NCBI GenBank assembly: GCA_963711135.1 | Contig: CAVQCZ010000005.1 | Location: 163,149 to 227,148 of the forward strand | Source: an uncultured Actinomycetota bacterium | Lineage (GTDB): Bacteria > Actinomycetota > Actinomycetes > Frankiales > Frankiaceae | Length of the DNA stretch: 64,000 nt | Direction: 5' to 3' | Notes under the pieces: model-generated | Told to the model about the DNA's origin: nothing | Database searches by the model: none | Seen by the model: the letters and a program-made list of their open reading frames with translations, nothing else | Program-made: the position numbers and the translations under genes | Shown: positions 1-64,000 of the stretch, piece by piece | How positions within the stretch are numbered: the first letter of the stretch is position 1 | Layout of the letters: every line of letters begins with the position of its first letter

Positions 1-2394
1 GCGACCAAATATCTCGGGGATCGACTCGGTCAGGATTGTGAGGAGATCGGCGTGCCTGCCCAGCGGTGCATGCGGAAGGAGTTGGACGTCGGCGAAAGGC
101 TTGAGGCCCGGCTGGTCGCGGAGCAGGTCATGCGCGATGGCCCGTGCTCGTACCCAGTTGCTCGTGCTCAGGAACGGCGCAAGAGCCTGCAGCGCATCAT
201 CAGAGTTGTATTCCGACCCTTCACTTTCCAGCGCGTCGAGGCAGCCGACGACGTGTCGCTCTCGCTCCTGCGCCGTCATCCAAGGAGCGAGCTCGCCAAA
301 TGCGTAAGCGCGGTCCGTTGCCCAGAGTTCGTCGAGTTCCTTCCCTATCGGCCACCAGTGGGCGTGGCGGCGCAGCTCGCGCTCCAGGACGCGCCAGGGC
401 TCGTCGCCGAACGCTCGGACGGCGAGCTCGCGATCGATGCGCGGCGCGAGGTCTGCGAGGCGGACATCGTCCTCGGCGACGTCGATGCCTTGCAGGATGT
501 CAACCCGTTCCGTATCGGAAAGGGCGGGAAAGATGGCGACCAGACCTGCCAGCCGAACGGCAGGGGAGTCGGTCTCGTGGACAAGTGCTCGCGCTGACTC
601 CAGGTCGCCCTCCTCGACGAGCCGGCTGACGACGCTGACCGATGCTTCGATGAGCTCGTCGTCGTAGCGGGCGTCAAGCCCACGCACTATCGAGATCGCG
701 AGCTGGATCCCTTCGCCGCTGAGGGCGGGCGCCAGGGCGGTGAGGTAGCCGGCCCGGTTTGATGAATACTCGAGGCGGGAGCAGCGCGAGAGTGCCCTAC
801 GCTGCGACCACAGGCCGTGCTTGATCAGAGCAGCGGCGAACGCGCCGTCAACAAGGTCGTCAGCAGCTGCCGCGCCGGCACTCAAGAACGTGCACCACGC
901 TCTGAGCGCGGGCCAGCGCGCGCTCGCGCCCGATGCGACGGCCGCCGCGTCTGCCCGAGCAGCCGCGGAGTGCACGCGGTCGATGTCATCGATCCAGCCG
1001 GCGAGGTCATCGTTCAGCTTCATCCAGGCCGAACGCCACTCAGGGCTGAGCAGCTGCAGCATGCGGCCGGGATCAGCCTGAGCTCGCTCCAGATGCTGGC
1101 CCAGATGGCGAACCGCGTACGGCGCCGGCTCTTCGGGTGCGGGGATCAGCGAGCTTCCCGTCCACTCGATGAAGACGCGGTCGAGTGCTGCGAGGTCGCC
1201 GTCATCGCGCAGGCGCGCCAGCCGGTGCTCCTGCAGTCTCGGGTGTGCGATCGCGAAGACGCGGGGGCTCGGGCTGATCAGCAAGCGGTCAAGGGCACCA
1301 AGGGCAAAGTCGAGGTCGTCGCCACTGATGGGGAACTCGAGGCGCGCAAGCTCGAGCAGGCCCCGCCGTTCGAGCGGCCCCAGGGCCGACGTGAGCAGAT
1401 CGAAGACGCGGCGGGTCTGCGCGGAAGCGGCGTCGCCCCAAAGGCGCTGCTGGTCCTCCCACCAGCGATCGAGGAAGCCGGCGAGCCCGCCGCTGCTGTC
1501 GCGTAACCAGTCGCTCACCGAGCCCCGGTCCTGAAACGGATGCGCCCAAAGATGGCTGGCGTACAAGCCGACCACGAGCGGATCTCCGCCTGAGATCTCG
1601 TGCAGTTTGGCAACCAGGCCCGGATCGTCTGCCAGAGTGCTGAGCGACGGACCCATGTGCGTCAGCACGTCTTGGACGTCGCCTTCGCTCAAGGTCCCGA
1701 GCGCCACCACGTCAGCCCGCGACCAACCGAGGTCTTGCAACCAGTCGCTCGGAGCGGAGTGAGACGCCGTCAGCCTGGCGGAAACGAGAAGCTTGACATC
1801 AGGGTGCGGCGGTTGCGGGAAAAGCGACGGTCCGAACTGCCAGCCCGACGTCTCGTCGAGACCGTCGATGACGACCAGCACGCGAGTGCCCTCCGGCGGG
1901 GAGCGGAGCATGAGCTCGCCCACGACGTCGCGCCAGTCATCAGCAGAGTCTCCGAACGCGGGCTCTCCGTGAACCGCCGCCAGCCGGGTCGCCAACGCGC
2001 GAAGCACCGTCGCTTGCCTGTTGAACTCGAAGCGAATGCTGATGGGCACGAAGACGATCTGAAGGCGCTCTCGCCGGTCGGCGGCGGTGAGGCGGTCGCA
2101 CCAGCGGGCCACCAGCGACGACTTGCCGCGACCAGGCGGCGCGGCGACTAGCAGATACGGCTGCTCGGCCTGCCCGAGCCAGGAGTCAAGCCGGCGAAAT
2201 TCTTCACGGCGCCCACCGAACGGCTGCGGTCGCTCCGGAGAATCCCGATACTGCGCAAGGAAATTTGCGATAAGAGCGGCCCCGGGCAGCGGGCCGCCGA
2301 TCCGTTGCTGCCACCCGCCGTAAACCAGGATGACGCTGCCACCCGCATGGACGTCCTGGAGCTGGAAGACCGGCCGGTCGGGAGCGGGCGGCAA
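1..2394 (-). CDS. NACHT-type STAND NTPase (NLR-like), N-terminal part. The gene runs off the left window edge.
   Basis: It is absent from the ORF track because there is no stop codon in the window. My minus-strand translation gives ...RPVFQLQDVHAGGSVILVYGGWQQR...EQPYLLVAAPPGRGKSSLVARWCDRLTAADRRERLQIVFVPISIRFEF...GTRVLVVIDGLDE. This contains a Walker A motif (GRGKSS, about 2116-2133) and a NACHT-like Walker B motif (VLVVIDGLDE, about 1852-1880). The track lists no competing ORF of 60 aa or more in this frame. The only canonical start upstream of the P-loop is a TTG at 2394, 15 nt after the stop of the upstream gene, with GGGAGGG immediately 5' of it. Confidence 0.75.
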   Translation of the reverse strand, partial: MPPAPDRPVFQLQDVHAGGSVILVYGGWQQRIGGPLPGAALIANFLAQYRDSPERPQPFGGRREEFRRLDSWLGQAEQPYLLVAAPPGRGKSSLVARWCDRLTAADRRERLQIVFVPISIRFEFNRQATVLRALATRLAAVHGEPAFGDSADDWRDVVGELMLRSPPEGTRVLVVIDGLDETSGWQFGPSLFPQPPHPDVKLLVSARLTASHSAPSDWLQDLGWSRADVVALGTLSEGDVQDVLTHMGPSLSTLADDPGLVAKLHEISGGDPLVVGLYASHLWAHPFQDRGSVSDWLRDSSGGLAGFLDRWWEDQQRLWGDAASAQTRRVFDLLTSALGPLERRGLLELARLEFPISGDDLDFALGALDRLLISPSPRVFAIAHPRLQEHRLARLRDDGDLAALDRVFIEWTGSSLIPAPEEPAPYAVRHLGQHLERAQADPGRMLQLLSPEWRSAWMKLNDDLAGWIDDIDRVHSAAARADAAAVASGASARWPALRAWCTFLSAGAAAADDLVDGAFAAALIKHGLWSQRRALSRCSRLEYSSNRAGYLTALAPALSGEGIQLAISIVRGLDARYDDELIEASVSVVSRLVEEGDLESARALVHETDSPAVRLAGLVAIFPALSDTERVDILQGIDVAEDDVRLADLAPRIDRELAVRAFGDEPWRVLERELRRHAHWWPIGKELDELWATDRAYAFGELAPWMTAQERERHVVGCLDALESEGSEYNSDDALQALAPFLSTSNWVRARAIAHDLLRDQPGLKPFADVQLLPHAPLGRHADLLTILTESIPEIFGR

Positions 2395-2408
2395 CCCTCC
2401 CGGCGCCG

Positions 2409-2864
2409 CTAAGGGTTTGCCGGGCCGCCGCTCTCGCCGGCTTCGACGTTCGAGACCGACAAGCCGCCCCGCAGCTTCAGCCCTTCGCCGCGAAACCCAG
2501 TTCCCGTCGCGCGAATGGTGCCCACGTGGATGAATTCGGCCTCGACATTCTTGAGGTCGATGCCGATTGCGGCGGCAGCCCCGGAGTCGCTCTCGCGCAC
2601 CGCCGCAACCAGCTGGCGCGCCAGGTCCAAGAGCTCGCTATCCTCTTGGGCGCCGCCGTCTGACAGATCCTCCGCTACGGAGGCACGCTTTGCCTCAGAC
2701 TCTGGCTTGCGCTCCAGATCGTCCAGCACGACGTTCTTGTAGCGGCTCGAAAGAAGCCGCTTGATCGCGCCGTAGGCGTCCTTCACGGCTGCGGTGGCAT
2801 TTTCTTTGAAGCCGGCGGCCGCTCCGGCGGCGAGCGCGGCCACGATCAGCGAGACCGGGTCCAT
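2409..2864 (-). CDS. Small Bell/HeLo-analogous-like protein with a C-terminal amyloid-type motif (candidate NLR-controlled executioner)
   Basis: This is a 151-aa ORF. The N-terminus is a hydrophobic Gly/Ala helix (MDPVSLIVAALAAGAAAGF), followed by a charged helical middle. The C-terminal tail (IGIDLKNVEAEFIHVGTIRATG...GLSVSNVEAGESGG) carries two copies of a [LV]x[ND]V[EH]A motif. The same motif recurs at the N-terminus of the downstream NLR (QLQDVHAGGS). Confidence 0.6.
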   Translation of the reverse strand: MDPVSLIVAALAAGAAAGFKENATAAVKDAYGAIKRLLSSRYKNVVLDDLERKPESEAKRASVAEDLSDGGAQEDSELLDLARQLVAAVRESDSGAAAAIGIDLKNVEAEFIHVGTIRATGTGFRGEGLKLRGGLSVSNVEAGESGGPANP

Positions 2865-2967
2865 GCGCGGAACGTATCGCTTGAAGTCCTGGAGATAAAC
2901 CCCGTGCGGACCCTCGGCGGACGACGGGCAACCCGGAGAAACGGGCGGCTCTTGCCTTGGAGGTAGG

Positions 2968-5541
2968 TCAGCTCACGGTGATGGTGAATGACTGCATGAA
3001 CGCCCCGGTGCTGTTGGTGGCGGTAAGGGTGAGCGGATAGCTGCCTGCCGTCCCTACCTTTGCCGTGCCACTGAAAGTTCGGGTGGCGGCGCTGTAGGTG
3101 ATGCCCTTGGGCAGCGTGCCGGTCTTGGTGATCTTCGGGTTCGGGAATCCGGTGGCGGTGGCCTGGAAGGAGAACGGGACCCCGACGGTGGCTGACGCGC
3201 TCGCCGGGCTGGTGATCGTCGGCCCCTCGTGCACCTTGAGGGTGAGCGTCCGGGTGGTACTTCCCAGGCCGTTGGTCGCGATGATGGTGATGGCATAGCT
3301 CCCGCCGCTGCCCGCGAGCGGGGTGCCGCTGAGCGCGCCCGTGCCGTCCCCGTTATCGGTGAAGGCGATACCCGCGGGCAACGGGCCGGACTCGCTCAGG
3401 GCCGGGGTGGTGTAGCCCTTCGCCGTGATCGGCAGGGTGAGCGATGAGCCGACGGTGACGGTGGCGTTCGGGGCCTTCACGATCTTGGGTGCTTTGGTGA
3501 TCGCCAGCGTGAAGGTCTGGCTGGAGGTGCCCGCGGTGTTCTTCGCGGTCAGGGTGAGGGTGTAGATGCCAACCGCCCCACCGCTCGGGGTGCCGGCGAT
3601 CGTGGCGGTGCCGTCGCCGTTGTTGGTGAAGCTCACCCCTGCGGGCAGCCCGCCGGATTTGGTCAGCTTCGGTGCCGGGTAGCCGCTTGTGGTGACGGTG
3701 AAGCTGAACGGGACGCCGAACGTCTCGGTGTCAGCGGCGGGGCTCGTGATCGCGGGTGGCCCCACCGCCGGGCCGACCGCGACACCGTAGATCACCGACG
3801 GCACGTAGCCGGTGAGGGCGGTCTGGGTGCCGTTGGGGGCGATCTCGACGAGCTGGAAGCGATTGTTCGCGCCCGGGGTGGTGCCGGTGATCGCGCCGGC
3901 GAAGACGTCGCTGCCGTCATCCGCGGCGAGGGCGTATGCAAGGACCGGGGCGATGGTCGAGTACGTCCCGCCAGCCGGCGGGATCGCGGCGATCTGATTG
4001 TCGTGGTCGAGATCGGTGTAGACGTTTCCCGCCTGGTCGACGGCCACGCCATACGGGGCCGGGACGTCGGCGAGATCGACCTGAGGGCCGCCGTTCGCCG
4101 GGATCTCGTTGACGTCATAGTGGCCGAAGTCGGAGAAGAAGACGTTGTCGTGGGAGTCGACCGCAACGCCGGTGGGATAGAGCACGTTCGATCCGACCGC
4201 ATGCGGAGCGCTCCCGTCTCCGGGCACCTCCAGCAGCCCGTTGTACGGCAACGTGGCGTAGGCGACGTAGGCATTGCCCTGGCTGTCGACCGCGATGGCG
4301 GTCGGCGTCTGAGAATTGCCGGGAAGCTTCCCGCCGAGGTAAGCCCCGGTGGGCGAATACTCGACGATGCCGGGCGACCCGCTCTGCGCGATCCACACGT
4401 TTCCGTTGTGGTCGACAGTGACACCTCGCGGATCCGTCAGCCCGCCGGCGAACAGCGCAGGCGTCGTCGGGTCTGACGGGGTGATCCGGTAGACGCCGTC
4501 CGATTGCGTGTAATAGACGTCGTGCGGGCTGGCGGCCGGGATGAAGGTCTCCGTCGCGGTGCCGCACGGCTCTCCGGTGTCGACGGTGCCGCTGCTATTC
4601 GCGTCGGCGCATCCGGTGACGGTGTCCTGGCCCGCGGTCGCAGGGCCCTGATAGCTGAACGTGCACTGCCCGCTCGCGTCGGTGGTGCACGAGCCGGTCG
4701 TGGTCGTCGCTCCCGCGACGGTGAAGAGCACCGTGCCGGCTTCCACCGGGTAGCCGCCGGCGTCGTCCACGGTGGCGGTGACCGTAGCGGCGGCTCCCAC
4801 GGTGTTGGCCGAGGTCGGCGGTGAGAGTGTGACGCTCGCCGGCACCTGCACGGGAGTGCCGGTGGACAGGAAGATCGCGCTGTAGCCCGATTGCGATCCG
4901 CTGCCGGAGCTGCTGGTGGCGTAGGTGTAATCCTCCCCGCCGGCGTTTCCGATGCCAGAATCTGTGTAGAGGCCTGTCGGTGTTGGGATCGTGGCGGTGT
5001 AGGTCACGTTGGTGAGGAATTCGACCGCTTGCGTCTCCGCTTGGGGGATGATCGTAACCCCGTCGAAAGCTCGTACGTCCGCGGTGAGCCGGAAGCAAGC
5101 ACCGACCGGGTTAAGGCCTGAAGCGACCGCCCAGTCCCGCGTACCCGAGATCGTCGTGCTACCAGACGTGATGGTGAAGACGCCGTGGAATTGCGTCGTG
5201 GTGCCTATATTTACCGGCTCCGTGTAGTACAGGAAATTGTCCGTGGGCTGCGTCTGAGGGCTGATCTGCGCGGTGTAGGACTCGGTGAACGTGCCCGGGT
5301 ACGGCCCGGCGGCGTGTCCGCTGACCGTGCCGCTGAGTGTCGTCACTCCGGTGGGATTGCACTCGCTGGTGATGTTGTTCGAGCCGACGACCGGGACGAT
5401 GTCTCCGCCAGAGAAGAAGCTCTCCCCTTGGAGGCTTGCCGGCGGCGTCGCGGCCGAGGCGGTGCTGGCAGTGACAATTCCCGTCGCGACCATTCCCAGT
5501 AACGCCAACGTGGCCGCGCCGCTTCGACGTAAGCGTGACAT
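2968..5541 (-). CDS. Secreted protein with Big_1-like Ig, an NHL-repeat beta-propeller and three He_PIG-type Ig domains
   Basis: The track ORF is 2968..5712. I prefer the internal ATG at 5541 because a GGGGGA RBS sits about 8 nt upstream and it yields the signal peptide MSRLRRSGAATLALLGMVATGIVTASTASA. NHL-like blades are visible (GVTVDHNGNVWIA, IAVDSQGNAYVAY, GVAVDSHDNVFFSD, GVAVDQAGNVYT). Three units of about 90 aa with LP.G[VI].F...DGT..[IL]SGTP lie at the C-terminus. Confidence 0.8.
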   Translation of the reverse strand: MSRLRRSGAATLALLGMVATGIVTASTASAATPPASLQGESFFSGGDIVPVVGSNNITSECNPTGVTTLSGTVSGHAAGPYPGTFTESYTAQISPQTQPTDNFLYYTEPVNIGTTTQFHGVFTITSGSTTISGTRDWAVASGLNPVGACFRLTADVRAFDGVTIIPQAETQAVEFLTNVTYTATIPTPTGLYTDSGIGNAGGEDYTYATSSSGSGSQSGYSAIFLSTGTPVQVPASVTLSPPTSANTVGAAATVTATVDDAGGYPVEAGTVLFTVAGATTTTGSCTTDASGQCTFSYQGPATAGQDTVTGCADANSSGTVDTGEPCGTATETFIPAASPHDVYYTQSDGVYRITPSDPTTPALFAGGLTDPRGVTVDHNGNVWIAQSGSPGIVEYSPTGAYLGGKLPGNSQTPTAIAVDSQGNAYVAYATLPYNGLLEVPGDGSAPHAVGSNVLYPTGVAVDSHDNVFFSDFGHYDVNEIPANGGPQVDLADVPAPYGVAVDQAGNVYTDLDHDNQIAAIPPAGGTYSTIAPVLAYALAADDGSDVFAGAITGTTPGANNRFQLVEIAPNGTQTALTGYVPSVIYGVAVGPAVGPPAITSPAADTETFGVPFSFTVTTSGYPAPKLTKSGGLPAGVSFTNNGDGTATIAGTPSGGAVGIYTLTLTAKNTAGTSSQTFTLAITKAPKIVKAPNATVTVGSSLTLPITAKGYTTPALSESGPLPAGIAFTDNGDGTGALSGTPLAGSGGSYAITIIATNGLGSTTRTLTLKVHEGPTITSPASASATVGVPFSFQATATGFPNPKITKTGTLPKGITYSAATRTFSGTAKVGTAGSYPLTLTATNSTGAFMQSFTITVS

Positions 5542-5833
5542 GTGAATTCCCCCAGCGCGAAAGCAGCTGCCGGTGCACGAGGATGGGTCCCCCGACGCGC
5601 CTTCGAGTCCGGCTTCGGGCAGAGCGTAGGGCCAGGCCGCACCGGTTTGTGTGCGAAATTTGAAATTCGTTGAAATTCGCAGCGACGACCCCGGCCGGAT
5701 TTGACACCTCATTCAAATAAATATCGATCCAGGGTGCTTCGGTGAAATCCGGCTCACCGTGACCGTTATTAGGTGGGGGGCAGCCAGCGGCGAGCGCGCG
5801 ACTGCACTTCTCGACGTGGGTTTGACGGCGAGC

Positions 5834-6016
5834 TCAGGTGTCTTCGTCCCGATCCCCGTCGAACCCGCAGCGGCACTCCGTCAAGGCCTCTGCGCACTCG
5901 TCACAGCGGTCGGCGCCGTCCGTGATGTCCTTGTCATCGGAGTCAAGGTTTTCCGTTTCGGGAAGGACTTCTTCCAGAAGTAGTGCGAGATCGACCGGAT
6001 CGGTGGGAGGGAACAT
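5834..6016 (-). CDS. 60-aa acidic Cys-motif protein, copy 1 of a repeated module
   Basis: The sequence MFPPTDPVDLALLLEEVLPETENLDSDDKDITDGADRCDECAEALTECRCG... is about 80% identical to the 60-aa ORF at 21548..21730. The CxxC...CxC motif is conserved between them. Confidence 0.5.
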   Translation of the reverse strand: MFPPTDPVDLALLLEEVLPETENLDSDDKDITDGADRCDECAEALTECRCGFDGDRDEDT

Positions 6017-6031
6017 CAGCCTTCTCCTTGG

Positions 6032-6217
6032 CTAGCGACGCTTGCCCAATCCGGGGAGCCCTCCGTTGACGAGCCGCGGCTGGGGCACCCGGAAGTCGGG
6101 GCAGATCTGCTTTCCCGTTACAGCTTCTTTCCGGCTGAACGTCCGGCGGTGTTCAGCCTGACGTCGGTACTCGAGTGGCGGCAGTCCGGCGGTCGTCTTC
6201 GCCCACGAAGTGCTCAT
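6032..6217 (-). pseudogene. Internally deleted and frameshifted copy of the zinc-ribbon gene 21747..22181
   Basis: Nucleotide alignment to 21747-22181 shows the same start (ATGAGCACT...) and the same 3' end (...PQPRLVNGGLPGLGKRR). Two internal blocks are missing: one of about 65 bp and one of about 180 bp. Most of the zinc-ligand cysteines are lost (CPDF here versus CPDC in the intact copy). Confidence 0.6.
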
Positions 6218-6433
6218 CGGCACCACGCGGTACGAGCCCGCGGGCAACGACTTGTACCGTCGGACTCGGAGCGTGCAAGCCACTGAGTTGACCGAGTCGG
6301 CATCGGTCGAAACTCGAGAGGGGCTCGTCTCCGGTCGTGCAGGAGACTGGCTGCTCAAAGGAGAACATGACGACGTTGGATCGTCGACGCCCAACACTTC
6401 CAGTCGGCATACCGAGACTCCGGCGACTGAGAG

Positions 6434-8893
6434 CTAAACAGGTTTGTCGCCGGATCGGCCGAAGGCGACGTTGGCGAGGCCTTTGACGTACCAGGTGCCG
6501 TTGCTGGGTCGGAAGACGGCGTAGTCGGTTTTGCCGTCGCCGTTGAAGTCGGCGGCGAGGGGGATGTCGCCGGATCGGCCGAAGGCGACGTTGGCGAGGC
6601 CTTTGACGTACCAGGTGCCGTTGCTGGGTCGGAAGACGGCGTAGTCGGTTTTGCCGTCGCCGTTGAAGTCGGCGGCGAGGGGGATGTCGCCGGATCGGCC
6701 GAAGGCGACGTTGGCGAGGCCTTTGACGTACCAGGTGCCGTTGCTGGGTCGGAAGACGGCGTAGTCGGTTTTGCCGTCGCCGTTGAAGTCGGCGGCGAGG
6801 GGGATGTCGCCGGATCGGCCGAAGGCGACGTTGGCGAGGCCTTTGACGTACCAGGTGCCGTTGCTGGGTCGGAAGACGGCGTAGTCGGTTTTGCCGTCGC
6901 CGTTGAAGTCGGCGGCGAGGGGGATGTCGCCGGATCGGCCGAAGGCGACGTTGGCGAGGCCTTTGACGTACCAGGTGCCGTTGCTGGGTCGGAAGACGGC
7001 GTAGTCGGTTTTGCCGTCGCCGTTGAAGTCGGCGGCAAGGGGGATGTCGCCCGACGTCCCGAAGGCCACGTTGGCAAGGCCTTTGGCATACCAGGTTCTG
7101 TTGCTGGGTCGGAAGACGGCGTAGTCGGTCTTGCCGTCGGCATTGAAGTCCCCGAACGGCCAGTCTGCCCGGCGAACGGTCTTGAGGGATGCGTCATTGA
7201 GCGTCACCGCCCCTGCGGTAGCGGCATGGGCATATCGCCGACCGCTATTGACCAGCCAGCCCGATTGTGACGGGGTACCGATCAGCTGCGTCCCGTTCAT
7301 CGGCGTGCGCAACAAGTGGGCCGCGGGGGTCGATGCGTTGTCGACATCCCACTGGTCGACCAGCACGGACGACTGCGGGCCTCCGAAGGGTGTCCAGTCG
7401 GTGACAGGGAAGGCGGTCCCGCCGGCGACCCGGTAGTACGCGCCGCTGATGGTCCGAAGGAACGTCCCGCTGGCGGGTAAGGATCGCAGGTGAGCGGCCG
7501 GATTGGCGGTGTTGTCGACGTCCCATTCGTCGACGGCCACACCTGGCTTGGGGCCACCGATTGCGGCCCAGTTGCTGAGGTAGAGGGGTGCGCCGCCGGC
7601 GACGATGAAAACGCCGCCACCGGAAGCATCGAGGATGGTGCCGTCGAGGGGCACGGGCCGCAGGTGGGCGGCCGGATTGGCGGTGTTGTCGACGTCCCAT
7701 TCATCGACGGCCACACCTGGCTTGGGGCCACCGATTGCGGCCCAGTTGCTGAGGTAGAGGGGTGCGCCGCCGGCGACGATGAAAACGCCGCCACCGGAAG
7801 CATCGAGGATGGTGCCGTCGAGGGGCACGGGCCGCAGGTGGGCGGCCGGATTGGCGGTGTTGTCGACGTCCCATTCGTCGACGGCCACACCTGGCTTGGG
7901 GCCACCGATTGCGGCCCAGTTGCTGAGGTAGAGGGGTGCGCCGCCGGCGACGATGAAAACGCCGCCACCGGAAGCATCGAGGATGGTGCCGTCGAGGGGC
8001 ACGGGCCGCAGGTGGGCGGCCGGATTGGCGGTGTTGTCGACGTCCCATTCATCGACGGCCACACCTGGCTTGGGGCCACCGATTGCGGCCCAGTTGCTGA
8101 GGTAGAGGGGTGCGCCGCCGGCGACGATGAAAACGCCGCCACCGGAAGCATCGAGGATGGTGCCGTCGGCGGGGACGGCGCGTAAGGCGTCAAACTGCGC
8201 CTGCGAGATCTGGGAGACCGGCTGATTGCCACCGACGGCCGCCCACGAGCTCACATACAGCGGGGCGCCTCCGGCGATTCGGTAAACAGCAGGCAATCCC
8301 GTCACGACGACAAAGGTGCCGTCAGCCAGCGCCCCGGAACCACCGCCGACGTCGTGAGGGTGCAGGAAAGCATCGACTGAACTGGCTGCTATCCAGCCGG
8401 CATCGGTGTAACCATTGGTGGTTGCCGAGGTGAAGTTGTCAGCCACGACATGGACTTGGCTGCCGCTCACCTGGTCGACGTAAGCAACATGCCCGAAGCC
8501 GGCGGCGACTTCGGAACCCCACCAGGCAATGGATCCCACCGCTGGGGTGTGGTTGCCGCCGCCGTTGTGACTGGCCCAAGTAACAGCGTTTCCCCAGTTA
8601 CCGGGATCCGCCATGCCGTTCTGCTGAAGACGCCAAGCGGCGTACAGGGTGCAGTTGTGATAACCGTTCGCCGTTTGCGCGTAGCTGGCGCCGTAGTGTG
8701 TCCAGGCCCACGTGCCGGCGGCGTTGGCGCCGGTGTAGCCGGGGGTGCAGGCATAGCCGTAGCTCAGGCAGTCGGTCTGGGATGCTGACGCCGGAGATGC
8801 AGCAACAAAAGTCAGCGTAATCAAGGCGGCCGCAATCGACCCCAAGAATGCTACGCATGACCGGACACTTTTCCGGCCGCCAAACATCTCCAC
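6434..8893 (-). CDS. Secreted CHAP-domain amidase with six copies of an uncharacterised 58-aa module and six FG-GAP-like 40-aa repeats
   Basis: A signal peptide is present (…LITLTFVAASPASA). The CHAP Cys and His contexts are NCTLYAAWRL and GHVAYVDQV. The middle holds repeated DGTILDASGGGVFIVAGGAPLYLSNWAAIGG... modules. The C-terminus holds DFNGDGKTDYAVFRPSNGTWY repeats. Confidence 0.85.
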   Translation of the reverse strand: MEMFGGRKSVRSCVAFLGSIAAALITLTFVAASPASASQTDCLSYGYACTPGYTGANAAGTWAWTHYGASYAQTANGYHNCTLYAAWRLQQNGMADPGNWGNAVTWASHNGGGNHTPAVGSIAWWGSEVAAGFGHVAYVDQVSGSQVHVVADNFTSATTNGYTDAGWIAASSVDAFLHPHDVGGGSGALADGTFVVVTGLPAVYRIAGGAPLYVSSWAAVGGNQPVSQISQAQFDALRAVPADGTILDASGGGVFIVAGGAPLYLSNWAAIGGPKPGVAVDEWDVDNTANPAAHLRPVPLDGTILDASGGGVFIVAGGAPLYLSNWAAIGGPKPGVAVDEWDVDNTANPAAHLRPVPLDGTILDASGGGVFIVAGGAPLYLSNWAAIGGPKPGVAVDEWDVDNTANPAAHLRPVPLDGTILDASGGGVFIVAGGAPLYLSNWAAIGGPKPGVAVDEWDVDNTANPAAHLRSLPASGTFLRTISGAYYRVAGGTAFPVTDWTPFGGPQSSVLVDQWDVDNASTPAAHLLRTPMNGTQLIGTPSQSGWLVNSGRRYAHAATAGAVTLNDASLKTVRRADWPFGDFNADGKTDYAVFRPSNRTWYAKGLANVAFGTSGDIPLAADFNGDGKTDYAVFRPSNGTWYVKGLANVAFGRSGDIPLAADFNGDGKTDYAVFRPSNGTWYVKGLANVAFGRSGDIPLAADFNGDGKTDYAVFRPSNGTWYVKGLANVAFGRSGDIPLAADFNGDGKTDYAVFRPSNGTWYVKGLANVAFGRSGDIPLAADFNGDGKTDYAVFRPSNGTWYVKGLANVAFGRSGDKPV
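6437..7150 (-). repeat. 120-bp coding tandem repeat, about 6 copies, the central copies identical at nucleotide level
   Basis: The sequence lines at 6481, 6601, 6721, 6841 and 6961 are identical. Each unit encodes DFNGDGKTDYAVFRPSNGTWYVKGLANVAFGRSGDIPLAA. Confidence 0.95.
7472..8167 (-). repeat. 174-bp coding tandem repeat, 4 near-identical copies
   Basis: The period is 174 bp; for example, the motif cggtgttgtcgacgtccca recurs at 7507, 7681, 7855 and 8029. Copies differ only by an alternating ttcgtc/ttcatc SNP. Each encodes a 58-aa module. Confidence 0.9.
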
Positions 8894-8995
8894 CCCCGAG
8901 TACTACTACTCGCAATCACGATACGCAGCAAAACGTTACGGCGCAGGCGAACGCGAAAGTCGGGGCGAGATTCCGGCGTGGCCGCCGAAATCGTC

Positions 8996-9158
8996 GGCGC
9001 AATCATGAGCCCGGCGCACGATAGAAGTAACGCCGTTATCGCCAGTTCGATCCGCCGCGTCTGCCTGTTCCTGAGGGATCACAAGCGGCCGTGCCGATGC
9101 CCAACGCAACGGCAGCGGTGAAGAGAGCGAGCATCCTTTTGACATTGCGGCGCCTCAT
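8996..9158 (-). pseudogene. Orphan signal-peptide remnants
   Basis: An ATG at 9158 opens a roughly 40-codon ORF, MRRRNVKRMLALFTAAVALGIGTAAC..., which carries a lipobox. In another frame, 8996-9045 encodes ...ITALLLSCAGLMIAPT. This is nearly identical in DNA to the signal-peptide region of the CHAP paralog at 29653-29700 (AITALLLSCAGLIIAPA). Confidence 0.35.
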
Positions 9159-9185
9159 CACTGCCCGAGATCCTTCTCGCGTACG

Positions 9186-10481
9186 TCAGCCAACGCGCAG
9201 TGAGTGATTGGGGTCTTGGACGAGACCTGTGATGTGCAGCCGGCGGGGGTGGTAGCCGCTACGGTTTTCGCCGAGCCAGTAGGAGGCGTAGGCGAGGTAC
9301 AGCCGCCCGGTGGGTCCGACGACCGGTGAGGCGCCGCCTGGTCCCTGGCTGACGTCGTTCACCTTGCTGGAAAGCAGGGGAGCGACTCCGCCGGCGGGAC
9401 GGGTGCAGGCCGCGCGGGGACCCTGGCGGCAGATCGCGTACCCGGTGGCGTAATTACTGCGGCCGTCGCTGTCATTCCAGGCGGAGTCGTTGGCGGAATA
9501 GAACAGGTAGGTGACGCCGCCGTAGTAGAGCATCGACGGGTTCTCGATCGTGCTGCCTTCCCAGGCCGCGGCGCGGTTGGTCTGCAGCAGCGTGACGACG
9601 GGCGCGCCGGGAAGCGGCAGGCCGTTGCTGCCCAACTGCACTGATTTGATTGATGATTCGACGCCGCCGACCCTCCCGGCTGCCTTCCAGAGCAGGTAGT
9701 CCTTCCCCGTTGTCGGGTCGTGGTAGGGATAGGGGTCGATCGAGCCGGACGGGTCGGAGGCGACTGGCTGGCACTGGATCGGACGGATGCCACTGATGTC
9801 GCGGAACGGCCCCATCGGGCTGGCCGCGCTCGCGACGGTGAGGCAGAAACGCCCGTAGCCGTGGGGATCTCTCGGGTCGCCCGCGGCGCTCGTCCTCACG
9901 GCGGAGTAGGCGTACCACGTGGTCGCTGACGGTGTGGTGATGCTGAACACCGATGCGGCCCAGTACGTCTCCTGCTGCCATTTGTTGCCCGCGACCGCGG
10001 TCTTCAAGCCCCAGGCGGCGGGACGTACCAGCGCGTCGTTGTTGAAGAACTCATTCCACGGGGTGTCCCCGTAGGCGAGCAACTCCGGTGGGACGCCGTT
10101 GGTCCAGTTCGGATCGTTCGGGCTGGAGGCGCTGCTCCAGTTCCGGTGGATGGTCCACGTCTTCAGGTCGGTGCTGGTGAGCACGCCCAGATACCTGCCT
10201 CCGGCGGAGGAGCTGTAGGCGTAATAGGTGTTGCCGATTCGCAGGATGTCCGGATCGCCGAAGTCGCCCTGCCAGGTCAGGCCGCCCTGGAACCAGCCAT
10301 GCGGAAGGGTTGCCGACGCGTTGTTGGCATCAAGCGTCGGCGCCACCGGGGTGCCCTTGGGCACGCACGCGGCGATGCCCGCGAAACCCACAAGTGCGAC
10401 CAGCGCCGGGACGGCCCTGCGCCAGCGCAGCCACCTTGACCTCATGCGGACCTCAATCAGCGTTGAACTGCGCTTCATCAC
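9186..10481 (-). CDS. GH43-like five-bladed beta-propeller glycoside hydrolase, lipoprotein
   Basis: A lipobox is present (GFAGIAAC). The sequence shows an N-terminal GDPDILRIGNTYYAY motif and a later EGSTIENPSMLYYGGVTYLFYSAN motif, both typical of GH43 as I remember the family. The true start may be the ATG at 10478 or the one at 10445. Confidence 0.6.
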   Translation of the reverse strand: MMKRSSTLIEVRMRSRWLRWRRAVPALVALVGFAGIAACVPKGTPVAPTLDANNASATLPHGWFQGGLTWQGDFGDPDILRIGNTYYAYSSSAGGRYLGVLTSTDLKTWTIHRNWSSASSPNDPNWTNGVPPELLAYGDTPWNEFFNNDALVRPAAWGLKTAVAGNKWQQETYWAASVFSITTPSATTWYAYSAVRTSAAGDPRDPHGYGRFCLTVASAASPMGPFRDISGIRPIQCQPVASDPSGSIDPYPYHDPTTGKDYLLWKAAGRVGGVESSIKSVQLGSNGLPLPGAPVVTLLQTNRAAAWEGSTIENPSMLYYGGVTYLFYSANDSAWNDSDGRSNYATGYAICRQGPRAACTRPAGGVAPLLSSKVNDVSQGPGGASPVVGPTGRLYLAYASYWLGENRSGYHPRRLHITGLVQDPNHSLRVG

Positions 10482-10721
10482 CGGGTGGCGTTTCGCGTGG
10501 GGCAGATCGTCCGGGCCCTCGTAGGACGTTAGGGCATGTTTGGCGGTCTGTTCGCGGATTTCGAATTTACGGCGGTTTAGGCGCAGGAGGTCCGGGCAAC
10601 TCTCGGCACGCGCGATTTCGAGCCGACCACGTCTCGCCGCTCATTATTTGTAGAGCGTGTAAATAGCTGGCGGTCGCGGGTGAATCGGGCTGCGGGATTG
10701 TCGCGGCCCGCAATGATCCCG

Positions 10722-11951
10722 TCAGCTGTGGGGAACGACGTAGAAGACCCAGCTGATTGCGCTCGATCCGCTGCCCAGGATGGCGTGCCAGCGACCTGCG
10801 GCGAGCGGGTTACGCGCGAAGACGAAAACTGCGTGATCGCCCTGCAGGATTTGCCGTCCGGTGGGTCCGTAGACCGGATCACTCGTCTGATAATTGACGC
10901 TGTCGATGACGCACAGCGTGTTGTTCGTCGACGAAAGGATCGACCTGCCGTTAAGGCTCATCAGCGCGGGGGGAACCGACGTCGGATTATCCGGAAGCAT
11001 GGCGATAACCGGGAGACCCCACCAGCCGCTGGCACCGCCGGGACAGGCTTCCCGGGGATCGGGCGATTCACCGCCGTACGAGTTCAGCCCGACGACCTCG
11101 TTGTTGCCGGGAAACACGATCGGAGTCCTGATGGTGCCGTCGCCGGTGAGCCCGGAGATCACATTCAGCCCGGCACCGCTCGAGCTGGCGGCGAACGCGG
11201 ATTGTTCAAGGCCGGGCCGAAGGATCCCGATCGCGTGGAACGGAGCGGTCATCCAAATCTCGACGATCGCCCGCTGGGCTCCGGGATTCAGGAAGCCCTC
11301 GACGAGATTCGACGCGCCGGCTTGCTCCGCCCCGGCCTGGGTGTAGTAGGGGCTGGCCGGGTTCTCGGTGTGCAGGCTTTGATACTGGCCGGTGAAATAG
11401 CTCGCAGGCGTGCGGCTCAAGTAGTTCAGATGCGCGTTGAGCCCCGCGGTCCAGCTGGTGTTTTCCGTGACTGGCGGGAGCCCGGAGCCGGCGCGGTAGT
11501 AGTTCAGCGTGGCAAGCCAGCTCGCTGCAGAGCTGAGCTGATCGGACGGCAGCACGCTGACGGCGCGGCAGCCGAGAAGTTGATTGGTTCCGGGCGTACG
11601 CACGAGGTTGTCGGCGGTAACGCACACGAGATGGCTTCCCGCCACGGCCGTAACGGCTTTGTCAAAACCATGATTCGGCCCGGCGGCGCCCTTGAGCGCT
11701 GCGACGTCCGGTCGGGGAAGGCTTGCCGTCACGACCGTTGGGTGGCCGTCGATGCTGATCGTGACCGGAATGGCGGCGTGGGCCGAATCCTGGTCCCAGG
11801 CCCAGCCGGTGACATGAATGGTTCCGCTGCCGGAACTCAATGAGAACGCTGCACTCAGCTGGTTGATGCCACCCTGCGGCTGGCAGGCGATCAAGCCCGC
11901 CGCCGCGACGGCCAACGCCGCGAAGCTCCCGATCAACCGACGGTTCCGCAT
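10722..11951 (-). CDS. Lipoprotein with a CAP/SCP-like domain
   Basis: The signal and lipobox are MRNRRLIGSFAALAVAAAGLIAC. The stretch LATLNYYRAGSGLPPVTENTSWTAGLNAHLNYL resembles the N-terminal motif of the CAP domain. The antisense 387-aa ORF is Arg/Gly-rich and I rejected it. Confidence 0.5.
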   Translation of the reverse strand: MRNRRLIGSFAALAVAAAGLIACQPQGGINQLSAAFSLSSGSGTIHVTGWAWDQDSAHAAIPVTISIDGHPTVVTASLPRPDVAALKGAAGPNHGFDKAVTAVAGSHLVCVTADNLVRTPGTNQLLGCRAVSVLPSDQLSSAASWLATLNYYRAGSGLPPVTENTSWTAGLNAHLNYLSRTPASYFTGQYQSLHTENPASPYYTQAGAEQAGASNLVEGFLNPGAQRAIVEIWMTAPFHAIGILRPGLEQSAFAASSSGAGLNVISGLTGDGTIRTPIVFPGNNEVVGLNSYGGESPDPREACPGGASGWWGLPVIAMLPDNPTSVPPALMSLNGRSILSSTNNTLCVIDSVNYQTSDPVYGPTGRQILQGDHAVFVFARNPLAAGRWHAILGSGSSAISWVFYVVPHS

Positions 11952-12180
11952 GTGCTCCTCGTCTCGAATGACATCGTGTGGCGCGGCCGCGGCGGCTTAG
12001 CCGATACGCAGCGACCAGCACTTCATGCGGACCCAAATCAACGTTAAAGCACCGCTGCCGGCGCGTCCGCTGAACGCCCGTATTTTCCTGGCACAGCCGC
12101 TCCTTAGCACAGCCGCTAACCGTTGAACCGAATTTCAGTAAAGCGGCGCGCCTATCTTCAGCGCCTGTCAGCATTCTTGC

Positions 12181-14862
12181 GTGCGCTTCAAGAGAACACG
12201 CCAGCTCATCGCCGTCAGCGCAATGTTCGGTGCTGCTTTGGGAGCCTTGAGCGCCTGCGGGACGCCGACCGTGCCTTTGCCGACCGGGCAGCCGGGAGCG
12301 GCTTTGATTTCGACAGGCCCCGGATCGCGGCAGGTCTTCTGGCGCGACCGGGCATCGCATCAGGTCTACTACCGAACCTTTTCTTCCGGCGGATGGTCTG
12401 CCCCGGTTTCACTCGGCAGCAACGTGATCCAGGGGGTCGGTGCCGCGGTCGACTCGGCCGGGGTAGTGACCATTGCGACGGTCGGGACGAACAAGGCCGT
12501 CATCGTGCGTACGCGGCAGCCAGGTGGCAGCTTCTCGCCGTGGCAAAACCTCGGCGGCGCGGCCTACAGCCAGCCGGCCGTGGTCGCCCCTGCGCCACAG
12601 GTGGTGCGCGTGCTGATGACCGGAGCCAACGGCATCCCGTACATGCGGACCGAAGACCATGGGCGCTGGGGAGCGTGGGTGAAGCTGCCAGGCGCCCTCA
12701 GTGAAGCGCCCGCCGCGGCAAGGCTTGCGAGCGGAGCACTCATCCTCGAAGGGATCGGAACCGACAAGGGCCTTTACGAGCTGGCGATCTCCGCCGGCGG
12801 AATTCCCGTCGGCAGCTGGGCCAAGCAGGGAGGCCGTTGGGCGAGCACACCGGCCGTTACCGTCGATCCGGCCACCGGCGATCGAACCGTAGCGGTGCGC
12901 AACGTGTTCGGAGTCCCCGAAACAAGGACGTTTCTCAACGCCCGTCAGGTGTGGACCGCCTGGAGCGCCGTCGGCTCGACGGCTGTCGTTTCGGGTCTGA
13001 CCATGACTCGTTCCGGATCAACGACTGTCATCGCAGCGTTCGACCGGGCGGGTTCCTTGGACGAGACGACTACCGACGATGTCGAGGCTGCGACGCCCGC
13101 GTGGTCGGGGCTGCGACCGATCAGCACGCTCATCGTTCCTCCAACGACGAAGGCCGTTTCTCCAGCCGCGGTCAGCGCGGTCGTCAACGCGCCTGGCGGG
13201 ACTCAGACGGTGACGCTGGCGAGCTCAGCACCGGCAGTGGCGCCCGGTGACATCATCGCCTCCGACATCGGCGCCAACACACCCGATGGGCTGCTGGCCA
13301 AGGTCACCGGCGTGACGACCGATCCGGCTACCGGGGCGAGCACGGTGACGACCACGCCGGCGACTTTGCCGGAAGCCGTGGCCAACGGCAGCTTTGATGT
13401 GTCCGCCAGCCAAACGAGCGGCCAGCTGCAGCCGGCGATCGCAGCACCGAACACCACTCCACACCTCAGCCTGGCTCCGCGCGCCACGAATGGCAGCGTC
13501 GTTCAAGCCATCAGCAAGAACGTGTCCTGCTCGGGAAGCGCGTCAGCGAGTATCACCGGGTCGATCAGCGTCGTGCCCAGCTTTCATCTGTCTGGATCGT
13601 GGAGCCTGTTCGGCGGGGTGACTGCCGCGAGCTTCACGGGGACGGTCACCGAAGACGCCGATTTGAAGGCGGCTCTCACCGGGGCGGGCAGCTGCAACCT
13701 GGCAGCAACTCCGCTGCTGCCGAAGCCCATCAAGTTCAGCCCCATCACGTTCACCGTCGGGCCGATCCCCGTGGTCGTCGAGCCCGAACTGCAGTTCTAT
13801 CTCGACGGCAAGGGGAGTATCAGCGCGTCCGTCACTACGGAAGCCCGCCAGCGGCTGACCGCGACCGCCGGGCTCAACTGGACCAAGTCCGGCGGGCTTC
13901 ATCCGGTCAGCGGGCTCACGAACACGCAATCGTTCACGCCTCCGACGGCGACCGCCAACGCCGGCGTGGAGGTGGGAGTGGCGCCGAAACTCTCGTTGCT
14001 CCTCTACGGGCTCGCCGGGCCTGAGATCGATACTCGTGGCTATCTGAAATTCTCCGCTGACACGTCTCAAAGACCATGGTGGACGCTCAAGGCAGGGCTT
14101 TCCGCGGGTGCATCCCTGGTCATCCCAGCACTCAAAGTGAGCTTCGGAAATCCCCGCATCATCGGTTTTGAGAAGACCCTGGCGCAAGCCACCACCACGC
14201 CGCCCGGCGGCGGCACCCCGGCCCTTACCGTCACCCCCGCGTCCGGCCCGTACGGCATTGAACCGACCGTGACTTCGGCCAAAGCCTGTCCGGTGGCGAG
14301 CGGCGGAAGCGCGGTCATCAGCATCACCCAGAACTTCGCGCCGCCGACAAGCAGTTCCACCTACTCCAACTCCGTGCCACTCGCGGCGAACGGCTCCTGG
14401 AGCTATGTCGACGGAATCGGTATTTGGGGCATCACCCCCGGAGACATCCCGGTCACTTCCGTGAACTATGCGGTGACCTGCCGGGACGCCGGCGGGCATA
14501 CCACTCAGCAGTATCAGCCAGCCACGGTCCAGCTGAGCGCAGGGCTCACCTTGACGGGCGGGCTCAGCCAGACCCTCGGCAATGGCAGCCACGTCGTCAC
14601 CATTCGGCCCAACGCCGGCTGCCCGATCGCGGCGACCTCCGTCCAGATCACCGCCACGTACTTGGATTTCAGCGCCGCCCAGCAGAGCGAACCAAGCGTG
14701 AGCGTGACAGTTCCAGCGAACGGATCGCAGCTATGGGGCCCGGCCAACGTGACGCTTCCCGCCTCGCCGACGGGCTCGAACTACGTGGCGGCTTATGCCG
14801 AGTGTGACCAAGCCGGGGCCACCCCGAGATTCTTCTATACCGCGGTGAACTTCCTCATCTGA
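12181..14862 (+). CDS. Large lipoprotein with N-terminal Trp-rich propeller/lectin-like repeats
   Basis: A lipobox is present (GALSAC). The N-terminal roughly 270 aa contain repeated GGWS.P..LG / G.WG.W..LPG motifs, which resemble DUF346/PLL-type repeats. I do not recognise the remainder. Confidence 0.6.
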   Translation: MRFKRTRQLIAVSAMFGAALGALSACGTPTVPLPTGQPGAALISTGPGSRQVFWRDRASHQVYYRTFSSGGWSAPVSLGSNVIQGVGAAVDSAGVVTIATVGTNKAVIVRTRQPGGSFSPWQNLGGAAYSQPAVVAPAPQVVRVLMTGANGIPYMRTEDHGRWGAWVKLPGALSEAPAAARLASGALILEGIGTDKGLYELAISAGGIPVGSWAKQGGRWASTPAVTVDPATGDRTVAVRNVFGVPETRTFLNARQVWTAWSAVGSTAVVSGLTMTRSGSTTVIAAFDRAGSLDETTTDDVEAATPAWSGLRPISTLIVPPTTKAVSPAAVSAVVNAPGGTQTVTLASSAPAVAPGDIIASDIGANTPDGLLAKVTGVTTDPATGASTVTTTPATLPEAVANGSFDVSASQTSGQLQPAIAAPNTTPHLSLAPRATNGSVVQAISKNVSCSGSASASITGSISVVPSFHLSGSWSLFGGVTAASFTGTVTEDADLKAALTGAGSCNLAATPLLPKPIKFSPITFTVGPIPVVVEPELQFYLDGKGSISASVTTEARQRLTATAGLNWTKSGGLHPVSGLTNTQSFTPPTATANAGVEVGVAPKLSLLLYGLAGPEIDTRGYLKFSADTSQRPWWTLKAGLSAGASLVIPALKVSFGNPRIIGFEKTLAQATTTPPGGGTPALTVTPASGPYGIEPTVTSAKACPVASGGSAVISITQNFAPPTSSSTYSNSVPLAANGSWSYVDGIGIWGITPGDIPVTSVNYAVTCRDAGGHTTQQYQPATVQLSAGLTLTGGLSQTLGNGSHVVTIRPNAGCPIAATSVQITATYLDFSAAQQSEPSVSVTVPANGSQLWGPANVTLPASPTGSNYVAAYAECDQAGATPRFFYTAVNFLI

Positions 14863-15808
14863 CCCTCGGCGGCGCCGGCAGTGCCGAGTTCGTGACGCCC
14901 GGTGGCCCCGGTACGGCAGCAGGTGGGGTCTTGACGTGTGTCGCGATCAGCATGCAGAATCCGTGCTGCGTGACCTTCCACTGGCCGCCGACCTTGACCG
15001 CGCCTTGACCGCCGCTGATACCTGTCGACCCTGGACGTTCGAAGGTCAGCGAGTAGGTGACGTCCGCGTGACTAGCGTCGCTGAACAGGACCCGGTCGAC
15101 CGCGATCCGAACGGTGCGAGCCGTCTGCGGCTCCCGCCTTTTGAAGTCGGCCAAAACGGGAGCTAGCGACTGCCCGTTTTCGACTGCCGCAAGAACGGTC
15201 GCATCCGGCGTCCCACCTGTGAATGCGTCAGCGAAAGCCTGCCGTATCAGGGCTTCGTCCTGCGCGCTCGGCAGGCTCGGTTGGCCGGGGTGAACGACGA
15301 GGCCGGCGGCCATGCGCTGCGCATCGGAAGCCGTCGCTCCGAAAGTCGCGGAGATGGTCACCGTGAGGCCTGGCTGCTCGACCCATTGCAGGTAGTACGT
15401 CGGGGCTGGGAAAGCCGGAGTGCCGTCGGCCGGCAGCGACGCGAGCAGCCCCCCGTGCCCTCGGACGGCAACGTGAGTCGGAGAAAACCCGTTTTCGGAG
15501 GCCAGGTTCAGGGCTGACGGTGCGCCTCGCTCCACCAGCAGCGACAGTCGTGGAGCGGCCTTGTCCCCGGCCGTTCCACGAAAGTCCTGTGACGCCGAGG
15601 AACTCTGCCCAGCCGGCCTCAGACTCGCGCGTTCCGCCGTGAAACCTGGCGGCACCCAGGTGACACCGATCCCCGACAGTCGCGCGATCTCGGCCACCGT
15701 GCTGACGCTGGGCGAATGGGCCGGCGCTTTAAGGGCAGATGACGACCCATCGGCGCAGCCAGTCATCACTGCGAAGGCGGCAAGGCAAGCCAGGAATCGA
15801 GGGCTCAC
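14855..15808 (-). CDS. Lipoprotein, unknown function
   Basis: The sequence starts MSPRFLACLAAFAVMTGCADGSS, which contains a lipobox. It converges on the previous gene with an 8-nt overlap. Confidence 0.6.
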   Translation of the reverse strand: MSPRFLACLAAFAVMTGCADGSSSALKAPAHSPSVSTVAEIARLSGIGVTWVPPGFTAERASLRPAGQSSSASQDFRGTAGDKAAPRLSLLVERGAPSALNLASENGFSPTHVAVRGHGGLLASLPADGTPAFPAPTYYLQWVEQPGLTVTISATFGATASDAQRMAAGLVVHPGQPSLPSAQDEALIRQAFADAFTGGTPDATVLAAVENGQSLAPVLADFKRREPQTARTVRIAVDRVLFSDASHADVTYSLTFERPGSTGISGGQGAVKVGGQWKVTQHGFCMLIATHVKTPPAAVPGPPGVTNSALPAPPRVR

Positions 15809-16127
15809 AGTCTCCCTACTGAGCCTCGTCGGTCAGACGCAGGAGTCATCGGCGGACGTCAGTCTCGCACAAACCTTCCCCACATTTCACGCTCGGCAGC
15901 GCGGCGTCAGGTCGGTAGTGGGGAGGCAGGGCGGTAGTCTCCCGAGACCCCCGGGGGTGACGTTGCACAAGACGACGTAGCGGGCGCCGACGCTGGACCC
16001 TTCCGGGACCTGACCCGGATGAACGAACGGCCCGCGAGGCGGCTACGGGTCGGCGACCCCTGTTGTCGGCGCTGGCAAGTTTGCGCCTTCAACCGGCCCA
16101 GGAGGCCACACCGGTCGTTCAGCCGGC

Positions 16128-16634
16128 GTGGTAACCAGTGCGACGCATGCCAACCGGACCATCACAGGCATCCTACGTTACATGTTGCGTAGGACGGTGG
16201 TTTCGGGTTACCGTACAGAGGTGGTGGACAGGGTGGTTGTCGGGGGGCTCGCGGGGTTCGCCTCCTCTTTCGAGGTTGTGCAGAGCGAGCGGCTGAACCG
16301 CGCCCCGGCGGCTGTCGTGCAATCTGTTGCCTCCCGGGGAGCGGCGGAGATACGCCGGTATTCGAAAGGCACCGCCTACCTCATTGGCGCTGACCTGGCC
16401 GATGACCTGGTGCAAAAGGCGAGCGAGCACGACGAGTTCATTCGCGACTTCGTTGCCTGCCGTCCGTATCTACGGGCTGCGGTGACAGCTGGTGTGGACC
16501 CGCTGGAAGCGCTGGAGACGCTCCTGGACGTCGAGCCGGCCGGTCATCTGGCAGTGCGCTGGCAGGGTCTGGCTGAGCTGATGAGCCGTACCCCTGTGGC
16601 CCTTGTCGCCGGCGAGGACGGCGCCGCGACCTGA
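16128..16634 (+). CDS. Hypothetical protein
   Basis: This is a 168-aa ORF with protein-like composition. A near-palindrome overlaps its first codons, so the start may be the ATG at 16182. It may be fused to the next ORF by a 1-nt frame error. Confidence 0.4.
   Translation: MVTSATHANRTITGILRYMLRRTVVSGYRTEVVDRVVVGGLAGFASSFEVVQSERLNRAPAAVVQSVASRGAAEIRRYSKGTAYLIGADLADDLVQKASEHDEFIRDFVACRPYLRAAVTAGVDPLEALETLLDVEPAGHLAVRWQGLAELMSRTPVALVAGEDGAAT
16171..16194. promoter_or_regulatory. 24-bp near-palindrome TCCTACGTTACA|TGTTGCGTAGGA
   Basis: 10 of 12 positions are self-complementary, with an ACATGT core. It lies at the 5' end of the 16128 ORF. Confidence 0.3.
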
Positions 16635-16765
16635 CCAAACAGTCGAAGGCGCAACGCGCGGCGGTCATAGCCGGCTGGAAGCTCGTCAACGACGAGCCGA
16701 GGGTCGCGTTTGCCAACTTCGCCTACCTGCCGGCGTCCGGTGCCGCTGGCTCCCTGAACCACGAC

Positions 16766-16990
16766 ATGTACGCCGATTTCCGGCAGGTTCGACGGGTGCG
16801 ATACGACGACCTCATGACCGCTGGCCGGATCGCGGCCATGGACCACGACGCCCGGGTCGCATTCATCCGCCGCGAGATGTACTACAAGTACCGCTGGATA
16901 GTCCCGATGGCTGACGTGCGGGCGCTCGAGGCGACACGCATTCTTGCCGACCCGGCGTTCGCCGGGCCAAAGCCCGCCTGGGCGAAGTAG
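16766..16990 (+). CDS. Hypothetical protein, possibly N-terminally longer
   Basis: The frame is open from 16577. The translation from 16634 (TKQSKAQRAAVIAGWKLVNDEPRVAFANFAYLP...) looks coding, but no ATG, GTG or TTG occurs before 16766. Confidence 0.35.
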   Translation: MYADFRQVRRVRYDDLMTAGRIAAMDHDARVAFIRREMYYKYRWIVPMADVRALEATRILADPAFAGPKPAWAK

Positions 16991-17449
16991 GCGGCTCGGG
17001 GCACTCGTTTCCGCGCACGAGCGCAACCCCACCGTGACCGACATAGGTTCATTTGTTCGCGCTCGGCAAGGAATGTGCAACGGACGCAGGGGAACTCGCC
17101 CACCCTTGGGCTGTCGGTGCGGCGCGCCGTAGCAGGCTGCGCTCAGCAAGAAGGGGCTGCGCCGAGTGTCTCACCGCCCGGCGCCGGCCCCTTCCGCTGC
17201 GGGACAGTTTCACGGGCGTCGTACTCGCCTCCACTGCCCAACGCGGACAGTGTCGGCACGCCCGGGTCCACGACACCACCGGCTCCACACCATCGGTCAT
17301 GCGCTGGCAGCATCTCCTCAGACCGTGAGGGTTGGGGTCGCCGCAGACCGCGCGGGCTTTGGCGGCGGCACCACTTGTGCAGCCAGCTGTGCCTGCCGGA
17401 TCCCGTCTGTCCGACTCCTGTAGTACAGTGTGTAACACAGGAGGTCGTG

Positions 17450-17869
17450 GTGTCGCTCGATGACTTGATCAAAGCGCTCGACGACGATTCCGCCGGCACG
17501 ACGACGAGTTCAGTCCGGCAGACGATCGGGCTGCGTCGCGCCGTCGCCGAAGCCGTGGGCATGGGCCTTGCCGAATCGGCCAACGACCTGACCAATGAGG
17601 CGCTGCGCGGCGTGCTGGACGCCTTCGCTCAGCGGCAGGCTTTGGAGCAGACATATGCCGAGCGGCCCGAGCTGCGTCCGACGTTGGCCGAGGTAGCAGC
17701 AGCGCTAGCGGTAATGGACCGCTCACCGCTGGTCGATCGGCCTGATCTGCTGGCTCGCGCCGAGCAGGAGCTGGCGGCCTGGCGGCCCGGGGCCGGCGCC
17801 GAGGACGTCCTGGTCTGGGCGACCAGCCTGTTGGCCCACGAGGCAGCTTCCGCGGCAGTCGGAGCCTGA
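17450..17869 (+). CDS. Candidate antitoxin of the downstream PIN gene
   Basis: An AGGAGG RBS (17439-17444) sits 5 nt before the GTG at 17450. The gene stops 3 nt before the PIN gene starts. The long track ORF from 17075 is Arg/Pro-rich upstream of this point. Confidence 0.5.
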   Translation: MSLDDLIKALDDDSAGTTTSSVRQTIGLRRAVAEAVGMGLAESANDLTNEALRGVLDAFAQRQALEQTYAERPELRPTLAEVAAALAVMDRSPLVDRPDLLARAEQELAAWRPGAGAEDVLVWATSLLAHEAASAAVGA

Positions 17870-17872
17870 GCT

Positions 17873-18322
17873 GTGCCGGGACGCGCGAGACGCAGCCGCA
17901 GGGCGCACCCGACACACACCCTCGTACTGGACAACGAGGCAGTGCAGGCCCTGGCCGATCTGGCGCACCGCAAACACCGTCAGCTGCTCGCCTATGTGGA
18001 TGCGGCCGCGACGCGCAACGCTGTGCGGGCAGACACGGTGCGCATTCTCATCCCAGTAGCCGCGCGGGTCGAGGCCGGTGTGGCGCGATCATCGTCGGCC
18101 CTGCTCGGCCGCTACCGGGCCGTCGACACACCACTCGACGGCGCCCGTGCCGACCGCGCGGTACGCCTGCGGCTGGACGCCGGCGGCTCGGCGGTCGATG
18201 CTTGCGTCGCCGAGGTGGCGGTGACCGCCCCGGCCGGAGAGGTCACTGTGCTGACCTCGGATCTGACCGACCTTCCGCGGCTTGTGGCTGACCATCCTCG
18301 AGTACGCGTGCAGCATCTCTAG
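17873..18322 (+). CDS. PIN-domain toxin-like protein
   Basis: The protein is 149 aa. It shows LVLDNEAVQAL near the N-terminus, VDACVAEVAV in the middle and VTVLTSDLTDLPRL near the C-terminus. This matches the remembered pattern of the actinobacterial PIN family (VLDS...DA.V..A...VLTSD..D). Confidence 0.6.
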   Translation: MPGRARRSRRAHPTHTLVLDNEAVQALADLAHRKHRQLLAYVDAAATRNAVRADTVRILIPVAARVEAGVARSSSALLGRYRAVDTPLDGARADRAVRLRLDAGGSAVDACVAEVAVTAPAGEVTVLTSDLTDLPRLVADHPRVRVQHL

Positions 18323-18480
18323 AGCTGCGGTAAGCCGCCTGCTGCACGACCCTCGTCGGCCGGCAACGACTGCTCTGCGGCATGTGCAACGTCACCCCCC
18401 ACGTGTTGCCGTAGTGGAGTGGGCGGGGATAGCGGCCTCCGGCGGGGGCTGACGTCGCGTGCTTGCGTGATCCGGGTCAC

Positions 18481-18495
18481 TAATGTATAGCATTA
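18481..18495. promoter_or_regulatory. AT-rich inverted repeat TAATG-TATAG-CATTA upstream of the solute-binding protein gene
   Basis: It lies about 45 nt upstream of the ATG at 18540 and is unusually AT-rich for this genome. A small GCTTC-GGTTA-GAAGC hairpin follows it. Confidence 0.25.
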
Positions 18496-18539
18496 ATAGC
18501 TTCGGTTAGAAGCTGCTTCTGCTTCGGTCAGGAGACCGC

Positions 18540-19958
18540 ATGTCGCGTCGCTCAATGCAGCCGGTTCACTCGCGCAGTCGTCGACCGGTCCGCACGGTGA
18601 CGCTTCCGGCGCTGGTCGTTGCCGTCACGGTGGCGATGTTCGGTTGCGGGCGATCGGGGAGCACGCCGACGGCGGGTACTTCTTCAAGCAAGCCCGCGCC
18701 CGCGAGCAGCGCGACCACCTCGGCGGCGCCTGGTGATTTCGGCACTCTGAAAGGGGTCTGTGGCCCCGGCAATGCGAGCGGGGCGACTGCCCGTGGGGTG
18801 ACAGACACGACGATCCGGATCGGTGTGACGGCAGATCCCGGCTCCGCGGCGGCTCCGGGATTGGAGCAGGAATTCTTCGATACCGCTGAGGGTTTTTCGA
18901 AGTGGTGCAATGCCGCAGGCGGGATCGACGGGCGCAAGATCGTCGTCGACAAGCTGGACGCGAAGCTCTTCAACGTCGGCCAGGTGACGACGAAAGCCTG
19001 CCAGAGCGACTTCTTTCTGGTGGGGAACGGCAACGCGTTCGACAGCGCCGGTGTGAAGATCCGCGAGGCTTGCAAGCTCGGGCAGATCCCCGCCTACGTG
19101 GTCTCCCCGCAGGCGGTGAACGCCAGCTACCAGATCCAGCCGGCGCCCATCCCGTCCGACGAGATCAACGACGGCGCCATGCGGCTGCTGACTGCGGCCT
19201 TCCCTGACACGAAAACCGGTGGGATCGCCATAGCCAGCAGCACTTTGAGCTCGATCATCCCGACCGGCCTCAAGGCGCAGGAGTACCTCAAGGATCTCGG
19301 GATCAAGGTGGCGGTGCTGCAGAACCAGCCGGTGCAGATCGACAACTTCCGGCCCTACATCGAGCAGCTGAAAACCGCTGGTGCTAAAGGGCTTTACCAG
19401 ATCACGTCGCAGGATCCGAACCCCGTCGTGCAGGCCATGCGCAACGTCGGATACAACCTCGACTGGATCCTTTTCAGCACCCAGTTCTACGGACCGCAGG
19501 CGGTGGCGGGCGCGAAGTCGCTCGGCACGTTCCCGCCCAGCTACGTCCAGTTCCAAGCGCTGCCGTTCGATCTGGACAGCAAGTACCCGGTGCTCAAGCA
19601 GACCGAATCGATCGTCAAAGCTGCGGTGTCGAACCCGAAGCTGACCTCCTTCACCCTGTCGTCGTTCAATGCCTGGCTGCTGTTCGCCGAATCCGCAAAG
19701 GCCTGCGGGTCGAACCTGACCGTGGACTGCGTCTTGCAGAAGGCCGGGTCATACTCGGACTGGACTGGCGGCGGCCTTTACCCGAAGCAGGATCTGCGGC
19801 CGGGCCAGCAGCATGCTTCGCCCTGCATCGCGCTGGTGAAGCTGACCACCAGCGGCTTCGTCTACGACCAGCAGGCCACTGACCCGACCTCCGGCGACTT
19901 CCCGTACAACTGCGATCCGCTGAACGTGAAGAAGGTGAAGACCTACCTGACCAGCTGA
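18540..19958 (+). CDS. Type-1 periplasmic-binding-fold (Leu/Ile/Val-binding-like) solute-binding lipoprotein, orphan
   Basis: A lipobox is present (AMFGC). The stretch GVTDTTIRIGVTADPGSAAAPGLEQEFFDTAEGFSKWCNAAGGIDGRKIVVDKLDAKL is typical of this family. No ABC permease or ATPase gene is adjacent. It is paralogous to the ectodomain of the kinase at 34040..36613. Confidence 0.75.
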   Translation: MSRRSMQPVHSRSRRPVRTVTLPALVVAVTVAMFGCGRSGSTPTAGTSSSKPAPASSATTSAAPGDFGTLKGVCGPGNASGATARGVTDTTIRIGVTADPGSAAAPGLEQEFFDTAEGFSKWCNAAGGIDGRKIVVDKLDAKLFNVGQVTTKACQSDFFLVGNGNAFDSAGVKIREACKLGQIPAYVVSPQAVNASYQIQPAPIPSDEINDGAMRLLTAAFPDTKTGGIAIASSTLSSIIPTGLKAQEYLKDLGIKVAVLQNQPVQIDNFRPYIEQLKTAGAKGLYQITSQDPNPVVQAMRNVGYNLDWILFSTQFYGPQAVAGAKSLGTFPPSYVQFQALPFDLDSKYPVLKQTESIVKAAVSNPKLTSFTLSSFNAWLLFAESAKACGSNLTVDCVLQKAGSYSDWTGGGLYPKQDLRPGQQHASPCIALVKLTTSGFVYDQQATDPTSGDFPYNCDPLNVKKVKTYLTS

Positions 19959-20606
19959 GCCGCTGAACGTGCGGTGTCGGCTGCACCGCGCCGCTTTGAG
20001 CTCCGTCTCTTGGGCGAGGGCGCCGCGGACGTCGGGGCGGTGAGCATGGCGGCGGCCATATCGACGAGATTCGCGGTGAACGCATCGGCGTCCAGAGTGA
20101 GCGGCTCTCCGTCCTCGATGGCTCGTGCCCGCTCGGCGATCAGCGTCGTCGCGGCGCGCAGCATGCTCGATCAGCCTCTCGTCGCGCAGCGTTTCGGGCA
20201 GCCCACGCCGATCAAGATCCTGCCGAGCCAGATCGAATGCCTTGACGACGGCGGGCGGCTCGACTTCGCCGATCAGGTGTTGGGGCAGGATGCGCAGGTA
20301 GTCACGGCCGTCGGCGAGAAGGAGATGATCGGCCATCGGCCCGAGGATCACCGCGACGACGGCGTGCAGCGAGGCATTCGCCTTCAGCTTCGCGAGGCGC
20401 CTCGCCCGGTCGGCGTCGATGACCGCGGAGTGCCGCTCGAAGATGGCTCGCAGCAGACCTTCGCGACTACCGAAGTGATAGTGCAGCGCCGAGGCATTGC
20501 GCTGCCCGGCCAGCTCATTCAGCTCGCGCAGCCGGGTCTGCTGGATCCCTTCACGGGCGAAGAGGTGCTCCCCGGCGCGGATGAGAGCGGCTTTGGCGTC
20601 GGCCAT
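19943..20606 (-). pseudogene. TetR-family regulator interrupted by one frameshift (or an assembly indel)
   Basis: The N-terminal HTH part (MADAKAALIRAGEHLFAREGIQQTRLRELNELAGQRNASALHYHFGSREGLL...) runs in the frame of ORF 19749..20642 as far as ...RDERLIEH. The natural continuation (MLRAATTLIAERARAIEDGEPLTLDADAFTANLVDMAAAML...) lies in the frame of ORF 19943..20164. The switch is near 20160-20166. Confidence 0.65.
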
Positions 20607-20655
20607 GGAAGCGATCGTAGTGACTCGATTAATCGAATGCATTAGAGTTCGGGAC

Positions 20656-21528
20656 GTGACGACTTCACTGGCGCCTGAGGCGCATACGGCAAGTCAGCTC
20701 AGCGTGCGGCGGATCGCCGGGGCGCTCGGTGCCGAGATCCGCGGCGTTCGCCTGGCAGACCTGGACGATGCCGGCTTCGAGCAGGTGCGCAAGGAGCTCA
20801 TCGCGCACAAGGTGATCTTCCTGCCCGAGCAGTTCCTCACGCCTGACGCGCACCGCGCCTTCGCGGCGCGGCTCGGCGAGATCGAGATCCATCCGTACTT
20901 GCCGAAGCTGGATGACGAGCACCAGGAAATCGTCCTGCTGCGCAGCGGCAGCGGGTACATCGCCGACGTCTGGCACACCGACGTCACGTTCGCCGCGTCA
21001 CCCCCGAAGTTCTCGGTGCTCAACATGCTCGAGCCGGCCCCGTACGGCGGCGACACCATGTGGACCAATCAAGCGCTTGTCTACGCCAGCCTTTCGACCC
21101 CGATGAAGGAGCTGCTGCTCGGCTTGACGGCGCTGCACAGCGCCCGCAAGTTCGGCGATCCCGAGACGAAGGCCGAGCACCCGGTCGTGCGGCTCCATCC
21201 CGAAACGGGGGAGCCGTCGCTCTTCGTGAACCGCCAGTTCACCGAGCGCATCGTGGAGCTCAGCAAGGGCGAGAGCGACAGCCTGCTGGCATACCTCTAC
21301 AGCTTCAGCGAGCAGCCGCAATTCACCTGCCGCTACAGCTGGACAGCCGGCGCGATCGGCATCTGGGACAACCGCGTCACCCAGCACTACGTCGTCAACG
21401 ACTTCGAGGGCGAGCGCACGATCAGCCGCGCCACCGTCATAGGCGATGACCCCGAGCCGGCCGGCGACATCTCACGCTGGAGCCCGCATGTCATCGGGCG
21501 CACTTCCGCGGCGGCGCACGAAAGCTGA
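20656..21528 (+). CDS. TauD/TfdA-family Fe(II)/2-oxoglutarate dioxygenase
   Basis: The WHTDVTF (HxD) motif is present, along with ...GIWDNRVTQHY.... The gene is divergent from the TetR gene. I start it at the GTG at 20656, because the track ORF upstream of that point overlaps TetR and is Arg/Ser-rich. Confidence 0.85.
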   Translation: MTTSLAPEAHTASQLSVRRIAGALGAEIRGVRLADLDDAGFEQVRKELIAHKVIFLPEQFLTPDAHRAFAARLGEIEIHPYLPKLDDEHQEIVLLRSGSGYIADVWHTDVTFAASPPKFSVLNMLEPAPYGGDTMWTNQALVYASLSTPMKELLLGLTALHSARKFGDPETKAEHPVVRLHPETGEPSLFVNRQFTERIVELSKGESDSLLAYLYSFSEQPQFTCRYSWTAGAIGIWDNRVTQHYVVNDFEGERTISRATVIGDDPEPAGDISRWSPHVIGRTSAAAHES

Positions 21529-21547
21529 GCCGCACCCTTTTGCCGGC

Positions 21548-21730
21548 TCAGATGCCTTCGTCCCGATTCTCTGCGGACCCGCAGCGGCATTCCGTCAAGG
21601 CCTCTGCGCACTCGTCACAGCGGTCGACGCCGTCCGCGATGTCGTTGTCATCGGAATCAAGGTTTTGCGTCTCGGGAACGACTTCTTCCAGAAGTAGTGC
21701 GAGATCGACCGGATCGATGGGAGGGAACAT
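21548..21730 (-). CDS. 60-aa acidic Cys-motif protein, copy 2 (intact module)
   Basis: The sequence is MFPPIDPVDLALLLEEVVPETQNLDSDDNDIADGVDRCDECAEALTECRCG.... It lies 16 nt downstream of the zinc-ribbon gene. Confidence 0.55.
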   Translation of the reverse strand: MFPPIDPVDLALLLEEVVPETQNLDSDDNDIADGVDRCDECAEALTECRCGSAENRDEGI

Positions 21731-21746
21731 CTGCCCTTCTCCTTGG

Positions 21747-22181
21747 CTAGCGGCGCTTGCCCAATCCGGGTAGCCCTCCGTTGACGAGCCGCGGCTGGGG
21801 CACCCGGCAGTCGGGGCAGACCTGCTTTCCCGGCACAGCTTCTTTCCGGTTGAACGCCCGGCCGCACCGGTGGCAGGTCACCCTCGCCCAGCGTTTGTGG
21901 CAGGCCGGGCACCGGGGCGTGCCGGATTCGGTGTTCAGCCTGACGTTGGCACTCGACTGGTGGCAGTCGGCGCACTCGTCGGCGATGGTTCGAAGCGCGC
22001 GCAGGGCGTGCAGGCGCCGCATCCTCGCTCGGGTTCGAGGATTGGGCAGCTGGTCGATCAGCTGCGCAGCTTCAGCGAGCTTGAGCCGAGCGGACCCGGA
22101 GCTGGCATCTGCGATGTCTTTTTCCGCGGCGATGAGTAGACCAAGGATCCGGCGGTCGTCTTCGCGCACGACAGTGCTCAT
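21747..22181 (-). CDS. 144-aa double zinc-ribbon protein (four CxxC pairs), unknown family
   Basis: The cysteine pattern is ...CADCHQ...CPACHKRWARVTCHRCGRAF...CPDCRVPQPRLVNGGLPGLGKRR. This is the intact reference copy for the remnants at 6032..6217 and 25026..25173. Confidence 0.6.
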   Translation of the reverse strand: MSTVVREDDRRILGLLIAAEKDIADASSGSARLKLAEAAQLIDQLPNPRTRARMRRLHALRALRTIADECADCHQSSANVRLNTESGTPRCPACHKRWARVTCHRCGRAFNRKEAVPGKQVCPDCRVPQPRLVNGGLPGLGKRR

Positions 22182-22244
22182 CGGCTACCCGTTGGGGCGG
22201 GTTGAATTCGGCGGTCTCTGGGTTGACGGTGCTTATGGGCGCTG
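22095..22244. repeat. Left copy of a roughly 150-bp direct repeat (5' end plus upstream region of the zinc-ribbon gene)
   Basis: It aligns by eye to 25026-25173 at about 93% identity (ggagctggc..gcgatgtc.ttttccgcggcgatgagtagaccaaggatccggcggtcgtcttcgcgcac...gggttgaattcggcggtctctgggttgacggtgc). Confidence 0.85.
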
Positions 22245-22541
22245 GGGCGCGTCGTGTCGCCGTGAGCAATCCCAGTTGATGGCCACCCTCCGAGGAGGAA
22301 CTCCGCCGTTGGTGCGCTGGATATCACGCCGCTTGCTGCCACGTCTCGTCCTTGGGCGACCGGTGTGATGTGAAATGCGTGGCAAACGTTTGGAAACGTG
22401 GCTGGGAGCAAGAAATGGTCGGCTTCATACCCGGAAAAGTCGTGAAACTCGAACGTCGGAGCCGGGCGTGCGAGAGACTTCCTCGAGTCGAGGCCGGCGC
22501 AGAGGCTGGTCACCAAGGAGGAGGAGATTCCGCTGAAGCGC

Positions 22542-24962
22542 TTGCGTGCAAGGATCCGGGTAGCGCTCTCGCTTTTCGCAGGACTGACCCTTCTCGGTTC
22601 GCTCGCGGCCGTCGCGCCCGCGGCCGCGGCCGGTTCGTCGCCTTTCAAGATTTTGGTACTGGGTGATTCTTACTCCGCGGGCAATGGCGCTGGCGCCTAC
22701 TATGGTCCCGCCGGATGCTGGAGATCACACCGGGATTATGCCGAAGACCTGGCAAATATGGCGCGTAAGGCGCCGCACAATATGACTGTTGACGTCAAGA
22801 ATGTCGCCTGCAGTGGTGCAGTGACTGCTGATATCTTCAATAAAGAGAGTGGGCGTCCGGCAGAGTTAAACGCGGTGGACAAGTCCTACAACCTGATCCT
22901 GCTGACCATCGGCGGTAACGACGCCTACTTCGCGGATATAGTGCGGTACTGCCTGATCGCCACGACTCGAGACGGTGCCAATTGCAACCAAAATTTGGCG
23001 CGGGCGGAGTCACTGATCAACTCGGGGACTATCCAGCAACGGGTAACCAAGGTCTTGAAGGCGGTCTTGCAGCACGCCAGCCCTAGCGCCAACGTCGTGC
23101 TCTTGGGGTATCCGATCCTGGAAGGCGACACTTCCTACACCCTCCGATCTGGGCATGGAGGGCCCATCATTCAGGTCGGGCGACGCCTTCATGCGATCAG
23201 CTTGGCGGGTGAAAAGTCGCAGAGCGCCGCGGTGCAAGCCGCAAATGGGTCCTCGGGACACCGGGCGCGCTTCATCAGCGTTCAAGCGCTCTTCAACGGC
23301 CCTCCGTACCACGGCCTGTACGCCAAGAAGAACAACCCACACCGCTGGATGGTCCAGCCATGGATTGACGCGACATTCGCGAGCAAGGAAACCTTTTACC
23401 ATCCAAATCCCACAGGATGGAGCAAAGAAGCAACCTTGCTGTGGAGCGACGGCGTCATCTCCGGAAACGGTCCGTCGCCGCCGATCATCACGACCACCGC
23501 TCTGCCGGCGGCGGCGCAGGATCAGCCGTACACCACCGAGTTGACTACGTCTGACCACCGCGCCGGCAGCTGGAAGGTCACCACCGGAAGCCTGCCTCCT
23601 GGCCTGTCTTTGACCGGGTTCACGATCTCCGGTATCCCGACGACGCCAGGAAACTTCCCGATCACGCTGCAATTCACTGACACCGCCAAGCAGACCGCCT
23701 CTGTGGTTACCGCGATCAGTGTCGTCGGCACCTCCCCGGCGCCTGCCGGCGACGTCTATGCATGGGGCACCAATCCTTGTGGAGGCCTCGGGGATGGCAC
23801 GGCAACGAACTCCTTCACGCCGGAGAACGTCGCGAACCTCAACGGGATGAAGGAGATCTCCGTCGCTTACACGGACTTCCGCAGTGGCACCACCTGGGAG
23901 GTCTACGGGCTCAGAAGCGACGGAACGGTTTGGGGTTGGGGAACCTGCGGCGTAAAGGTCGATTCTCTCAGCCCAGTGCAGATCCCCGGGCTTGAGCACA
24001 TCGCCGATCTCCAGGTCAGTGCTGGACCCACGAATTATGCGCTCGCGTCAGACGGAACCGTGTGGGCTTGGGGCTTCAATGACGGAGGTGGCTTCGGCAA
24101 TGGCGCGCCGCTCGACGCTCAAGCGACCACAGCCTTCCAGATTCCCGGCCTGGCGCATGTCACTCAGCTGCTGGGCCTTGGAGAGGGCGGCTATGCCGTC
24201 GAATCCGACGGATCCGTATGGGGATGGGGGACTGTCGACGTGGGTGCCCCCGCGGATCCGGGCACGGGGGCGCTCCCTATCCAGAGCACTCCTATCCGGG
24301 TATCCGGGCTGTCCGGGGTGAGAAGCCTTTCTCTATACGACCAGGGTGCCAACTACGCGCTCAAGACCGACGGCACGCTCTGGGCCTGGGGCGACAACAC
24401 TTGGGGCGAGTTGGGTACCGGCAGCTCGAATACCAGCGACTCGGCGCCGATCTCCAATCCGGTGCAAGTCACGGGGCTCCACGACGTAGTCGCTGTCAAA
24501 CACGGAATCCAGGAGAACTACGCCTTTGAAAGCGATGGGAGTCTCTGGGTCTGGGGAACGATCCGTCAGGCCGGAGACGACGGAATAGCGGCTCCCTTGC
24601 TCTACCAGCCCACCAGAGTCCCGTCTGTTCCCGCAGTCGCGGCCTTCGACAAATATCCCCTGCAGGCCCAGGTCGTCCTCACGCGTAGCGGGCAGGTTTG
24701 GGAGCTCGGGACCGCGTTTGGTCAAGTGACCGGGCTGCCCAGCGTAACGTCCGTGACCTGCTGGAACGGTTGCTATGCGGTCGCGCAAGACGGATCCGTC
24801 TGGGCATGGGGATTGAACTACAGCTCCTGGTACCCACTCACCACGCAGCTGCCAGCGGACACGTACGACAGCCCGACCAAACTGGACGCCTTGTCCAACG
24901 TCGTGGACGTCTTTTCCGAAGGCAGGAACGTCTATGTCGTCACTGGCTCACCTACGGGGTAG
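22542..24962 (+). CDS. Secreted SGNH/GDSL hydrolase, He_PIG Ig domain and RCC1-repeat propeller protein
   Basis: A signal peptide is present. The GDSL block is FKILVLGDSYSAGNG. An Ig-like segment (LPPGLSLTGFTISGIPTTPG) follows. About seven RCC1-like repeats are visible (VYAWGTNPCGGLGDG, VWAWGFNDGGGFGNG, LWAWGDNTWGELGTG, and others). Confidence 0.85.
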   Translation: MRARIRVALSLFAGLTLLGSLAAVAPAAAAGSSPFKILVLGDSYSAGNGAGAYYGPAGCWRSHRDYAEDLANMARKAPHNMTVDVKNVACSGAVTADIFNKESGRPAELNAVDKSYNLILLTIGGNDAYFADIVRYCLIATTRDGANCNQNLARAESLINSGTIQQRVTKVLKAVLQHASPSANVVLLGYPILEGDTSYTLRSGHGGPIIQVGRRLHAISLAGEKSQSAAVQAANGSSGHRARFISVQALFNGPPYHGLYAKKNNPHRWMVQPWIDATFASKETFYHPNPTGWSKEATLLWSDGVISGNGPSPPIITTTALPAAAQDQPYTTELTTSDHRAGSWKVTTGSLPPGLSLTGFTISGIPTTPGNFPITLQFTDTAKQTASVVTAISVVGTSPAPAGDVYAWGTNPCGGLGDGTATNSFTPENVANLNGMKEISVAYTDFRSGTTWEVYGLRSDGTVWGWGTCGVKVDSLSPVQIPGLEHIADLQVSAGPTNYALASDGTVWAWGFNDGGGFGNGAPLDAQATTAFQIPGLAHVTQLLGLGEGGYAVESDGSVWGWGTVDVGAPADPGTGALPIQSTPIRVSGLSGVRSLSLYDQGANYALKTDGTLWAWGDNTWGELGTGSSNTSDSAPISNPVQVTGLHDVVAVKHGIQENYAFESDGSLWVWGTIRQAGDDGIAAPLLYQPTRVPSVPAVAAFDKYPLQAQVVLTRSGQVWELGTAFGQVTGLPSVTSVTCWNGCYAVAQDGSVWAWGLNYSSWYPLTTQLPADTYDSPTKLDALSNVVDVFSEGRNVYVVTGSPTG

Positions 24963-25025
24963 GCAAGGGCAAAGCGTTTTCGGCGACCGCCGGTGACTTG
25001 CGCACCCAAGCCGCCCGCGCCGGCG

Positions 25026-25173
25026 CCCGGAGCTGGCGGCTGCGATGTCCTTTTCCGCGGCGATGAGTAGACCAAGGATCCGGCGGTCGTCTTCGCGCAC
25101 AAAGTGCTCATCGGCGACCCGTTGCGGCGGGTTGAATTCGGCGGTCTCTGGGTTGACGGTGCATATGGCGCTC
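25026..25173 (-). pseudogene. Right copy of the direct repeat: a truncated, frameshifted 5' remnant of a third zinc-ribbon gene copy
   Basis: It encodes ..VREDDRRILGLLIAAEKDIAAASSG.. (copy 2 reads MSTVVREDDRRILGLLIAAEKDIADASSG). A 1-nt deletion sits just after the ATG. Homology ends after about 25 codons. Confidence 0.7.
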
Positions 25174-25238
25174 AACAGCGCGCGCCCGTGTGCCGACATT
25201 GTCGGTTATGCCGGTGATCAAGCGCGGGACCTATTCCA

Positions 25239-25742
25239 TTGTCGGGGTCGCCGGACCGCATGGCTGGGACCGGATGCGGGCGACTCGGAAAGCCAGCGCC
25301 CAGAGCCGTGCCGCCAGCCCGCCTCCGGCTCGGAAAGTGCTCGGCGGCCAGCGGGCATACGCGGCAGCAACCGGGCCATGCGCGAACTACGGCGGCGCCG
25401 GCCATCCGAGTACGAAAGGCGCCGCCTGCGCCTCGCGTGCGGCCGGCCGTCGCTCCCGTACCCGTCTGGGTCCTACCGGACGACACCGCAAAGGTCGACC
25501 CGAAGATCTGGCATACCGCGTGCGACACGCGAGCAGTCGCCCGGGACCTTTACGCGCTTGAAGACCGTTCGCAGATGCTGATCCTGCTCCAGGAGACCGA
25601 TCGATGGTTCGCCGACCGGCTTGCGCCGGTGAGCCGCGTCGTGAAACTCGCCGCGGAGATCACTGCCTTTGCCGAGTGGGCTGGTCTCGATTACCGGCTG
25701 CTCGAGATGCTCGAGATGCAAGCCGGCGCGGATGGAACCTGA
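25239..25742 (+). CDS. Doubtful ORF; only the C-terminal roughly 90 codons look coding
   Basis: The upstream two-thirds are Arg/Pro/Ala-rich. The distal part (LPDDTAKVDPKIWHTACDTRAVARDLYALEDRSQMLILLQETDRWFADRL...) looks protein-like but has no nearby start codon. It may be a gene remnant. Confidence 0.25.
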   Translation: MSGSPDRMAGTGCGRLGKPAPRAVPPARLRLGKCSAASGHTRQQPGHARTTAAPAIRVRKAPPAPRVRPAVAPVPVWVLPDDTAKVDPKIWHTACDTRAVARDLYALEDRSQMLILLQETDRWFADRLAPVSRVVKLAAEITAFAEWAGLDYRLLEMLEMQAGADGT

Positions 25743-26206
25743 CGTGTTGATGTGGACGATCGGTCTGCGGAGATTTTAAGAGTGGCTGCAATCGTCGTTC
25801 CACCGTCACCGTCGCCTTCGCCTTCACCTTCGCCTTCACCTTCGCCGAAACTCACGGTGAAGTTGCCGCTGGCGACCATGTAATTGCCGACCTCGTCGAC
25901 GGCTGCGACGGTGGCGCCGAATCAGAGCCAGCGAGCTACATCTTCACGACCCGCCCTCTGGGGCACCCGTTCAGCTTTGGCTGCGAGCGTGTTCGATTGG
26001 GTCTGCCCAGACCCGTTCGACTTCCTGTACACGAACTGCAAGGCCACCGACTCTGAGCGGATGCGGATGGTCATCGACAACGCCTACGGGCGTCGGCTCA
26101 GCTACGAGCCACTCATCGGCGAGATGTGAGGGGACAGTCGAGGATCTTGGCCCTACGCTGGGTATTTAGGCGCGGTTATGTCTGACGTCAGGTCTATCGT
26201 GGACGC

Positions 26207-26746
26207 ATGACCAAGTACTCGGCAGCAGACGTGGCGGCCGAACTTCGCCGTGAACTTCCCGGTCTGGGCGAAGTGAAGCTGCAGAAGCTCCTGTACTACG
26301 TCCAGGGCCGCCACCTGCAGGTATACGGCGCTCCGGCGTTCGCTGATGAGATTGTCGCGTTCGATATGGGTCCGGTGGTGGCGAGTGTCTGGCGGCAACG
26401 AAACGAACCGCCCACGGGGCTGCCGATCGACGATGATTCGCTACTGCTCAGCATCGGATACGTCGTCAGCAAGTATGGACAGCTCTACGGCACTGCACTG
26501 ATCGATCGAACTCACCACGAGCGCCCATGGCGGGCGGCAGACGCCGAGCGTCGTCGTCTGGGGGCACGTTCGGCCCCAATTTCGATCGAGGTCATGCGGG
26601 AGTTTTTCATCGGGGAAGCAAGGGCCGAGCGAAAGATACCCATCGAGCTTTTTGAGCGGACGCGGTCTCTGCGCCTGGACCCTTTGCCGCCGCCAAACCC
26701 CGTCGATCCCGACAAACTGCTGAGCCGAGTTGACCAGGTCGTCTGA
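26207..26746 (+). CDS. Panacea/DUF4065 (SocA-like) domain protein, candidate PanA-type antitoxin
   Basis: The stretch VKLQKLLYYVQGRHLQVYGAPAFADEIVAFDMGPVVASVW matches the remembered DUF4065 core (KLQKLLYY.QG......PLF...I.A...GPV...). Confidence 0.7.
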   Translation: MTKYSAADVAAELRRELPGLGEVKLQKLLYYVQGRHLQVYGAPAFADEIVAFDMGPVVASVWRQRNEPPTGLPIDDDSLLLSIGYVVSKYGQLYGTALIDRTHHERPWRAADAERRRLGARSAPISIEVMREFFIGEARAERKIPIELFERTRSLRLDPLPPPNPVDPDKLLSRVDQVV

Positions 26747-27032
26747 ACCCTGGCGATTAGACGATCCCTCGGAGAAGCTAGATCGTTGGATAGCTGAGGA
26801 CGAACCGAGCGACGAACTACGCCGAGCCATCATCGTGTGGCTAGTGAGTTTCGATGATCCATACGTCGGCGAGCCTGACCCAGAGAATCCCGTTGCGTGG
26901 GGCGCTGTTGCGATGAAGCTGCCACCTAACGTGCAGATTCCCGACCAATGTGTCTATGTCGCTTACCGGGTGAGCGCCATAGAACGGCGCATTTTCATCG
27001 ACGGGATCAGCACCTTGCCATGGCCCGTCTAG
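26730..27032 (+). CDS. Candidate cognate toxin of the Panacea protein, family not recognised
   Basis: This is a 100-aa ORF with a TTG start that overlaps the PanA-like gene by 17 nt. Its C-terminus (VYVAYRVSAIERRIFIDGI) is faintly RelE/ParE-like. Confidence 0.4.
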   Translation: MTRSSEPWRLDDPSEKLDRWIAEDEPSDELRRAIIVWLVSFDDPYVGEPDPENPVAWGAVAMKLPPNVQIPDQCVYVAYRVSAIERRIFIDGISTLPWPV

Positions 27033-27226
27033 CGCCCCGGTGGACCGGACGGGAAACGAACCCGCAAGCCAACCGTCCAAGGGTCGGCAGCGCACCAGCG
27101 CCCAGCCCAGGGACGCGGCGCGTCAGCATGACTTCGCCGAGCGTCCCTACTCTGAGTCTGTGGCCGACAAGGGTGAGCCGTCGAACGAATTACGCGAGCC
27201 TGGCGAACGTCAAAGACAAGCCCGTG

Positions 27227-27952
27227 ATGCCGCGACTAAGGCAGCGCAGCCCGATGCGCGACGTTGACGTACTCCTGGACGACGCCGACGAGCAGCTCAA
27301 GCGCGTCCGCGACATGTATGAGGCAAGCCTGCAGGCAAAGGATGCTTCCGGTCCGCTTCAAGCTCGGATCAAGAACGTGCTTGAGAACCAGCGGTCAGCG
27401 CTGGATTACCTGGCGACGGCGATTACGAACCGGGACGGCAAGCAAGGTACGAAGCCGCAGTTTCCGTACAGCTTTGAGCCGGAAGAGTTCGACAAGTGGT
27501 TCGACAAGGCCATGCCCGGCGTGCGGGCAGCACGAGCCGATATCGCGGATGCGTTCCGTCGGCACCAGCCCTTCCAGCCGGGGCACGACTGGGTTAAGGA
27601 CTTGGCGGCCCTGACGAACGAAAACAAGCATCGGCAGTTGACGCCGCAGTCCCGCGATGAGACGCGGCAGATCGATACACGTCGCGGCGGAACGGGAGCG
27701 GGGGTTGTCTTCACGCCATATCAGCCTGGGAAGGGCGGCGTCTCGTTTGGCGGCGACCTCGTCATCAACGGGGTGCCCGTCGATTCGCAGACACTGTTGC
27801 CGATTGGTGGCGGTCCGAAGCCATATATCGAGACGATCTATGTGGACTGGCTGTTCGCCGACCCGCCGAAGTCAGCGCTCCGGACTCTGGAAGAGATCGC
27901 GGCAGGCATCCGTCCCGCAGTGGCAGACATCGTTCAGACGGCTGGCCTGTAA
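27227..27952 (+). CDS. Hypothetical protein of about 240 aa, unknown family
   Basis: The coding-like part begins at MPRLRQRSPMRDVDVLLDDADEQLKRVRDMYEASL... (ATG at 27227, or alternatively 27254). The track ORF upstream of this point, from 26948, overlaps the previous gene. Confidence 0.5.
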   Translation: MPRLRQRSPMRDVDVLLDDADEQLKRVRDMYEASLQAKDASGPLQARIKNVLENQRSALDYLATAITNRDGKQGTKPQFPYSFEPEEFDKWFDKAMPGVRAARADIADAFRRHQPFQPGHDWVKDLAALTNENKHRQLTPQSRDETRQIDTRRGGTGAGVVFTPYQPGKGGVSFGGDLVINGVPVDSQTLLPIGGGPKPYIETIYVDWLFADPPKSALRTLEEIAAGIRPAVADIVQTAGL

Positions 27953-28191
27953 CGCTCAATCGTTCGCTTAGCGCGCTGGTAGGTTTTGCGCTCACCCGGC
28001 GACTCATTCATAGTCCCCGCACGGGAGAATTCGCAGAGATGCGCGATCACGTCACATAGTTCGGCGATGGCGAACGCCTGCTCAGAGTTGCATTTGTCAA
28101 CCCGCATGTTCCCGAACTATCCACAGTCTGCTTGGTACCCGACGGTTGGAGAGTGTGACAGCCGCCGTGGCGGCAGCGAGGGTGCGCTCAT

Positions 28192-29748
28192 TCAGGCACC
28201 ACAAACTCCCGTCAGATCGGCGGCCACATTGCAGTAGTTCGTGTCGAAGCCGACCAGACTTCCGGTGATGACGCCGCCGGTGAGGGTGAGCGTGCCGTAG
28301 CCGGGATGGTCGTACTTCCCGTTCGAGATCTGGTCCTTGACGGACAGGATCGCGCCCTGCGCCGTCCAACTCGAACCGGCCTGCTGCCAGGTCGCGATCT
28401 GGAAGACGATCTGCTCGACCGGGCCGCAGCATCCCAATTGCGCAAACGTCGAGCCGCGCCCGTCCTTGCTGATGGTCATGCTTCGGGTGTGGCCGCCCCA
28501 CGAGCCGGCGAAAGGTGCGCAGGCGCCGGGGCATGCCAGCGAGGCCGGCTTCGCCAGATGCGACCAGACGCCGGTTTGCCCCGCATGGTCAATGGCGCCC
28601 TGGTCGACGCTCACCGACGGCAGCGCGATCCCGTGGGGGTTGATGGTGTCCCAGGCGATCACGTAATACGGAGCCCCCGCGGTCATGCGGTAAACGCGAC
28701 CGGTCTGGCCTCCGCGGATCAGAGAGCCGTCGGCGGGAGTCTTGGCGAGGTGCGACCAGATCCCGCCGGCGCCGGCGTTGTCCACGGCGCCCTGCGGGAT
28801 CAAGATTGTTGGCTGGATCTTCCCGCCGTACGCCGCCCAGGTACTGACGTAGATGGGAGCGTGGCCGGCTACGCGGTAGACCTGGCCGTGCGATGTGGTG
28901 CTGGCGGAACTTCTGATGAAGGTGTTGTCGGCCGGCCAGAATCGCATCGCGTTCAGTTGAGTTCGGCTGATGGAGACGGTGGGCTCGAGATGGCCGTACG
29001 GGGCCCACGTGTTGACGTAAATCGGTGCCCCGCCGGCGATGCGGTAGACCTCGTTGTTGTCGGTGGTGCGTAAGAACGTTCCATTGGTCAGCTTGGGCAG
29101 CGTCGGTGGCACAGCGATAGGACGGTGCAGCACGCCGGTCACCGGGTACGTCCAGCCACCCCCGCCGGGAATGGTGATGCTGGACGAGCCGTCCCACGTC
29201 GCTTGACGTTGCACGGCGAACGAGTTCTGTGAGACGAAGACGATCGAGTACGTCCCTGCGGCGTTTCGGGTGATGGTGTCGACGATGCCGACATGGCCGT
29301 CCGGCTCTGCCGGACCGCCCGGCGGGACGACGTTCAAGCTGATCGCGTCACCCGGGCTCAGGTACGTGATCTGACCCTGGGTCTGGCCGGTCAGCCCGGC
29401 GCGGTGGGTCTGCCAGATGGTGTTGCCATTGGCATAGGGCCACGACCCGGTTCCCCAGCCGCGGGTGTCGTAGAGCCGGGTGACGAGCTCGACGCATTGG
29501 TATGCAGACGTCGGACTTCCGTCCTGGGTCGAGGACTTCACGTCGACGCCTTGCCCGCCGAGCCAGCAGGTGCCCGGCAAGAGGACAGCGCCGTCAGGGG
29601 TGGTCGTGACCGGGAGCGGTGTGCAGCTTGCGGTGACAGCGGAAGCGGTCGCCGGCGCAATGATGAGCCCAGCGCACGACAGAAGTAACGCCGTTATCGC
29701 GACGGCGGTTTGACGCCGGAGCTTGCTCAGTGTGAACGCAGTCTGCAC
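28192..29748 (-). CDS. Secreted CHAP-domain amidase, paralog of 6434..8893, with three divergent copies of the same uncharacterised module
   Basis: I start it at the GTG at 29748, which has a GAGGAA RBS. The signal peptide is ...AITALLLSCAGLIIAPATASA. The CHAP contexts are YQCVELVTRLY and GHVGIVD. Module copies include VYRIAGGAPIYVNTWAPYG, VYRVAGHAPIYVSTWAAYGG and VYRMTAGAPYYVIAWDTI. Confidence 0.8.
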   Translation of the reverse strand: MQTAFTLSKLRRQTAVAITALLLSCAGLIIAPATASAVTASCTPLPVTTTPDGAVLLPGTCWLGGQGVDVKSSTQDGSPTSAYQCVELVTRLYDTRGWGTGSWPYANGNTIWQTHRAGLTGQTQGQITYLSPGDAISLNVVPPGGPAEPDGHVGIVDTITRNAAGTYSIVFVSQNSFAVQRQATWDGSSSITIPGGGGWTYPVTGVLHRPIAVPPTLPKLTNGTFLRTTDNNEVYRIAGGAPIYVNTWAPYGHLEPTVSISRTQLNAMRFWPADNTFIRSSASTTSHGQVYRVAGHAPIYVSTWAAYGGKIQPTILIPQGAVDNAGAGGIWSHLAKTPADGSLIRGGQTGRVYRMTAGAPYYVIAWDTINPHGIALPSVSVDQGAIDHAGQTGVWSHLAKPASLACPGACAPFAGSWGGHTRSMTISKDGRGSTFAQLGCCGPVEQIVFQIATWQQAGSSWTAQGAILSVKDQISNGKYDHPGYGTLTLTGGVITGSLVGFDTNYCNVAADLTGVCGA

Positions 29749-30061
29749 TTGGTTTCCTCTGGGTCTGCGCTGAGACGTTAGCGGGCCCCTGTAATTCTGG
29801 GGCGCGATTCCAACATTTGAATTCCGTGGAAGCAGGAACGAGATTTCAACATTGATCGCCAAGCCTCGTTTGGCCGTCCGACGAGCGGCTTCTCGCGTAC
29901 TTCTACCGTTTTGAGAGGATTTCGGGCCCCCTTTTCGAGCATCCTCATGACCATTGCTGGCTCATCGGAGTTGGGTGACTACTCTCGGCGAGAAAGGTAA
30001 ACCGAGCCTCCTTGGCGTCGACGGCGCGATAGGTTTCCTTGGGTTATGTGGTACGTGATTA

Positions 30062-32890
30062 GTGCGGGCCGAGAAGTGCCGCGCCGTAACATTTTTTCGC
30101 GCTCGAGGGGGAGACGTGGACCGGGCCCTGGGTAGCCGGTACGTGCTTGGTGAACGGCTCGGCCGTGGCGGCATGGGAACGGTCTACCGGGCGACGCGTC
30201 GAGACGGCGGCCCTGACCGGGCGGTCAAGCTGCTCCGCGAAGACCTCGCGGAAAACCCCGTCGTTCTTACGCGCTTCGTCCAAGAGCGCAATCTGATGCT
30301 CACGATGCGCAGCGAGCACCTCGTCACCGTCGAGGACATGATCGTCGACGGCGGCACCGTCGGCATCGTCATGGAATTGATGCAAGGCGGCACGCTGCGC
30401 CGGCTGGCCACCGACACCGGCCCGATGGCCGCGCCGACCGCCCTTCGCCTCACGCGTCAGGTGCTTGACGGGCTCGACGTCGTGCATGCCAACGGTGTCG
30501 TGCACCGTGATGTGAAGCCGGAAAATGTCTTACTCGATCGGCCCGAGAAATCCGGGGAAACAGTAGCGAAGGTCAGCGATTTCGGCATTGCACGCCTGCT
30601 CGACGGCCCGCGGCTGACCGAGGCGTCGAGCTATCTCGGCACCGCGCACTACGGCGCTCCGGAGATTGCCCACGGCGGCGCAGCGACTTTTGCCGCAGAC
30701 GTCTACGCCGTCGGCGTGATGCTGTACGAGCTGATGGCGGGGTGTACGCCGTTCGCTGGGCTGGCACCCTACGTCGTCATCGAGCGGCAGATGGAGCAGG
30801 CTCCGCCGCAGTCACCACTGATACCGGAGGCGCTCTGGTCGGTCGTGGCGCGCTGGCTGTCAGCCGATCCGGCAGCCAGGCCGCCCGATGCGCGGCAGGC
30901 CATGCTCGAGGTCGACGACTTGCTGAAAGCTCTGTCCACGCCGAGGATCTCGCTTCCCGGTGTCATCGTTCCGGCACAGGCTGAAGCGCCGTTGGATTCG
31001 CAGCATGGGGGAGCGTCGTCACCGGGTGCCGGCTCGCAGGCGTCCGGTCTTGCACCGCTACAAGTCGCTCCGGATCTCGACGTGGATCTGGACCTGGAGA
31101 CGCGCCTGCGTAAGCGCAAGTCGCCGGCGGCCGCGGAAGAGTGGCCCCGGCATTGGCCGTCCCAGGCGGGCTACGACGGAACCCCTCCCTTCGGGATGCC
31201 AACGGACGCTCCGCCAACCGACAGAGCTCTCGATCCCACGGAGCAACGTCCCGCGTCCCCCCCGCCGCCGCACGAGATGCACCAGCAGGTGCCCGCGTGG
31301 GATGTCGACACCGGTCAAACGCGGGTCATCCCACGGAGCAAAGGCATAGCCATTGGCGCAATCGCGGCGGTCGTCGTCGCCGGTGCCACCGGTGGGATCA
31401 TCGCCGTTTCCAGCAGCAGCGGCGGCGGGAAGGGCAGCACCGCCGCTATCAGTCCTGCCGCGAATGCAGCACCCACGGTGCGATTTCCGGCGGAGAAGTA
31501 CCCCGGCGTCGGAGTCACCGCCAACCGCACGTGGACGATCAACGGGGGAGCGCATCCGACGCTCCATGGCGTGCTCGTCTTCCACACGACACGGAACGTG
31601 CCCGCCCAGATCGAGGAGCTGCTGCCGGAGTCGCTGATTCAGAACGTCAGCCAGGTGACGTTCACGCCGCAGCCCAAAGTCATCAAGGCCGATCCCATCG
31701 TGCAGTACACGTTGCCGGCTGAAGCGGGCCAGACCGTCACCGAGACCTATGACATCCCGGTCTCGGCTTCAGACGTCTCCGACTCTCAGCTGCAGCGATG
31801 GGCGGCAGCCCAGATGGCTGAGTCGGGGGCGAACTATCGCCAGTCGCACACCCTGAAGTCGATTGCCTTCACGGCGAAGAGCATCTCCGTCGCGATGGGC
31901 TCGCACGTTCAGCTACAGCTCGTCGGCAAGCTGCTCGACGGCACCACGGCACCCTCCGTGGCGTTCGGCGGGGCGGCCTTCCACAGCGTCGATCCGCGCT
32001 ACGCCAGCGTCTCCAGCACCGGTGTGGTCACCGGAGTCTCGTCCGGAGCGACCGTCATCACCGCCAAAATCAAGTCGCTGAGCACGAACATCACGGTCTC
32101 CGTGACCCCGGCCGAAACCGCTACGGACGGGGCCACTACGAGTCCCAACGGGAACGCGCCTGGGGGAGCTGTCTCGACGAGCGGCAGGCCCACCCGGACG
32201 TCGACCAGCACTGCGATCACTGACAATTGCTCGCCCGGTTCACCGAACAACTTCTGCCAGACGGTTGACTGCAGTGCGAATCCGGCAGCTGCGGGCTGCG
32301 GTGTTGTGGATTGCAGTGTGAATCCGGCACCTGCGGGCTGTGGTGGCGTGGATTGCAGTGCGAATCCTTCGGATCCGTCGTGTACGGGCGGTACGACGGT
32401 CGACTGCAGTGCGAATCCTTCGGATCCGTCGTGTACGGGCGGTACGACGGTCGACTGCAGTGCGAATCCTTCGGATCCGTCGTGTACGGGCGGTACGACG
32501 GTTGACTGCAGTGCGAATCCTTCGGATCCCTCGTGTACGGGCGGTACGACGGTCGACTGCAGTGCGAATCCTTCGGATCCGTCGTGTACGGGCGGTACGA
32601 CGGTCGACTGCAGTGCGAATCCTTCGGATCCGTCGTGTACGGGTGGCACGACGGTCGACTGCAGTGCTAACCCTTCGGACCCCTCGTGCTCGAGCGGAGG
32701 GTCGACGGGCGGCGGTACGACGGTTGACTGCACGGCGAATCCGACGGCTGCCGGCTGCCCGGGTGCCGTGTCGCCCGCAAATCCGCCAACGGACAGCAGC
32801 TCGCCGGCCGCCATCACAGGCACGGGATCAACGGGTGCGACGCCCAATGTCGTGGGTGGCACCGTCACCAGCAGCGCACCCGCGGGTTAA
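30062..32890 (+). CDS. Receptor Ser/Thr protein kinase with a Big_2-like ectodomain and a Cys-rich repeat stalk
   Basis: Kinase motifs are present (GRGGMGTVYRA, HRDVKPENVLL, DFGIARL). One TM segment is visible (IAIGAIAAVVVAGATGGIIAV). A Big_2-like segment follows, then ten VDC[ST][AV]NP..C units. The start could be the GTG at 30116 instead. Confidence 0.85.
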   Translation: MRAEKCRAVTFFRARGGDVDRALGSRYVLGERLGRGGMGTVYRATRRDGGPDRAVKLLREDLAENPVVLTRFVQERNLMLTMRSEHLVTVEDMIVDGGTVGIVMELMQGGTLRRLATDTGPMAAPTALRLTRQVLDGLDVVHANGVVHRDVKPENVLLDRPEKSGETVAKVSDFGIARLLDGPRLTEASSYLGTAHYGAPEIAHGGAATFAADVYAVGVMLYELMAGCTPFAGLAPYVVIERQMEQAPPQSPLIPEALWSVVARWLSADPAARPPDARQAMLEVDDLLKALSTPRISLPGVIVPAQAEAPLDSQHGGASSPGAGSQASGLAPLQVAPDLDVDLDLETRLRKRKSPAAAEEWPRHWPSQAGYDGTPPFGMPTDAPPTDRALDPTEQRPASPPPPHEMHQQVPAWDVDTGQTRVIPRSKGIAIGAIAAVVVAGATGGIIAVSSSSGGGKGSTAAISPAANAAPTVRFPAEKYPGVGVTANRTWTINGGAHPTLHGVLVFHTTRNVPAQIEELLPESLIQNVSQVTFTPQPKVIKADPIVQYTLPAEAGQTVTETYDIPVSASDVSDSQLQRWAAAQMAESGANYRQSHTLKSIAFTAKSISVAMGSHVQLQLVGKLLDGTTAPSVAFGGAAFHSVDPRYASVSSTGVVTGVSSGATVITAKIKSLSTNITVSVTPAETATDGATTSPNGNAPGGAVSTSGRPTRTSTSTAITDNCSPGSPNNFCQTVDCSANPAAAGCGVVDCSVNPAPAGCGGVDCSANPSDPSCTGGTTVDCSANPSDPSCTGGTTVDCSANPSDPSCTGGTTVDCSANPSDPSCTGGTTVDCSANPSDPSCTGGTTVDCSANPSDPSCTGGTTVDCSANPSDPSCSSGGSTGGGTTVDCTANPTAAGCPGAVSPANPPTDSSSPAAITGTGSTGATPNVVGGTVTSSAPAG
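32264..32757 (+). repeat. Coding tandem repeat with a 51-bp core unit, six near-identical and four divergent copies
   Basis: The unit gtcgactgcagtgcgaatccttcggatccgtcgtgtacgggcggtacgacg repeats and encodes VDCSANPSDPSCTGGTT. Confidence 0.9.
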
Positions 32891-33078
32891 GCCGTTCGAC
32901 GGTGGGGCGCGCCACGTCATGGCCGCTTCGGCGCAAACGCAGCGCGCACATCGCGGACAAGCGTGAAGTCACATGTTGCATAAATATTCGAATTCCGCTC
33001 ACTTCATGGCCCACGCGATGAAAAGGTCATAGCAAGCGTCCGCAATCGCGTAATCGTAAGAAACAACGGGGGTTTTGC

Positions 33079-33864
33079 GTGAGTCGGCCAGGTCGAGTAC
33101 TGAAGCGCGGTGGTTTTCTTGGCACCGGTATTGCGCTAGCCGTGTTGCTGGGATGCCTGGCCGGTTGCGCACCGGGTGCAATTTCCGGTGCCCCCACGGC
33201 GAGGCCCGCGTCGGAATCTGCCATCGTCAGTTGGACGATGCCTAATGACCGTTCCATCACCGGCTACCAGGTCATGTGGGGCTTTCACAAGTGGATCCCC
33301 TGCGCGAAAAGCCCCTGCACCGTGAGCCATCTGCTCTCCGGGAGCAGGTACTCCTTCGTGGTCCGCGCGATCAACCGTTCCGGAGGGGGACCCTGGAGCG
33401 CTGCAAGCAATGCCGTAACGCCGTTACCGCCGCCCACCTACAAGGTGCCGCTCAGCACGCTCTGCCGGCTGCCTGGCTCGAATGACTACATCTGCGGAAC
33501 GGACTACAGCGGCACCATCCAGGTCGGCGGCGAGCTGTTCCAGTACGTCGATCAGACCAACGGCTTCTCAGGCGCCGAACCGCCCTACTGGGATCTGCTC
33601 GTCTCCGATCCCGCTAACACCTGCTTCAGCCTGACGATTCAGTACGCCTCACCGGATCAGGTGTCCAACGTCGGCCAGAACTCCTCTGTACAGCTGCTGC
33701 AGGTCGGCGTGCCTGCCGTGCAAAGCACGACGGCGCGTGGGACGGTCGGCACGCTGACGGCTGATCTGAACGGCTCTCCGTTCACGTTGGAGGGGAACTC
33801 CAGCGACGGCGAGCAGGTCTTCGCCGACGGCTACGCGTTGTGTCACACGGTCAGCGGCACCTAG
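33079..33864 (+). CDS. Lipoprotein with an N-terminal FN3 domain
   Basis: A lipobox is present (GCLAGC). The FN3-like part reads SAIVSWTMPNDRSITGYQVMWG...SGSRYSFVVRAINRSGGGPWS. Confidence 0.7.
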   Translation: MSRPGRVLKRGGFLGTGIALAVLLGCLAGCAPGAISGAPTARPASESAIVSWTMPNDRSITGYQVMWGFHKWIPCAKSPCTVSHLLSGSRYSFVVRAINRSGGGPWSAASNAVTPLPPPTYKVPLSTLCRLPGSNDYICGTDYSGTIQVGGELFQYVDQTNGFSGAEPPYWDLLVSDPANTCFSLTIQYASPDQVSNVGQNSSVQLLQVGVPAVQSTTARGTVGTLTADLNGSPFTLEGNSSDGEQVFADGYALCHTVSGT

Positions 33865-34039
33865 CCGATCGGGTGGCCTGCGGAGGCAAGGCCGGGCGCC
33901 GAGCTGGAACGCGAAACCTCGGCCAAGATGTGACGGGTCTTGGGGCAGTGAGACGAGCGGAAGTTGCCGGAAATGCGGGAAAACGCGGGGCAGTAGTGGG
34001 TAGCCTGCTCGAAACGTTGAAGGGACGGCGGGGGGCATC

Positions 34040-36613
34040 TTGACGACGCTGCCCTTCGGCGTGGCGCCACTGAAACCGTCGGACCCGACCTCCCTGGGCC
34101 GCTACCGTTTGCTCGGTCGCATCGGTGCCGGCGGTATGGGCGTCGTCTTCCTTGGCGAAGGTTCACGCGGGCTGGCCGCAGTAAAGATGATTCGCAGTGA
34201 GTTCGGCGACGACGAGGCGTTCCGGGGTCGGTTCCTGCGGGAGCTTCAGGCGTGCTTCCGCGTCTCCGGAACCTTCACCGTGCGCCTGCTCGACTTCGAT
34301 GTTGCGGCCGACCCGCCGTGGCTCGCGACCGAGTATGTCGCCGCACCTAATCTCGAACAGCTCGTTGCACGTGACGGGCCGCTGAGGAACGGCGCGCAGC
34401 TGGCACTTGCCTTAGGACTGGCCGACGCGTTAGCGACGCTGCATGCGGATGGCATCACCCACCGCGACCTCAAGCCGTCCAACGTGCTGTGCCCCGAAGG
34501 GGGCGTGAAGGTTATCGATTTCGGTATCGCGGCGACCGAGGACGCGGCGGGCCACACTTCAACCAGCCAGGTGCTGGGAAGCCCGGCGTGGATGGCTCCA
34601 GAACGGCTGACCGGCGGGCGGGCGGTACCGGCGGGCGACATCTTCGCCTGGGCGGGCATCGTGAGCTTCGCAGCCTGCGGTCATGCGCCCTTCGGCGGCG
34701 ACTACGGGCGGTTGATGTACAGCATCGTCCACGGCGAGCCCGCCGTGGACTACGAAAAGGTAGCGCCTGCGCTCCGCGAACTCGTCGCTGCGGCATTCGC
34801 TCGGCAGCCAAGCGAGCGACCGACCGCGGCTGAACTATTGACCGGGATAGCAGGCGTCGCGCAACCCGCTGCGGGTCAAGTGGCCGACGAATTCTCGCGG
34901 CTGCTCGGCGGGGACTGGACCCGCGGTGAAGATCTCGCCGTGGTCGGTGACGCCCCGACCGAAGCCGACCGGATTGCCGACGAAGCGGAGCCGGCGCCAC
35001 CGCTGAGGCCGGAAGAGTCGCAGGGGGGCGACGCTGAACTCGCCGCGACGATGCTTCGGCCTAGTGCCCGCCCGCTCGAGGCCGAGAAAACGCTAGCAAA
35101 GAGGGAACATCTTGCCCTCGAGAAGACCGCCAAGCGGCCGCGCGAGGACAGCAGCGTGCCCCTTGGCGGCAGCCCTCGCCGTCCGCTCGCAGGGCCTGCG
35201 ACAGCGGCTCGCAAGAGTCGTCGGCGACCGCTGGTCATGCTGGTTGCCGCAGCGGTCGTTCTGCTTGGCGCAGGTAGCGGTATCGCCGTCGCCCTGACCT
35301 CTGGTGGTGGTTCGGCCCGAGCTGGTTCGGCTCCTGCTGCGAACAGGTCCTCGTCCGCGGCATCCGCCAGCAAACTCTCCGCGCCAGCGGCAGGAAGCTT
35401 CGGAAGCCTGACAAAGGTTTGTGCGCCGGGCAACGGGACGGACGGGTTGGGCCGCGGCTTGAGTGGCAAGACGATCCGCGTCGGCGTTCTGGCCGACGCA
35501 GGGGCCGCTGCTGCGCCGGGCCTGGGGCAGGAGTTCTTCGACGCTGCAGACGCCTTCGCCAAATGGTGCAACGCCGCTGGCGGCATCAACGGGCGTCAGC
35601 TCATCGTCGACAAGCTCGACGCGGCGCTCTTCGACGGCGCTCAGCGCATCAGCGAGGCCTGTCAAAGGGACTTCATGCTCGTCGGCGGCGCCAACGTGCT
35701 CGACTCCGCCGACGTCAAGCCGCGCCTTGCATGCAACCTAAGCCAGATACCGGCGGGCAGCTTCTCGCCGGAGGCGGCGAATGCAGGGTTGCAGGTCCGC
35801 CCGACAGCCGGACTCCCTGGCCTCTTTCCCGTAGGCCCGCTGCGCCTGCTTGCCGAGGCCGATCCGACTACCCAGCAGGCGCTGGGGATCGGCAGCAGCA
35901 CCCTGTCGTCCATAGCCATCAATGCGAGTGCGGCACAAGCGGCCTACCAGAAGCTCGGCTACAAGGTAGTGGCCCTGCAGTCCCGCCCGCCGACGGTCGA
36001 CAACTACCAGTCCTGGTTCGAGAAGATGAAGCAAGCTGGAGCATCGGCCGATTTCGAGCTCGCAAGCGTGAATGTCGCCCCGATGTTCGATGGCATGAAA
36101 GGCGCCGGATTCCAGCCGGATTGGGTCCTGCTGTCACCAGGGGAGTACGCGCCCTCGCTGGTTCAAGCGGCAGCAAGCTCCAGCTACCTGCCGAACACCT
36201 ATGTTGGACTGGACTTCCTGCCATTCGAGCTCGCGGCGAAGTTCCCGGTCGTGCAGCAGGTGAAAGACATGCTGTCCGCGGCGGTCGCTTCCCCGCGGTT
36301 CGATACCAACACGATTCTGGCTTTCAATGCTTGGATGCTGTGGGCGCAATCAGCGACGGCGTGCGGGGGGGTCTTCACCCCGCAATGTGTATTGCAGCAG
36401 GCTGCGTCGCACCCGGCTTGGGACGCGGGGGGCCTGATCGCTCCCGTAGACACCAACCCGGCCTCGTATCGTCCGAGTGACTGCACACTTCTCATGCGAC
36501 TGACCGCTGCAGGCTGGGTCTACGACTCCCAGGCGACGAAGCCCAACCGCGGTGTCTACAACTGTGATCCGAAGAATCTGGTCACCACGCCAAGTAACGA
36601 GCCGGGCGCCTAG
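34040..36613 (+). CDS. Receptor Ser/Thr protein kinase with an extracellular type-1 PBP (Leu/Ile/Val-binding-like) sensor domain
   Basis: It has a TTG start. Kinase motifs are present (GAGGMGVVFLG, HRDLKPSNVL, DFGIA). A TM segment is visible (LVMLVAAAVVLLGAGSGIAVAL). The ectodomain (GKTIRVGVLADAGAAAAPGLGQEFFDAADAFAKWCNAAGGINGRQLIVDKLDAAL) is colinear with the solute-binding protein at 18540..19958. Confidence 0.85.
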   Translation: MTTLPFGVAPLKPSDPTSLGRYRLLGRIGAGGMGVVFLGEGSRGLAAVKMIRSEFGDDEAFRGRFLRELQACFRVSGTFTVRLLDFDVAADPPWLATEYVAAPNLEQLVARDGPLRNGAQLALALGLADALATLHADGITHRDLKPSNVLCPEGGVKVIDFGIAATEDAAGHTSTSQVLGSPAWMAPERLTGGRAVPAGDIFAWAGIVSFAACGHAPFGGDYGRLMYSIVHGEPAVDYEKVAPALRELVAAAFARQPSERPTAAELLTGIAGVAQPAAGQVADEFSRLLGGDWTRGEDLAVVGDAPTEADRIADEAEPAPPLRPEESQGGDAELAATMLRPSARPLEAEKTLAKREHLALEKTAKRPREDSSVPLGGSPRRPLAGPATAARKSRRRPLVMLVAAAVVLLGAGSGIAVALTSGGGSARAGSAPAANRSSSAASASKLSAPAAGSFGSLTKVCAPGNGTDGLGRGLSGKTIRVGVLADAGAAAAPGLGQEFFDAADAFAKWCNAAGGINGRQLIVDKLDAALFDGAQRISEACQRDFMLVGGANVLDSADVKPRLACNLSQIPAGSFSPEAANAGLQVRPTAGLPGLFPVGPLRLLAEADPTTQQALGIGSSTLSSIAINASAAQAAYQKLGYKVVALQSRPPTVDNYQSWFEKMKQAGASADFELASVNVAPMFDGMKGAGFQPDWVLLSPGEYAPSLVQAAASSSYLPNTYVGLDFLPFELAAKFPVVQQVKDMLSAAVASPRFDTNTILAFNAWMLWAQSATACGGVFTPQCVLQQAASHPAWDAGGLIAPVDTNPASYRPSDCTLLMRLTAAGWVYDSQATKPNRGVYNCDPKNLVTTPSNEPGA

Positions 36614-36628
36614 GCGCTGGAGGGATCC

Positions 36629-37390
36629 ATGGCCGCATTCGAAGGACTCGATGTCGAGGCTGTCCAGGCGCAGGGTGCGCATCTGAAGGCCCAGGCGTCG
36701 CACCTCGACGGGATCATTCACGCTGTCTCAGCACTCGTGTCAAACGCCGACGCTGTATGGGCGGGCCATGATTCGACGGTGTTTGCCGGGGCGTGGCATC
36801 AGCAGCACCGCCCGGCACTCGTCGCTGCTTCCGCGGCGGTGGCCGGCCTTGGCCAGTCGGCCATCAACAACGCCACGGATCAAGCTACGACGAGCGCATC
36901 GAGTGGGTCCGGTCTTGCCGCCTCCGTCGCCCCGGGAAGCAGCTGGCAAGGTGGGAAAGATGCAGGGATCGCGGCTCTCGACGCCTTGGGCGTGTACGGA
37001 GCGGCGACGACGTTGCTGCCAAATCTGATGTCGAAGTTCCCAGGTATCGCTGGAAAACTGGATGTGGCCGGCCACATCGTCGATGACGCGAATTTGGGGG
37101 TCGACGGCTATCGGCTGGGTCAAGATGTCGCGGAAGGACACTACGTGCAGGCGGCCGGCGAGGGATATGACGCCGTCGCGGACGGGTTGAAAACCGCCCA
37201 CACTCCAGTGCCGTATCTCATCGGGGTGAACATGTCGGTGTGGAAATCCGTCTACCAGGACAGCCAGCAGGTCGACTGGTCGATGCCGATGCCCAATCCC
37301 TTGAGTGGCAGTAACTTCAAGGACATCTACGTGTCCGGAGCATGGTACGGGCTGAAGACCGGTGTCGGTCAGATTCTGGGGGACCTCTGA
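36629..37390 (+). CDS. WXG100-domain effector with an unknown C-terminal domain of about 150 aa (polymorphic-toxin-like T7SS substrate)
   Basis: The N-terminal 95 aa are paralogous to the small WXG100 protein: LDVEAVQAQGAHLKAQASHLDGIIHAVSALVSNADAVWAGHDSTVFAGAWHQQHRPAL...GLGQSAINNATDQA, with WAG as the WxG motif. A Ser/Gly linker follows, then a Gly/hydrophobic C-terminal domain. Confidence 0.75.
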   Translation: MAAFEGLDVEAVQAQGAHLKAQASHLDGIIHAVSALVSNADAVWAGHDSTVFAGAWHQQHRPALVAASAAVAGLGQSAINNATDQATTSASSGSGLAASVAPGSSWQGGKDAGIAALDALGVYGAATTLLPNLMSKFPGIAGKLDVAGHIVDDANLGVDGYRLGQDVAEGHYVQAAGEGYDAVADGLKTAHTPVPYLIGVNMSVWKSVYQDSQQVDWSMPMPNPLSGSNFKDIYVSGAWYGLKTGVGQILGDL

Positions 37391-37392
37391 TC

Positions 37393-38052
37393 GTGGACCC
37401 TGTGATGCATGCCGTGACGTTGACGGACGACGAGGTCGTTGCCGCCGCCATGGGTTTCGGCGTGGCTTGGCGCTCGCCGTTGCCGACCGTGGACAGTTCG
37501 TCCACGGTGGACCTGGCGGCCGCGGCTCGCCGGGGGTGGCGTTCCTTGACCGCGCGCGAACTTCTCGGGCAGCGGCGCGCTAGCGCGCGCGGCCTCGCTA
37601 CCCCACTCAGCGAATTGCTCGCTCCGGCATTCTCGCCTGCCACGCCGACGGTCATGTTCGTAGCCGACGACGTCAATGCCTGGCACTTGAACGAGCCGAC
37701 AATTGTGGGATATGAGCCTGCGCCAGGAACCGGGGAATGGCTTGTAGAGGCGGTGGATGCGACGGGTCTGCACTTTTTCGAACGGGGACTGCGCGCCGAC
37801 ACGCTTCAGCTGTTCCGCGCGACAGCGGACGCGGCCTATGAGCGGGGAGTCTCGACGATCGAGGATGGGGCCGAGATCAGCGACCGGCTATGGCTTTGCT
37901 TCGGCGGCCTGGCGCCAGACGGCGAAACGCTGAGGATCGCCAAGGGTAGATCCGAATGGATCTCCGTCACCGCCGGTGCAGACAGCCCGCGGTACGTCCG
38001 GTGCAGAGTCTGCCCGAGACGCTTGACGCGGCCTTCGCGCCGCATTCGGTGA
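37393..38052 (+). CDS. Immunity protein or EspG-like chaperone candidate for the upstream WXG effector
   Basis: The GTG start is 2 nt after the upstream stop. The N-terminus (AVTLTDDEVVAAAMGFGVAWRSPLPTV) is reminiscent of EspG-family N-termini. I saw no TM segment or signal peptide. Confidence 0.5.
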   Translation: MDPVMHAVTLTDDEVVAAAMGFGVAWRSPLPTVDSSSTVDLAAAARRGWRSLTARELLGQRRASARGLATPLSELLAPAFSPATPTVMFVADDVNAWHLNEPTIVGYEPAPGTGEWLVEAVDATGLHFFERGLRADTLQLFRATADAAYERGVSTIEDGAEISDRLWLCFGGLAPDGETLRIAKGRSEWISVTAGADSPRYVRCRVCPRRLTRPSRRIR

Positions 38053-38100
38053 CCGGCTAGCAGATCCCGCCCGTCAGACGGTGCGGCGCCGGAGCAGCGA

Positions 38101-38130
38101 GATCTGGGACGACCGAGGTCGTCCCAGATC
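38101..38130. terminator. Perfect 14-bp-stem hairpin between convergent genes
   Basis: The sequence is GATCTGGGACGACC-GA-GGTCGTCCCAGATC. It lies between the stop at 38052 (+) and the stop at 38137 (-). There is no U-tract, which is common in high-GC actinobacteria. Confidence 0.6.
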
Positions 38131-38136
38131 AGCTAC

Positions 38137-38409
38137 TCACTGACTCGAGACTCGTGCCTGTTCCTGCGCGTTGTTGATCGCCGACTGCCCAAGGCCGCGG
38201 ACGGCTTCTTCCGCGTTGTGCAGTGCAGGCTTGTGTTGGGTGTTCCACCAGTCCGCGAACTGCCGCGCGTCATTGCCCTGCCACACGGACTCCAGCTGGC
38301 GAACGATGCCGTCAACCGCGCTGATGACACCGTTGATGGCGTCTGCCTGGTGCTGCAGCTGGTGACCGAGACCGGTGACGGCCTCAACGTCCATTCCTAC
38401 CTGTGCCAT
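38137..38409 (-). CDS. WXG100-family (ESAT-6-like) protein; the only stand-alone copy in the window
   Basis: The protein is 90 aa: MAQVGMDVEAVTGLGHQLQHQADAINGVISAVDGIVRQLESVWQGNDARQF.... The WxG motif (WQG) lies at the centre of a helix-turn-helix-length protein. Confidence 0.9.
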   Translation of the reverse strand: MAQVGMDVEAVTGLGHQLQHQADAINGVISAVDGIVRQLESVWQGNDARQFADWWNTQHKPALHNAEEAVRGLGQSAINNAQEQARVSSQ

Positions 38410-38460
38410 TTTCTTTCTCCTTCACTTTCGTTGTGAGGCTTCAGATTTCAAACGTGCGTG

Positions 38461-41400
38461 TCATTCGAGGCCGACCGAACTGGCCGCCGTCATCACGATA
38501 GTGATGCGGACATCGTGGGGGAATGGGGAGAACTCCCCGGTTTTACTGCGGATGCCTGGCTCGTAGGCAGCGGAAGCTGGATCGTCGTCGTCGCTCCTCG
38601 GCGAACGAGAAAGCCGCGACCGGCCGGGAAATCGCCCCTTCGGCAGCGTGGGAAATCCGTCCTGAACACCGAGCCGTCGATCTGGTCGGGTTGCAGGCAG
38701 AAGCCGGCTTCGAGCAGACCTGGCCACCGTCAACAGCGGATAGCTGGAGTTGAACGCGCCCACCTCCCCCTCGCACAGCACCAGATGGCCCCGCCGCGCC
38801 GCCGTCTTGATGAGGTTCTGCAACGGCACGTCTGCGGCAGTGTTGAGGAAGTCCGGCAGTCCTTCGATGAAAAGGGTGACCGGTGCCGCTCCCGGCGCGT
38901 CGAGCTGAGGCAAGAGATTCGCGCAGAAGTCGGGGACTTCGTCGGCGCTGTCGATGTTCAGCGTCCAGCGGGCGAGCTCGGACAGGCTCGTCGGCACCGA
39001 ACCGATGCGGTAGGACGCCGTAGCGGGCCGACAGCGAGCGACGGATTCGACAAGCGCGGCAACGGCGCTGGTACGGCCACTTCCGGGAGGGCCGGTCACG
39101 ATGAAGACGCCCTCAGCCGAAAAGCCGACGGGCGCCAGCGTGACCGCAGATATGCCGAGCACGGGCTGTCCCTCGACGGCAAGCGGAAGTTCGCTGAGCT
39201 GGATGTGATCAGTGAGGCGCTGGATGGGCGGGGCGGGAGCCACATCGGCACGCCTCATGGCTGTCGACAGCCGGCGCATCGCTCTGGCTTGCGCATTGGG
39301 GTCCGGGTCGGTACCCAAGATCGCAACCTGCACTTCTGACTCGTCCAGCAAGCCGCGTCCTGGGGGAGAGGACGTCTTCAGCACATCCGATGGCAGGCCC
39401 GCGAGCGCGTAGTCGGCGTCGTCAGCCATCCGCAGTACCAGCCGGCGCTGAAGGCTCGACGCCAGAGCGGTCGGGACGGCGCCTGGCCGGTCGGCGGAGA
39501 GCACGACATGGATTCCTACCGGGCGACCGTCGGAGCAGATGCTGACGAACATGTCGAACAAGCGCGCGCGCTCGCCGGCGTCGTACGCCTGGCGGAACGC
39601 CGGCAGGCCGTCGACCAGGAGCAGTATTCGAGGCTCCTGAGGCTGTTTCGCCCGGGAGCGATAGTCGGTCACCGATCCCGCGTTCGCCGCGGAGTAGAGG
39701 GCGGCGCGCTCGTCCACCAAAGCGCGCAACCATCGCAGCAGGCGGGCGATGCGCTCGTCGTCGTTCCCCGAAATGATGCTGCCGACGTGTGGAAGCTCCT
39801 CGAGGAGAGAAAGGCCCCGGGAGCCGAAGTCGATGCCGTAGACGTGGCAGGGACCGCCGCGAACGGTGAAGCTTGCGGCGATGGCAATGGCCCGCAGCAT
39901 GGTGCTCTTTCCCGACCCACCGGTGCCGTAGACGGCGAGGTTGCCGTCACGGTCCGGGCGGAACGCGACGGTGGGTTGGGATTGGTTTTCCGGATCGTCG
40001 AGGAGGCCGAAGACCAGCTCGTCGTCGCGTCTGCGGGACGGAACCTGGGACTGGTTGGACAGGTCGTAAACCGTGCCGAGCTCGTTGAGCCAGGGCTTGC
40101 GCGGAACCGGTACTTCCGCTGATTCGCTCGCCTGCCTGATCGCACCCACAAGCCGTTGGATGTCGGTGGGGCCGAGGTCGGTGTGTACGGGTGCGCCGGC
40201 CGCGATCTCCCAAACCCGCCCGGAGCCGAACGTCAGCTCCTCGACCAGGATCTCGGGCGGCGGGGGTTCGGCCTTTGTCCAGCCGCCGACGTAGCCGGCT
40301 TGAAACGGCACCAGCCGGCCGGGTCCCGTCTTCGAGACCGAGCGTCCGGGCAGCGACGGGTCAAAGAACGCGGCCTGTGGCGAGCCGAGCACGTCAGTGC
40401 TGTCGTACTCGTCAGCCATGCGGAGCGCCAGGCGCAGGTTGGTGTTCGCCCGCAGCTTGTCCTTGATGACTCCGGCCGGCTGCTGAGTGGCGAGTATCAG
40501 GTGGAGCCCGAGTGAGCGTCCACGCTGGGCCACATTGACCACACCGTCGACGAATTCCGGGACCTCTTGCACCAGAGCTGCGAACTCGTCGACGACGATC
40601 ACCAGGCTGGGAGGCGCGTCGGTCTGGCCGAGCTTCTCCAAGCTCATGAGGTCTTTGGCCCCATGGGTGCTCAGCACCTTCTCGCGGTAGCGAAGTTCGG
40701 CGGAGAGCGAGGTCAGCGCCCGCCGTACCAAGTGGGGGCTCAGGTCGGTAACGAGACCCACGGTGTGGGGGAGTTCCACGCAATCCCGAAACGCCGACCC
40801 ACCCTTGTAATCGACCAGCAGGAAGGTCAACCGCTGCGGACTGTGAGCCGCCGCCATGGCCAGGATCCAGGTTTGCAGGAGCTCGCTCTTGCCTGATCCC
40901 GTCGTCCCGCCGACGAGCGCATGCGGACCGTCAGAGCGCAAATCGAGTGCATGCGGCTCGCCTGCCGCCTGCCCGATGACGGCGCGAAGAGTTCCCGCAT
41001 GGCGCACCGGCTCCGCAGGTGCCATCGGTCCGGTGAGGATGGAACGATTCTCGGTCCAGCGACCGAGCACGGAACCAGCGGTGGCGTCCAGCCGCGAGCC
41101 CGGCAGACCGAGCAGCGAGACGCTGCGGGGAAGGTCGCTGTCGTCGTCGATCCTGGCTCCGGCATCGACGATCGGCGAGAGCATTCGGGCCAGCAAGTTG
41201 GCGTCTGCGGCATCGACGAGATCGGGTGAGACGGGCTCTACAATCTCACCCGACTGGACGTAGCCGATCCGGGTGTTGGCGTTCTGCACGTTGCGGGCAT
41301 CGATGAACGTGCGGCAGGCCGCGGGAAGCAGACCGGGAGTCGGGGCGAGCCACACGACGAAAACCCCGTGCTTCCAACCGGTTTCGGCGAGCTCGACCAG

Positions 41401-42942
41401 GCGACTGTGATCGACCGGAGCATCCGCTTCGATCATTACGAGAGCCGCAGGCAGAAGGTCCGGAGCATCCGAGCCGGCCCGCTGCTGGATCACCGACTCT
41501 ATTTCCGAAATCAGCTTCACCGCATCGGGGGCCGTGCATGCCAGCTGGCGCGCCTCGATGGGGCTGTGCACAGAGGTCGTGTGCGGGAGCCATTTCAGCC
41601 AGTCCCAGTCGGCGGCGGATGCCGAAGACGCGAATCCGGTGATGACCAGCTCCGCGGGGGAGTGCAGGACCGCTGCCTGGCAGAGCACGGAACGTGCAGC
41701 CGCCAGCAAGGCGGGACGCGGTCCGGCTATGCCAAGTGCTCCATCTTCAGCAAGCCGGGCAACCACGGGGACGGAATCGACAAACGAAAACCGCTCGGTT
41801 GCGGCGATGGCTTCGTGCAGCAGCGCACGAGAACCGCGTGTGCCCGCTGGCAGCCGCACAGTGCTGCGCGACGCCTGACGGCCGAGCCCCAAGCGGATCT
41901 CGGCGAAGCCCGGCTCGCCCGGACGACGGGTCCAGAGCAGATCGGCATGGCGTGCGGCGGCGTCCAGGCAATCCCGGGAAGACGGGTGTTCCTGCAGCCG
42001 GGCGGCAACCTCAGCCACGCGCGCCTGCTCGGCTCGGTCGACCGTTTCCGCCAAGTCGGCCCTGAAGGCCTTGACCGCAGCGCGATGACCCGACCGGCCG
42101 GAGAGCCGGGATTCAACCGCGTTTCCGATCAGCATGAGCGGACTCAGTGCGATGAAGATCAGCGACGTTGCCGACTTGGTGATGAGGAAGAGCAGACCGC
42201 CGATCACCAGAGGGGCAATCAGTGGCACGAAGGGGAACCGCGATTGCTTAGGCGGGTCAGGCAGCTCCGGGACGTCGGATTCCAGTCCCTGGAATCGGGG
42301 CTCCAAGCGAGGAGGGCGTATCCAGAGGATGCTGGACTGGTCGCCGTCGGTGGCCGTGCGGGGCGCAGGTGCGGCCTTCAGCATCAGCTCCGAGTCGCCG
42401 GCAAGGACCCGATCTCCCACCCGGAGAACACACCGGGAGATGCTGTCCCCTCCGACCGATAGGCCGTTCGCAGAGCCGAGATCCGCGATCTCGACGTCGT
42501 TGGTGACGTTGAGCCGAGCATGCTGACGCGAGACAAGTGGATCGTTCAGCGTCACCTCGCAGTTGGGGTCTCGTCCGATGAGGCTGCTGCCGCGGGCAAG
42601 CCGGAATTCCTTGCCGGTGTCCGGTCCAGCCGTTACCGCAAGCACCGCGACCCCTACCGCTTCCGGGTCTTGGTAGCGGTTCCCCTCGCGGCTGAGCGTG
42701 ACCGTAGCGCCCGAGCGCAGTCCGCTTTCGCCGAGCGGAAGCCGGGGATCAAGCGCCCGGGTGTCGCGGCTCACGACCGCGAGGGTCGCCCGTTCGTCGC
42801 GGATGAGGCTGCTGCCGGTGTCTGCAGTGTCGGCGGTGCTCAGGAACCTCGCGAGGTCGCCGACTGTGGCTCGGGCATCGGCCGTCACGAGGAGATCGAC
42901 GGTGCTCCCGCCGGAGCGCTGAAGCGTGAATTTGAGTTTCAC
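38461..42942 (-). CDS. eccC: T7SS FtsK/SpoIIIE-family ATPase (EssC/EccC-like) with N-terminal ubiquitin-like and FHA domains; 3' end apparently frameshifted
   Basis: Three P-loops are present: GGTTGSGKSE, GTGGSGKST and GPPGSGRTS. The N-terminus (KFTLQRSGGSTVDLLVTADARATVGDLARFL...GLRSGATVTL) looks YukD/Ubl-like. The FHA domain reads LIGRDPNCEVTLNDPLVSRQHARL...GSANGLSVGG. Two TM helices follow. After about 38710, the family-typical tail (AGFCLQPDQIDGSVFRTDFPRCRRGDFPAGRGFLVRRGATTTIQL) lies in the +1 frame. The corrected stop would then be at 38493-38495. Confidence 0.85.
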   Translation of the reverse strand: MKLKFTLQRSGGSTVDLLVTADARATVGDLARFLSTADTADTGSSLIRDERATLAVVSRDTRALDPRLPLGESGLRSGATVTLSREGNRYQDPEAVGVAVLAVTAGPDTGKEFRLARGSSLIGRDPNCEVTLNDPLVSRQHARLNVTNDVEIADLGSANGLSVGGDSISRCVLRVGDRVLAGDSELMLKAAPAPRTATDGDQSSILWIRPPRLEPRFQGLESDVPELPDPPKQSRFPFVPLIAPLVIGGLLFLITKSATSLIFIALSPLMLIGNAVESRLSGRSGHRAAVKAFRADLAETVDRAEQARVAEVAARLQEHPSSRDCLDAAARHADLLWTRRPGEPGFAEIRLGLGRQASRSTVRLPAGTRGSRALLHEAIAATERFSFVDSVPVVARLAEDGALGIAGPRPALLAAARSVLCQAAVLHSPAELVITGFASSASAADWDWLKWLPHTTSVHSPIEARQLACTAPDAVKLISEIESVIQQRAGSDAPDLLPAALVMIEADAPVDHSRLVELAETGWKHGVFVVWLAPTPGLLPAACRTFIDARNVQNANTRIGYVQSGEIVEPVSPDLVDAADANLLARMLSPIVDAGARIDDDSDLPRSVSLLGLPGSRLDATAGSVLGRWTENRSILTGPMAPAEPVRHAGTLRAVIGQAAGEPHALDLRSDGPHALVGGTTGSGKSELLQTWILAMAAAHSPQRLTFLLVDYKGGSAFRDCVELPHTVGLVTDLSPHLVRRALTSLSAELRYREKVLSTHGAKDLMSLEKLGQTDAPPSLVIVVDEFAALVQEVPEFVDGVVNVAQRGRSLGLHLILATQQPAGVIKDKLRANTNLRLALRMADEYDSTDVLGSPQAAFFDPSLPGRSVSKTGPGRLVPFQAGYVGGWTKAEPPPPEILVEELTFGSGRVWEIAAGAPVHTDLGPTDIQRLVGAIRQASESAEVPVPRKPWLNELGTVYDLSNQSQVPSRRRDDELVFGLLDDPENQSQPTVAFRPDRDGNLAVYGTGGSGKSTMLRAIAIAASFTVRGGPCHVYGIDFGSRGLSLLEELPHVGSIISGNDDERIARLLRWLRALVDERAALYSAANAGSVTDYRSRAKQPQEPRILLLVDGLPAFRQAYDAGERARLFDMFVSICSDGRPVGIHVVLSADRPGAVPTALASSLQRRLVLRMADDADYALAGLPSDVLKTSSPPGRGLLDESEVQVAILGTDPDPNAQARAMRRLSTAMRRADVAPAPPIQRLTDHIQLSELPLAVEGQPVLGISAVTLAPVGFSAEGVFIVTGPPGSGRTSAVAALVESVARCRPATASYRIGSVPTSLSELARWTLNIDSADEVPDFCANLLPQLDAPGAAPVTLFIEGLPDFLNTAADVPLQNLIKTAARRGHLVLCEGEVGAFNSSYPLLTVARSARSRLLPATRPDRRLGVQDGFPTLPKGRFPGRSRLSRSPRSDDDDPASAAYEPGIRSKTGEFSPFPHDVRITIVMTAASSVGLE
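38525..38538 (-). promoter_or_regulatory. Palindrome GGGGAG-TT-CTCCCC (read on the minus strand), copy 1 of 3
   Basis: The plus strand reads GAATGGGGAGAACTCCCCGG. It lies about 115 nt upstream of the WXG100 start, inside the 3' end of the ATPase gene. Confidence 0.5.
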
Positions 42943-45281
42943 GACGGAGTGTCCGTGAGTGAGGCCGCCGTCAGGTTAGGCGGAAGCAGGGATCGCAAGC
43001 TGAGGGCGGTGCGGATCCGTTGCCGGCGGCTGAGCGAATCTGTCATGGTGCGTCGAGTCTTGTCGACCATGCTCCAGTACTCAGCAGCCGCTTCCGGTGA
43101 CAGCGCATCCGGACCGAAAATGCGCGCGTCCGCGGCGATCGCCAGCGGGCGGACATCGTGCTCACCGATCGCCGAGGCCTGCTCGCGCCGGGTCCGCCCA
43201 CTGGGAACGGCGAAGCCAAGGTCGCGCGCCAGGTCCACAATCTCGTGCCAGCCCCGTGCGATGCGCGTTTGGGCGGTGCCCCGCTGACGTCGTCGTGACC
43301 GTCGCCGCGCCTTCGTGCCGACGACCACACCGACGAAAAGCAATACGGCGAGGATCGGAGGGCCGCCCCACTGAGCAGCAGTCACAAGGAAATGCGGAAT
43401 ACGAAACCCGGCGCCGGCTTGCTTCTTGTGATTGGGGCTGGAGTGCAGCGAGCTGGTGTCGGCCGTTGCGGCGGTGTCGAGGGTGCTCGGCGGCCGCGTT
43501 GGATTCGGCGGTGGCACGATCGAGGCGGTCGCGTCAGACACCTTCTGCGGAGGCTGTTTCGTCGGCTTCTTCGACTGCGGGGGCATGAACTTCGTCTGGG
43601 GCACCGCAACCCACCTGCCGTCACCAAGGTGCATCTCGACCCAAGCGTGGACGTCACGACCTTTGATCACGCCGTTGGCCTCGGGAGTGGCTCCGAGTAC
43701 GACCCGGGTCGGCATCCCGAGATCGTTGGCCAGCAGCGCGAACGCGGCCGCGTACTGCTCGTCGTCGCCGACAATCTGCGTCGAGTTCAGAAAGGACGTG
43801 AGGCGCCCTACGCTGTGTCCGGGCAGGTACTGGCCTTCGCCCTTCCCGCCATCGCTGTAGAAACCCGCAGTGTGCAAGTGCGTTGCCACCGCCTGCACTT
43901 CAGCCCAGACGTCACCGGTCTTCCCGGCCCATTGCGCGGCGCGATTGGCGACGAAACTGGTAACCGACGACTGGAGGGCTGGTTGGCCGTACGGGCGCAA
44001 TTGCTGCGGCGCCTTGGTATCCAGCACCGTGTGCAGCGTGTACGTGTCGCCGGCCTTGAGCTGATCCGTGACCACTCCAGCGGAAGTCGCGAGGTTGTAG
44101 CGGAAGCTGGCGGCATGGCTGGTGCTGTCTGCGCCGGAGAAGCTCACGGAACGCAGGCTGCCCGCCTCCGGAACCCAGGCGTTGGCGTCAGAGATGGCCG
44201 CATACCCCGGCGCGATGGTGATTTCTACTGCCGTCGATGGGCCATTCGACTCCGCGGGTATCCGGGTGCCGACCTTCTGGAAAGAGTCTTCAGGCTCGTT
44301 GGAGCTGACCAGGCTTCCTGAGCTGGCACCCCAGACCGAGCCGTTGTAGCTGTCGAGTACGGCGAAGCGTAGGGGCTGCCCTGCGGGTAGGCCGTGCACC
44401 GTCAGAAGTTGCTGGTCGTAGAGCAGCTTGGCGTCTTTCGTGTACTTGCGGAAGCCGACCAGTGGGCTCGCGTAGGTGCTCAAGTCCAGCGGAGGCTGAA
44501 CATAAGCCCGCACCACAACCCGTTTGTGGGTCGACACTCCAGGCAGATGCGGCCCCACAAAGGCCGCGAGCGGCGCGGTTATGGCCAGCAGCGCGACAGC
44601 CGTCACGGCGCGGCTGCGCTGCCGGCTTCCGTTCTGCACCAGCGGATTGATGCGCTGAGACCGGACAGCCGCCCACCCGATCGCAACGGCAGCGAAGCCC
44701 AAACCCTGAACCCAGCGCGCGGCGGGCTGGGCCGTCCCGAGCAGGATCACGACCGATAGGAGCGCGATCGGTGCGAGCAGCGGCGTGACGGCGTTGCGCA
44801 ACCGCCGGGCCATCGTCATGCCGATGGCTCCGCAGGCGAGACCGAGCAGGTACGGCAGGACGAGCAGCGGCCCGCTCCCGTCGACCGGAGGCAACGTGGT
44901 CACCAGCTGCTTCCAGCCGTTGACACTCACCGACGCCAAATGCTTTACGGCACTCGCAGTGGGAAGCACCCCGATGGCGGTCTGGGTCCGCAGCGCGATG
45001 GCGCCTCCGAGCAAGAAGAACGTCAGAACGGTGACGACGGCAATGGCGATGATCGGCTGCCGGAGCACGTTGGCGAAATGGCCGATGAGCAGACCTAAGA
45101 CGAGTCCAGCCACGCCGACGAGAAGGTAGGACTGGCCGGTGTACGTCGTACGGAAGCCCAGCAGGGCAACGACCGACAGGACTGCCAGAAAGCCGGCGTC
45201 CTGCGCGTCGGCACGCGTGACCCGCCAGTGAATGCGACGGACCTCGCGACCGGCACCGGGCGAAAAAACAGCGCTACTCAT
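42939..45281 (-). CDS. Polytopic transglutaminase-like membrane protein (TgpA-like)
   Basis: About six N-terminal TM helices are visible. The core reads QIVGDDEQYAAAFALLANDLGMPTRVVLG...DVHAWVEMHLGDGRWVAV. A late TM segment and a basic tail follow. Start and stop overlap the neighbouring genes (GTGA at 42939-42942, ATGA at 45278-45281). Confidence 0.75.
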   Translation of the reverse strand: MSSAVFSPGAGREVRRIHWRVTRADAQDAGFLAVLSVVALLGFRTTYTGQSYLLVGVAGLVLGLLIGHFANVLRQPIIAIAVVTVLTFFLLGGAIALRTQTAIGVLPTASAVKHLASVSVNGWKQLVTTLPPVDGSGPLLVLPYLLGLACGAIGMTMARRLRNAVTPLLAPIALLSVVILLGTAQPAARWVQGLGFAAVAIGWAAVRSQRINPLVQNGSRQRSRAVTAVALLAITAPLAAFVGPHLPGVSTHKRVVVRAYVQPPLDLSTYASPLVGFRKYTKDAKLLYDQQLLTVHGLPAGQPLRFAVLDSYNGSVWGASSGSLVSSNEPEDSFQKVGTRIPAESNGPSTAVEITIAPGYAAISDANAWVPEAGSLRSVSFSGADSTSHAASFRYNLATSAGVVTDQLKAGDTYTLHTVLDTKAPQQLRPYGQPALQSSVTSFVANRAAQWAGKTGDVWAEVQAVATHLHTAGFYSDGGKGEGQYLPGHSVGRLTSFLNSTQIVGDDEQYAAAFALLANDLGMPTRVVLGATPEANGVIKGRDVHAWVEMHLGDGRWVAVPQTKFMPPQSKKPTKQPPQKVSDATASIVPPPNPTRPPSTLDTAATADTSSLHSSPNHKKQAGAGFRIPHFLVTAAQWGGPPILAVLLFVGVVVGTKARRRSRRRQRGTAQTRIARGWHEIVDLARDLGFAVPSGRTRREQASAIGEHDVRPLAIAADARIFGPDALSPEAAAEYWSMVDKTRRTMTDSLSRRQRIRTALSLRSLLPPNLTAASLTDTPS

Positions 45282-46612
45282 TGAAGACCTATTCCGCGAA
45301 GAAGGCGGGGAAGGTCAGTCAGCCCGGGTAGGGAGAGCACTGTCACGCTGTTGCTCTCCGCGATGTCGACCCGATTGCTGGGATCGACGCGGATGACGAC
45401 CTTGCGGGTCTCAGGGGCAAAACGCGAGGCGGCCACCCTCAGATCGATGAAGGCGGGCAGCGGGCCCGTCACGATGAACGCCAAACTGGTGTCAGGGGCT
45501 TTGCGCACGGCGTCGCCCGCTTGGTGCAGGAGCGGCGGCTGGCCCAAGCCGGCACGGCTGAAGGCGTCGAGTGTCAGGTGTGCCGGCTTGCGGTCCGCGA
45601 ACTGACCGCCAGTGAGGACGGTCGTCTCCATCTCATCCAAGATGGCCCGTACCGCAAGGGAAGCTCCGACTTGCAAGGCGACCTCGAACGTCTCGGGATC
45701 GTCGTAACTGCCGGCGTGCCCGTCGACCAGGACGAGCAGCTGGGACCGGCGCGTGTCGAGGAACTGGCGCACGAGAAAGGGTGCCTGCGGGTTAGCTCCC
45801 ATCGCCTTGGCGGACGAGCGCCAATGAATGAACCGCCGATCGTCCCCGGGGGCGAATTCCCGCAGCGCGTTGAACGCGAGGTCGCTCATCGACAGGTCTG
45901 TGGTGGGTTGGCCCTCGAGATCGCGCAGGAGCCCCGAGCCGAGCGATGGGACTGAGATCGTCTTGGGGTGCACGAACAGCTCCGTCATCTCCGTCCACGG
46001 AACAGCGCGGCGCAGCAACCCGAAAGGATCCCCACGAACGGTGGTTGCCGGGCCGATCGGGATCACCCCGCGGGCGTCGGTCGGCACGACAAAGAGCTCC
46101 TCGTGTGCGACGCCCGGGCGCAGGCTGGGAAGCGAAAACCGCGCCTTGGAGGTCGCGATCGGGAGCTCCAAGGCAAGCGAGAAGAGCCGCGCACGCGAAA
46201 CGTTCGTCACGCTGACTTGACCAGCCGCCGGGGCGCCGACGACGACCCGGCGCGGGTGTACCTCGACCGAAACGCGAAGCGTGGTGCGGCCGATCGTGAG
46301 GGCGATCGCCAGCACGATGACGATGAGGCAGAAGGCTGCGATGAGAGCGAGTTCGATCCAGTGCAGCCGCGAGCTGAGAATCCACAGGATGACGGCAGCG
46401 ACCAAGACGGTCCATCCGAGCGGAGTGACGACGCTCGTGACGGGCCGGGACAGCCGGACGGCCAGCCGTCCGCGCGCCCGTGTCCGCTGCAGGAACGGGG
46501 CGGCAGCACTTCGCAGCGCCGTCGCTTTCGCAACCGCTTGGCCCGCAGGGCCGCTCAACGTCTTCGGCATGTGACTCTTAGGCCGCCCGTTCCGCCGGCG
46601 GAACAACCTCAT
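45278..46612 (-). CDS. DUF58-family protein (partner of MoxR ATPases)
   Basis: Two N-terminal TM helices are present. The motif NALREFAPGDDRRFIHWRSSAKAM matches the remembered DUF58 signature (REY.PGD..R.I.WK.SAR). The start could be the ATG at 46570. Confidence 0.8.
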   Translation of the reverse strand: MRLFRRRNGRPKSHMPKTLSGPAGQAVAKATALRSAAAPFLQRTRARGRLAVRLSRPVTSVVTPLGWTVLVAAVILWILSSRLHWIELALIAAFCLIVIVLAIALTIGRTTLRVSVEVHPRRVVVGAPAAGQVSVTNVSRARLFSLALELPIATSKARFSLPSLRPGVAHEELFVVPTDARGVIPIGPATTVRGDPFGLLRRAVPWTEMTELFVHPKTISVPSLGSGLLRDLEGQPTTDLSMSDLAFNALREFAPGDDRRFIHWRSSAKAMGANPQAPFLVRQFLDTRRSQLLVLVDGHAGSYDDPETFEVALQVGASLAVRAILDEMETTVLTGGQFADRKPAHLTLDAFSRAGLGQPPLLHQAGDAVRKAPDTSLAFIVTGPLPAFIDLRVAASRFAPETRKVVIRVDPSNRVDIAESNSVTVLSLPGLTDLPRLLRGIGLQ

Positions 46613-47553
46613 CGAGGATGCGCTGGATCACCTGTTCCACGGTCACGCCGCTGAACTGCGCCTCGGCGTCAAGCAGCAGCCGGTGGCCAAGCAGCGGCCC
46701 GGCGAGCTCCTTGATGTCGTCGGGGATGACGTAAGGTCCTGCCCTCGGCCGCGGCCCAGGTCTTGGCGCAGCGCACGTACGCGAGGCAGCCGCGGACCGA
46801 CAAGCCCAGCCGAACGTCGGGACGGCGTCGCGACTCCTCGGCCAGCCGGCTGACGTAGCCGAGGATCGCAGGGTCGACGTGAACCTCGTCGGCGAGGCCG
46901 GCTCATCTGCGGCGACGACATTGGCCGTGATGATGGGCTGCACCGCGGCGGTGCGGTCGCGACGCTCGGCCACGACGAGACAGCAGCGCGACGGTCGCCT
47001 CGTGGTCGGGATAGCCGAGATTCGTCTTCATCAGGAACCGGTCGAGCTGAGCCTCCGGCAGCCGATAGGTGCCGGCCTGCTCGATGGGGTTCTGGGTGGC
47101 GATGACCATGAAAGGCCGCCGACGGCATGCGCGACGCCGTCGATGGTGACGCGGCCCTCCTCCATGACCTCGAGCAGCGCCGACTGGGTCTTCGGCGAGG
47201 CCCGGTTGATCTCGTCGGCGAGCACGATGGTGGCGAAGATGGGACCGCGGATGGAACTCGAAGTCCCGGCTGCGTCTGGTCGTAGATCGTCACGCCGGTG
47301 ACGTCCGAGGGCAGCAGATCGGGCGTGAACTGGATGCGGTTGTGCGTGCCCTGGACCGTGTTCGCGAGCGCCTTCGCGAGCTGGTCTTGCCGGTGCCCGG
47401 GTAGTCCTCGAGGAGCAGGTGACCCTCGGACAGCAGGCAGGTCAGCGCGAGCCGCACAACGTGGTGCTTGCCGAGCACCGCGACCCCGACATTGTCCGCC
47501 AAGCGGTTGAACGTCTGGGCGAACCAGGACATCTGTTCTTGTGTAGCAGTCAT
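46578..47553 (-). pseudogene. moxR: MoxR-type AAA+ ATPase gene broken by at least 6 frameshifts
   Basis: The gene starts at the ATG at 47553 with an AGGTGG RBS. Family-typical pieces lie in different frames: ...[12 protein letters not shown] | [35 protein letters not shown] | [36 protein letters not shown] | [35 protein letters not shown] | [53 protein letters not shown] | [22 protein letters not shown]. The switches are near 47380, 47272, 47245, 47113, 46978, 46900 and 46733. Confidence 0.8.
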
Positions 47554-47560
47554 ATTCCAC

Positions 47561-50500
47561 CTAACCCGTATGGCCGTAAGAATTAATTGTGTTAGACGTG
47601 GCGCCGTTGATCTTTGCCCATACATGGTAATTCTGCGATCCATACCCGAACCATCTCGAGGCCGACCCTTGACCACTGGAATTGAAGGTGATCGATTGGT
47701 GCCACCAAACGCCGTTGTCTGGAGCATCGTCGTACCAGTAGACGGTGTAGGTGGTATTCGGCGCAAACCCGGTACTACTGAGATTGATGTAATGACAGGA
47801 GGAATCGCCGCCGCAATAGGATGCCGGTGCCGACCCGCCCCAGCTGATGGAGATTTGTTGAGGCGGCGGTGGTGCCGCGCCGGTGCTGCCCGTATCGCTT
47901 TGCGACGCAGATGCGCGGCCCGGATCGGAAATGGTGGCGGTCAGGGTGTCGGAGCTGCTCCACGGGATGGTGTCCGAGACGTTCCACGAACCGCCGCCGT
48001 TCACCCCGAAGGTCTGGTGTTGACCCGCACTCGTCGAGACATCAACGGTTGCAGGCCTTCCGTTCGAGTTGGCACTAACGGTGAAGGTGACGGTCTGACC
48101 GCTCACGCTGTGCGTGATGGTGGGCTGCTGGAAAGGCCCGTACGTGGTCACGGTGGCAGAAGCCGATCCGCCGCATGCGCTACCCGCAAAGGCGTCGCTT
48201 CCGTGACTGCCGTTGCAATCCTGCAACAGGATGGTGGTTGCCTGACCGTTGGTGAGGCCGCTGATGGGTTCGGTGACTCCCGACTGGCCCGCGGTCGGCA
48301 TCGGCCACGATCCGCAACTTCCTCCACCGCTGATGGTGCAGTTGACCGTGGAACTGGCGCCATAGGACGGAGGCGCGTCGAATGTCAACGTCGCGCCGCC
48401 GTCTTGCCCGGTCGCAGTCGCCGTGAAGTTCTGCGGGGTTCCGGGAGTTGCCGTGGCTTCCATTTGCACGGGATCACTGGATGGTGAGGTATGCCCGGGA
48501 CCGGTGGCGGCGTTGGCTGCGATAACGGTGTACTGGTAGATCGTCCCGTCGTTCGGTAGGCCGTCGTCGGGGCACGAGGTTGCCGCCGTGATGCCGGTAC
48601 AAACCGTCTTGGTGCCCGAGCCGCCGGTACGCGTGACGGTGTACGAGGTTGGGGCCGGGCCGTTCGGGTCGTCGGGCGTCCACGAGACCGTAACCGCGCG
48701 GGTCGCCGCAGAGTCCGTCGATGCTACGAACGTTGGAGTCGAGGGTTTAGCGGGGGCACCGGCCGACTCACCGGGGACGGGCTGCGGTATGCCACGCCCC
48801 TGCGCGTTGATCGGCGTGACGGTGAACGTGTAGGTGTGGTCGTTATCCAGGCCGCTGATCGGTGCGCTTGTTGCCGTTCCTGCGGCTGTCGAATGACCGC
48901 CGTTGTCCCAAACGATGTCGTAGGACGTCAGAGGACTGCCCTCGTTCGTCGCGGGATTCCAGCTCAGCTCCAGTGAACCGTCCTGGGGATTGCTCGTTTT
49001 CAGTCCTGAAACGGCGCCCGGCACGGTGTCAGGCTTTGCCGTTGCCGAGGACCCGCTGGGGTCGCTCCAATCGACGAGGTTGTGCGCGCGGACGGTGAAG
49101 GTGTACGTGCTGCCGTTGTGCAATCCCGTGATCAGGCATGGGGATGCCGAGCACGTCTGCGTGCTCGAGCCGTAATTGACTTCGTACCGGTCGATCGGCG
49201 CACCGTTGTTGGCGGGCGTCGTCCAGGAGAGCTCGACCGAGCGGCTCAGCACAGTGCGGCCAACCTGCGGGGTGCCTGGCGGATCCGGCTTCCCCAGTAC
49301 GTGCAGCGTGATCTGACCGGTCACCTGCCGGCTCGCAAGCGAGGAGTTGGTGGAATCGCTGACGAGCACCGGGAACGTCATGGTCCCGTGGGCGTTCGCG
49401 GCCGGCGTGATCGTGACCGTGGATCCCTGGAAGGAGGCGGTCGCGTTGCTGCCGTTCGCCGTCACGTGCAGGACGCTGACCACCGCGTCGCGTAACGGTG
49501 ACGACACGTATCCCTTCAGATCGACTGTCGCCGTGCTGCCGGCTTTGACGCCGTCGATGGTGACCGGGGTGAATGACGGTGGTGCCGCCTCCTGCACCCT
49601 GAATTGGAGTGTCGAAGGCGTGGCGTCCGTGCCGTCTGCTTTCACCACCAGGACTGCAGTCCTGCCCGGCGTCGCGCCGCCTGCCGCCGTGACACTCAGC
49701 GTCGAGGTCCCGGATCCGCCGACGGCGAGGCCGTCTGAGCCGCCTTGCCACGAGCCGGAGAAACGAAGCTGGCTTCGCTCCTGTGCGGTTGGCGTCCAGA
49801 CGTGGCAGACCGAGGGGATATCGACCGCTACTGCAGGGCCTCCCGTTGTGACCGTCAGCGGGCTTTCGGGGCAGCGCAGCACCGGAGTCGGCGGGCCCAC
49901 CTGCACGGGAACCGTAAGGACCGCGGTCTGCCCGCTGGGGTCGGTCAATGAGTTTCCATCGGTGACTTCAAACGTGATCGCGGCCGGGCCTACATATCCG
50001 GGACGGCCGGTGAGGACGAGCTGGTCCTTACCGGAATTGCGTACCGCCAGGCCGCTTGCCGGGCTTGCCCAGATGTGGCTGGTGATCGTGAGTCGTACAG
50101 GTTTGCCGGCGGGGTCAATCACGAGATCCGCCAGGGGCACGGTCTTGGTAGCGCCCTTGTCGATGGAGATCGAAGCCCCGGGTTTGGTGTACGGGGCCCC
50201 GGAACCGACACCCGGGACGTGGATTACCGCGGCCGCCGTTGCACCGCCGGCGTCCTTGATTTCGTACGCGACGGTTTGGGGATGGTCGAGGACCGGGATC
50301 CTCACTTTCCCGTCGGTGGTCACCGTCGCCCCGGGAGCGAAGACATGGCTGACGACGAGCTGGTCGGACGGGCCGTCGGGGTCGACGGCCTTCGCCAGGA
50401 CGTCGACCGTGACGGCAGTGGCCTTGGGACCCGGCTTCGCGTCGGTATCCAGGGCCACGGGCGGGATGTCATGCTGCGCTTCACTGCGCACCGTCAGTGT

Positions 50501-53500
50501 CCCGACAGCCGGCGTGCCGAGTCCGTCAGTGACCCCGTAGAGCACGACGACGGGCTTCCCGGTGAGCTGCGGGGCAGTGACCTCAATCGGACCTTGCGGC
50601 GAGACCAGGACGGTTCCTGCCGGCAGTTGTGAGTTGCTGGTGCTCAGCGGCTGGATCTTCACGTTGTCGTCCGGTGCCACCAAGTCGTTCGACAAGACGT
50701 CGACGCTCAACCGAGTTCCAGGGCTGGCCACGATCGTGTCGTCGACCGCCACAGGCGGTTGCGGGTCGCCGGCTGGGACGACGGCGATACGGACGGTCGC
50801 CGAGCCGGTCTTGCCGTACCGGTCAGAGACCACGTAGGTGAACTGATCGGTCCCGCTGCTGGTCGGGTACGCCAGATACGTCAGCGAGTGCATGCCGATG
50901 CCGGCGACGCGACCCAGGGTCGGCGCGGAAGCGATCCCGGTAACGGTCACTGAATCGCCGTCCGGATCTACCCCGGAGGTCGTTACCGGAAGGGTGATGG
51001 TGTCACCGGCGACCACCCGGGCCTCGATATCCGCGGGCTGCGGGTTGTGGTCCGGGTTGGCCGGGGTCGGAGCCGGAGTCACGGTGACATGCAGGTGCCC
51101 GGTCGCCTGATCACCGGCGGGGTCTTGCGCCACATAGTCGACCAGCACGGTCTGCGTTGTGTTGACGCTGGAAGGCGCAACGTAGCGCACCAGGTTTCCC
51201 GTGACGTATGCGCTGCCCCACTTGGCCCCGGTAGTGCCGTCTGGACCGGTAACGACGAGCTGCCCCTGGCTCGCTCCGGTGACTCTCGTCGCTAGTGAGA
51301 TGGGATCGCCACCCGGGTCCGTGTCGTTGTCGAGCACGGGTACCGCAGCGGAATCCCCGACCCGCACAGTGGCGAAGTCGTCCTGCGGGACAGGCGTATC
51401 CGTAGCAACCGCGGGGAGCTGCCGTACCAAGACTTCACCGGTGGCGCTGCTGATGCCGTCCGTCACGGTGTAGCGCACCAGGAGTGGCAACGCGCCAAGC
51501 GATGAGGAGAGCGCCTTGATACGAAGCCAATGACCGGAAAGGACAGCGAGCTGCAACTGACCGTTGTTCGCGACTGCAGTTGCTGACTGGACGGCCAGCA
51601 CCTTGCCCGCCGGGTCATAGTCATTGGCCAAGACATCGAGGATCAAAGGCGCTTGCCCGTGCACGACAGCTGTGTCGGGCATGGCTACCGGGGGCAGGGT
51701 GGTCGTCGATGCGGGTTTGACGTTGATGCGAATCTTCCCGGTGGCGAACGGGGCATTGCCGAAGGCTGCCTGGTACGTGAGCAGGAATTCGCCCGGGTGC
51801 GACGCCGTCACCGTGACACGGCCGAGCCTCACATCGGTGTCGACCTTGAGACCTTCGGGCGCTGCCACGGGGCCGGCCAGGGCCAACTGTGCTGACGGCG
51901 AGCCCGGGTCGGATCCGGGAAGATCGTTGTCCAGCGGGTGCAGCTCGATCGGCTGGCCCACCTGGCCCTGCCCGACATCGGGTTGCGCGATGGCGGCGAC
52001 CGTCTTGGTTTCCGCCGGACCGCTGACATTGACCGTAAAGCTGTGCGGGACCGCCGGGCTGAGCCCGTCCGACACGTGATAAGTGATGGTCTGCGGGCCG
52101 CCGGCGACAGGAGCGCTGAAGAACAGCCTTCCGTCCGGGCTCGTCGTGACCGAGCCGCTCGAGGCGGTGGCGTCGGTGAGGGCTACCGGGTCGCCGTCAT
52201 AGTCACGCCAGTCAGCGAGCACGGGGACGGACAGATGACCACCTGAAGCAACGTTCCAGACAGAATCGTGGAAGCCGACGCGCAGCTTGGGCGGGTCCTC
52301 GTCGGATGGGCCGCGGGCCTGAACGGTCACATCCCCAATGACAGCAGGGCCTTTGCCGTCATCGACGGTATAGGTGAACGTGGTGTCACCGCTGCCGGGT
52401 GCCATCGAGATGACCACGCTCTGGCCATCGGGCGCGATCGCGAGGGTGTCAGCCGGATTGCTTGCGGCGCTGACTCCAATGACCGAAAGAATGTTGCCGG
52501 CCGGGTCGGAGTCGTTATCCAGCACGTGCAAGACAGTCGTGCGGCCCGGGCGTGCGCCAAGCTGAATCGGCTTGACGTTCGGCTTCTGATTCTGCGTGTT
52601 GAGGCTGATGTCGTTGTTCTTGGTTTTGTTGCTGTTGCTCTGAATCGGTGGCGGCTTGACAGCAGACCAGTCATCGACCTTCAGGTGGTTGTCCACGTCC
52701 CAGACCGCGCCGTTCGCGACATCGTTCAAGACGATGCTTTTGCGATTCAGCCGGAAGACAGGCCGGGTCAGGTTGGGATCGCCTCCGCCGAGGCGTGTCT
52801 TGACGGCGGCCGAATTCGCGCACCCTCGAGCGTAGGCTCCGGGCCGCCCCGCCCACGCGGCGTAGACGCATCCGCCGAGAACGACAGGGGCTGCGGGGGT
52901 GCCTGTGCCGTCGCCCGACAGGGTAGTGACCTTGCCGGAAGACAGGGCGACGGAAACGAGCCTTCGGTCGCTGGCGAGCACCACCGCCGTCGATTGAGGC
53001 CCGGGCTGCTGTAGCGTGCCGGCGACGAAGCTGCCTTTAAGCGAGAAGGTGGCTCCGGTAGATGTGGCAATGGAGCCGGTGTTGCTGTCGAACGCCACGA
53101 GGGTTGATCCGACCGCCGTGATGCGGATGCTCTGGAACGCTGTGGCGAGCCGGGTTCGCACCGGCTTGGCAAAACCGGCCCCTGCTGGGCTCAGGGTTAC
53201 CACAGTGCCGTTGGTGGAGGCGGCGTAGACCGTGCCGTCTTGAGCGACGGTGAGCGCCGGCTTTCCACTCGACCGGGGCAACGTGGCGATAGCCGTCGCG
53301 CTGGTGGGCGCTACTGCGCTGAGTGAAGTGACTCCGGTGTCCGTGTCCACTCGCTGGGCCCACAGCTTCCCGGTGGAGGGATCGAGGATCGCCAAGCTGC
53401 CGCCGGTGATCTGCACGTCGTCGTTTGAAGGCACGGGAATGGCTTGGTTGGTGAGCACGACGGCGCGATTCACATCGACCGGGAAAAGCTTGCCCTGCGT

Positions 53501-53833
53501 GTTGTCTCGCGCGATCACGGCTGCACCGTCTTGCGACACGTCAAGCGTGGAGGTTTCGCGCGCACCGCCGGGCGGGTTGAACGCCCCGTCGAGCGCGCCC
53601 GCCGGTTTGTTCACACGTCCGAAAAGGTCTTGAGCGTTGTTCGTGACCCAGATCCCGCCGTCGTGGAGATTCACGTGTTGAACGGGGTATCCGTTCGACG
53701 TCAGGGCGAACGCCACGAGGGTGGAAGCCCCCACTGCCAGAGCCGCAGTTGACGCAAGCGCCGTCTGATGGCGCTTCAGAAACCCCAATGCATCCCCCGG
53801 AACATCTAACCTGAAAAAAACAGGTACGGCCAA
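47561..53833 (-). CDS. Giant (2090 aa) membrane-anchored surface protein with a propeller-like N-domain, many cadherin/Ig-like domains, FN3 domains and a Trp/Tyr-rich C-terminal domain
   Basis: The N-terminal TM segment is [20 protein letters not shown]. Cadherin-like signatures recur ([61 protein letters not shown]). FN3 units are visible ([23 protein letters not shown]..., [22 protein letters not shown]...). The TTG start at 53833 is uncertain. The stop is 7 nt before the moxR start. Confidence 0.85.
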
Positions 53834-53887
53834 CTGGTGACTCGTCGTCCTTTTGGCAGCGTGTCAGTTGCCGCTCCAGTCGGCGAT

Positions 53888-53901
53888 GGGGAGAACTCCC
53901 C
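53888..53901 (-). promoter_or_regulatory. Palindrome GGGGAG-TT-CTCCCC (read on the minus strand), copy 2 of 3
   Basis: The plus strand reads GCGATGGGGAGAACTCCCCGCC. It lies about 55 nt upstream of the annotated start of the giant gene, in the 116-nt gap after the FHA-like/HTH gene. Confidence 0.5.
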
Positions 53902-53949
53902 GCCTGTAAAGAGAATTGCGAGGCGACGACCGTGCTACGCGTTCGCCAA

Positions 53950-54669
53950 TCATGGGGCCTCCGTCCGGTCGAGGAGGCTCAGATCGTCACGATGCACGAG
54001 CCGGGTAGCGAGTGCGAACTCCACCAACCTGGCGCGACGATTGACGGCCAGGCGCTCCGGTCCTCCGTGTAGCCCCCGGACCCCGACTTGAGTCAGTCGC
54101 TGGCAGACGTTGTCCAGCTTGCGGTTGAACTTGGTGATCGGCCATCCGAGACGCGCGGCTGCTTCGGCGGATGTCGGCACCGTGGATGCCCCGCGCTCGC
54201 CGCGCCTCAGGGGCTGCTCGCACAAGGCGATGACAAGGAGTCTCTGGTCCGGCGTCAAGGAAACCGGCCCGACGGTCGTGATTCCGGTGTCACTCTGCTC
54301 GGCGAGCGCAGGGGTGTACGGCGCGGCCTCGAGCTGCACCTCGAACTCGTAGGTCGTGGGACCTGCGGTGAACCAGACAATGTTTCGGCTGAAGACCAGC
54401 GGAAGTCTCGCGCCCGGGGCCAGCCAAGCCTGCATCGTGCCGTGCTCGTCGGCGATGGTGGCGGTGAGCTGGGTGCCGAGATTGCTGAGCACCCACAGCG
54501 AGTCCTGGTCGGCAAGCTGCAGGAACTTGCGATGCAGGTAGGGGTTGTCGTCCACCGTGAGGTCGCCGTCCCTACCGATGGTGAAAGGCCGCGACGGGAC
54601 GACGACGTATCTCTCACCGCAGAAATCGATCGTTGCAGCGGGCAGAGCCGCGGCGGAGACGGGCATCAT
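53950..54669 (-). CDS. Degenerate-FHA-like domain plus C-terminal HTH protein (candidate locus regulator)
   Basis: The start is ATGATG at 54669, forming an ATGA overlap with the kinase stop. The N-domain reads RPFTIGRDGDLTVDDNPYLHRKFLQL...LWVLSNLG. The C-terminal part is HTH-like (LTPDQRLLVIALCEQPLRRG...TSAEAAARLGWPITKFNRKLDNVCQRL). It is a paralog of 62555..63244. Confidence 0.65.
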   Translation of the reverse strand: MMPVSAAALPAATIDFCGERYVVVPSRPFTIGRDGDLTVDDNPYLHRKFLQLADQDSLWVLSNLGTQLTATIADEHGTMQAWLAPGARLPLVFSRNIVWFTAGPTTYEFEVQLEAAPYTPALAEQSDTGITTVGPVSLTPDQRLLVIALCEQPLRRGERGASTVPTSAEAAARLGWPITKFNRKLDNVCQRLTQVGVRGLHGGPERLAVNRRARLVEFALATRLVHRDDLSLLDRTEAP

Positions 54670-56288
54670 GGGCTGCACTTCGCGGCCGACCAATCGACAG
54701 CAGCATTGCTGCCGTCCGCACGCATCACTTTGATCTGCAGGCAGACAGGCGTCCCCGCGGGGGCGGACAGCGTCAGTGAGTTGTGTTGCGTGACACCGTG
54801 ACGAGCATTGTCGGAGGTTCTCCACCTGAAGGTGTCGCTGGCCAATGAGGCGTCGTAGGTCCAGCCGAACTGGACTGCGCCAGCGCTTGTCCGGGTGGCT
54901 GTGATCTGCGGTGTGCCAGGCGGAATCGCTTCTCCCGCAATGCCGGCGTCCTGCGGGGGCGTCGTCTGCGAGGTGCTCGCTAGCGCGTGAGCCTTGGGCT
55001 TGCTCCCGGATGACAGTGCTACTCCGACGGCGATGCTCGTCGCGATCACGACGGCAGCGGCTGCTACGACGAGGTAGCGTCGCGCGCCCCGGTGGGTTTC
55101 TCCGGCTGCCTCGGCTACTACGCCGCCCTGAGGTATTTCGGGCGACACCGGCTTGCGGATGGTTGACGGCAGCTCTCGCTTGTGTGCTGCGGCGCGGTCG
55201 ACCGATCGCGCCGCCGAGCCAGCCGAAGTCGCCTCGGCCGCCGGGGAAGGAGCTCGACCATCGGGAGCTTTCGGTGGCGGCGGTTGGACGAACTGCCGCC
55301 TCGAGCCCGGTGGGCTGGGCGGGGGAACGAGGGGTACGCGCTGCGGGGTTCGGACTGAGGTCGGCGCCTCTTCCCCGCCCCCGATTACGCGGCGAACAGC
55401 TTGCGTCTGCTCCTCTGCCAGGACCACGATGTCAGTGCGCGGAAGGCGAAGCTCCTGCTCGACCGCGAGGAGGGACCGAGCTAAGGCAATCGCGGACTCC
55501 GGCCGAGCGCTTGGATCCTTCGCCATGGCCTGCTGAAGAAGCCGCTCAAACGTGGTGGGGACTTCGGCGCGGCCGGTTGGGGGCGGCGGGGTGTCCCTGA
55601 TCCTGCGCATGAGCGCGTAGGCCTTGTTGTCCCCGCGGGGGACCTCGAACGGAGAACGCCCGACGAGCAAGTGCCACAGCGTTGCGCCGAGCGAGTAGAC
55701 GTCGGAGCGGACGCTCGCCGATGCCGTGCCGTAAAGGACCTCGGGCGGTGCCCAGGGAACTGAGACGCCGCCGTCCTCCTCTTCCGCCTCAGCGGAGGCG
55801 AGTTGAGCAGCGATACCGAAATCGGTAAGCCCAGGCGCCCCGTACTGGCTGGTGAGAATGTTCGCCGGCTTGATGTCCCGGTGCAAGATGCCCGCCCTGT
55901 GGGCGGTTTCCACCGCGCTGGCGATCTGTATGCCGATGCGGATGACCTCGGCGACAGGCAGTCCACCTTGCGCCGCCCGCACACTCAGGTTCGGGCGCGA
56001 GTAGTAGCTCATGAGCAGGAATGGACGGCCATCGTCGGTTTCGCCGGCAGAGAAGACCGGGACGATGTTGGGATGGTCGGCCAACGCGGCCATCGCGTTT
56101 GCTTCGGCTACGAATTGCCGACGAACCCCATCATCGAGATTGCCGACGCGGAGCACCTTGACGGCGACCTTGCGTCGCGGCATCTCTTGCTCGTACAGGT
56201 AAACATCGCTGTATCCCCCAGAGCCGAGTGGTTCGAGGTAGCTCAGACCAGAGATCTCCGGAATCGCTTCGGACAACGGCCGTTTCAC
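54666..56288 (-). CDS. Single-pass receptor Ser/Thr protein kinase with a small beta-rich ectodomain
   Basis: Kinase motifs are present (GSGGYSDVYL, VAVKVL, HRDIKPANIL, DFGIAA, PWAPPE). The TM segment is YLVVAAAAVVIATSIAVGVAL. The GTG start overlaps the upstream stop (GTGA). Confidence 0.85.
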   Translation of the reverse strand: MKRPLSEAIPEISGLSYLEPLGSGGYSDVYLYEQEMPRRKVAVKVLRVGNLDDGVRRQFVAEANAMAALADHPNIVPVFSAGETDDGRPFLLMSYYSRPNLSVRAAQGGLPVAEVIRIGIQIASAVETAHRAGILHRDIKPANILTSQYGAPGLTDFGIAAQLASAEAEEEDGGVSVPWAPPEVLYGTASASVRSDVYSLGATLWHLLVGRSPFEVPRGDNKAYALMRRIRDTPPPPTGRAEVPTTFERLLQQAMAKDPSARPESAIALARSLLAVEQELRLPRTDIVVLAEEQTQAVRRVIGGGEEAPTSVRTPQRVPLVPPPSPPGSRRQFVQPPPPKAPDGRAPSPAAEATSAGSAARSVDRAAAHKRELPSTIRKPVSPEIPQGGVVAEAAGETHRGARRYLVVAAAAVVIATSIAVGVALSSGSKPKAHALASTSQTTPPQDAGIAGEAIPPGTPQITATRTSAGAVQFGWTYDASLASDTFRWRTSDNARHGVTQHNSLTLSAPAGTPVCLQIKVMRADGSNAAVDWSAAKCSP

Positions 56289-57931
56289 GCTTCCACCTCG
56301 AAGGTGAAGGTGACGTCATCTGTCAACGCCACCACAGTTCCCGGCTCGATCAGCTGTGGATCGCGGGGGCGCAACTGTGTGGGTGGTTGACCGGGAAGCG
56401 TGACGACAGTGCCATTGGTCGACTCGAGATCCTCGACAAAGACCAGCCATCCGTCCAGGAGAACCTGAGCGTGTGTGCGCGAGATGTCCTTGTCGCGGCT
56501 GGGCAACTGCATCACGTGCGGCCGATCTCGTCCCTCTTCCGCGGGCGCTTGAGGGGCTCTCCCCATGAGAACGCCCTTGTCGAGTGACACGACGTCGCCG
56601 GTGCTGAACCTCAGTACACCGAGTGCGGGTCGCGGGACCCTCGTGGGTTCCTGGGTCGGCATGGTCTGTCGGCATACTCGACAATTGCCGGCGTGGGCTG
56701 GGCTCAGGTGTCCTGCCGGGCAGCGGGCAGCCAAGACGATCGGGCCCACTTCTTGCACGCCCGTGGGCGCTTGCGCTGCCAGGAGCTGAGCTCGACTGAT
56801 GGTGTTCTCGCTGAGCTCTTCGCCGATGTCTTCCGGATCGAAATTCAAGGTCGGTCGGGCGGCCGCCGGGACCGCTGGCTCGGCGACGGGGGAGGCGGCT
56901 TGCGGCGGAGCGGGAGCTGGAGATGACTGACGCTTCCAGGGCAGTTCGTCGATGAGATCGGAGCTGTCGTCGGTCTGTGGAAGCAGGGTGTCGTCAGGAA
57001 GGAGAGTCGAGTAGGAGTCCGCTCTCGGCGCCTGCGTTGGAAGCCGGGTCATCGGGTGAGGTTCAGCCTCGCCGGGCGATGTGGCAGGACCCGCTACGGG
57101 GGTCGGCTCGTCGTCGCCCCGCTCCGTCACCGGGCCTTGCGTGGCGCCGAAGAGATGGTCGTAGTCGTCGGCAAGTGCATCTTCCGACTCTTCCGCGGCC
57201 AGCGGATCGTCAGCCTGGGCGAGCGGCTCCTGCGGCGTTTCGGGTGCTGGCGGCGTTTCGGGAAGGGACGGGGTTTCGGGTGCGGGCGGCGTTTCGGGCA
57301 GGGGCGGCGTTTCGGGTGCGGGCGGTAGCGGCGACGGTGCCGCGAGATCGAAGAAGTTTCCGCCGTCGCTTCGGCTCGGCGGAGCGAAGTGGACGTCCAC
57401 TGTCTCTCGTCCGGGTTTCGAAGCGTCGCTCGGCTGAGCGGGAATGCTCAACCGTCCGGCCAGGACGACACCGCTGCGCAGCGGCAATTCGACGTCTTCC
57501 TGGTCCTGGCTCCCCTGGACAAGGGACAAGGCTCCCGCCGAAGCGGGAGCCACATGTTCGCGCCAGGTTGGGGCGTACTCCGAGGTCATCTCAAAGTTGG
57601 CACCGCCTGGCTGGGTCCAGATACCGCGCGACTGACCGCGCAGGATCACCCTGAGCACACCTTCCCGGACGCTGGCCAGGGCGAAGTCGCTGACAACCCG
57701 GAAGCCGGCCTCCAGGATGGCGCCGAGGATCTCGTCGGGGTCGGCGTCTCTTCGTATGAGTCCCCAGCAGGCGAGGACAACCTCATGATTCGCAGGAATT
57801 TCCGCCAACAGCCAGGTTCGCTCTCCGGCGAGGCAGACGAAGGGGCCGGGTACGTAGGTGATTTCAGCAAGCGGCGACTGAACCAACTCAATCGCTCCCG
57901 ATGCGGCGCAACCGCGGGGCCGTGGTTTCAT
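56285..57931 (-). CDS. FHA-domain protein with an unknown N-domain, a PETPP-repeat linker and a zinc-ribbon-like motif
   Basis: The C-terminal FHA domain reads GVLMGRAPQ...SRDKDISRTHAQVLLDGWLVFVEDLESTNGTVV. The motif CPAGHLSPAHAGNCRVC precedes it. I start the gene at the ATG at 57931; a TTG at 57886 is the alternative. The track ORF from 58072 overlaps the PP2C gene. Confidence 0.75.
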   Translation of the reverse strand: MKPRPRGCAASGAIELVQSPLAEITYVPGPFVCLAGERTWLLAEIPANHEVVLACWGLIRRDADPDEILGAILEAGFRVVSDFALASVREGVLRVILRGQSRGIWTQPGGANFEMTSEYAPTWREHVAPASAGALSLVQGSQDQEDVELPLRSGVVLAGRLSIPAQPSDASKPGRETVDVHFAPPSRSDGGNFFDLAAPSPLPPAPETPPLPETPPAPETPSLPETPPAPETPQEPLAQADDPLAAEESEDALADDYDHLFGATQGPVTERGDDEPTPVAGPATSPGEAEPHPMTRLPTQAPRADSYSTLLPDDTLLPQTDDSSDLIDELPWKRQSSPAPAPPQAASPVAEPAVPAAARPTLNFDPEDIGEELSENTISRAQLLAAQAPTGVQEVGPIVLAARCPAGHLSPAHAGNCRVCRQTMPTQEPTRVPRPALGVLRFSTGDVVSLDKGVLMGRAPQAPAEEGRDRPHVMQLPSRDKDISRTHAQVLLDGWLVFVEDLESTNGTVVTLPGQPPTQLRPRDPQLIEPGTVVALTDDVTFTFEVEA

Positions 57932-58673
57932 CGACCGGCTCTGGAGCGAGGCCGGGTGAATGGTCGACAACGATGACCGAGACGTTGTCCCGCCCACCAG
58001 CGGCGAGGGCGCGGCGAACGAGTGCCTCGGCAGCGTCGTGTGGGGTGGCTTCCGTCGCAAGCACGAAATCAATGGTCGAGTCGGGCACCTCGTTCGTCAG
58101 CCCGTCTGAACAGATGAGGAAGCGCTCCCCGTCCTCAGGCGGGAAAACCCAGAGATCCGGACTGGGCGACGGGAGACTTCCCAAGCAGCGCGTCACGACG
58201 TTCCGGCGGGGATGCACGCGGGCGTCGGCTGGGCTGAGTGCTCCAGACGCGACCATCTCTTCCACCTCGGAATGATCGACCGTCAACTGTTGCAATGCGC
58301 CATGTGCGTAGCGGTAAACGCGTGAGTCTCCGATGTTGAAAACGAGCCAGTGAGCACCACCAGACAGCTGGACCACGGCCAGGCCGGCGACTGTCGTCCC
58401 CATCCCGATTCGGCTGGACTCCGTCGCCGCGTTAGCGAGAATGGTGTCATTCGCGAGCGACAGGGCGCCCATGATCTGCTCCGACGTAAGCGATTCGACA
58501 TCGGCCAGCCGGCCCAGCACCTCGACCGCGATCGAGCTCGCAACGTCGCCGGCCGCGTGACCGCCCATCCCGTCAGCCACCGCGCACAGTGTCGACGAAG
58601 TCAGCACGGCGTCTTCGTTGACCTCTCTCAGAACCCCGACGTTGGTCACCGCGGACGCCAGGACCGTCAACAT
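57888..58673 (-). CDS. PP2C-family (PPM) Ser/Thr phosphatase
   Basis: The motifs REVNEDA, ADGMGGHAAGDVAS, ICSDGLTN and GGRDNVSVIVVD are present. Confidence 0.9.
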   Translation of the reverse strand: MLTVLASAVTNVGVLREVNEDAVLTSSTLCAVADGMGGHAAGDVASSIAVEVLGRLADVESLTSEQIMGALSLANDTILANAATESSRIGMGTTVAGLAVVQLSGGAHWLVFNIGDSRVYRYAHGALQQLTVDHSEVEEMVASGALSPADARVHPRRNVVTRCLGSLPSPSPDLWVFPPEDGERFLICSDGLTNEVPDSTIDFVLATEATPHDAAEALVRRALAAGGRDNVSVIVVDHSPGLAPEPVDETTAPRLRRIGSD

Positions 58674-58839
58674 GGAACGGCTCCTGCCAGCGCTTGAGAT
58701 TTGACAGCCTTCCGTTGAGCATTCGAAATTGCAGCCGACCCGTCAGGCAGAGAAGGCAAAAGCAGACTGAATCCTAGCGGCACGGCCCGGCCGGCGGACC
58801 GGGATGACAAATATGTATATGCGATTTGAGTTGACGCCA

Positions 58840-60030
58840 TTAGGACCCGGTCTGACTCAGCCATGACGGGCTTCGCCCAAAGAATGTCACGGCTTCACGG
58901 TTGAGCCAAAGCGTCGCCACGATCGTGATGTCCAACCCGATGCCGATGAAGAATCCGAGGGAATGCGCGCCACCGATCAGCTGAAGGACGATGGTGATGA
59001 GGCTGACGGCTGCTGCAACGATCGGTGCGCTGTGCTCGGCGTCGCCCACCAGCTTGTAGGAGACCACGAAGCCCACCGCAAGCAGCAGCATGAACAGCCC
59101 GACGACGTAGTACTTGCCGTCGAACTTGCCGAGCAGGAGATACAGGAGAGCGATCAGACCGACAAGACCGCCGTTCACGGCGAGCAGGACCTGAGCGATG
59201 ACCACCGGTGCGGGACGATCGCCGTCACGCGTCCTGGATTGAGCGAAGTGGTCACGCACACTCTGCGGGAGCCATAGCAGGGCGCAGGCAATCGCCGAGC
59301 CGAGAAGGATCACAGCCCGCCACGACCCACTGCCACTTCCGCCACTGGTCGTGTCGGCACCGGAGCCCGAGAGGGCGCCGATGACCAGGGCGAGGGCGAG
59401 CGCCACGGCCAGACCCCGACCAACCCGATCTGCCTTGAACAGGAGGTAGGCAACCGCCAGGCACGCCGCGCCGAACGCTGCGATGATCAGCAGAAGGAGA
59501 AGCAGCACCCAAGCAAGTTGACCGAAATACGGGCTGCCGAGCGCCTTCGCGATATCGGGGAGGGGGCGCAATCCCTCGAACAGCGTGTAGACGCCCATGG
59601 TGACAAGGGCCCCGATCACGATGAGCAGCTCGTTGGGAACCATGGCTAGGAGCCGCGGCGCTGCGGGTCTCGAAGGCAGGGGGGGTGCTGGTGACGTGAG
59701 GGGCGCCGCAGCGGGTGCGGCCGGCTCCCCGCCGAGTGTTGCGGGCGATCCGAAGCTCGCCGTCGGAGGCGGCACAGGCGCTGCGACAGCGGCGGGCACG
59801 ATCGGACGGGAGATCGGGCGGAGGGTCGTTCTTTCGACGTCGGGATCCAGGCGGTCGTCAGGTGCGTTATCAAGGTGTGGTGCGCTGCCGGCCGGGCGAT
59901 AGGCCGGCAGCTCAGCGGCCGGCCCTTCCTCGATGCTCTGCCACGAGTACCCGCAGTGGGCGCACTGAGGCACCCTGACATGGACCCGTTGCCCGCACAT
60001 CGGACACTCGGGTGCGACCTCGTCCCCCAC
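58840..60030 (-). CDS. N-terminal zinc-ribbon, Pro-rich linker and polytopic membrane protein; first gene of the minus-strand cluster
   Basis: The zinc-ribbon motif is CPMCGQRVHVRVPQCAHCG. About seven hydrophobic helices follow. Confidence 0.7.
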   Translation of the reverse strand: MGDEVAPECPMCGQRVHVRVPQCAHCGYSWQSIEEGPAAELPAYRPAGSAPHLDNAPDDRLDPDVERTTLRPISRPIVPAAVAAPVPPPTASFGSPATLGGEPAAPAAAPLTSPAPPLPSRPAAPRLLAMVPNELLIVIGALVTMGVYTLFEGLRPLPDIAKALGSPYFGQLAWVLLLLLLIIAAFGAACLAVAYLLFKADRVGRGLAVALALALVIGALSGSGADTTSGGSGSGSWRAVILLGSAIACALLWLPQSVRDHFAQSRTRDGDRPAPVVIAQVLLAVNGGLVGLIALLYLLLGKFDGKYYVVGLFMLLLAVGFVVSYKLVGDAEHSAPIVAAAVSLITIVLQLIGGAHSLGFFIGIGLDITIVATLWLNREAVTFFGRSPSWLSQTGS

Positions 60031-60244
60031 GACTACCTACCCTTTTTTCTGCTAATGGGCGGTCATAAAACAGTTGCCGACCGCATGACACTGTCTCGCA
60101 TCGGGTGGTGCTTTGTGGCCCGTTGTCGAGATTTTCTGCGTGATCTTGGGCGGCTGGAGTCGGGAAAGGCGCTACCCCCTGCTCGGCGAATCCGACCTGC
60201 CCCAGCTCAGCGCGAGGCTAAATCGTTGCCGTTCAGTTGAGAAT

Positions 60245-60258
60245 GGGGAGTTCTCCCC
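60245..60258 (+). promoter_or_regulatory. Palindrome GGGGAG-TT-CTCCCC, copy 3 of 3
   Basis: The plus strand reads GAATGGGGAGTTCTCCCCAAG. It lies in the divergent intergenic region, 140 nt upstream of the WXG-CHAP start (60399) and 215 nt from the cluster start (60030). Confidence 0.5.
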
Positions 60259-60398
60259 AAGCTGAATCGCTCGATCAGCGCTGCTTCTTGGGCTGCTGCG
60301 CCCTAGCATTGGCTCCGCCGCCTCTCGGGATGGCGGATCTCGGCGACGTTCAGCTACCGATGCTGCGCGCCGACTTGGACTCGATGGGAGGACGGCAA

Positions 60399-61271
60399 AT
60401 GGTTGCCATCGAAGGTCTCGACGTCGAGTCGGTCCAGGCGCATGGCGCTGCGTTGAAGGCGCAGGCGCAGCACCTGGAGGGAATCGTGCAGGCCATTTCC
60501 GCGCTGGTAAGTCAAGCCGAAGGCGTCTGGCAGGGGCAGGACGCTCGTGACTTTGCGGGCTGGTGGCATCAGCAGCATCGGCCGGCGCTGCTGGCGGCGG
60601 CCCAGTCCGTTGCCGGGCTCGGCACCTCCGCCATCAACAACGCGGCTGAGCAAGCACGGGCAAGCTCGGCAGCCGGGGGTTCTGGTGCGGCGATCTCGCA
60701 CACCGCTGCGGTCAGCGCGGGTGTCGGCGCCGCGGCAGTCGGGGCCGCGGCGCGGCTGGCGGCAGGCTCGTCGTCGCCGTCGACCTCTCCCGGTGGTTCG
60801 AGCGCGGGCGCGACGACCGGGACGCTCGCTCCGCCATCGGGTGGCCTACAGGGCTACCGGGCTGGGGCTGGCTTGCATCCCAGTACCGCCGACTGGGCCC
60901 AGGGAGCACCCGCGAATGGGCAGGCGGATCAGTGGGGAAAGGCGGCCAACAATTGCACATCGTGGGTTGCCTATCGCCGAGCTCAGCTTGGCCTGTCCAT
61001 CCCAGTTGGCAACGGTGGTGCCATGGGCCATGACCCAGGACTCCCTCCGACCCTGGGGGCGGTCGTTTCCTATGGCGCCGGAACGACCAGCGATCCGGGG
61101 CACGTCATGGTGGTCGAGCAAGTGATGAGCCCTGACCGTTTTCGGGTAAGTGAAATGAACTGGGACGCAGCCGGAGGATTCCGGGACAACCAGGTCTGGG
61201 ACCGGCTTCCCAACGGGATCTGGCAGCGTGAATCAGGCGGCCTGGCCGAGGCGCTGAAGTTCACCCCCTGA
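60399..61271 (+). CDS. WXG100-domain plus CHAP-amidase fusion (T7SS-type polymorphic cell-wall toxin candidate)
   Basis: I start it at the ATG at 60399, which has a GGGAGGA RBS. The WXG domain reads LDVESVQAHGAALKAQAQHLEGIVQAISALVSQAEGVWQGQDARDF...GLGTSAINNAAEQA. An Ala/Ser/Gly linker follows. The CHAP contexts are NNCTSWVAYRR and PGHVMVVEQV. Confidence 0.8.
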   Translation: MVAIEGLDVESVQAHGAALKAQAQHLEGIVQAISALVSQAEGVWQGQDARDFAGWWHQQHRPALLAAAQSVAGLGTSAINNAAEQARASSAAGGSGAAISHTAAVSAGVGAAAVGAAARLAAGSSSPSTSPGGSSAGATTGTLAPPSGGLQGYRAGAGLHPSTADWAQGAPANGQADQWGKAANNCTSWVAYRRAQLGLSIPVGNGGAMGHDPGLPPTLGAVVSYGAGTTSDPGHVMVVEQVMSPDRFRVSEMNWDAAGGFRDNQVWDRLPNGIWQRESGGLAEALKFTP

Positions 61272-61421
61272 CGACTCGATCCTGTCCAGCCATCTCGGTA
61301 GTCATGCTCTGCGAGGCACGATGCACCTGTCAGTTCACTCTCAATGCCCAACCCCGGGGGAAGACATGCAGGGATTCCCCCAGGGGACTTTGTCGCGCGG
61401 CGTAGCCACCGAGGGGGAACG

Positions 61422-61844
61422 ATGCAGGGCCTGAAGGCTCCCCGCACCCAACGATTCTCACGAGCTTTCATAGCGCTGGCCGCCGGTGGTCTCGTCGTGT
61501 CTTGCTCCTCCGGACCTGCCTCCGGGGCGGCGGCCAAGTCTCCGTCCTTCAGCCAATCAAGCGTCGGTCCCTCGTCGCCTCGTTCGACGCCGACTTTGAG
61601 ATTGGGTCGGGGTCCCGCCGCTCCCGCGGGGTTTCGGTACGCCATTTCTCTGACGGGATTCGCCGCAGATGCCGTGGTGACCATCACTTGCAACGACAGT
61701 CGCGACCCTCGGGGGTTCTACACCTTCACGTTGCATACAAACGCCGATGGAGATGCTTCAACGGCCAGCTACTGCTTTTCCGGCGATGGCCCCGACCACT
61801 GGCTGACGGCTAATGGTGTGCAGTCGAATCACGTTACGTGGTAA
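61422..61844 (+). CDS. Small lipoprotein, candidate immunity protein for the CHAP effector
   Basis: The ATG at 61422 follows a GAGGGGGAAC RBS. The N-terminus MQGLKAPRTQRFSRAFIALAAGGLVVSC carries a lipobox. The gene lies immediately downstream of the effector gene. Confidence 0.55.
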   Translation: MQGLKAPRTQRFSRAFIALAAGGLVVSCSSGPASGAAAKSPSFSQSSVGPSSPRSTPTLRLGRGPAAPAGFRYAISLTGFAADAVVTITCNDSRDPRGFYTFTLHTNADGDASTASYCFSGDGPDHWLTANGVQSNHVTW

Positions 61845-61928
61845 CGCGCCCGGGCACGCCGGTCGAGGCCGCGTGCGCGGCCGGCGACTAGCGGCACCCC
61901 CCGGCAGGACCGCCGTGGTGCAAGCGGC

Positions 61929-61956
61929 TGCCAACCGGCAGGGCTGCCGGTTGGCA
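61929..61956 (+). terminator. Hairpin with a 12-13-bp stem downstream of the lipoprotein gene
   Basis: The sequence is TGCCAACCGGCAG-GG-CTGCCGGTTGGCA. No U-tract follows. Confidence 0.4.
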
Positions 61957-62057
61957 AGCTCAAGGCGCGCCAGCACATTGCATGTTGTGCCGGCACCGCT
62001 GTCTGTGAGCCGGAGTCGCGTGGCGCTCCCGGCAGTCACGCGGCTCGGGGACTGAGC

Positions 62058-62558
62058 ATGACGGCGAGCGCGCACCTGCAAGGCCGGGTCGAGGCTTTGC
62101 TGCGTCGCAATGATGTGTTGTTCCAGCTTTCTGACGATGGCGCCTTCGTGGCGGCATTTGGCGGCGACGGCATCCCGCCGCTCGTCGTTCGCTTGACGGT
62201 TTCCGAGGGCCCGGCACTATCGTTCAAGGCTTTCTTGGTTTGCCTCTACACGGCAGATTGGGCGCCCTGCCTGTACGTGCAGCTCAATCGATGGCACTGT
62301 CGCGAAAGGTGGCCCCGAGGCTTCGTCGTCTTCGATGAGCCCAGCAGCTCCAGCGCGATCGAACTTGCTGTGTTCGCCGACCATCATGTGCCGCTCAGTC
62401 CGTCCGTCAGTGACGGGCAGCTCGATCTGTGGCTGTGGTCTTTCGTCGCGGCTGCCGATGACCTGCTGACGACGGTCTATTTGGCTGCGCCGGAGGAGGC
62501 GGATCCTTTGCCGATGCCGTCTGCGGCCGAGCTGGATCGCTGGTTTCAAGCGGAATGA
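62058..62558 (+). CDS. Small acidic cytoplasmic protein, possibly a YbjN/secretion-chaperone-like fold
   Basis: The protein is 166 aa with no TM segment. The family call rests only on size, composition and context. Its stop overlaps the next start (ATGA). Confidence 0.4.
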   Translation: MTASAHLQGRVEALLRRNDVLFQLSDDGAFVAAFGGDGIPPLVVRLTVSEGPALSFKAFLVCLYTADWAPCLYVQLNRWHCRERWPRGFVVFDEPSSSSAIELAVFADHHVPLSPSVSDGQLDLWLWSFVAAADDLLTTVYLAAPEEADPLPMPSAAELDRWFQAE

Positions 62559-63244
62559 CGTCGTCAACGACCATGGCAGAGTCGCGTCGCCCGCCCGGCC
62601 GTGCCGCCGTCACTTTCGACGCGCCGCAAGGGCCCGAAGTCGCCGTGCTCAACGATGGCGACGTGGTCAAGTTCGGACGCGGCGACGGCTGCCATATCCG
62701 ATTCGGGTTTGCGCCGGTTGCCGACACCGGAGTCCCTCGTGTCGCCGGCCTGTTCGTCGTCGCCAATCAGCGAGTCTTCATTGAAACGACGGCGAATCCT
62801 GGCCGGCCCGTTCCGGAGGTACGCGTTGCCGGACAGCCTCCGATGCCGGTGGGTGTCGGTGCGGGTTTCTCGCCTCCGGCGCAAGAGTTCCGCGTACTGG
62901 TTCGTGGCGACAAGGACTGGCAGTTGCACGTACGGGTGCGCGGCGCGGAGATCGTGGAGCAACCCAGCATGAGTGATCCGCTCACCAAGCGATACCAGCT
63001 CAAGCTGACGACGACGCAACGACGTGTCCTCGCTGCCTACGTCGAACCGCTACGGCGCGGGCGACATGAACCCGCGACCCATCGTCAAGTTGCCGACGCG
63101 TTGGGGTACCACCCGAATTCGGCACGTGAAGTTGTCTACGAACTGTGGGCACGGATGTTCGCCAGCGGCATCCCCATGCCCGACCGCTCGGACAAGAGGA
63201 TCGCCGTTGTCGAAGCAGTCTTGCTGCACGGTTTGCTGACCTGA
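62555..63244 (+). CDS. Degenerate-FHA-like domain plus C-terminal HTH protein, paralog of 53950..54669
   Basis: The N-domain reads DGDVVKFGRGDGCHIRFGF...GLFVVANQRVFIETTANPG. The C-terminal part reads LTTTQRRVLAAYVEPLRRGRHEPATHRQVADALGYHPNSAREVVYELWARM. Confidence 0.6.
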   Translation: MTSSTTMAESRRPPGRAAVTFDAPQGPEVAVLNDGDVVKFGRGDGCHIRFGFAPVADTGVPRVAGLFVVANQRVFIETTANPGRPVPEVRVAGQPPMPVGVGAGFSPPAQEFRVLVRGDKDWQLHVRVRGAEIVEQPSMSDPLTKRYQLKLTTTQRRVLAAYVEPLRRGRHEPATHRQVADALGYHPNSAREVVYELWARMFASGIPMPDRSDKRIAVVEAVLLHGLLT

Positions 63245-63247
63245 GCG

Positions 63248-64000
63248 ATGGCACCGACATCGGGGAGCCTCTTCACGGGGCCCGTTGCAGATCCTCGTCG
63301 GTACGAGGTGACCGCCGTCGACGTCGAACAGCCGCTGGTTGGGGGAGAAGGACTCACATTCCGCGCCGTCGAAGTCGAAACTGGCCGGGTGGTCGCGCTC
63401 AAGTTGCTGACCCAGCTGAGCTCCCCCGAGGTCGCCGAGCTCGAGCATCGGGCATCCGCATTCGTCGGCCTATCCCATCCGCATCTCATGCGGCATCTGG
63501 AAGTCTTCCTCGGCCCTGCGCTCATGGCGGAAGTGCCGGCATCCCCTGAGGACTTCGACGTCGCCTACTCGGTCGCAGAATGGATCGATGGCGTTCCGCT
63601 GACGGACGCCGTGGCGGTCGAGTCCAAGGCGACGGCCCTGCGCTACCTTCCCCAGATCGGGCAGGCGCTGGCCTTCCTGCACGGGCATCGCGAAGACTCC
63701 ACCCCCGCCGGCATCGTGCATCGCGACGTCAAACCCTCGAACGTCCGGATCGCAGCGGAACGAGATGCTGTCCTGCTCGACTTCGGAATCGCCCGCCCCC
63801 TGCAAGCCGATGACATGACTCAGGGAGTCGGCACCTATCAATGGAGGGCCCCGGAGGTACTCGGTCCCAGCGGCAAGCAGACATCCGCCGTCGACGCATG
63901 GGGGCTCGGCGCGCTCGGACATTGGATTTTGACCGGTGATCCGCCGGATCTCGACGGGGCTGGACCTTCACGCGAACGAATGCGGGCTGCTGCTGCCGCC
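63248..64000 (+). CDS. Ser/Thr protein kinase, 5' part; the gene runs off the right window edge
   Basis: It is absent from the ORF track because there is no stop codon in the window. My translation from the ATG at 63248 reads MAPTSGSLFTGPVADPRRYEVTAVDVEQPLVGGEGLTFRAVEVETGRVVALKLL...GIVHRDVKPSNVRI...LLDFGIARP...GTYQWRAPE. Confidence 0.75.
   Translation, partial: MAPTSGSLFTGPVADPRRYEVTAVDVEQPLVGGEGLTFRAVEVETGRVVALKLLTQLSSPEVAELEHRASAFVGLSHPHLMRHLEVFLGPALMAEVPASPEDFDVAYSVAEWIDGVPLTDAVAVESKATALRYLPQIGQALAFLHGHREDSTPAGIVHRDVKPSNVRIAAERDAVLLDFGIARPLQADDMTQGVGTYQWRAPEVLGPSGKQTSAVDAWGLGALGHWILTGDPPDLDGAGPSRERMRAAAAA

Follow-up and report, generated by a model that had tools for sequence, protein, structure and literature searches.

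A conserved WXG100-domain protein with an uncatalogued C-terminal domain, and its co-diverging partner, in an Esr-linked type VII secretion locus of an uncultured actinomycete

Two adjacent forward-strand genes in the stretch of DNA analysed here (64,000 nucleotides, hereafter the window) encode a protein that joins a WXG100 domain to a C-terminal domain, X, belonging by its sequence to an uncatalogued domain family (WXG-X, 36629..37390, protein P0001), and a partner protein predicted to be cytoplasmic (37405..38052, protein P0006). Judging by their many homologs and a synteny conserved far beyond chance, both are real genes. On the sequence evidence, we give about even odds to their being a conserved Esx cargo and its dedicated chaperone. 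The original prediction had described the pair as a new, possibly membrane-active toxin domain coupled to an immunity protein or a secretion chaperone; its observation is confirmed and its interpretation, as a whole, is partly supported.

The WXG-X gene begins 15 nt after the TAG stop codon (36611-36613) of a receptor Ser/Thr kinase gene with a Peripla_BP_6 ectodomain (34040..36613, + strand; Pkinase and Peripla_BP_6 matches), and a GGAGG motif (36619-36623) is located 5 nt 5' of its ATG. Because the gap is only 15 nt and contains no promoter-like site, the kinase and WXG-X genes are probably co-transcribed. The 253-aa product comprises a WXG100 hairpin with W44-A45-G46 (residues 1-97, 36629-36919), a disordered Gly/Ser/Ala linker (residues 98-127, 36920-37009) and the helical domain X (residues 128-253, 37010-37387), with a conserved core at approximately residues 160-253. 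The Pfam WXG100 model (PF06013) matched P0001 at E=0.02 and 15.6 bits, under its gathering cut-off of 27.3 bits, and matched 33 of the 62 WXG-X family members at E<=0.01. An AF2 model based on a 4-sequence alignment was unusable (pLDDT 34), and a 62-sequence alignment was used instead, giving pLDDT values of 93-98 for residues 11-90. Foldseek aligned the WXG part of this protein to the EsxA/EsxB structures 3zbh, 3gwk, 4j41 and 2vrz with target TM-scores of 0.77-0.87 and a probability of 1.0, and in the 62-sequence family alignment both W44 and G46 are nearly invariant. The modelled structure confirms the WXG100 fold despite the sub-threshold Pfam score and, together with the W44-A45-G46 motif and the linkage to EssC described below, bears out the initial assignment of P0001 as a WXG-domain type VII substrate.

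There are three WXG-type genes in this genome, all in one locus beside EssC. P0001 is, as originally noticed, the second of two extended WXG proteins in the window; the other is a WXG-CHAP paralog carrying a CHAP peptidoglycan hydrolase domain (P0005, 60399..61271, + strand), whose WXG domain is 67-70% identical to that of P0001. The third is a small EsxA-like WXG100 protein of 90 aa (38137..38409, - strand) with approximately 50% identity to the P0001 WXG domain. Across loci, WXG domains group by locus rather than by cargo type, and in sister genes the place of X is taken by CHAP, NlpC/P60 or alpha/beta hydrolase cargos.

Domain X matched no Pfam, NCBIfam, PADLOC or PHROGs family, its profile retrieved nothing from PDB sequences, and Foldseek returned no match and no recognisable toxin fold, in agreement with the initial impression that the domain could not be placed. 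A search of the ESM Atlas with X gave a top score of 0.84 and no informative family, and an X-pattern search across genome contigs confirmed no locus. Residues 112-253 of P0001 are conserved among homologs (E 1e-64 to 1e-66), and at 50% identity the X family resolves into at least 117 clusters, which with few exceptions are WXG-plus-X proteins of 250-330 aa with X at the C terminus. The nearly invariant positions of X are exclusively Leu, Pro and Gly (L187, P193, L197, G199, P222 and P224), no catalytic-type residue is invariant in the family alignment, and X carries two conserved Pro/Asn/Trp-rich motifs, NPVxYLxGVN and DWxxGxPNPFxGxN. X is thus probably non-enzymatic. A second, degenerate WXG hairpin was also considered for X and rejected, the local-HMM hits being weak and secondary and hhalign against WXG domains giving a probability of 0.15%.

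The suggestion that X is membrane-active fared poorly. P0001 is acidic (pI 4.5) and contains no transmembrane segment, with a peak 19-residue hydropathy of 1.44 that falls below transmembrane grade. Strict GxxxGxxxG motifs are not enriched in the WXG-X family (22 observed versus 25.7±5.1 in shuffles), and the mild enrichment of loose small-xxx-G-xxx-small motifs derives chiefly from the linker. A membrane or glycine-zipper domain is therefore unsupported for the protein in the window.

The partner is 215 aa as called. It had been placed 2 nt past the WXG-X stop codon, and a GTG codon is indeed present there (37393), but the ATG at 37405 agrees better with the N-termini of homologs and with the gene as called in the database. 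The protein has no hydrophobic segment (highest 19-residue Kyte-Doolittle hydropathy 1.14) and is therefore predicted to be cytoplasmic; by sequence, some of its segments look strand-like. Its family includes at least 97 proteins, all unannotated, which share the invariant motifs LTDDE, PLPTVD, RGxRSLxxRxL and GVH. These strict acidic/basic motifs, along with His123, are not typical of EspG-type chaperones and might belong to an enzyme or ligand site. PADLOC and PHROGs searches with the partner returned no match. WXG-X and the partner are each single-copy in this genome; the ORF at 62555..63244, considered as a second partner copy, was rejected, as it showed only 17% identity in an alignment full of gaps.

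Beyond the partner gene, a perfect 14-bp inverted repeat with a 2-nt spacer (38101..38130), likely a bidirectional terminator hairpin, separates it from the convergent esxA-like gene. An FHA-bearing EssC/EccC-type type VII ATPase, identified by Pfam and NCBIfam, follows approximately 400 bp from the gene pair (38461..42942, - strand). Further along the same strand and in the same operon as essC lies an Esr-type sensing module composed of a transglutaminase-like gene (42939..45281), a DUF58 gene (45278..46612), a disrupted MoxR AAA_3 gene (46643..47560) and a gene for a 2090-aa Ig/cadherin/fn3 surface protein (47561..53833). Signalling genes of the same system, also on the - strand, encode a Ser/Thr kinase (54666..56288), a protein with a C-terminal FHA domain (56285..58072) and a PP2C phosphatase (57888..58673). 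Pfam and NCBIfam searches of 38137-58673 thus recovered every component required of an Esr-linked T7SSd/e system (FHA-EssC/EccC, small WXG100, Ser/Thr kinase, Ig-like surface protein, PP2C, FHA protein, MoxR, DUF58/vWA and transglutaminase), in a comparison that set aside the single-pass membrane components TsdH and TseK. The Pfam content fits published descriptions (PMC11217815, PMC13622651) and identifies the locus as an Esx system that is T7SSd/e-like and Esr-linked. The gene pair is inverted here relative to the usual operon; in other loci the small WXG100 gene is on the same strand as WXG-X and directly upstream of it.

The coupling of the two genes extends well beyond this genome. In each of 15 independent loci the partner gene comes directly after WXG-X, and the stop codon of the one often overlaps the start codon of the other; a gene for a 90-aa WXG100 protein usually precedes them, giving the order small WXG100, WXG-X, partner. 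This bears out the tight coupling to a cytoplasmic partner that had been proposed. The triad usually follows genes for an FHA-EssC ATPase and a module of MoxR, DUF58 and transglutaminase, and linkage of the pair to EssC recurs in loci L011, L013/14, L063, L064 and L065. Pairwise identities of X and the partner are correlated (r=0.89 over 78 locus pairs), with a partial correlation of 0.67 when the WXG domain is controlled for.

The nature of the partner leans towards a chaperone, although the alignment tests fail to establish EspG homology. Compared by protein-language-model features, two members of the partner family lead to clusters of T7SS chaperones. Of the 100 named clusters nearest to P0006, 77 carry DUF5081 (EsaE), YfjC_N or ESX-1_EspG; among the clusters listed, scores are 0.87-0.93 and the number of shared features is 178-204. 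DUF5081 (EsaE), YfjC and EspG are type VII chaperones with an EspG fold (PMC12478183; PMC11217815; bioRxiv 10.1101/2023.08.02.551746). As expected of such a chaperone, the partner is predicted to be cytoplasmic and is encoded beside a helical cargo in a T7SS locus, an adjacency that holds in 15 of 15 loci. Immediately downstream of a T7SS cargo gene is also where a gene for a cytoplasmic immunity protein is classically found. In contrast with the language-model features, every alignment-based test was negative. PF14011 and PF16887 matched 0 of 52 partner-family members at E<=1 and gave no match at the locus in searches of its own genome. Partner profiles produced chance-level matches to PDB sequences and no EspG structure, hhalign of the partner against 26 mycobacterial EspG sequences gave probabilities of 0.2-0.95%, and in EspG-rich genomes the partner profile made weak matches, none of them on EspG genes. 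A search for DUF5081 in 301 genomes of the phylum also gave no match, but it is uninformative, as the control genomes were equally silent. The EspG resemblance first suspected from the partner's N terminus is therefore echoed by the language model and fails by alignment, and of the two roles originally offered, immunity or chaperone, the second is favoured but unsettled.

Several known cargo-chaperone pairs bear comparison with this one. One is YfjA-YfjB-YfjC of Bacillus subtilis (T7SSb; bioRxiv 10.1101/2023.08.02.551746), in which a small WXG100 protein, a cargo and a cytoplasmic partner are encoded in the same order, albeit in a different phylum and a different T7SS subtype. YfjB, like X, has no recognisable enzymatic domain, and YfjC has an EspG-like fold, lacks sequence similarity to known proteins and is needed for cargo function (bioRxiv 10.1101/2023.08.02.551746). 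The likeness of our partner to YfjC consists in language-model features that match YfjC_N clusters, with no sequence homology shown. YfjB differs from X in that its C-terminal half is a hydrophobic glycine zipper countered by the membrane immunity protein YfjD, whereas X is acidic, falls short of transmembrane hydrophobicity and is accompanied by no conserved immunity gene. The EsaD-EsaE (DUF5081) pair of Staphylococcus aureus and the mycobacterial PE/PPE-EspG systems (PMC12478183, PMC11217815) likewise combine a cargo having a helical N terminus with an adjacent, dedicated cytoplasmic chaperone, and DUF5081 and ESX-1_EspG clusters dominate the nearest named neighbours of the partner. However, the partner fails PF14011, PF16887 and hhalign, is shorter (~205-215 aa) and has strongly conserved motifs, and EsaD has a separate immunity protein, EsaG, of which no counterpart was seen for X.

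A first alternative is that type VII secretion delivers X as a novel antibacterial toxin domain and that the partner is its cognate immunity protein, protecting the producer and its sister cells. The succession of trafficking domain, linker, C-terminal domain and coupled downstream gene is the layout of LXG/WXG polymorphic toxins, and the WXG handle is common to enzyme-bearing cargos of the same loci, so that a shared trafficking domain with alternative C-terminal domains is indeed present. X and the partner co-diverge, as such pairs do, and no other conserved gene 3' of the pair in the loci compared would suit an immunity role. Some loci whose EssC is similar also lack the pair, and four genomes that encode EssC homologs carry neither gene, which implies that the pair is accessory to the machine. 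The other hallmarks of a polymorphic toxin, a recognisable toxin domain and a variable warhead with its immunity gene, are both lacking: X has neither invariant catalytic-type residues nor a known toxin fold, and across the 15 loci, in all of which the pair is fixed, there is no warhead swapping and there are no orphan or arrayed immunity genes. The features of the partner resemble chaperone rather than immunity families, and a membrane toxin would be expected to have a membrane immunity protein, as in TspA/TsaI and YfjB/YfjD, but the partner is soluble. LXG/WXG toxins that use Lap targeting factors and Ltc (DUF4176) chaperones (PMC12478183) share a helical trafficking domain among different C-terminal domains and resemble the present system in their disordered middle region and, on the chaperone reading, in their cargo-specific cytoplasmic chaperone. 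They differ in that X is a fixed domain with a fixed partner and no variable warhead, and neither DUF4176 nor LXG was matched. The claim of a new toxin domain is consequently not borne out, because X and the partner are fixed and co-diverging instead of forming a variable warhead-plus-immunity cassette. We regard a toxin-immunity pair as unlikely, and less likely than a cargo with its chaperone.

It is similarly doubtful that WXG-X is an obligate co-substrate, comparable to EsxB or PPE, whose export together with the small WXG100 protein the apparatus would need in order to function or to export the enzyme-bearing cargos, with the partner as an assembly factor. In the canonical operon the triad comes immediately after essC-esxA, WXG-X is the sole extended substrate in many loci, and the module is old, persisting down to partner profile E-values of 1e-16. 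A second WXG100 protein is, moreover, always present in T7SSe systems (PMC11217815). [quoted passage not shown]

Whatever its ancestral role, the module shows signs of disruption in this genome. The last ~22 residues of the partner are Arg/Cys-rich and resemble no homolog; in-frame homology ends at ~37971-37980, and a homolog-like tail runs on in another frame to a TAG at 38058-38060, indicating a 1-nt indel at ~37975-37990 and hence a probable frameshift of the partner tail. At the 3' end of essC the last ~60 ortholog residues align in another frame (38726-38565), and moxR (46643..47560) is also frame-disrupted. These lesions may mean that the module is inactive here or may reflect assembly indel errors. 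No DNA runs covering the region were found for a check of the frameshifts, and two soil metatranscriptome runs yielded a 162-nt contig of the esxA-like gene at 100% identity and no more of the region. The frame disruptions, the inversion of the cassette and the absence of the whole EssC locus from the 12 congeners searched would fit a decaying remnant whose pair is non-functional, but this is the least probable of the readings, given that WXG-X is open to its last residue and aligns with homologs end to end, that the large ORFs nearby (2090, 1493, 942 and 857 aa) are for the most part open, that the indels are possibly long-read assembly errors, and that the esxA-like fragment occurs at 100% identity in soil RNA.

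Returning to the cargo-chaperone reading, WXG-X would be a cargo of the adjacent FHA-EssC ATPase, with the N-terminal WXG100 hairpin, whose fold and linkage are observed, serving as a handle for export and dimerisation. This handle is common to the CHAP paralog and closely related to the neighbouring small EsxA-like protein. X would be the functional part, probably acting non-enzymatically through NPVxYLxGVN and DWxxGxPNPFxGxN. The partner would be dedicated to X, most likely as an EspG/EsaE/YfjC-like chaperone that binds the cargo ahead of its export, maintains it in a soluble, secretion-competent state and itself remains in the cell.

By analogy, the triad may serve Esr-linked T7SSd/e-like Esx systems, mostly of uncultured soil Actinomycetes, as a conserved output module, and its position corresponds to the one that the AesA/AesB effectors occupy in Schaalia odontolytica (PMC13622651). 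The Schaalia Esr system wires MoxR, vWA-DUF58, transglutaminase, surface protein, kinase, PP2C and FHA components to EccC, as here (PMC13622651), and its cargos are encoded in the esx cluster and have a helical N terminus, a variable Gly-rich linker and short C-terminal motifs. The comparison of AesA/AesB with X was made by description. AesB differs from WXG-X in that it has FXG in place of WXG, an extended disordered region rich in Gly, and a GYNVP motif in a charged tail, and AesA is a co-secreted helical protein, whereas the partner is soluble with strand-like segments. More tentatively, and with less confidence than we place in a cargo and chaperone as such, the triad could be an undescribed core output module in which X is the conserved non-enzymatic effector released by these systems, the functional counterpart of AesA/AesB, and the partner is a new branch of the EspG/EsaE/YfjC chaperone fold, unrecognisable by sequence, in a T7SS subtype reported to lack a chaperone of this kind.

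Esr-linked Esx systems, which are threat-sensing, were described in 2024-2026, and their effectors are experimentally known from one oral species. The present analysis delineates two uncatalogued families that together make up a constant unit of cargo and partner in such systems of uncultured soil Actinomycetes, and the X-partner pair is a concrete candidate for sensor-gated export and pre-export cargo handling. If the partner has the EspG fold, dedicated chaperones, so far unreported from the T7SSd/e branch, would extend to it as well.

The gene for WXG-X (P0001, 253 aa; 36629..37390, + strand) starts 15 nt past the stop codon of a receptor kinase gene (34040..36613; Pkinase with a Peripla_BP_6 ectodomain by Pfam), with a GGAGG motif 5 nt 5' of its ATG and no promoter-like site between the two genes. 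The original prediction placed the start of the downstream partner gene 2 nt after the WXG-X stop, and a possible GTG start does exist there (37393), but the ATG at 37405, from which the partner (P0006) is 215 aa long, is preferred by homolog N-termini and by the database gene call. An inverted repeat with perfectly matching 14-bp arms 2 nt apart (38101-38130), probably a bidirectional terminator lacking a T-tract, separates the partner from the convergent gene for a small WXG100 protein (90 aa; 38137..38409, - strand), which lies directly behind the gene for an FHA-bearing EssC/EccC ATPase (38461..42942, - strand; Pfam/NCBIfam). Also on the - strand are genes for a transglutaminase-like protein (42939..45281), a DUF58 protein (45278..46612), MoxR (46643..47560), a 2090-aa Ig/cadherin/fn3 surface protein (47561..53833), a Ser/Thr kinase (54666..56288), a protein with a C-terminal FHA domain (56285..58072) and a PP2C phosphatase (57888..58673). 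This component set fits both what Garrett, Higginson and Palmer list for T7SSd and T7SSe (PMC11217815) and the Esx-linked "Esr" sensing pathway of Schaalia, whose link to Esx includes EsrG-EccC fusions and whose Esr-gated cargos are AesA/AesB (PMC13622651).

The Pfam WXG100 match of WXG-X is subthreshold (E=0.02; 15.6 bits versus a 27.3-bit cut-off). In an AlphaFold2 model based on a 62-sequence alignment, residues 11-90 form a helical hairpin (pLDDT 93-98) that Foldseek aligned to EsxA/EsxB crystal structures (target TM-score 0.77-0.87, probability 1.0), confirming the initial observation of a WXG-domain gene, and W44 and G46 are near-invariant across the family. Residues 98-127 are predicted to be disordered, while residues 128-253 are helical, with pLDDT values of 76-90 from approximately residue 160. 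The C-terminal domain, X, had been described as unplaceable, and this held: X has no match in Pfam, NCBIfam, PADLOC, PHROGs, PDB sequences or, by Foldseek, PDB folds, and a search of the ESM Atlas returned nothing beyond noise. X is acidic (pI 4.5), with a core of approximately G-x-Y-x-x-A-A ... G-L-K-x-S-x-N-P-V-x-Y-L-x-G-V-N ... D-W-x-x-G-x-P-N-P-F-x-G-x-N ... Y-x-P, in which L187, P193, L197, G199, P222 and P224 are near-invariant. A word-indexed search recovered as homologs of WXG-X only two metagenomic proteins and the in-genome paralog; when a profile of X was run exhaustively against 1.84 billion cluster representatives, 117 proteins contained the domain at E<=0.001 (42 at E<=1e-10), and in nearly all of them X is the C-terminal part of a protein of 250-330 aa. 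An N-terminal WXG100 match is present in 33 of the 62 aligned members, which matched no other family, and the source labels of these relatives are solely "YukE", "WXG100 family type VII secretion target" or "hypothetical".

Fifteen WXG-X/partner loci were retrieved via either protein from different samples and genomes (the window, L001, L002, L009/10, L011/12, L014, L015, L016, L017, L063 from genome G405, L064, L065, L067, L068 and L069). The partner directly follows WXG-X in all 15, and its start codon often overlaps the WXG-X stop, bearing out the tight coupling proposed at the outset. The canonical operon (L064, L065, L013/14, L011) runs moxR, DUF58, transglutaminase, FHA-essC, small WXG100, WXG-X, partner. 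Relative to this order the cassette in the window is inverted and now lies behind the receptor Ser/Thr kinase gene; elsewhere it lies after, and is co-oriented with, the small WXG100 gene, whereas here (36629-38409) it converges on that gene. A third extended WXG protein is also encoded at some loci; its C-terminal domain is NlpC/P60 in L011 (7155-7952), an alpha/beta hydrolase in G405 (L063:13128-14264) and CHAP in the window (P0005, 60399..61271). The WXG domains of these extended proteins group by locus, not by cargo, and the WXG domain therefore appears to be a shared, locus-adapted handle. Identities of X and partner co-vary over 78 locus pairs (r=0.89; partial r=0.67 controlling for the WXG domain), a correlation that is descriptive only, as the pairs are not independent. 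In L001, the gene after the pair (2102-2605) has a weak PhdYeFM antitoxin match and is not conserved in other loci.

The source genome has one copy of each gene, neither was found in 12 congeners (G001-G012), and both are absent from four genomes with EssC homologs, one of which is 47% identical over its full length. An ortholog of the window EssC is likewise missing from all 12 same-genus genomes, where the sole match is the housekeeping FtsK, and thus the whole Esr-Esx locus (38461-58673) behaves as an island in the source genome. The pair is rare among species-representative genomes: with the source genome counted, X occurs in 2/401 of a phylum sample and the partner in 4/401 of a class sample, and the named carriers are uncultured Actinomycetes/Actinomycetota MAGs.

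We consider there to be an even chance that WXG-X and its partner are a cargo and its chaperone. The original prediction had favored a new toxin domain, possibly membrane-active, paired with either an immunity protein or a secretion chaperone, and a toxin-immunity pair would account for a modular handle with alternative C-terminal domains, as in polymorphic toxins, and for a cytoplasmic gene directly downstream, the usual place of immunity genes. However, the X/partner module is fixed, ancient and single-copy, the examined loci exhibit neither warhead exchange nor immunity arrays, and X lacks a known toxin fold, with no conserved His/Cys/Glu/Ser constellation suggestive of catalysis in its family alignment. 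Nor is membrane activity indicated, given that the most hydrophobic 19-residue stretch of X in the window (hydropathy 1.44) is under transmembrane grade and the family shows no enrichment of strict glycine zippers. A toxin-immunity pair is accordingly unlikely, and it is similarly doubtful that WXG-X is an obligate co-substrate. Just past the WXG domain (residues ~95-135 of the family alignment), a Gly/Ala/small-residue segment reaches transmembrane-like hydropathy (>=1.6) in 13 of 62 members and falls below that grade in the window protein (1.44); P0005 has a Gly/Ala-rich, moderately hydrophobic segment in the same place (residues 103-121, hydropathy 1.47). The segment seen in the 13 family members could be a membrane tether or a mere linker.

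As for the partner in a cargo-chaperone pair, it is soluble and cytoplasmic and belongs to a family of at least 97 proteins by profile search, mostly of ~205 aa, none with a Pfam domain or a name, whose invariant residues lie in the motifs L-T-D-D-E, P-L-P-T-V-D, R-G-x-R-S-L-x-x-R-x-L and G-V-H. The suspected resemblance to EspG was echoed by language-model features, which place two family members near clusters of chaperones; of the 100 named clusters closest to P0006, 77 bear DUF5081, YfjC_N or ESX-1_EspG, with scores of 0.87-0.93 and 178-204 shared features among the matches listed. Sequence identity is negligible, yet EsaE (DUF5081) and YfjC adopt the EspG fold and serve as type VII chaperones (PMC12478183; PMC11217815; bioRxiv 10.1101/2023.08.02.551746), and the B. 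subtilis order yfjA-yfjB-yfjC parallels small WXG100, WXG-X, partner. Direct comparison failed to extend the resemblance: 0/52 family members match PF14011 or PF16887 at E<=1, the partner profile found no EspG structure among PDB sequences, hhalign against 26 mycobacterial EspG sequences gave probabilities <1%, and none of the weak profile matches in EspG-rich genomes fell on EspG genes. The strongly conserved charged motifs are also atypical for EspG. That the partner works like EspG/EsaE/YfjC is thus the leading, though unproven, reading, while its membership in these families is not established.

Several reading frames at the locus are disrupted. The partner resembles its family in frame only as far as ~37971-37980, the last ~22 codons are Arg/Cys-rich (37975-38060), and a homolog-like tail runs on in another frame to a TAG at 38058-38060; the tail thus looks frameshifted, which would fit the loss of a single base around the CCC run at 37986-37988, whether by real mutation or assembly error. 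The last ~60 residues of EssC orthologs align at 38726-38565 in a frame other than that of the main ORF, indicating that the essC 3' end is frameshifted near 38700 in the assembly; intact EssC would end near 38565, not 38461. MoxR similarity is divided between two frames (46581-47246), with a Pfam AAA_3 match spanning only profile positions 6-52 of 131, whereas the DUF58 and transglutaminase genes align in single frames. Two metatranscriptome runs from soil, which may be duplicate submissions of one data set, contain a 162-nt contig identical (100%) to part of the small WXG100 gene (38243-38404) and nothing of the WXG-X/partner pair or other neighboring genes. Decay of the module in the source genome, which is compatible with the other readings, is quite improbable.

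Taken together, the original observation is confirmed and its interpretation partly supported. WXG-X is probably a type VII substrate whose conserved C-terminal domain and dedicated cytoplasmic partner are both uncatalogued, and in the Esr-linked T7SSd/e-like systems of soil Actinomycetes the pair would be the constant cargo module.

Follow-up and report, generated by a model that had tools for sequence, protein, structure and literature searches.

We identified a run of eleven minus-strand genes in an uncultured member of the Actinomycetota that is likely to be a threat sensor of the Esr type joined, by a shared phospho-relay, to an Esx/type VII secretion ATPase. The run extends from position 60030 down to 38137 (~22 kb) of a 64-kb stretch of DNA, referred to here as the window. 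Esr stands for the epibiont sensing and response pathway, and its Esx-linked form, Esr2, has been reported from Schaalia odontolytica F0309 (Wang et al., bioRxiv, September 2026, an unreviewed preprint; PMC13622651). A sensor of MoxR, vWA protein, transglutaminase, kinase, phosphatase and FHA protein tied to Esx was described there in 2026. The cluster in the window combines two modules that can occur apart, the sensor and the secretion ATPase, and the locus is a further example of the published Esr-Esx arrangement rather than a new type of secretion machine. The sensor probably switches on the ATPase by threonine phosphorylation.

Genomic arrangement

The eleven genes are co-directional, and the ORF coordinates directly give start/stop overlaps of 4 nt at 42939-42942, 45278-45281 and 56285-56288. 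A fourth overlap (54666-54669), between the kinase gene and a gene for a 239-aa protein, is real if the latter begins at the ATG at 54669, which is residue 53 of its longest ORF. The gap between the gene for a giant surface protein and moxR is 7 nt when the true start of moxR (47553) is used. The preliminary description had listed the eleven genes, the four overlaps and the 7-nt spacing, all of which are borne out. HMM searches also confirmed most of its domain labels. Three points do not stand: an 'FHA-like/HTH' label for the 239-aa protein, which no HMM or profile supports, the reading of moxR as an intact ORF, and an uninterrupted frame for the ATPase gene.

Secretion ATPase and WXG100 proteins

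The gene at 38461..42942 (minus strand) encodes an EccC/EssC-type ATPase with three P-loop domains, preceded by a predicted ubiquitin-like domain (Ubl), an FHA domain and two transmembrane (TM) helices. Pfam searches identify the FHA and FtsK_SpoIIIE domains, and there are three Walker A motifs (residues 679, 1006 and 1284), of which the last is a degenerate GSGRT. The best full-length PDB matches, which include the TM and stalk region, are EccC (4nh0, 1e-71), EccC5 and YukB. The NCBIfam models for EssC and EccCa score 495 and 353 bits, both under their cut-offs, and FtsK scores 69 bits. The adjacent gene (38137..38409, minus strand) encodes a WXG100 (EsxA/TsdA-like) protein with a WQG motif, scoring 28.2 bits against a Pfam threshold of 27.3 (PF06013) and sharing 70% and 86% identity with its orthologues in the related loci L001 and L087. 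These matches agree with the earlier view that a three-P-loop FtsK-family ATPase and a WXG100 protein mark the locus as type VII.

Genes for candidate toxins fused to WXG100 domains flank the operon on both sides. Divergent from the run and beyond the region first described, a plus-strand gene at 60399..61271 encodes a WXG100-CHAP fusion with matches to both domains. Its N-terminus shares 55% identity with the small WXG100 protein, an orthologue holds the same position in L087, and the fusion is a candidate secreted peptidoglycan-hydrolase toxin. On the other side, tblastn with a WXG100 query identified a plus-strand gene at 36629..37390 for a candidate toxin with an N-terminal WXG100 domain and a C-terminal domain that has no match in a Pfam search. 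A 236-aa ORF (37342-38052) overlaps and trails this gene.

It is very improbable that the ATPase is a DNA translocase for conjugation or segregation with an incidental WXG100 gene beside it, even though the FtsK_SpoIIIE domain is also found in DNA pumps and homologues of the protein are labelled 'DNA segregation ATPase' in databases. The full-length matches to EccC, EccC5 and YukB and the margin of the EssC and EccC scores over FtsK argue for a protein exporter, as do the flanking toxin fusions and the WXG100 gene kept beside the ATPase in ATPase-anchored loci and most others.

The ATPase N-terminus is modelled by AF2 as a beta-grasp (bb-a-bb..b, pLDDT ~90). A profile of 24 orthologous N-termini has ubiquitin as its top match (E = 0.0034), and seven of the 24 match Pfam YukD (best 3e-7), a search in which the N-terminus from the window has no match. 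A Ubl at this position is a prediction with indirect support. In the FHA domain that follows, the phosphothreonine-binding residues G123, R124, S138, H141, N159 and G160 are invariant across 39 homologues.

EccB, EccD, EccE and Peptidase_S8 have no match in any large ORF of the window, in agreement with the preliminary description, which had recognized no EccB, EccD, EccE or mycosin. Five related loci likewise have no EccB/D/E gene closer than 10 kb to the ATPase; one of the five (L004) has a Peptidase_S8 gene ~5 kb downstream. Together with the ATPase and WXG100 matches, the result for the window supports a type VII-type secretion locus without EccB/D/E or mycosin.

Proposed sensor proteins

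The giant protein (47561..53833, minus strand) has an N-terminal signal/anchor helix, a beta-propeller (approximately residues 61-380) and then a long series of Big_9, cadherin-like and FN3 repeats (Pfam Big_9 x9, Cadherin_5/4 and fn3). The AF2 model has a pLDDT of 76 and a pTM of 0.71, and Foldseek ranks BamB, a YVTN propeller and cd1 nitrite reductase as its top matches. No C-terminal TM helix was found by hydropathy analysis. This architecture matches the published EsrA sensor layout of a signal/anchor, an N-terminal beta-propeller and an Ig-like stalk.

The next three genes are EsrB-, EsrC- and EsrD-like. The first is a frameshifted moxR of the AAA_3 family (46581..47553, minus strand). 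The second (45278..46612, minus strand) encodes a DUF58/vWA-type protein with two N-terminal TM helices; it scores 20.2 bits for DUF58, under the 23.4-bit threshold, but it aligns with its orthologues, and the Terrabacter orthologue does match DUF58. A genome scan yielded 575 relatives. The third (42939..45281, minus strand) encodes a TgpA-like membrane transglutaminase with Pfam TgpA_N and Transglut_core domains; the stop of this gene and the start of the ATPase gene share 4 nt.

Kinase, phosphatase and FHA protein

The EsrE/TsdD-like Hanks-type Ser/Thr kinase (54666..56288, minus strand) matches Pkinase (2e-40), crosses the membrane with one TM helix (residues 406-424) that is followed by ~115 aa of extracytoplasmic tail, and is conserved upstream of the giant gene in related loci. 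HRD and DFG motifs are visible in its translation, and the protein looks active, as had been proposed. The EsrF-like PP2C Ser/Thr phosphatase (57888..58673, minus strand) matches PP2C_2 (6e-15) and NCBIfam Stp1_PP2C_phos (212 bits), and its metal-binding motifs are invariant in alignment. Between them lies the gene for an EsrG-like FHA output protein (56285..57883, minus strand), which probably starts at the GTG at 57883. This protein consists of a conserved N-terminal domain, a disordered region rich in Pro, Glu and Thr, a CPAGH..CRVC zinc ribbon and, at the C-terminal end, an FHA domain (2e-7). Orthologues with the same layout are present in Knoellia loci, L087, L086 and L112, and the layout is kept in loci with and without the sensor set.

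Two further genes complete the run. The 239-aa protein (53950..54669, minus strand) is highly conserved, being present in 58 of 85 loci (55-65% identical) and 83% identical in L087; its 'FHA-like/HTH' label has no support from Pfam, PDB profiles or hhalign against an FHA-containing profile. The first gene of the run (58840..60030, minus strand) encodes a polytopic membrane protein with an N-terminal CxxC..CxxC zinc ribbon that is itself a weak Pfam match, a Pro-rich linker and ~7 hydrophobic/TM helices by hydropathy. Its family comprises ~137 representative clusters. Homologues adjoin PP2C and FHA genes in L086 and L087, and in L169 one lies beside FHA, zinc-ribbon and kinase genes, with EccC absent within the locus.

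Conservation of gene order

The gene order recurs in related loci (85 tabulated and further loci) across many Actinomycetota, more than chance would give. The nearest relatives of the locus include Jatrophihabitans, Longispora and Pseudonocardiales. The series giant-MoxR-DUF58-TGase-ATPase-WXG100 is found in four ATPase-anchored loci (a JGI metagenome contig, Longispora, Terrabacter and Kutzneria). The kinase and 239-aa genes lie upstream in 51 of the 66 DUF58-anchored genome loci, and the ATPase lies downstream in 26 of the 61 that can be evaluated (43%). The remaining 35 have the kinase-giant-MoxR-DUF58-TGase set without the ATPase. Conversely, L087 (ZnTM-PP2C-FHA-239aa-ATPase-WXG100) and L112 (PP2C-(FHA protein)-kinase-239aa-ATPase) have no giant, MoxR, DUF58 or TGase gene within the DNA covered for each locus. 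Four more loci (L093-L095 and L097) have PP2C-kinase-giant, followed by MoxR in L093-L095 and also by DUF58 in L093 and L094.

The preliminary description had suggested that there may be a distinct T7SS-like apparatus here, with membrane and assembly components supplied by the MoxR/DUF58/transglutaminase triad and the giant protein. On this reading these proteins would stand in place of EccB/D/E and MycP, and the giant protein would be an envelope-spanning conduit. The absence of EccB/D/E and of an S8 protease from the window, and of EccB/D/E near the ATPase in the five related loci, favors such a role, as do the 4-nt overlap of TGase and ATPase genes repeated in L001, L002, L004 and L005 (four of four ATPase-anchored loci) and the speculation by Garrett et al. 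that the giant Ig-like TsdI is a possible conduit (PMC11217815). However, because the modules are separable in both directions, this set is not the structural core of the secretion machine. The same five-gene set also forms the PFNA operon of Bifidobacterium, the giant protein lacks a C-terminal TM helix, and its propeller is typical of a ligand-binding tip. Deletion of the Esx-linked esrA2 in Schaalia odontolytica leaves EsxA/EsxB export near wild type and abolishes only AesA/AesB export (PMC13622651). We consider the assignment to apparatus parts quite unlikely, and the EsrA-type architecture points to the giant protein as a probable sensor component.

Frameshifts in moxR and the ATPase gene

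In a frameshift-aware alignment to the L001 MoxR, eight corrections of one or two bases are needed from 47381 to 46737, and moxR, listed earlier among the genes, is not open; the 305-aa ORF given by the ORF finder (46643-47560) is in a frame other than that of the true start. Orthologues are intact (322-334 aa). The ATPase frame shifts near 38626-38705, ~60 codons before the gene end, with the conserved C-terminus in another frame; the corrected gene would stop at ~38493. In this sequence moxR, and possibly the ATPase as well, may be inactive.

These changes might mean that the locus is a decaying remnant, with a moxR pseudogene, a truncated ATPase and neither sensing nor secretion operating, a reading compatible with the best explanation of what the locus once was. 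The eight indels fall within ~1 kb outside long homopolymers, and the conserved last ~60 residues of ATPase domain 3 are lost. However, once restored, the MoxR segments still closely resemble the orthologue and the nucleotide differences are mostly synonymous by eye, which argues against prolonged neutral decay. Approximately 20 kb of adjoining genes are intact, among them a 6.3-kb ORF. Split genes also occur in related contigs, apparently from long-read metagenome assemblies (SecY in L003 is in three pieces). Since the proteins of the window are database singletons from one 1.13-Mb contig, consensus error in moxR, the most conserved gene, is a live alternative. We regard decay as less likely than not.

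Proposed mechanism

Domain identities, the propeller and Ubl folds, the invariant phosphothreonine-binding residues, the gene order and module separability come directly from our analysis; that the locus works like the published Esr-Esx is inferred. In the first module, the giant protein would be exported, with its beta-propeller at the N-terminal end of the long Ig-like, cadherin-like and FN3 stalk. The membrane transglutaminase probably anchors it to the envelope, and MoxR and the DUF58/vWA protein would act as a chaperone pair remodelling the complex; sensing and transglutaminase-dependent retention are taken from the literature. Once activated, the single-pass kinase would phosphorylate threonines, the likeliest targets being those in the FHA output protein's disordered region (phosphothreonine on EsrG is also from the literature), and the PP2C phosphatase would reset this state. 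In the second module, consisting of the EssC-like ATPase and its WXG100 partner, the N-terminal FHA domain may read phosphothreonine and license assembly or substrate choice; that some Esx substrates are under post-translational control is likewise taken from the literature. Export of the WXG100 protein and the WXG100-fused toxins from both flanks would come next. Threonine phosphorylation, proposed earlier as the gate, very probably controls the locus, judging from the invariant FHA residues and the encoded kinase, phosphatase and separate FHA protein.

Comparison with known systems

In the H1-T6SS of Pseudomonas, the membrane Hanks kinase PpkA, the PP2C phosphatase PppA and the FHA reader Fha1 gate secretion post-translationally. 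The gating logic is the same, by analogy only as the systems are not homologous; the T6SS is an unrelated secretion machine, whereas here an FHA domain is built into the ATPase. An analogous Agrobacterium case is cited in PMC11217815.

The MoxR-vWA-centred ternary conflict systems (Kaur, Burroughs, Iyer and Aravind, eLife 2020; PMC7159879) also place a MoxR-vWA chaperone pair at the core of a diversifying, sensor-coupled system enriched in Actinobacteria. However, the present locus has no VMAP or iSTAND third component, and its vWA protein is a membrane DUF58 type without fused effectors. According to the Esr authors, Esr clusters went undetected in that survey (PMC13622651). The Bifidobacterium PFNA operon (pkb2, fn3, aaa-atp, duf58, tgm; PMC8430577) shares the order kinase, large FN3-containing protein, MoxR-type AAA ATPase, DUF58 and transglutaminase, but is described without an EccC/WXG100 module and with a proposed role in host-cytokine sensing.

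T7SSd/e, variants with an FHA-ATPase, a kinase and a giant Ig-like protein, were named in 2024, and their phospho-regulation was proposed at the same time (Garrett, Higginson and Palmer, Microlife; PMC11217815). Shared features are an ATPase nearer EssC than EccC with an N-terminal FHA domain of conserved phosphothreonine-binding consensus, a WXG100 gene that is adjacent and single, a Ser/Thr kinase and a secreted Ig-like protein of very large size. As at the present locus, T7SSe also has a PPM phosphatase and a further protein that ends in an FHA domain, but it is confined to Bacillota. T7SSd is reported without a ubiquitin-like component, whereas a Ubl is probably fused to the present ATPase; TsdI has a C-terminal TM helix that the present giant protein lacks, and no TsdH-like single-TM gene was identified at the locus. 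That paper makes no mention of MoxR, DUF58 or transglutaminase.

The closest counterpart is Esr-Esx (PMC13622651). Esr2 likewise comprises a filamentous surface protein (signal, N-terminal beta-propeller, Ig-like repeats) and the trio of MoxR, vWA-type protein and transglutaminase, together with a Ser/Thr kinase, a phosphatase and an FHA output protein. Likeness to the Schaalia Esr proteins, and to Olsenella TsdC, is by architecture and synteny. Differences include the taxonomic range of the relatives, since Esr is found mainly in Actinomycetales and Propionibacteriales, a free EsrG-like protein in addition to the FHA-fused ATPase, a Ubl before the FHA domain, the conserved 239-aa and zinc-ribbon membrane proteins, and the disrupted moxR. 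The candidate effectors are WXG100-CHAP fusions without an AesB-like motif (GYVNP was not found in the window). In both cases, however, the cluster is merged with esx genes and the EccC-type ATPase bears a fused FHA domain, EsrG-EccC fusions being reported and such FHA fusions called frequent in the preprint. The 43% of sensor loci next to an ATPase here compares with 40% of 3502 Esr loci that adjoin esx genes. Of the distinct T7SS-like apparatus proposed earlier, the type VII-type locus without EccB/D/E stands and the new secretion machine does not. The T7SSd/e and Esr-Esx ideas are both already published (PMC11217815; PMC13622651).

Organization of the operon

Eleven minus-strand ORFs run from 60030 down to 38137, as the preliminary description had reported, and the 4-nt overlaps at 42939-42942, 45278-45281 and 56285-56288 are given directly by the ORF ends. 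A fourth overlap, at 54666-54669, is present if the ATG at 54669 is the start of the fifth gene. In transcription order, the operon begins with genes for a zinc-ribbon protein (a weak Pfam match with approximately seven hydrophobic helices), a PP2C phosphatase (PP2C_2, 6e-15), a protein bearing FHA at its C-terminus (Pfam), and a Hanks kinase with one TM helix (Pkinase, 2e-40). Catalytic motifs are present in both the phosphatase and the kinase, and the latter is predicted to be active. The fifth gene encodes a 239-aa protein with no Pfam or NCBIfam match, and the sixth a giant surface protein of 2090 aa containing nine Big_9 repeats together with cadherin-like and fn3 repeats. Next are a frameshifted moxR (AAA_3), a DUF58 gene, and a transglutaminase (TGase) gene (TgpA_N and Transglut_core). 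The operon ends with genes for an ATPase (FHA and FtsK_SpoIIIE) and a WXG100 protein.

Searches with Pfam and NCBIfam models bear out the FHA, PP2C, Pkinase, AAA_3, Transglut_core, FtsK_SpoIIIE and WXG100 assignments. The DUF58 match is weak (20.2 bits, under the Pfam threshold), and the Terrabacter orthologue is annotated as DUF58. We take DUF58 to have a vWA-type fold, and hence this protein to be the vWA partner of MoxR. The WXG100 protein has a WQG motif and scores 28.2 bits with PF06013 (threshold 27.3) and 28.7 bits with TIGR03930, under the cut-off of 44.9. Promoter and terminator counts in the operon are not above those of shuffled sequence, and PADLOC returned generic domain matches only, with no defence-system membership. 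The original observation of the cluster was largely right, but it overlooked frameshifts and probable effector genes on the flanks.

Frameshifts in moxR and the ATPase gene

The Pfam match of moxR spans just a third of the AAA_3 model, and in a three-frame translation the conserved sequence jumps between frames. Frameshift-aware alignment with the orthologue from L001, a related locus used as a reference, places the gene at 46581-47553 (minus strand) once eight corrections, each of one or two bases, are made between 47381 and 46737. The corrected protein is very similar to the L001 orthologue. The 305-aa ORF at 46643-47560 does not share the frame of the true moxR start at 47553. The inclusion of moxR in the operon therefore stands as homology that is clear after frame correction, but not as an intact ORF.

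Either moxR is a pseudogene here or the assembly is locally in error. An assembly error would fit the fragmented genes in related contigs of long-read style, including SecY in three pieces in the related locus L003, and the window's proteins being database singletons that all come from one contig. However, a cluster of eight indels in one kilobase, with 20 kb of clean sequence next to it, would be odd if errors were random. The L003 contig has many split genes, which suggests a noisy assembly; it also carries a sensor-only cluster (7271-20931) consisting of kinase, giant, MoxR, DUF58 and TGase fragments between secY/map and infA/rpmJ, in a ribosomal protein region.

The ATPase gene changes frame near 38626-38705, leaving the last approximately 60 codons (38493-38705, minus strand) off-frame. 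The C-terminal motif LQPDQ..DG..F.T.FP....FP.GRG..V, present in all homologues inspected, lies in the other frame here, and the 1493-aa product in the public database has the same out-of-frame tail. The giant, DUF58, TGase and WXG100 genes each align to their orthologues in one single frame. GC3-based gene calling is too weak a discriminator at 65% GC for mapping frameshifts throughout the window.

An EccC/EssC-type ATPase with a fused ubiquitin-like domain

Apart from its 3' frameshift, the ATPase has the generic features of a type VII motor, namely an EccC/EssC-type architecture with two TM helices (236-265), a stalk, and three FtsK-like domains. Walker A motifs occur at residues 679, 1006 and 1284, the third being a degenerate GSGRT. 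The best PDB matches are Thermomonospora EccC (4nh0, 1e-71), EccC5, the TM-stalk region of EccC3, and B. subtilis YukB. Among NCBIfam models the EssC model outscores the EccC models, with all scores under the equivalog cut-offs. No EccB, EccD, EccE or mycosin/subtilisin-like protein was matched by Pfam or NCBIfam models among the cluster genes or the other large ORFs of the 64-kb window. The original reading of a non-canonical type VII locus, with an EccC/EssC-type ATPase and a WXG100 protein, is supported by these results.

The first 230 residues of the ATPase were modeled from 39 sequences (pLDDT 82). The model shows a bb-a-bb..b unit for residues 1-85 (pLDDT ~90) and an FHA sandwich for residues 99-190. 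Because the Foldseek matches listed for the N-terminus were dominated by FHA proteins (GarA, OdhI), the putative ubiquitin-like domain (Ubl) was examined with sequence profiles instead. The best match to a profile of 24 orthologous N-termini is ubiquitin (E = 0.0034), with ISG15 also among the matches listed, and 7 of the 24 N-termini match Pfam YukD (best 3e-7). In the FHA domain the residues expected to bind phosphothreonine (pThr), G123, R124, S138, H141, N159 and G160, are invariant in 39 homologues. Given this conservation, the locus is probably gated by threonine phosphorylation, as had been proposed.

The giant protein

The first 450 residues of the giant protein were modeled from 14 sequences (pLDDT 76, pTM 0.71). 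The model consists of a helix at 16-45 followed by an all-beta domain with approximately 28 strands at 61-380, and its Foldseek matches in the PDB are beta-propellers (BamB, an archaeal YVTN propeller, and cytochrome cd1). No C-terminal hydrophobic helix was found in the giant by hydropathy. In eight Knoellia and Janibacter loci (L007, L010, L012-L016 and L025) the sensor module is rearranged, with the giant gene downstream of the TGase gene and not upstream of moxR.

Relay proteins and two conserved partners

The product of the third gene resembles EsrG, the FHA output protein of the Esr (epibiont sensing and response) pathway. It contains a ~240-aa region enriched in Pro, Thr (19 residues), Ser and Glu, and a zinc ribbon ahead of the C-terminal FHA domain. 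This EsrG-like layout, which runs from a conserved N-terminal domain through a disordered region and a CPAGH..CRVC zinc ribbon to an FHA domain at the C-terminus, is identical between the sensor-only loci of Knoellia and the ATPase-only loci.

The 239-aa gene is among the best-conserved genes of the cluster. Its product had been described as an FHA-like/HTH protein; this finds no support from Pfam searches with 20 orthologues, a PDB profile search, or hhalign comparison with a profile that includes a true FHA domain. Elsewhere in the window, at 62058-63244 (plus strand), a YbjN-family gene overlaps by 4 nt with a 229-aa ORF downstream of it. That ORF (62555-63244) matches no family, its N-terminus looks FHA-like, and it has no detectable relationship to the 239-aa protein.

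The zinc-ribbon membrane protein was considered as a missing channel subunit. Its family comprises 137 representative clusters at 50% identity and the ATPase has more than 1000 matches among 90% clusters, counts that are not directly comparable. In the related locus L169 (5412-11047) a homologue has as neighbors genes for an FHA protein, a protein with multiple zinc ribbons (DZR) and a kinase, and an EccC-type ATPase is absent within the locus. We rejected a channel role on the basis of the small family and the L169 setting, and for the same reasons take the protein to be relay-associated and not core. Both it and the 239-aa protein are conserved unnamed partners and candidate relay components.

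Sensor and secretion genes occur separately

A protein search with the ATPase returned over 1000 homologues, mostly with 50-60% identity, from sources including Jatrophihabitans, Longispora, Lentzea, Kutzneria, Terrabacter and Angustibacter. The order giant-MoxR-DUF58-TGase-ATPase-WXG100 and the 4-nt TGase/ATPase overlap are common to four ATPase-anchored loci, from a JGI metagenome contig, Longispora fulva, Terrabacter and Kutzneria buriramensis. A genome scan anchored on DUF58 yielded 80 loci from Intrasporangiaceae, Propionibacteriaceae, Jatrophihabitans, Nocardioides and others. Most of the scanned loci have the kinase, 239-aa, giant, MoxR, DUF58 and TGase genes in that order (tblastn), and the gene neighborhood is thus conserved across related loci. 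The DUF58 protein is beside MoxR in 82 of 85 loci and the TGase is found in 84 of 85. The kinase and 239-aa genes are both present in 51 of the 66 loci with sufficient upstream DNA. However, the ATPase is downstream in only 26 of 61 evaluable loci (43%).

The reverse situation also occurs. At 8860-19340 in locus L087, a WXG100-CHAP gene adjoins a run of genes for the zinc-ribbon membrane protein, PP2C, FHA protein, 239-aa protein, ATPase and WXG100 protein, and this operon lacks the kinase, giant, MoxR, DUF58 and TGase genes. A second WXG100-like sequence lies just downstream of it on the opposite strand. Most loci in a PP2C-anchored metagenome scan gave no informative match, and six were informative. 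Locus L112 has PP2C, a 475-aa protein of EsrG-like layout, and kinase-239aa-ATPase. The order PP2C-kinase-giant is found in L093-L095 and L097, with MoxR next in L093-L095 and DUF58 as well in L093 and L094. In many other loci, a lone, short and weak match to the ATPase query just upstream of the PP2C gene was taken to represent FHA-domain genes.

Since the sensor set occurs without the ATPase, the ATPase occurs without the sensor set, and the same EsrG-like layout accompanies both, the gene content indicates that the cluster is composed of two separable modules with a shared phospho-relay. The preliminary description had assigned the MoxR/DUF58/TGase triad and the giant protein to the machine as its membrane and assembly parts. 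Their separability in both directions argues against this, and they probably form a sensor. It is also conceivable, although we consider it rather unlikely, that a Ubl-FHA-EccC protein functioning without EccB/D/E or EssA/B/EsaA is a minimal, self-sufficient type VII export core, with an EsaB/YukD-like Ubl fused at the N-terminus and activity set directly by pThr from the co-encoded kinase. The six-gene cluster of L087 would then be the core, and the window an example of the core captured by an Esr sensor.

Flanking and surrounding genes

Two WXG100 fusion genes lie just outside the limits first drawn for the cluster. The first (60399-61271, plus strand) matches both CHAP and WXG100 and is followed by a lipoprotein-like 166-aa ORF (61344-61844), the pair spanning 60399-61844 (plus strand). 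In the second (36629-37390, plus strand), WXG100 is fused to a C-terminal domain of no known family, and with an overlapping 236-aa ORF the pair spans 36629-38052 (plus strand). The two fusions and their small ORFs resemble T7-type polymorphic toxins paired with immunity genes.

The window contains three further Hanks-type kinases on the plus strand (30062-32890, 34040-36613 and 63245-64000). One has Ig-like domains, one has a periplasmic-binding-protein domain, and the third is kinase-like and cut by the window end. Kinases likewise adjoin the L001 and L087 loci. The window is also rich in large predicted secreted proteins, at 6434-8893 (minus), 28192-29862 (minus), 2968-5712 (minus) and 22542-24962 (plus), which carry CHAP and FG-GAP, CHAP, beta-propeller and He_PIG, and GDSL lipase and RCC1 propeller domains. 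A STAND-type NTPase is encoded at 2-2637 (minus strand). GC content dips to 0.615-0.646 in 2-kb blocks across 22001-28000, and there is no ORF of at least 180 aa between 24962 and 26948.

Comparison with known systems

The EccB, EccD, EccE and MycP components of T7SSa, the mycobacterial ESX type, are unmatched among the cluster genes and the other large ORFs of the window. Similarly, the cluster genes have no family matches to the EssA, EssB/YukC pseudokinase, EsaA/YueB or free EsaB/YukD of the T7SSb of Bacillota. The EssC of T7SSb has tandem FHA domains without a pThr site, whereas the window ATPase has a single FHA domain with the pThr consensus intact, and its Ubl is fused and not free.

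The T7SSd of Actinomycetota (Garrett, Higginson and Palmer 2024; PMC11217815) comprises a WXG100 protein, an EssC-like ATPase with the pThr consensus retained in its N-terminal FHA domain, a Ser/Thr kinase, a small protein with a single TM helix, and a very large Ig-like protein. In T7SSe there are also a Ubl, a phosphatase of the PPM family, and a protein carrying FHA at the C-terminus (PMC11217815). Control by threonine phosphorylation was proposed for T7SSd/e and an analogy drawn to T6SS; MoxR, DUF58 and transglutaminase are not mentioned (PMC11217815). By domains and model scores the window matches TsdC (N-terminal FHA with pThr residues), TsdA (WXG100) and TsdD (kinase). However, the C-terminal TM helix that TsdI has in addition to its Sec signal is lacking in the window giant, and no candidate was identified for TsdH, the small single-TM protein. 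The PFNA operon of Bifidobacterium is the kinase-FN3-MoxR-DUF58-TGase set (PMC8430577), and its order, with the 239-aa gene inserted after the kinase, recurs both here and in the majority of related loci.

In domain content and gene order the cluster has the same parts list as the Esr pathway of Schaalia odontolytica (Wang et al., bioRxiv, Sept 2026; PMC13622651). EsrA combines a signal with an N-terminal beta-propeller and Ig-like repeats (PMC13622651), and the window giant is likewise predicted to be secreted, with a signal, a propeller and an Ig-like run. The counterpart of the Esr MoxR is homologous after frame correction of a gene with eight frameshifts. DUF58, TGase, Pkinase and PP2C correspond to the vWA partner, EsrD transglutaminase, EsrE kinase and EsrF phosphatase, and the window FHA protein, with its disordered, predicted phosphorylatable region, fits EsrG. 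The N-terminal domain of EsrG is pseudophosphatase-like (PMC13622651). The FHA protein EsrG1 is threonine-phosphorylated upon epibiont exposure, esx genes adjoin 40% of 3502 Esr loci, and EccC-EsrG fusions are frequent (PMC13622651). Without the Esx-linked esrA2, export of AesA/AesB is lost and that of EsxA/EsxB is near wild type (PMC13622651). An AesB-type GYVNP motif was not found in the six frames of the window.

Both the non-canonical type VII locus and the phosphorylation-linked sensor are known from the literature, and as the composite sensor/secretion design and phospho-gating have already been published, the cluster is not a new class of system. It provides an environmental, non-oral actinobacterial example of a very recent model. 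There, MoxR/vWA and a kinase/phosphatase/FHA relay connect a surface sensor to the type VII secretion of antibacterial effectors, which the sensor thereby licenses. To this model the cluster adds independent evidence that sensor and secretion genes separate in both directions, and two conserved unnamed partners in the 239-aa and zinc-ribbon membrane proteins. Additionally, the ATPase of this clade has a fused Ubl ahead of a predicted pThr-competent FHA domain, in contrast to T7SSd, which was reported without a ubiquitin-like component (PMC11217815).

Follow-up and report, generated by a model that had tools for sequence, protein, structure and literature searches.

A conserved palindrome just upstream of -35 in predicted Esx/Esr promoters of actinobacteria, and an FHA/helix-turn-helix protein as its candidate binder

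In Actinomycetes, Esx secretion is tied to the Esr (epibiont sensing and response) pathway (Wang et al., bioRxiv 2026, PMC13622651). According to this September 2026 preprint, Esr-Esx is an actinobacterial defence against parasitic Patescibacteria: Esx is induced by Patescibacteria epibionts at the transcriptional level, via kinase-dependent Thr phosphorylation of the FHA protein EsrG. EsrA is described there as a giant secreted filamentous Ig-repeat sensor with a terminal beta-propeller, EsrE as a Ser/Thr kinase, EsrF as a PP2C phosphatase and EsrG as the FHA-domain output protein. How EsrG phosphorylation changes transcription is listed by the authors as undetermined. The PFNA operon of bifidobacteria is composed of pkb2, fn3, aaa-atp, duf58 and tgm, and may also include prpC and fha (PMC8430577).

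The window (the whole 64-kb stretch of DNA analysed here) contains a locus with the same gene set and order as that given in PMC13622651, from the giant Ig-repeat protein to the FHA protein, and shares with it the EccC/EssC and WXG100 adjacency, which in the window is found immediately downstream. By its predicted genes the locus is an Esr-Esx system, and the Esr names used here follow PMC13622651. It also has the same kinase/FN3-Ig/MoxR/DUF58/transglutaminase/PP2C/FHA module as the PFNA operon, the description of which includes no Esx linkage (PMC8430577). Unlike the present analysis, the available part of the Esr-Esx text describes no cis-element, promoter or DNA-binding protein, and the FHA/helix-turn-helix (HTH) protein discussed below is not among the components named there as EsrA-G. 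The PFNA review (PMC8430577) does not report the motif and makes no mention of a promoter, palindrome or operator.

Five minus-strand genes form the first operon of the locus. They encode a Zn-ribbon protein (58840-60030; Pfam), a PP2C phosphatase (57888-58673; Pfam PP2C_2), an EsrG-like 595-aa protein with a C-terminal FHA domain at residues 514-581 (56285-58072; Pfam FHA), a Ser/Thr kinase (54666-56288; Pfam Pkinase) and the candidate regulator, a 239-aa protein with predicted FHA and HTH domains (53950..54669; AF2 model, Foldseek and alignment). The gene order of this operon is kept in 80 orthologous loci (L001-L080) and in the relative L204. Downstream on the same strand is the gene for a giant secreted, EsrA-like Ig-repeat protein (47561..53788). 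This protein has a signal-peptide-like N-terminus and the Pfam domains Big_9 (nine copies), Cadherin_5, Cadherin_4 and fn3; Pfam detects in it no beta-propeller, the terminal domain given for EsrA in PMC13622651. The following minus-strand genes encode a MoxR AAA+ ATPase (46643-47560; Pfam AAA_3), a DUF58/vWA-type protein (45278-46612; Pfam DUF58, weak, E-value: 3.7e-4) and an EsrD-like transglutaminase (42939-45281; Pfam Transglut_core/TgpA_N), in an order that is conserved in the orthologous loci. These are followed by an EssC/EccC-type FtsK/SpoIIIE ATPase with an N-terminal FHA domain (38461..42942; Pfam FtsK_SpoIIIE, FHA and Yop-YscD_cpl) and an esxA/B-like WXG100 protein (38137..38409; Pfam WXG100, E-value: 2.3e-6). 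On the plus strand, divergent from the first operon, is a WXG-CHAP effector gene (60399..61271; Pfam CHAP and WXG100). Comparison with the divergent gene of L204 shows that its WXG100-like N-terminus is conserved in relatives and its C-terminal domain is variable.

An earlier note on this DNA described a palindrome occurring three times in the stretch. There are indeed exactly three exact matches to GGGGAGTTCTCCCC in the 64 kb, at 38525-38538 (minus strand), 53888-53901 (minus strand) and 60245-60258 (plus strand), here called copies 1, 2 and 3, with none expected and none found in 100 dinucleotide-preserving shuffles. When two mismatches are allowed, the additional matches are at chance level and within coding sequence, and a position weight matrix (PWM) made from orthologous sites detects no fourth site of at least 12 bits anywhere in the 64 kb. 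The AT that was said to precede all three copies on the plus strand is present in each, and is part of a conserved extended motif (CTCCCC-AT on the minus strand). Including these flanks, copy 1 (38523..38540, minus strand) reads CC-GGGGAG-TT-CTCCCC-AT and scores 26.9 bits on the minus strand, copy 2 (53886..53903, minus strand) reads GC-GGGGAG-TT-CTCCCC-AT and scores 26.8 bits, and copy 3 (60243..60260, not assigned to one strand) scores 24.0 bits on the plus strand and 23.3 bits on the minus strand.

The positions assigned to the copies in the earlier note were largely correct, with some amendments. Copy 1, placed about 115 nt from the WXG100 gene, is 116 nt upstream of the ATG at 38409, but it is located inside the 3' tail of the essC ORF (codons 1469-1473 of 1493). 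This tail is without conservation, homology to orthologous EssC proteins stopping at residue 1415-1451. Copy 2 is located between the stop codon of the FHA/HTH gene and the giant esrA-like gene. The distance of about 55 nt given for it applies to the longest-ORF start; the likelier start, TTG at 53788, which has a Shine-Dalgarno sequence and at which the conserved N-terminus begins, is about 100 nt away. Copy 3 is in the divergent region as described, 141 nt before the WXG-CHAP start (60399), but should not be assigned to that gene alone. The statement that the central TT points toward the downstream gene is true in the window only under the gene assignment of that note. What is conserved in orthologues is a T at position 7, present in 42 of 53 sites when these are read toward the -10 box at fixed distance, and copy 3 read toward its own fixed-distance -10 has the central dinucleotide AA.

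Conservation was assessed in loci L001-L080 (1.48 Mb), which come from many actinobacterial families and were collected with the candidate regulator as bait, so that co-occurrence of regulator and motif is partly by construction. GGGGAG-NN-CTCCCC has 43 exact matches in these loci, whereas 23 control palindromes matched in composition have 0-1 each. Sixty-four of the 72 orthologous sites are found at three junctions, the same three as in the window: upstream of the PP2C operon (34 sites), between the regulator and giant genes (25 sites) and after EssC (5 sites, four of them promoter-like and one, L063 16026, within the downstream WXG gene). Sites of at least 12 bits are present at 35/66, 28/47 and 5/12 of these junctions, respectively. 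The motif, whose absence from orthologous loci the earlier note would have counted against its reading, is present in many families, including Intrasporangiaceae, Propionibacteriaceae, Microbacteriaceae, Ruaniaceae, Jatrophihabitans and Ilumatobacteraceae. It is absent from the three Actinomycetaceae loci, and 24 of the 80 loci encode a regulator with the same helix and lack any site scoring 12 bits or more within 10 kb.

With its flanks included, the consensus reads (a)T-GGGGAG-Tn-CTCCCC-AT, an inverted repeat of 7-2-7 architecture in which the flanking AT and the T at position 7 are conserved among orthologous sites. One-arm mismatches are frequent and uncompensated, and in a few orthologues both arms are changed symmetrically (GGGCAG..CTGCCC, GGTGAG..CTCACC and GGGGAC..GTCCCC). 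The arrangement of copy 1 is also found in the relative L202 and after EssC in L020, L027, L063 and L079, and the copy 2 junction has a site in L204 as well. When the divergent intergenic region is aligned with those of L202 and L204, the motif is the only long invariant block. The palindrome is genuine and widely conserved, an element located just upstream of -35 in predicted Esx/Esr promoters of actinobacteria. That it behaves as a protein-binding dyad and belongs to three transcription units, as originally proposed, is borne out by its enrichment, by the three junctions kept across families and by fixed, phased distances to predicted -10 boxes.

These distances were determined for all 72 orthologous sites. 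On the gene strand, TAnnnT starts 24 nt after the motif at 20 sites, 25 nt after it at 15, 34 nt at 14 and 54 nt at 2, and no TAnnnT is found at the 24, 25, 34 or 54 nt offsets on the opposite strand (n = 72); the chance expectation of approximately 0.3 per offset is the author's estimate from base composition and not a computed value. From the predicted -10s, the site centre would be at approximately -43.5 (24/25 nt), -53.5 (34 nt) or -73.5 (54 nt). The spacings differ by +10 and +30 bp, corresponding to the same helical face. There is no -35-like hexamer between site and -10, an interval in which a sigma-70 consensus scan also has no match, and this suggests that the promoters are activator-dependent. 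The word operator in the earlier note, which implies repression, is therefore not retained, as the geometry and the missing -35 hexamer appear to suit an activator site better than a repressor operator. ECF-sigma promoters have a GGAAC-type -35, a CGTC-type -10 and a rigid 16-17 nt spacing. A promoter of this kind was considered and rejected because the -10 is of the housekeeping TAnnnT form, the spacing varies by 10 and 30 bp and both dyad arms are conserved.

In the window, the predicted -10 of copy 1 is TATCGT (38495..38500, minus strand; sequence and PWM/-10 scan), 24 nt downstream of the motif. This would place the transcription start site near 38488, with a 5' UTR of approximately 79 nt to the WXG100 ATG at 38409, and L202 has an identical TATCGT at 24 nt. 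Copy 2 has no TAnnnT within 60 nt. A putative, imperfect -10-like hexamer, CACGCT (53858..53863, minus strand), is found 24 nt downstream; it retains A2 and T6 and has lost the first T. The copy 2 promoter, the presumed target of which is the giant gene, is the weakest of those predicted. Copy 3 has a predicted -10 on each side. On the minus strand this is TAGCCT (60215..60220), 24 nt away and facing the Zn-ribbon/PP2C/FHA/kinase/regulator operon. Thirty-four orthologous loci have the 24-nt-type geometry before their PP2C operon, and L202 (TAACGT) and L203 keep a TAnnnT 24 nt away on the esr operon side; this canonical spacing suggests that copy 3 primarily drives the operon. On the plus strand, TAGCAT (60304..60309), 45 nt away, faces the divergent WXG-CHAP gene and is kept at 45 nt in L202 and L203, at 44 nt in L204 and at 44-45 nt in L205, amid otherwise diverged intergenic DNA. 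Copy 3 is therefore probably a bidirectional site that also drives the WXG-CHAP gene via TAGCAT at 44-45 nt. We infer that these predicted promoters are active.

A metagenome scan with the motif followed by AT, N22-23 and TAnnnT returned 120 loci, many of them directly after EssC. The downstream ORFs begin approximately 25-70 nt past the -10, and the first of them is WXG100-like by iterative HMM in 52 of 109 loci. Among ten sampled downstream ORFs, seven match Pfam WXG100 at E <= 0.01 (four above Pfam's own cutoff), and other matches are to weak WXG100, T7SS_signal and a GerE regulator. Many of the WXG100 proteins and effectors with WXG N-termini downstream of the motif are too divergent for Pfam.

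The earlier note proposed two FHA-like/HTH proteins of the locus as regulators. The one encoded at 53950-54669 is retained as a credible candidate because of its FHA fold, GerE/NarL-like domain and invariant helix, and on these predicted features it is the most likely binder of the palindrome. The second (62555-63244) is barely similar to the first, has a different putative recognition helix and has no tblastn match in the 80 orthologous loci, which makes it a poor candidate. The 53950-54669 protein is predicted to consist of an FHA fold (residues ~10-115), a linker and a C-terminal GerE/LuxR-like HTH. It has no Pfam match (FHA at E <= 0.01 or GerE) and no PDB sequence match; in its AF2 model (pLDDT 83.6), however, the top Foldseek matches are FHA domains, namely 6ccd (Rv1747 FHA-1; E-value: 4.1e-6), 1uht, GarA, OdhI and EmbR (2ff4 and 2fez). 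The C-terminal domain superposes best on the DNA-binding domains of LiaR, VraR, GerE and NarL (1je8 and 1zlj are among the matches), with TMt 0.75-0.82, rmsd 1.9-2.5 A and prob up to 0.98, but with non-significant E-values of at least 0.65. In our own reading of the alignment, its sequence presumably fits the GerE-type pattern LT..Q..L...L / S...A..LG....T....R.L..V..KL. The putative recognition helix, T[KR]FNRKLDNVC, is invariant in 80/80 loci, and conserved GR and DDNPYLHR motifs are visible in the alignment. The protein has thousands of orthologues and is >55% identical across families; among the best 120 matches of an Actinomycetaceae query, none is from Schaalia or Actinomyces, reportedly the experimental system of the Esr work. 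The gene is located inside the operon that copy 3 is predicted to drive and directly upstream of copy 2.

The palindrome is probably the site of a dimeric activator built into the Esr-Esx promoters and controlled by phosphorylation, with the 53950-54669 protein as its most likely binder; that the factor is an activator and not a repressor, which protein it is and that phosphorylation switches it are what we infer here. The activator would bind the extended form T-GGGGAG-(T/n)n-CTCCCC-A(T). Where the site ends 24-25 nt before a housekeeping-type TAnnnT, its centre at approximately -43.5 would abut or overlap the -35 region in a class II-like manner, and the sites one or three helical turns further upstream would be class I-like. 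Copy 1 would drive the WXG100 gene and copy 2 the giant sensor-MoxR-vWA-transglutaminase operon, and copy 3 would be shared by two divergent units, the minus-strand phosphatase/FHA/kinase/regulator operon and the plus-strand WXG-CHAP effector gene. The GerE/LuxR-like HTH of the 53950-54669 protein would read both half-sites, and its FHA domain would tie DNA binding, or the recruitment of RNA polymerase, to Thr phosphorylation by the adjacent kinase/phosphatase pair, one option being that the regulator docks on the phosphorylated EsrG-like FHA protein. The outcome would be positive autoregulation and induction of Esx substrates.

A more specific version, suggested here tentatively, is that the 53950-54669 protein could be the missing Esr transcriptional output. 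Its FHA domain would read a kinase-dependent pThr mark on EsrG, on the regulator itself or on the kinase, and the protein would bind the 7-2-7 repeat at approximately -43.5, recruit RNA polymerase and switch on the regulon. This regulon would consist of the esr operons, giving positive feedback, and of dispersed WXG100 proteins and polymorphic WXG-toxin effectors.

Other explanations of the palindrome have to be weighed against this activator. It is rather unlikely that the motif is a genuine promoter-proximal protein site bound by some other factor (an unlinked global regulator, a GerE/LuxR regulator as found beside some metagenome motifs, or a Zn-finger EsrG variant) and that the FHA/HTH protein has another role. 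The co-occurrence of motif and FHA/HTH protein is biased by the way in which the loci were collected, 24 of the 80 loci have the regulator and no detectable site, and the HTH assignment rests on weak fold scores. In L105 and L107 the gene that directly follows the motif encodes a GerE-family regulator, and Zn-finger EsrG variants might act on nucleic acids according to PMC13622651. However, Pfam finds no GerE protein among the window ORFs tested (the cluster genes and the larger remaining ORFs), and neither the window's Zn-ribbon protein nor its second FHA/HTH protein has a tblastn match in L001-L080, although L204 and L205 carry a Zn-ribbon gene at the same position as the window. Of the putative DNA-binding proteins encoded in the locus, only the FHA/HTH protein is conserved along with the motif, and its putative recognition helix is invariant like the motif. 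There is a slim chance that the site is instead a repressor operator, with occupancy across -35 holding the esx/esr promoters off until signalling frees the protein. The Esr-Esx system is inducible (PMC13622651), and sites of the 24-25 nt class span approximately -50 to -37, with the conserved AT reaching approximately -35, such that occlusion of -35 is conceivable. Sites at -53.5 or -73.5 would nevertheless have no overlap with core promoter elements, and the helical phasing kept by the +10 and +30 bp spacings is typical of activators that contact RNA polymerase and needless for occlusion. The empty sigma-70 scan, the missing -35-like hexamer and a shared divergent site with a spacing of 24 nt in one direction and of 44-45 nt in the opposite one speak against a repressor.

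It is very improbable that the palindrome acts as nucleic-acid structure, either as an RNA hairpin (terminator, attenuator or processing site) or as a dispersed REP/MITE-like repeat. Copies 1 and 2 are found at the 3' end of the gene before them or beyond it, copy 1 is flagged on the plus strand by a terminator scan, and a few orthologues change both arms symmetrically; one-arm mismatches are nonetheless common and uncompensated, and different families share the actual sequence of the arms, a constraint that structure alone would not impose. The hairpin would have a stem of 5 bp and a tetraloop, the gene strand carries no U-tract, and copies 1 and 2 are no stabler than shuffled sequences (z -0.8 and -1.1), and an intrinsic terminator was rejected on these grounds. 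Rfam 15 at gathering score has no match in the window, sites before the first operon have no co-directional gene upstream, and the strict one-sided distance to the -10 box is a promoter property. A REP/MITE-like repeat was likewise rejected, as there are only three copies in 64 kb, all at promoters, and 64 of the 72 sites in 1.48 Mb are at three defined junctions.

The preferred reading, a dimeric activator, provides, for the Esr transcription step, a precise cis-element that is conserved and has promoter geometry, together with one specific candidate for the regulator, and makes the step from EsrG phosphorylation to transcription directly testable. As approximately half of the genes right after the motif and -10 in metagenomes encode WXG100 proteins or effectors with WXG N-termini, the pattern may serve in the search for Esx substrates and toxins, and it could delineate the Esr regulon in any actinobacterial genome. 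If the model is true, it would supply a sequence signature by which Esx effector genes could be predicted throughout Actinomycetes. The fusion of an FHA domain with a GerE-like HTH would be an unusual bacterial route from Ser/Thr kinase signalling to transcription, and would represent a new class of one-component activators controlled by Ser/Thr phosphorylation.

Parts of this arrangement are known from other regulators. EmbR of Mycobacterium tuberculosis likewise combines an FHA domain and a DNA-binding domain in one polypeptide with a link to Ser/Thr kinases, a link that for the candidate is proposed. In EmbR a winged helix of the SARP/OmpR type is N-terminal, a bacterial transcriptional activation domain is also present and the FHA domain is C-terminal, whereas the FHA domain of the candidate is N-terminal and its DNA-binding domain is GerE-like; the two have no sequence relationship beyond the FHA fold. 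NarL/GerE (LuxR-type) regulators bind 7-2-7 inverted repeats, and the window motif likewise has two 7-bp arms and a 2-bp spacer, with G-rich half-sites that resemble the GGGxC type of the DosR box. The C-terminal domain of the candidate superposes on LiaR, VraR, GerE and NarL at approximately 2 A rmsd (E-values non-significant), but the candidate has no Pfam GerE match, has an insertion between the first two helices and lacks a receiver domain, its input domain being an FHA fold. In the CRP/FNR paradigm, class II and class I activator sites are just upstream of -35 or integral helical turns further away. The palindrome is similarly found just upstream of -35 or integral turns up from it, with a housekeeping-type -10. 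The class II centre is at -41.5, compared to approximately -43.5 predicted here from putative start sites, and the present site is shorter (18 bp) and the protein family different. As at class II and class I promoters, one site may serve divergent promoters, like copy 3.

The genes of the window were assigned by Pfam searches. On the minus strand, in the direction of transcription, they encode a Zn-ribbon protein (58840-60030), PP2C (57888-58673), a 595-aa protein with a C-terminal FHA domain (56285-58072), a Ser/Thr kinase (54666-56288), a 239-aa protein without a Pfam match (53950-54669), a 2,075-aa Big_9/cadherin/fn3 giant protein (47561-53788, with a likely TTG start at 53788), a MoxR AAA+ ATPase (46643-47560), a DUF58 protein (45278-46612), a transglutaminase (42939-45281), an FtsK/SpoIIIE ATPase with an N-terminal FHA domain (EssC/EccC; 38461-42942) and a WXG100 protein (38137-38409). 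Divergent from these, on the plus strand, is a gene for a WXG100-CHAP protein (60399-61271), which is followed by genes for a YbjN-like protein and a second FHA-like/HTH-like protein (62555-63244). In the left half of the window there are several genes for large secreted-type proteins (2968-5712, 6434-8893, 22542-24962 and 28192-29862), which combine beta-propeller with Ig, FG-GAP with CHAP and GDSL lipase with RCC1 or have CHAP, and for more Ser/Thr kinases (30062-32890 and 34040-36613). None of these left-half secreted-protein or kinase genes has the palindrome GGGGAG-NN-CTCCCC upstream. A 253-aa ORF (36629-37390, plus strand) starts 16 nt past the kinase/periplasmic-binding-protein gene at 34040-36613 and lacks its own copy of the motif. 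A WXG-like N-terminus is probable for it, because in tblastn it matches the same WXG100 genes as do the WXG100 and WXG-CHAP proteins.

The sequence GGGGAGTTCTCCCC is found exactly three times in the 64-kb window, at 38525-38538 (copy 1, minus strand), 53888-53901 (copy 2, minus strand) and 60245-60258 (copy 3, plus strand). This count, and the AT that precedes each of the three copies on the plus strand, agree with the earlier note; no match occurs in 100 dinucleotide-preserving shuffles of the window. When two mismatches are allowed, the extra matches in the window are intragenic and at chance level only, and with a position weight matrix derived from the orthologous sites no additional window site reaches 12 bits. 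Copy 1 lies upstream of the WXG100 gene as described previously, 116 nt from its start, but it is located inside the essC ORF, within the last 25 codons and beyond the end of EssC homology (residue 1415-1451 of 1493). Copy 2 is found in the gap that separates the 239-aa and giant genes. Copy 3 is in the divergent intergenic region, within a longer imperfect inverted repeat (TTCAGTT ... AGCTGAA, 60230-60272) that is absent from the other copies; the plus-strand RNA fold of this segment has a z-score of -2.8.

Eighty loci from species-representative genomes (L001-L080, 1.48 Mb in total) were fetched using an alignment of the 239-aa protein. They include Jatrophihabitans, Knoellia, Terrabacter, Phycicoccus, Micropruina, Propioniciclava, Agromyces, Paenarthrobacter, Georgenia, Ruania and Ilumatobacteraceae, and have the common gene order PP2C, FHA protein, kinase, 239-aa protein, [giant protein, MoxR, DUF58, transglutaminase], EssC and WXG100. 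Together they contain 43 exact matches to GGGGAG-NN-CTCCCC and 72 sites when up to one mismatch is allowed, while each of 23 control palindromes of the same arm composition has 0-1 exact occurrences. The presence at orthologous loci that the earlier note had expected is borne out, with 64 of the 72 sites at the window's three junctions: 34 upstream of the PP2C operon, 25 between the 239-aa and giant genes and 5 just after EssC. Four of the five post-EssC sites are promoter-like and upstream of a WXG100 gene, and the fifth (L063, 16026) is inside a WXG gene. Counting sites of 12 bits or more, 35/66 PP2C junctions, 28/47 239-aa/giant junctions and 5/12 EssC junctions have one. The seven site-less EssC junctions all belong to the Paenarthrobacter/Arthrobacter group (L058, L060, L068, L069, L071, L074 and L075), and tblastn detects no WXG100 gene after EssC in any of them; in the three that were read directly (L058, L060 and L071), a proline-rich secreted-type protein is encoded next after EssC.

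The association between motif and regulator is partly circular because the candidate regulator was the bait for locus collection, and 24 of the 80 regulator-bearing loci, including the Paenarthrobacter/Arthrobacter group and three Actinomycetaceae loci, have no recognisable site within 10 kb. Symmetric variants (GGGCAG..CTGCCC, GGTGAG..CTCACC and GGGGAC..GTCCCC) are found at the expected promoter position in four loci (L009 at 5510, L025 at 10974, L066 at 10808 and L055 at 15228), where the putative recognition helix of the regulator is unchanged. In a Nocardioides MAG (L042, 11249-11293), GGGGAGAACTCCCC and GGGGAGTTCTCCCC, both exact copies, are separated by 17 nt within AT-rich sequence approximately 600 nt downstream of the regulator gene.

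A frequency matrix of 53 sites has the consensus (a)T-GGGGAG-T-n-CTCCCC-A-T. The site is an 18-bp near-palindrome with two 7-bp arms separated by 2 bp. Among these 53 sites, the downstream AT is more conserved than its upstream mirror, and position 7 is T in 42 with no mirror at position 8. On the gene strand, TAnnnT (for example TAGGCT, TACGCT, TAGTTT or TACCCT) starts 24 nt (20 sites), 25 nt (15 sites), 34 nt (14 sites) or 54 nt (2 sites) after the motif. On the opposite strand it never occurs at these four offsets, and by our own estimate from base composition approximately 0.3 matches would be expected per offset. Assuming that transcription starts 7 nt past the -10 hexamer, the dyad centre is predicted to lie near -43.5, -53.5 or -73.5, always on the same face of the helix. 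No -35-like hexamer is evident; sigma-70 consensus scans are blank around the three window copies, and the -10 boxes were revealed only through the comparative spacing analysis.

The motif is very probably a real, conserved, promoter-embedded protein-binding dyad, as judged from sequence comparison. Its predicted geometry is that of an activator site, class II-like where the dyad would abut the -35 region and class I-like where it is further upstream, and we regard an activator site as likely. The earlier note had proposed an operator for a dimeric regulator; the conserved promoter dyad stands, and its kind is corrected by the spacing to the -10 element. A repressor is the less likely reading of the same site. 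The promoter geometry does not fit a transcription terminator, a dispersed repeat or the -35 element of an alternative sigma factor. As an RNA element or terminator, the motif forms a stem of 5 bp with no U-tract (z-scores of -0.8 and -1.1 for copies 1 and 2) and has no Rfam match, and RNA-structure readings are unlikely.

Each window copy has a predicted -10 element on the minus strand at 24 nt: TATCGT for copy 1 (38495-38500), the imperfect CACGCT for copy 2 (53858-53863) and TAGCCT for copy 3 (60215-60220). Copy 3 has a second predicted element on the plus strand, TAGCAT at 45 nt (60304-60309). Transcription starts 7 nt past these elements would lie near 38488, 53851 and 60208 on the minus strand and near 60316 on the plus strand. 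The AT that precedes the copies on the plus strand corresponds to the conserved AT downstream of the motif in the minus-strand transcription direction; for this reason, copy 3 would primarily serve the Zn-ribbon/PP2C/FHA/kinase/regulator operon. The plus-strand WXG-CHAP target proposed earlier is retained, with the minus-strand operon as the primary one. Two close relatives (L202/L203 and L204/L205; regulators 83% identical) keep TAGCAT toward the divergent WXG-effector gene, at 45 nt and 44 nt, respectively, and in the aligned divergent region no long block apart from the motif is invariant. These comparisons indicate that copy 3 faces the plus-strand side too. In L202 (15131-15176), the WXG100 promoter likewise overlaps the tail of the essC ORF, and TATCGT is again found at 24 nt. 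In the window, the motif, -10 and inferred TSS of the predicted WXG100 promoter all fall within this tail (38461-38540), whose approximately 25 codons have no homology to other EssC proteins. The divergent effector (window 60399-61271; L204 1272-2249, minus strand; L203 469-1347, minus strand) has a conserved WXG100-like N-terminal domain, but its C-terminal domain varies: the window and L203 have CHAP, and L204 has an unrelated domain. Such a constant N-terminus and varying C-terminus is, by sequence, the polymorphic toxin pattern.

The candidate binder is the 239-aa protein (53950-54669), one of the two regulators proposed earlier. It has thousands of homologues (>55-60% identity) across Actinomycetes, and its closest named relatives are from Jatrophihabitans spp. 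(≤70% identity). In an AlphaFold2 model (pLDDT 83.6), the N-terminal domain has an FHA fold, with Rv1747 FHA-1 as the top Foldseek match (E-value: 4e-6), followed by GarA, OdhI and EmbR. The best superpositions of the separately modelled C-terminal domain are GerE/LuxR-type (LiaR, VraR, GerE, NarL-DNA and DosR), with target-normalised TM scores of 0.75-0.82, an rmsd of approximately 2 Å and non-significant E-values. By our own reading the C-terminal sequence follows the GerE pattern; a search of the regulator profile against PDB sequences gives spurious GAPDH matches only. All 80 loci keep the putative recognition helix, T[KR]FNRKLDNVC, unchanged, an invariance that matches that of the DNA motif. 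Because the helix does not vary in any of them, the site-less loci included, co-variation between motif variants and helix is uninformative. Known targets are 7-2-7 inverted repeats for NarL-type proteins and a G-rich GGGAC dyad for DosR; by analogy, the site architecture would fit a GerE/NarL-type domain. We put the chance that the 239-aa protein is the binder at even or slightly above, and its predicted sequence-specific target may be written as ATGGGGAGTNCTCCCCAT. Its gene belongs to the copy 3 operon and directly precedes copy 2, an arrangement that implies positive autoregulation. The other proposed regulator (62555-63244) is rejected, as its BLASTP similarity to the first is marginal and it has no tblastn match in L001-L080; taken as a whole, the earlier interpretation is partly supported. 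The window's Zn-ribbon protein also has no tblastn match in L001-L080, and a Zn-ribbon gene is found at this position in the close relatives L204/L205.

Metagenome contigs were scanned for GGGGAGTNCTCCCCAT-N22-23-TANNNT, which gave at least 120 loci. Many of the matches listed are directly after EssC, before WXG100, before PP2C operons or after the 239-aa gene. Among the matches listed, the first downstream ORF typically starts 25-70 nt past the -10 and is WXG100-like in 52/109 by an iterative local HMM, many of these being effector-like proteins of 200-560 aa with a WXG N-terminus. Pfam recovers WXG100 at E ≤ 0.01 in 7/10 sampled HMM members (4 above Pfam's own cutoff), and among non-members finds weak WXG100, T7SS_signal and one GerE regulator. 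Several long contigs with a motif-promoter have no esr/esx gene nearby, suggesting a dispersed regulon. In contigs L105 and L107, the gene that the motif-promoter behind the FHA/HTH gene would serve is not the giant gene but one for a small GerE/LuxR-family regulator (Pfam GerE, E-value: 5e-8); this protein might act as a regulator of a second tier or be the binder in place of the 239-aa protein. In six contigs (L090, L132, L176, L187, L188 and L201), the motif upstream of the PP2C gene is followed first by a gene for a small conserved protein that begins MSTLAYPS..FPGQPSV..VPEGWEP and has no Pfam match.

The window locus is the Esx-linked Esr (epibiont sensing and response) pathway. The parts named for this pathway are the giant sensor EsrA, MoxR, vWA, the transglutaminase EsrD, the kinase EsrE, the phosphatase EsrF and the FHA output protein EsrG (Wang et al., bioRxiv, 9 September 2026; PMC13622651). 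In Schaalia odontolytica infected by a saccharibacterium, Esx and surface-remodelling genes are induced transcriptionally via EsrA1-dependent threonine phosphorylation in EsrG1 (PMC13622651), with induction that depends on EsrA1 and on EsrG1-T152. That text mentions no HTH, DNA-binding protein or promoter motif, and no Schaalia or Actinomyces names are among the best 120 hits of an Actinomycetaceae query for the regulator. The bifidobacterial PFNA operon has the same kinase/FN3/MoxR/DUF58/transglutaminase module, and a review of it does not mention a promoter, palindrome or operator. A literature search for the motif strings and related regulators found nothing. As the Esr preprint, the PFNA review and the literature search contain nothing on the element, it appears to add a new regulon signature to the very recently described Esr-Esx system, one of a familiar type, a likely activator site.
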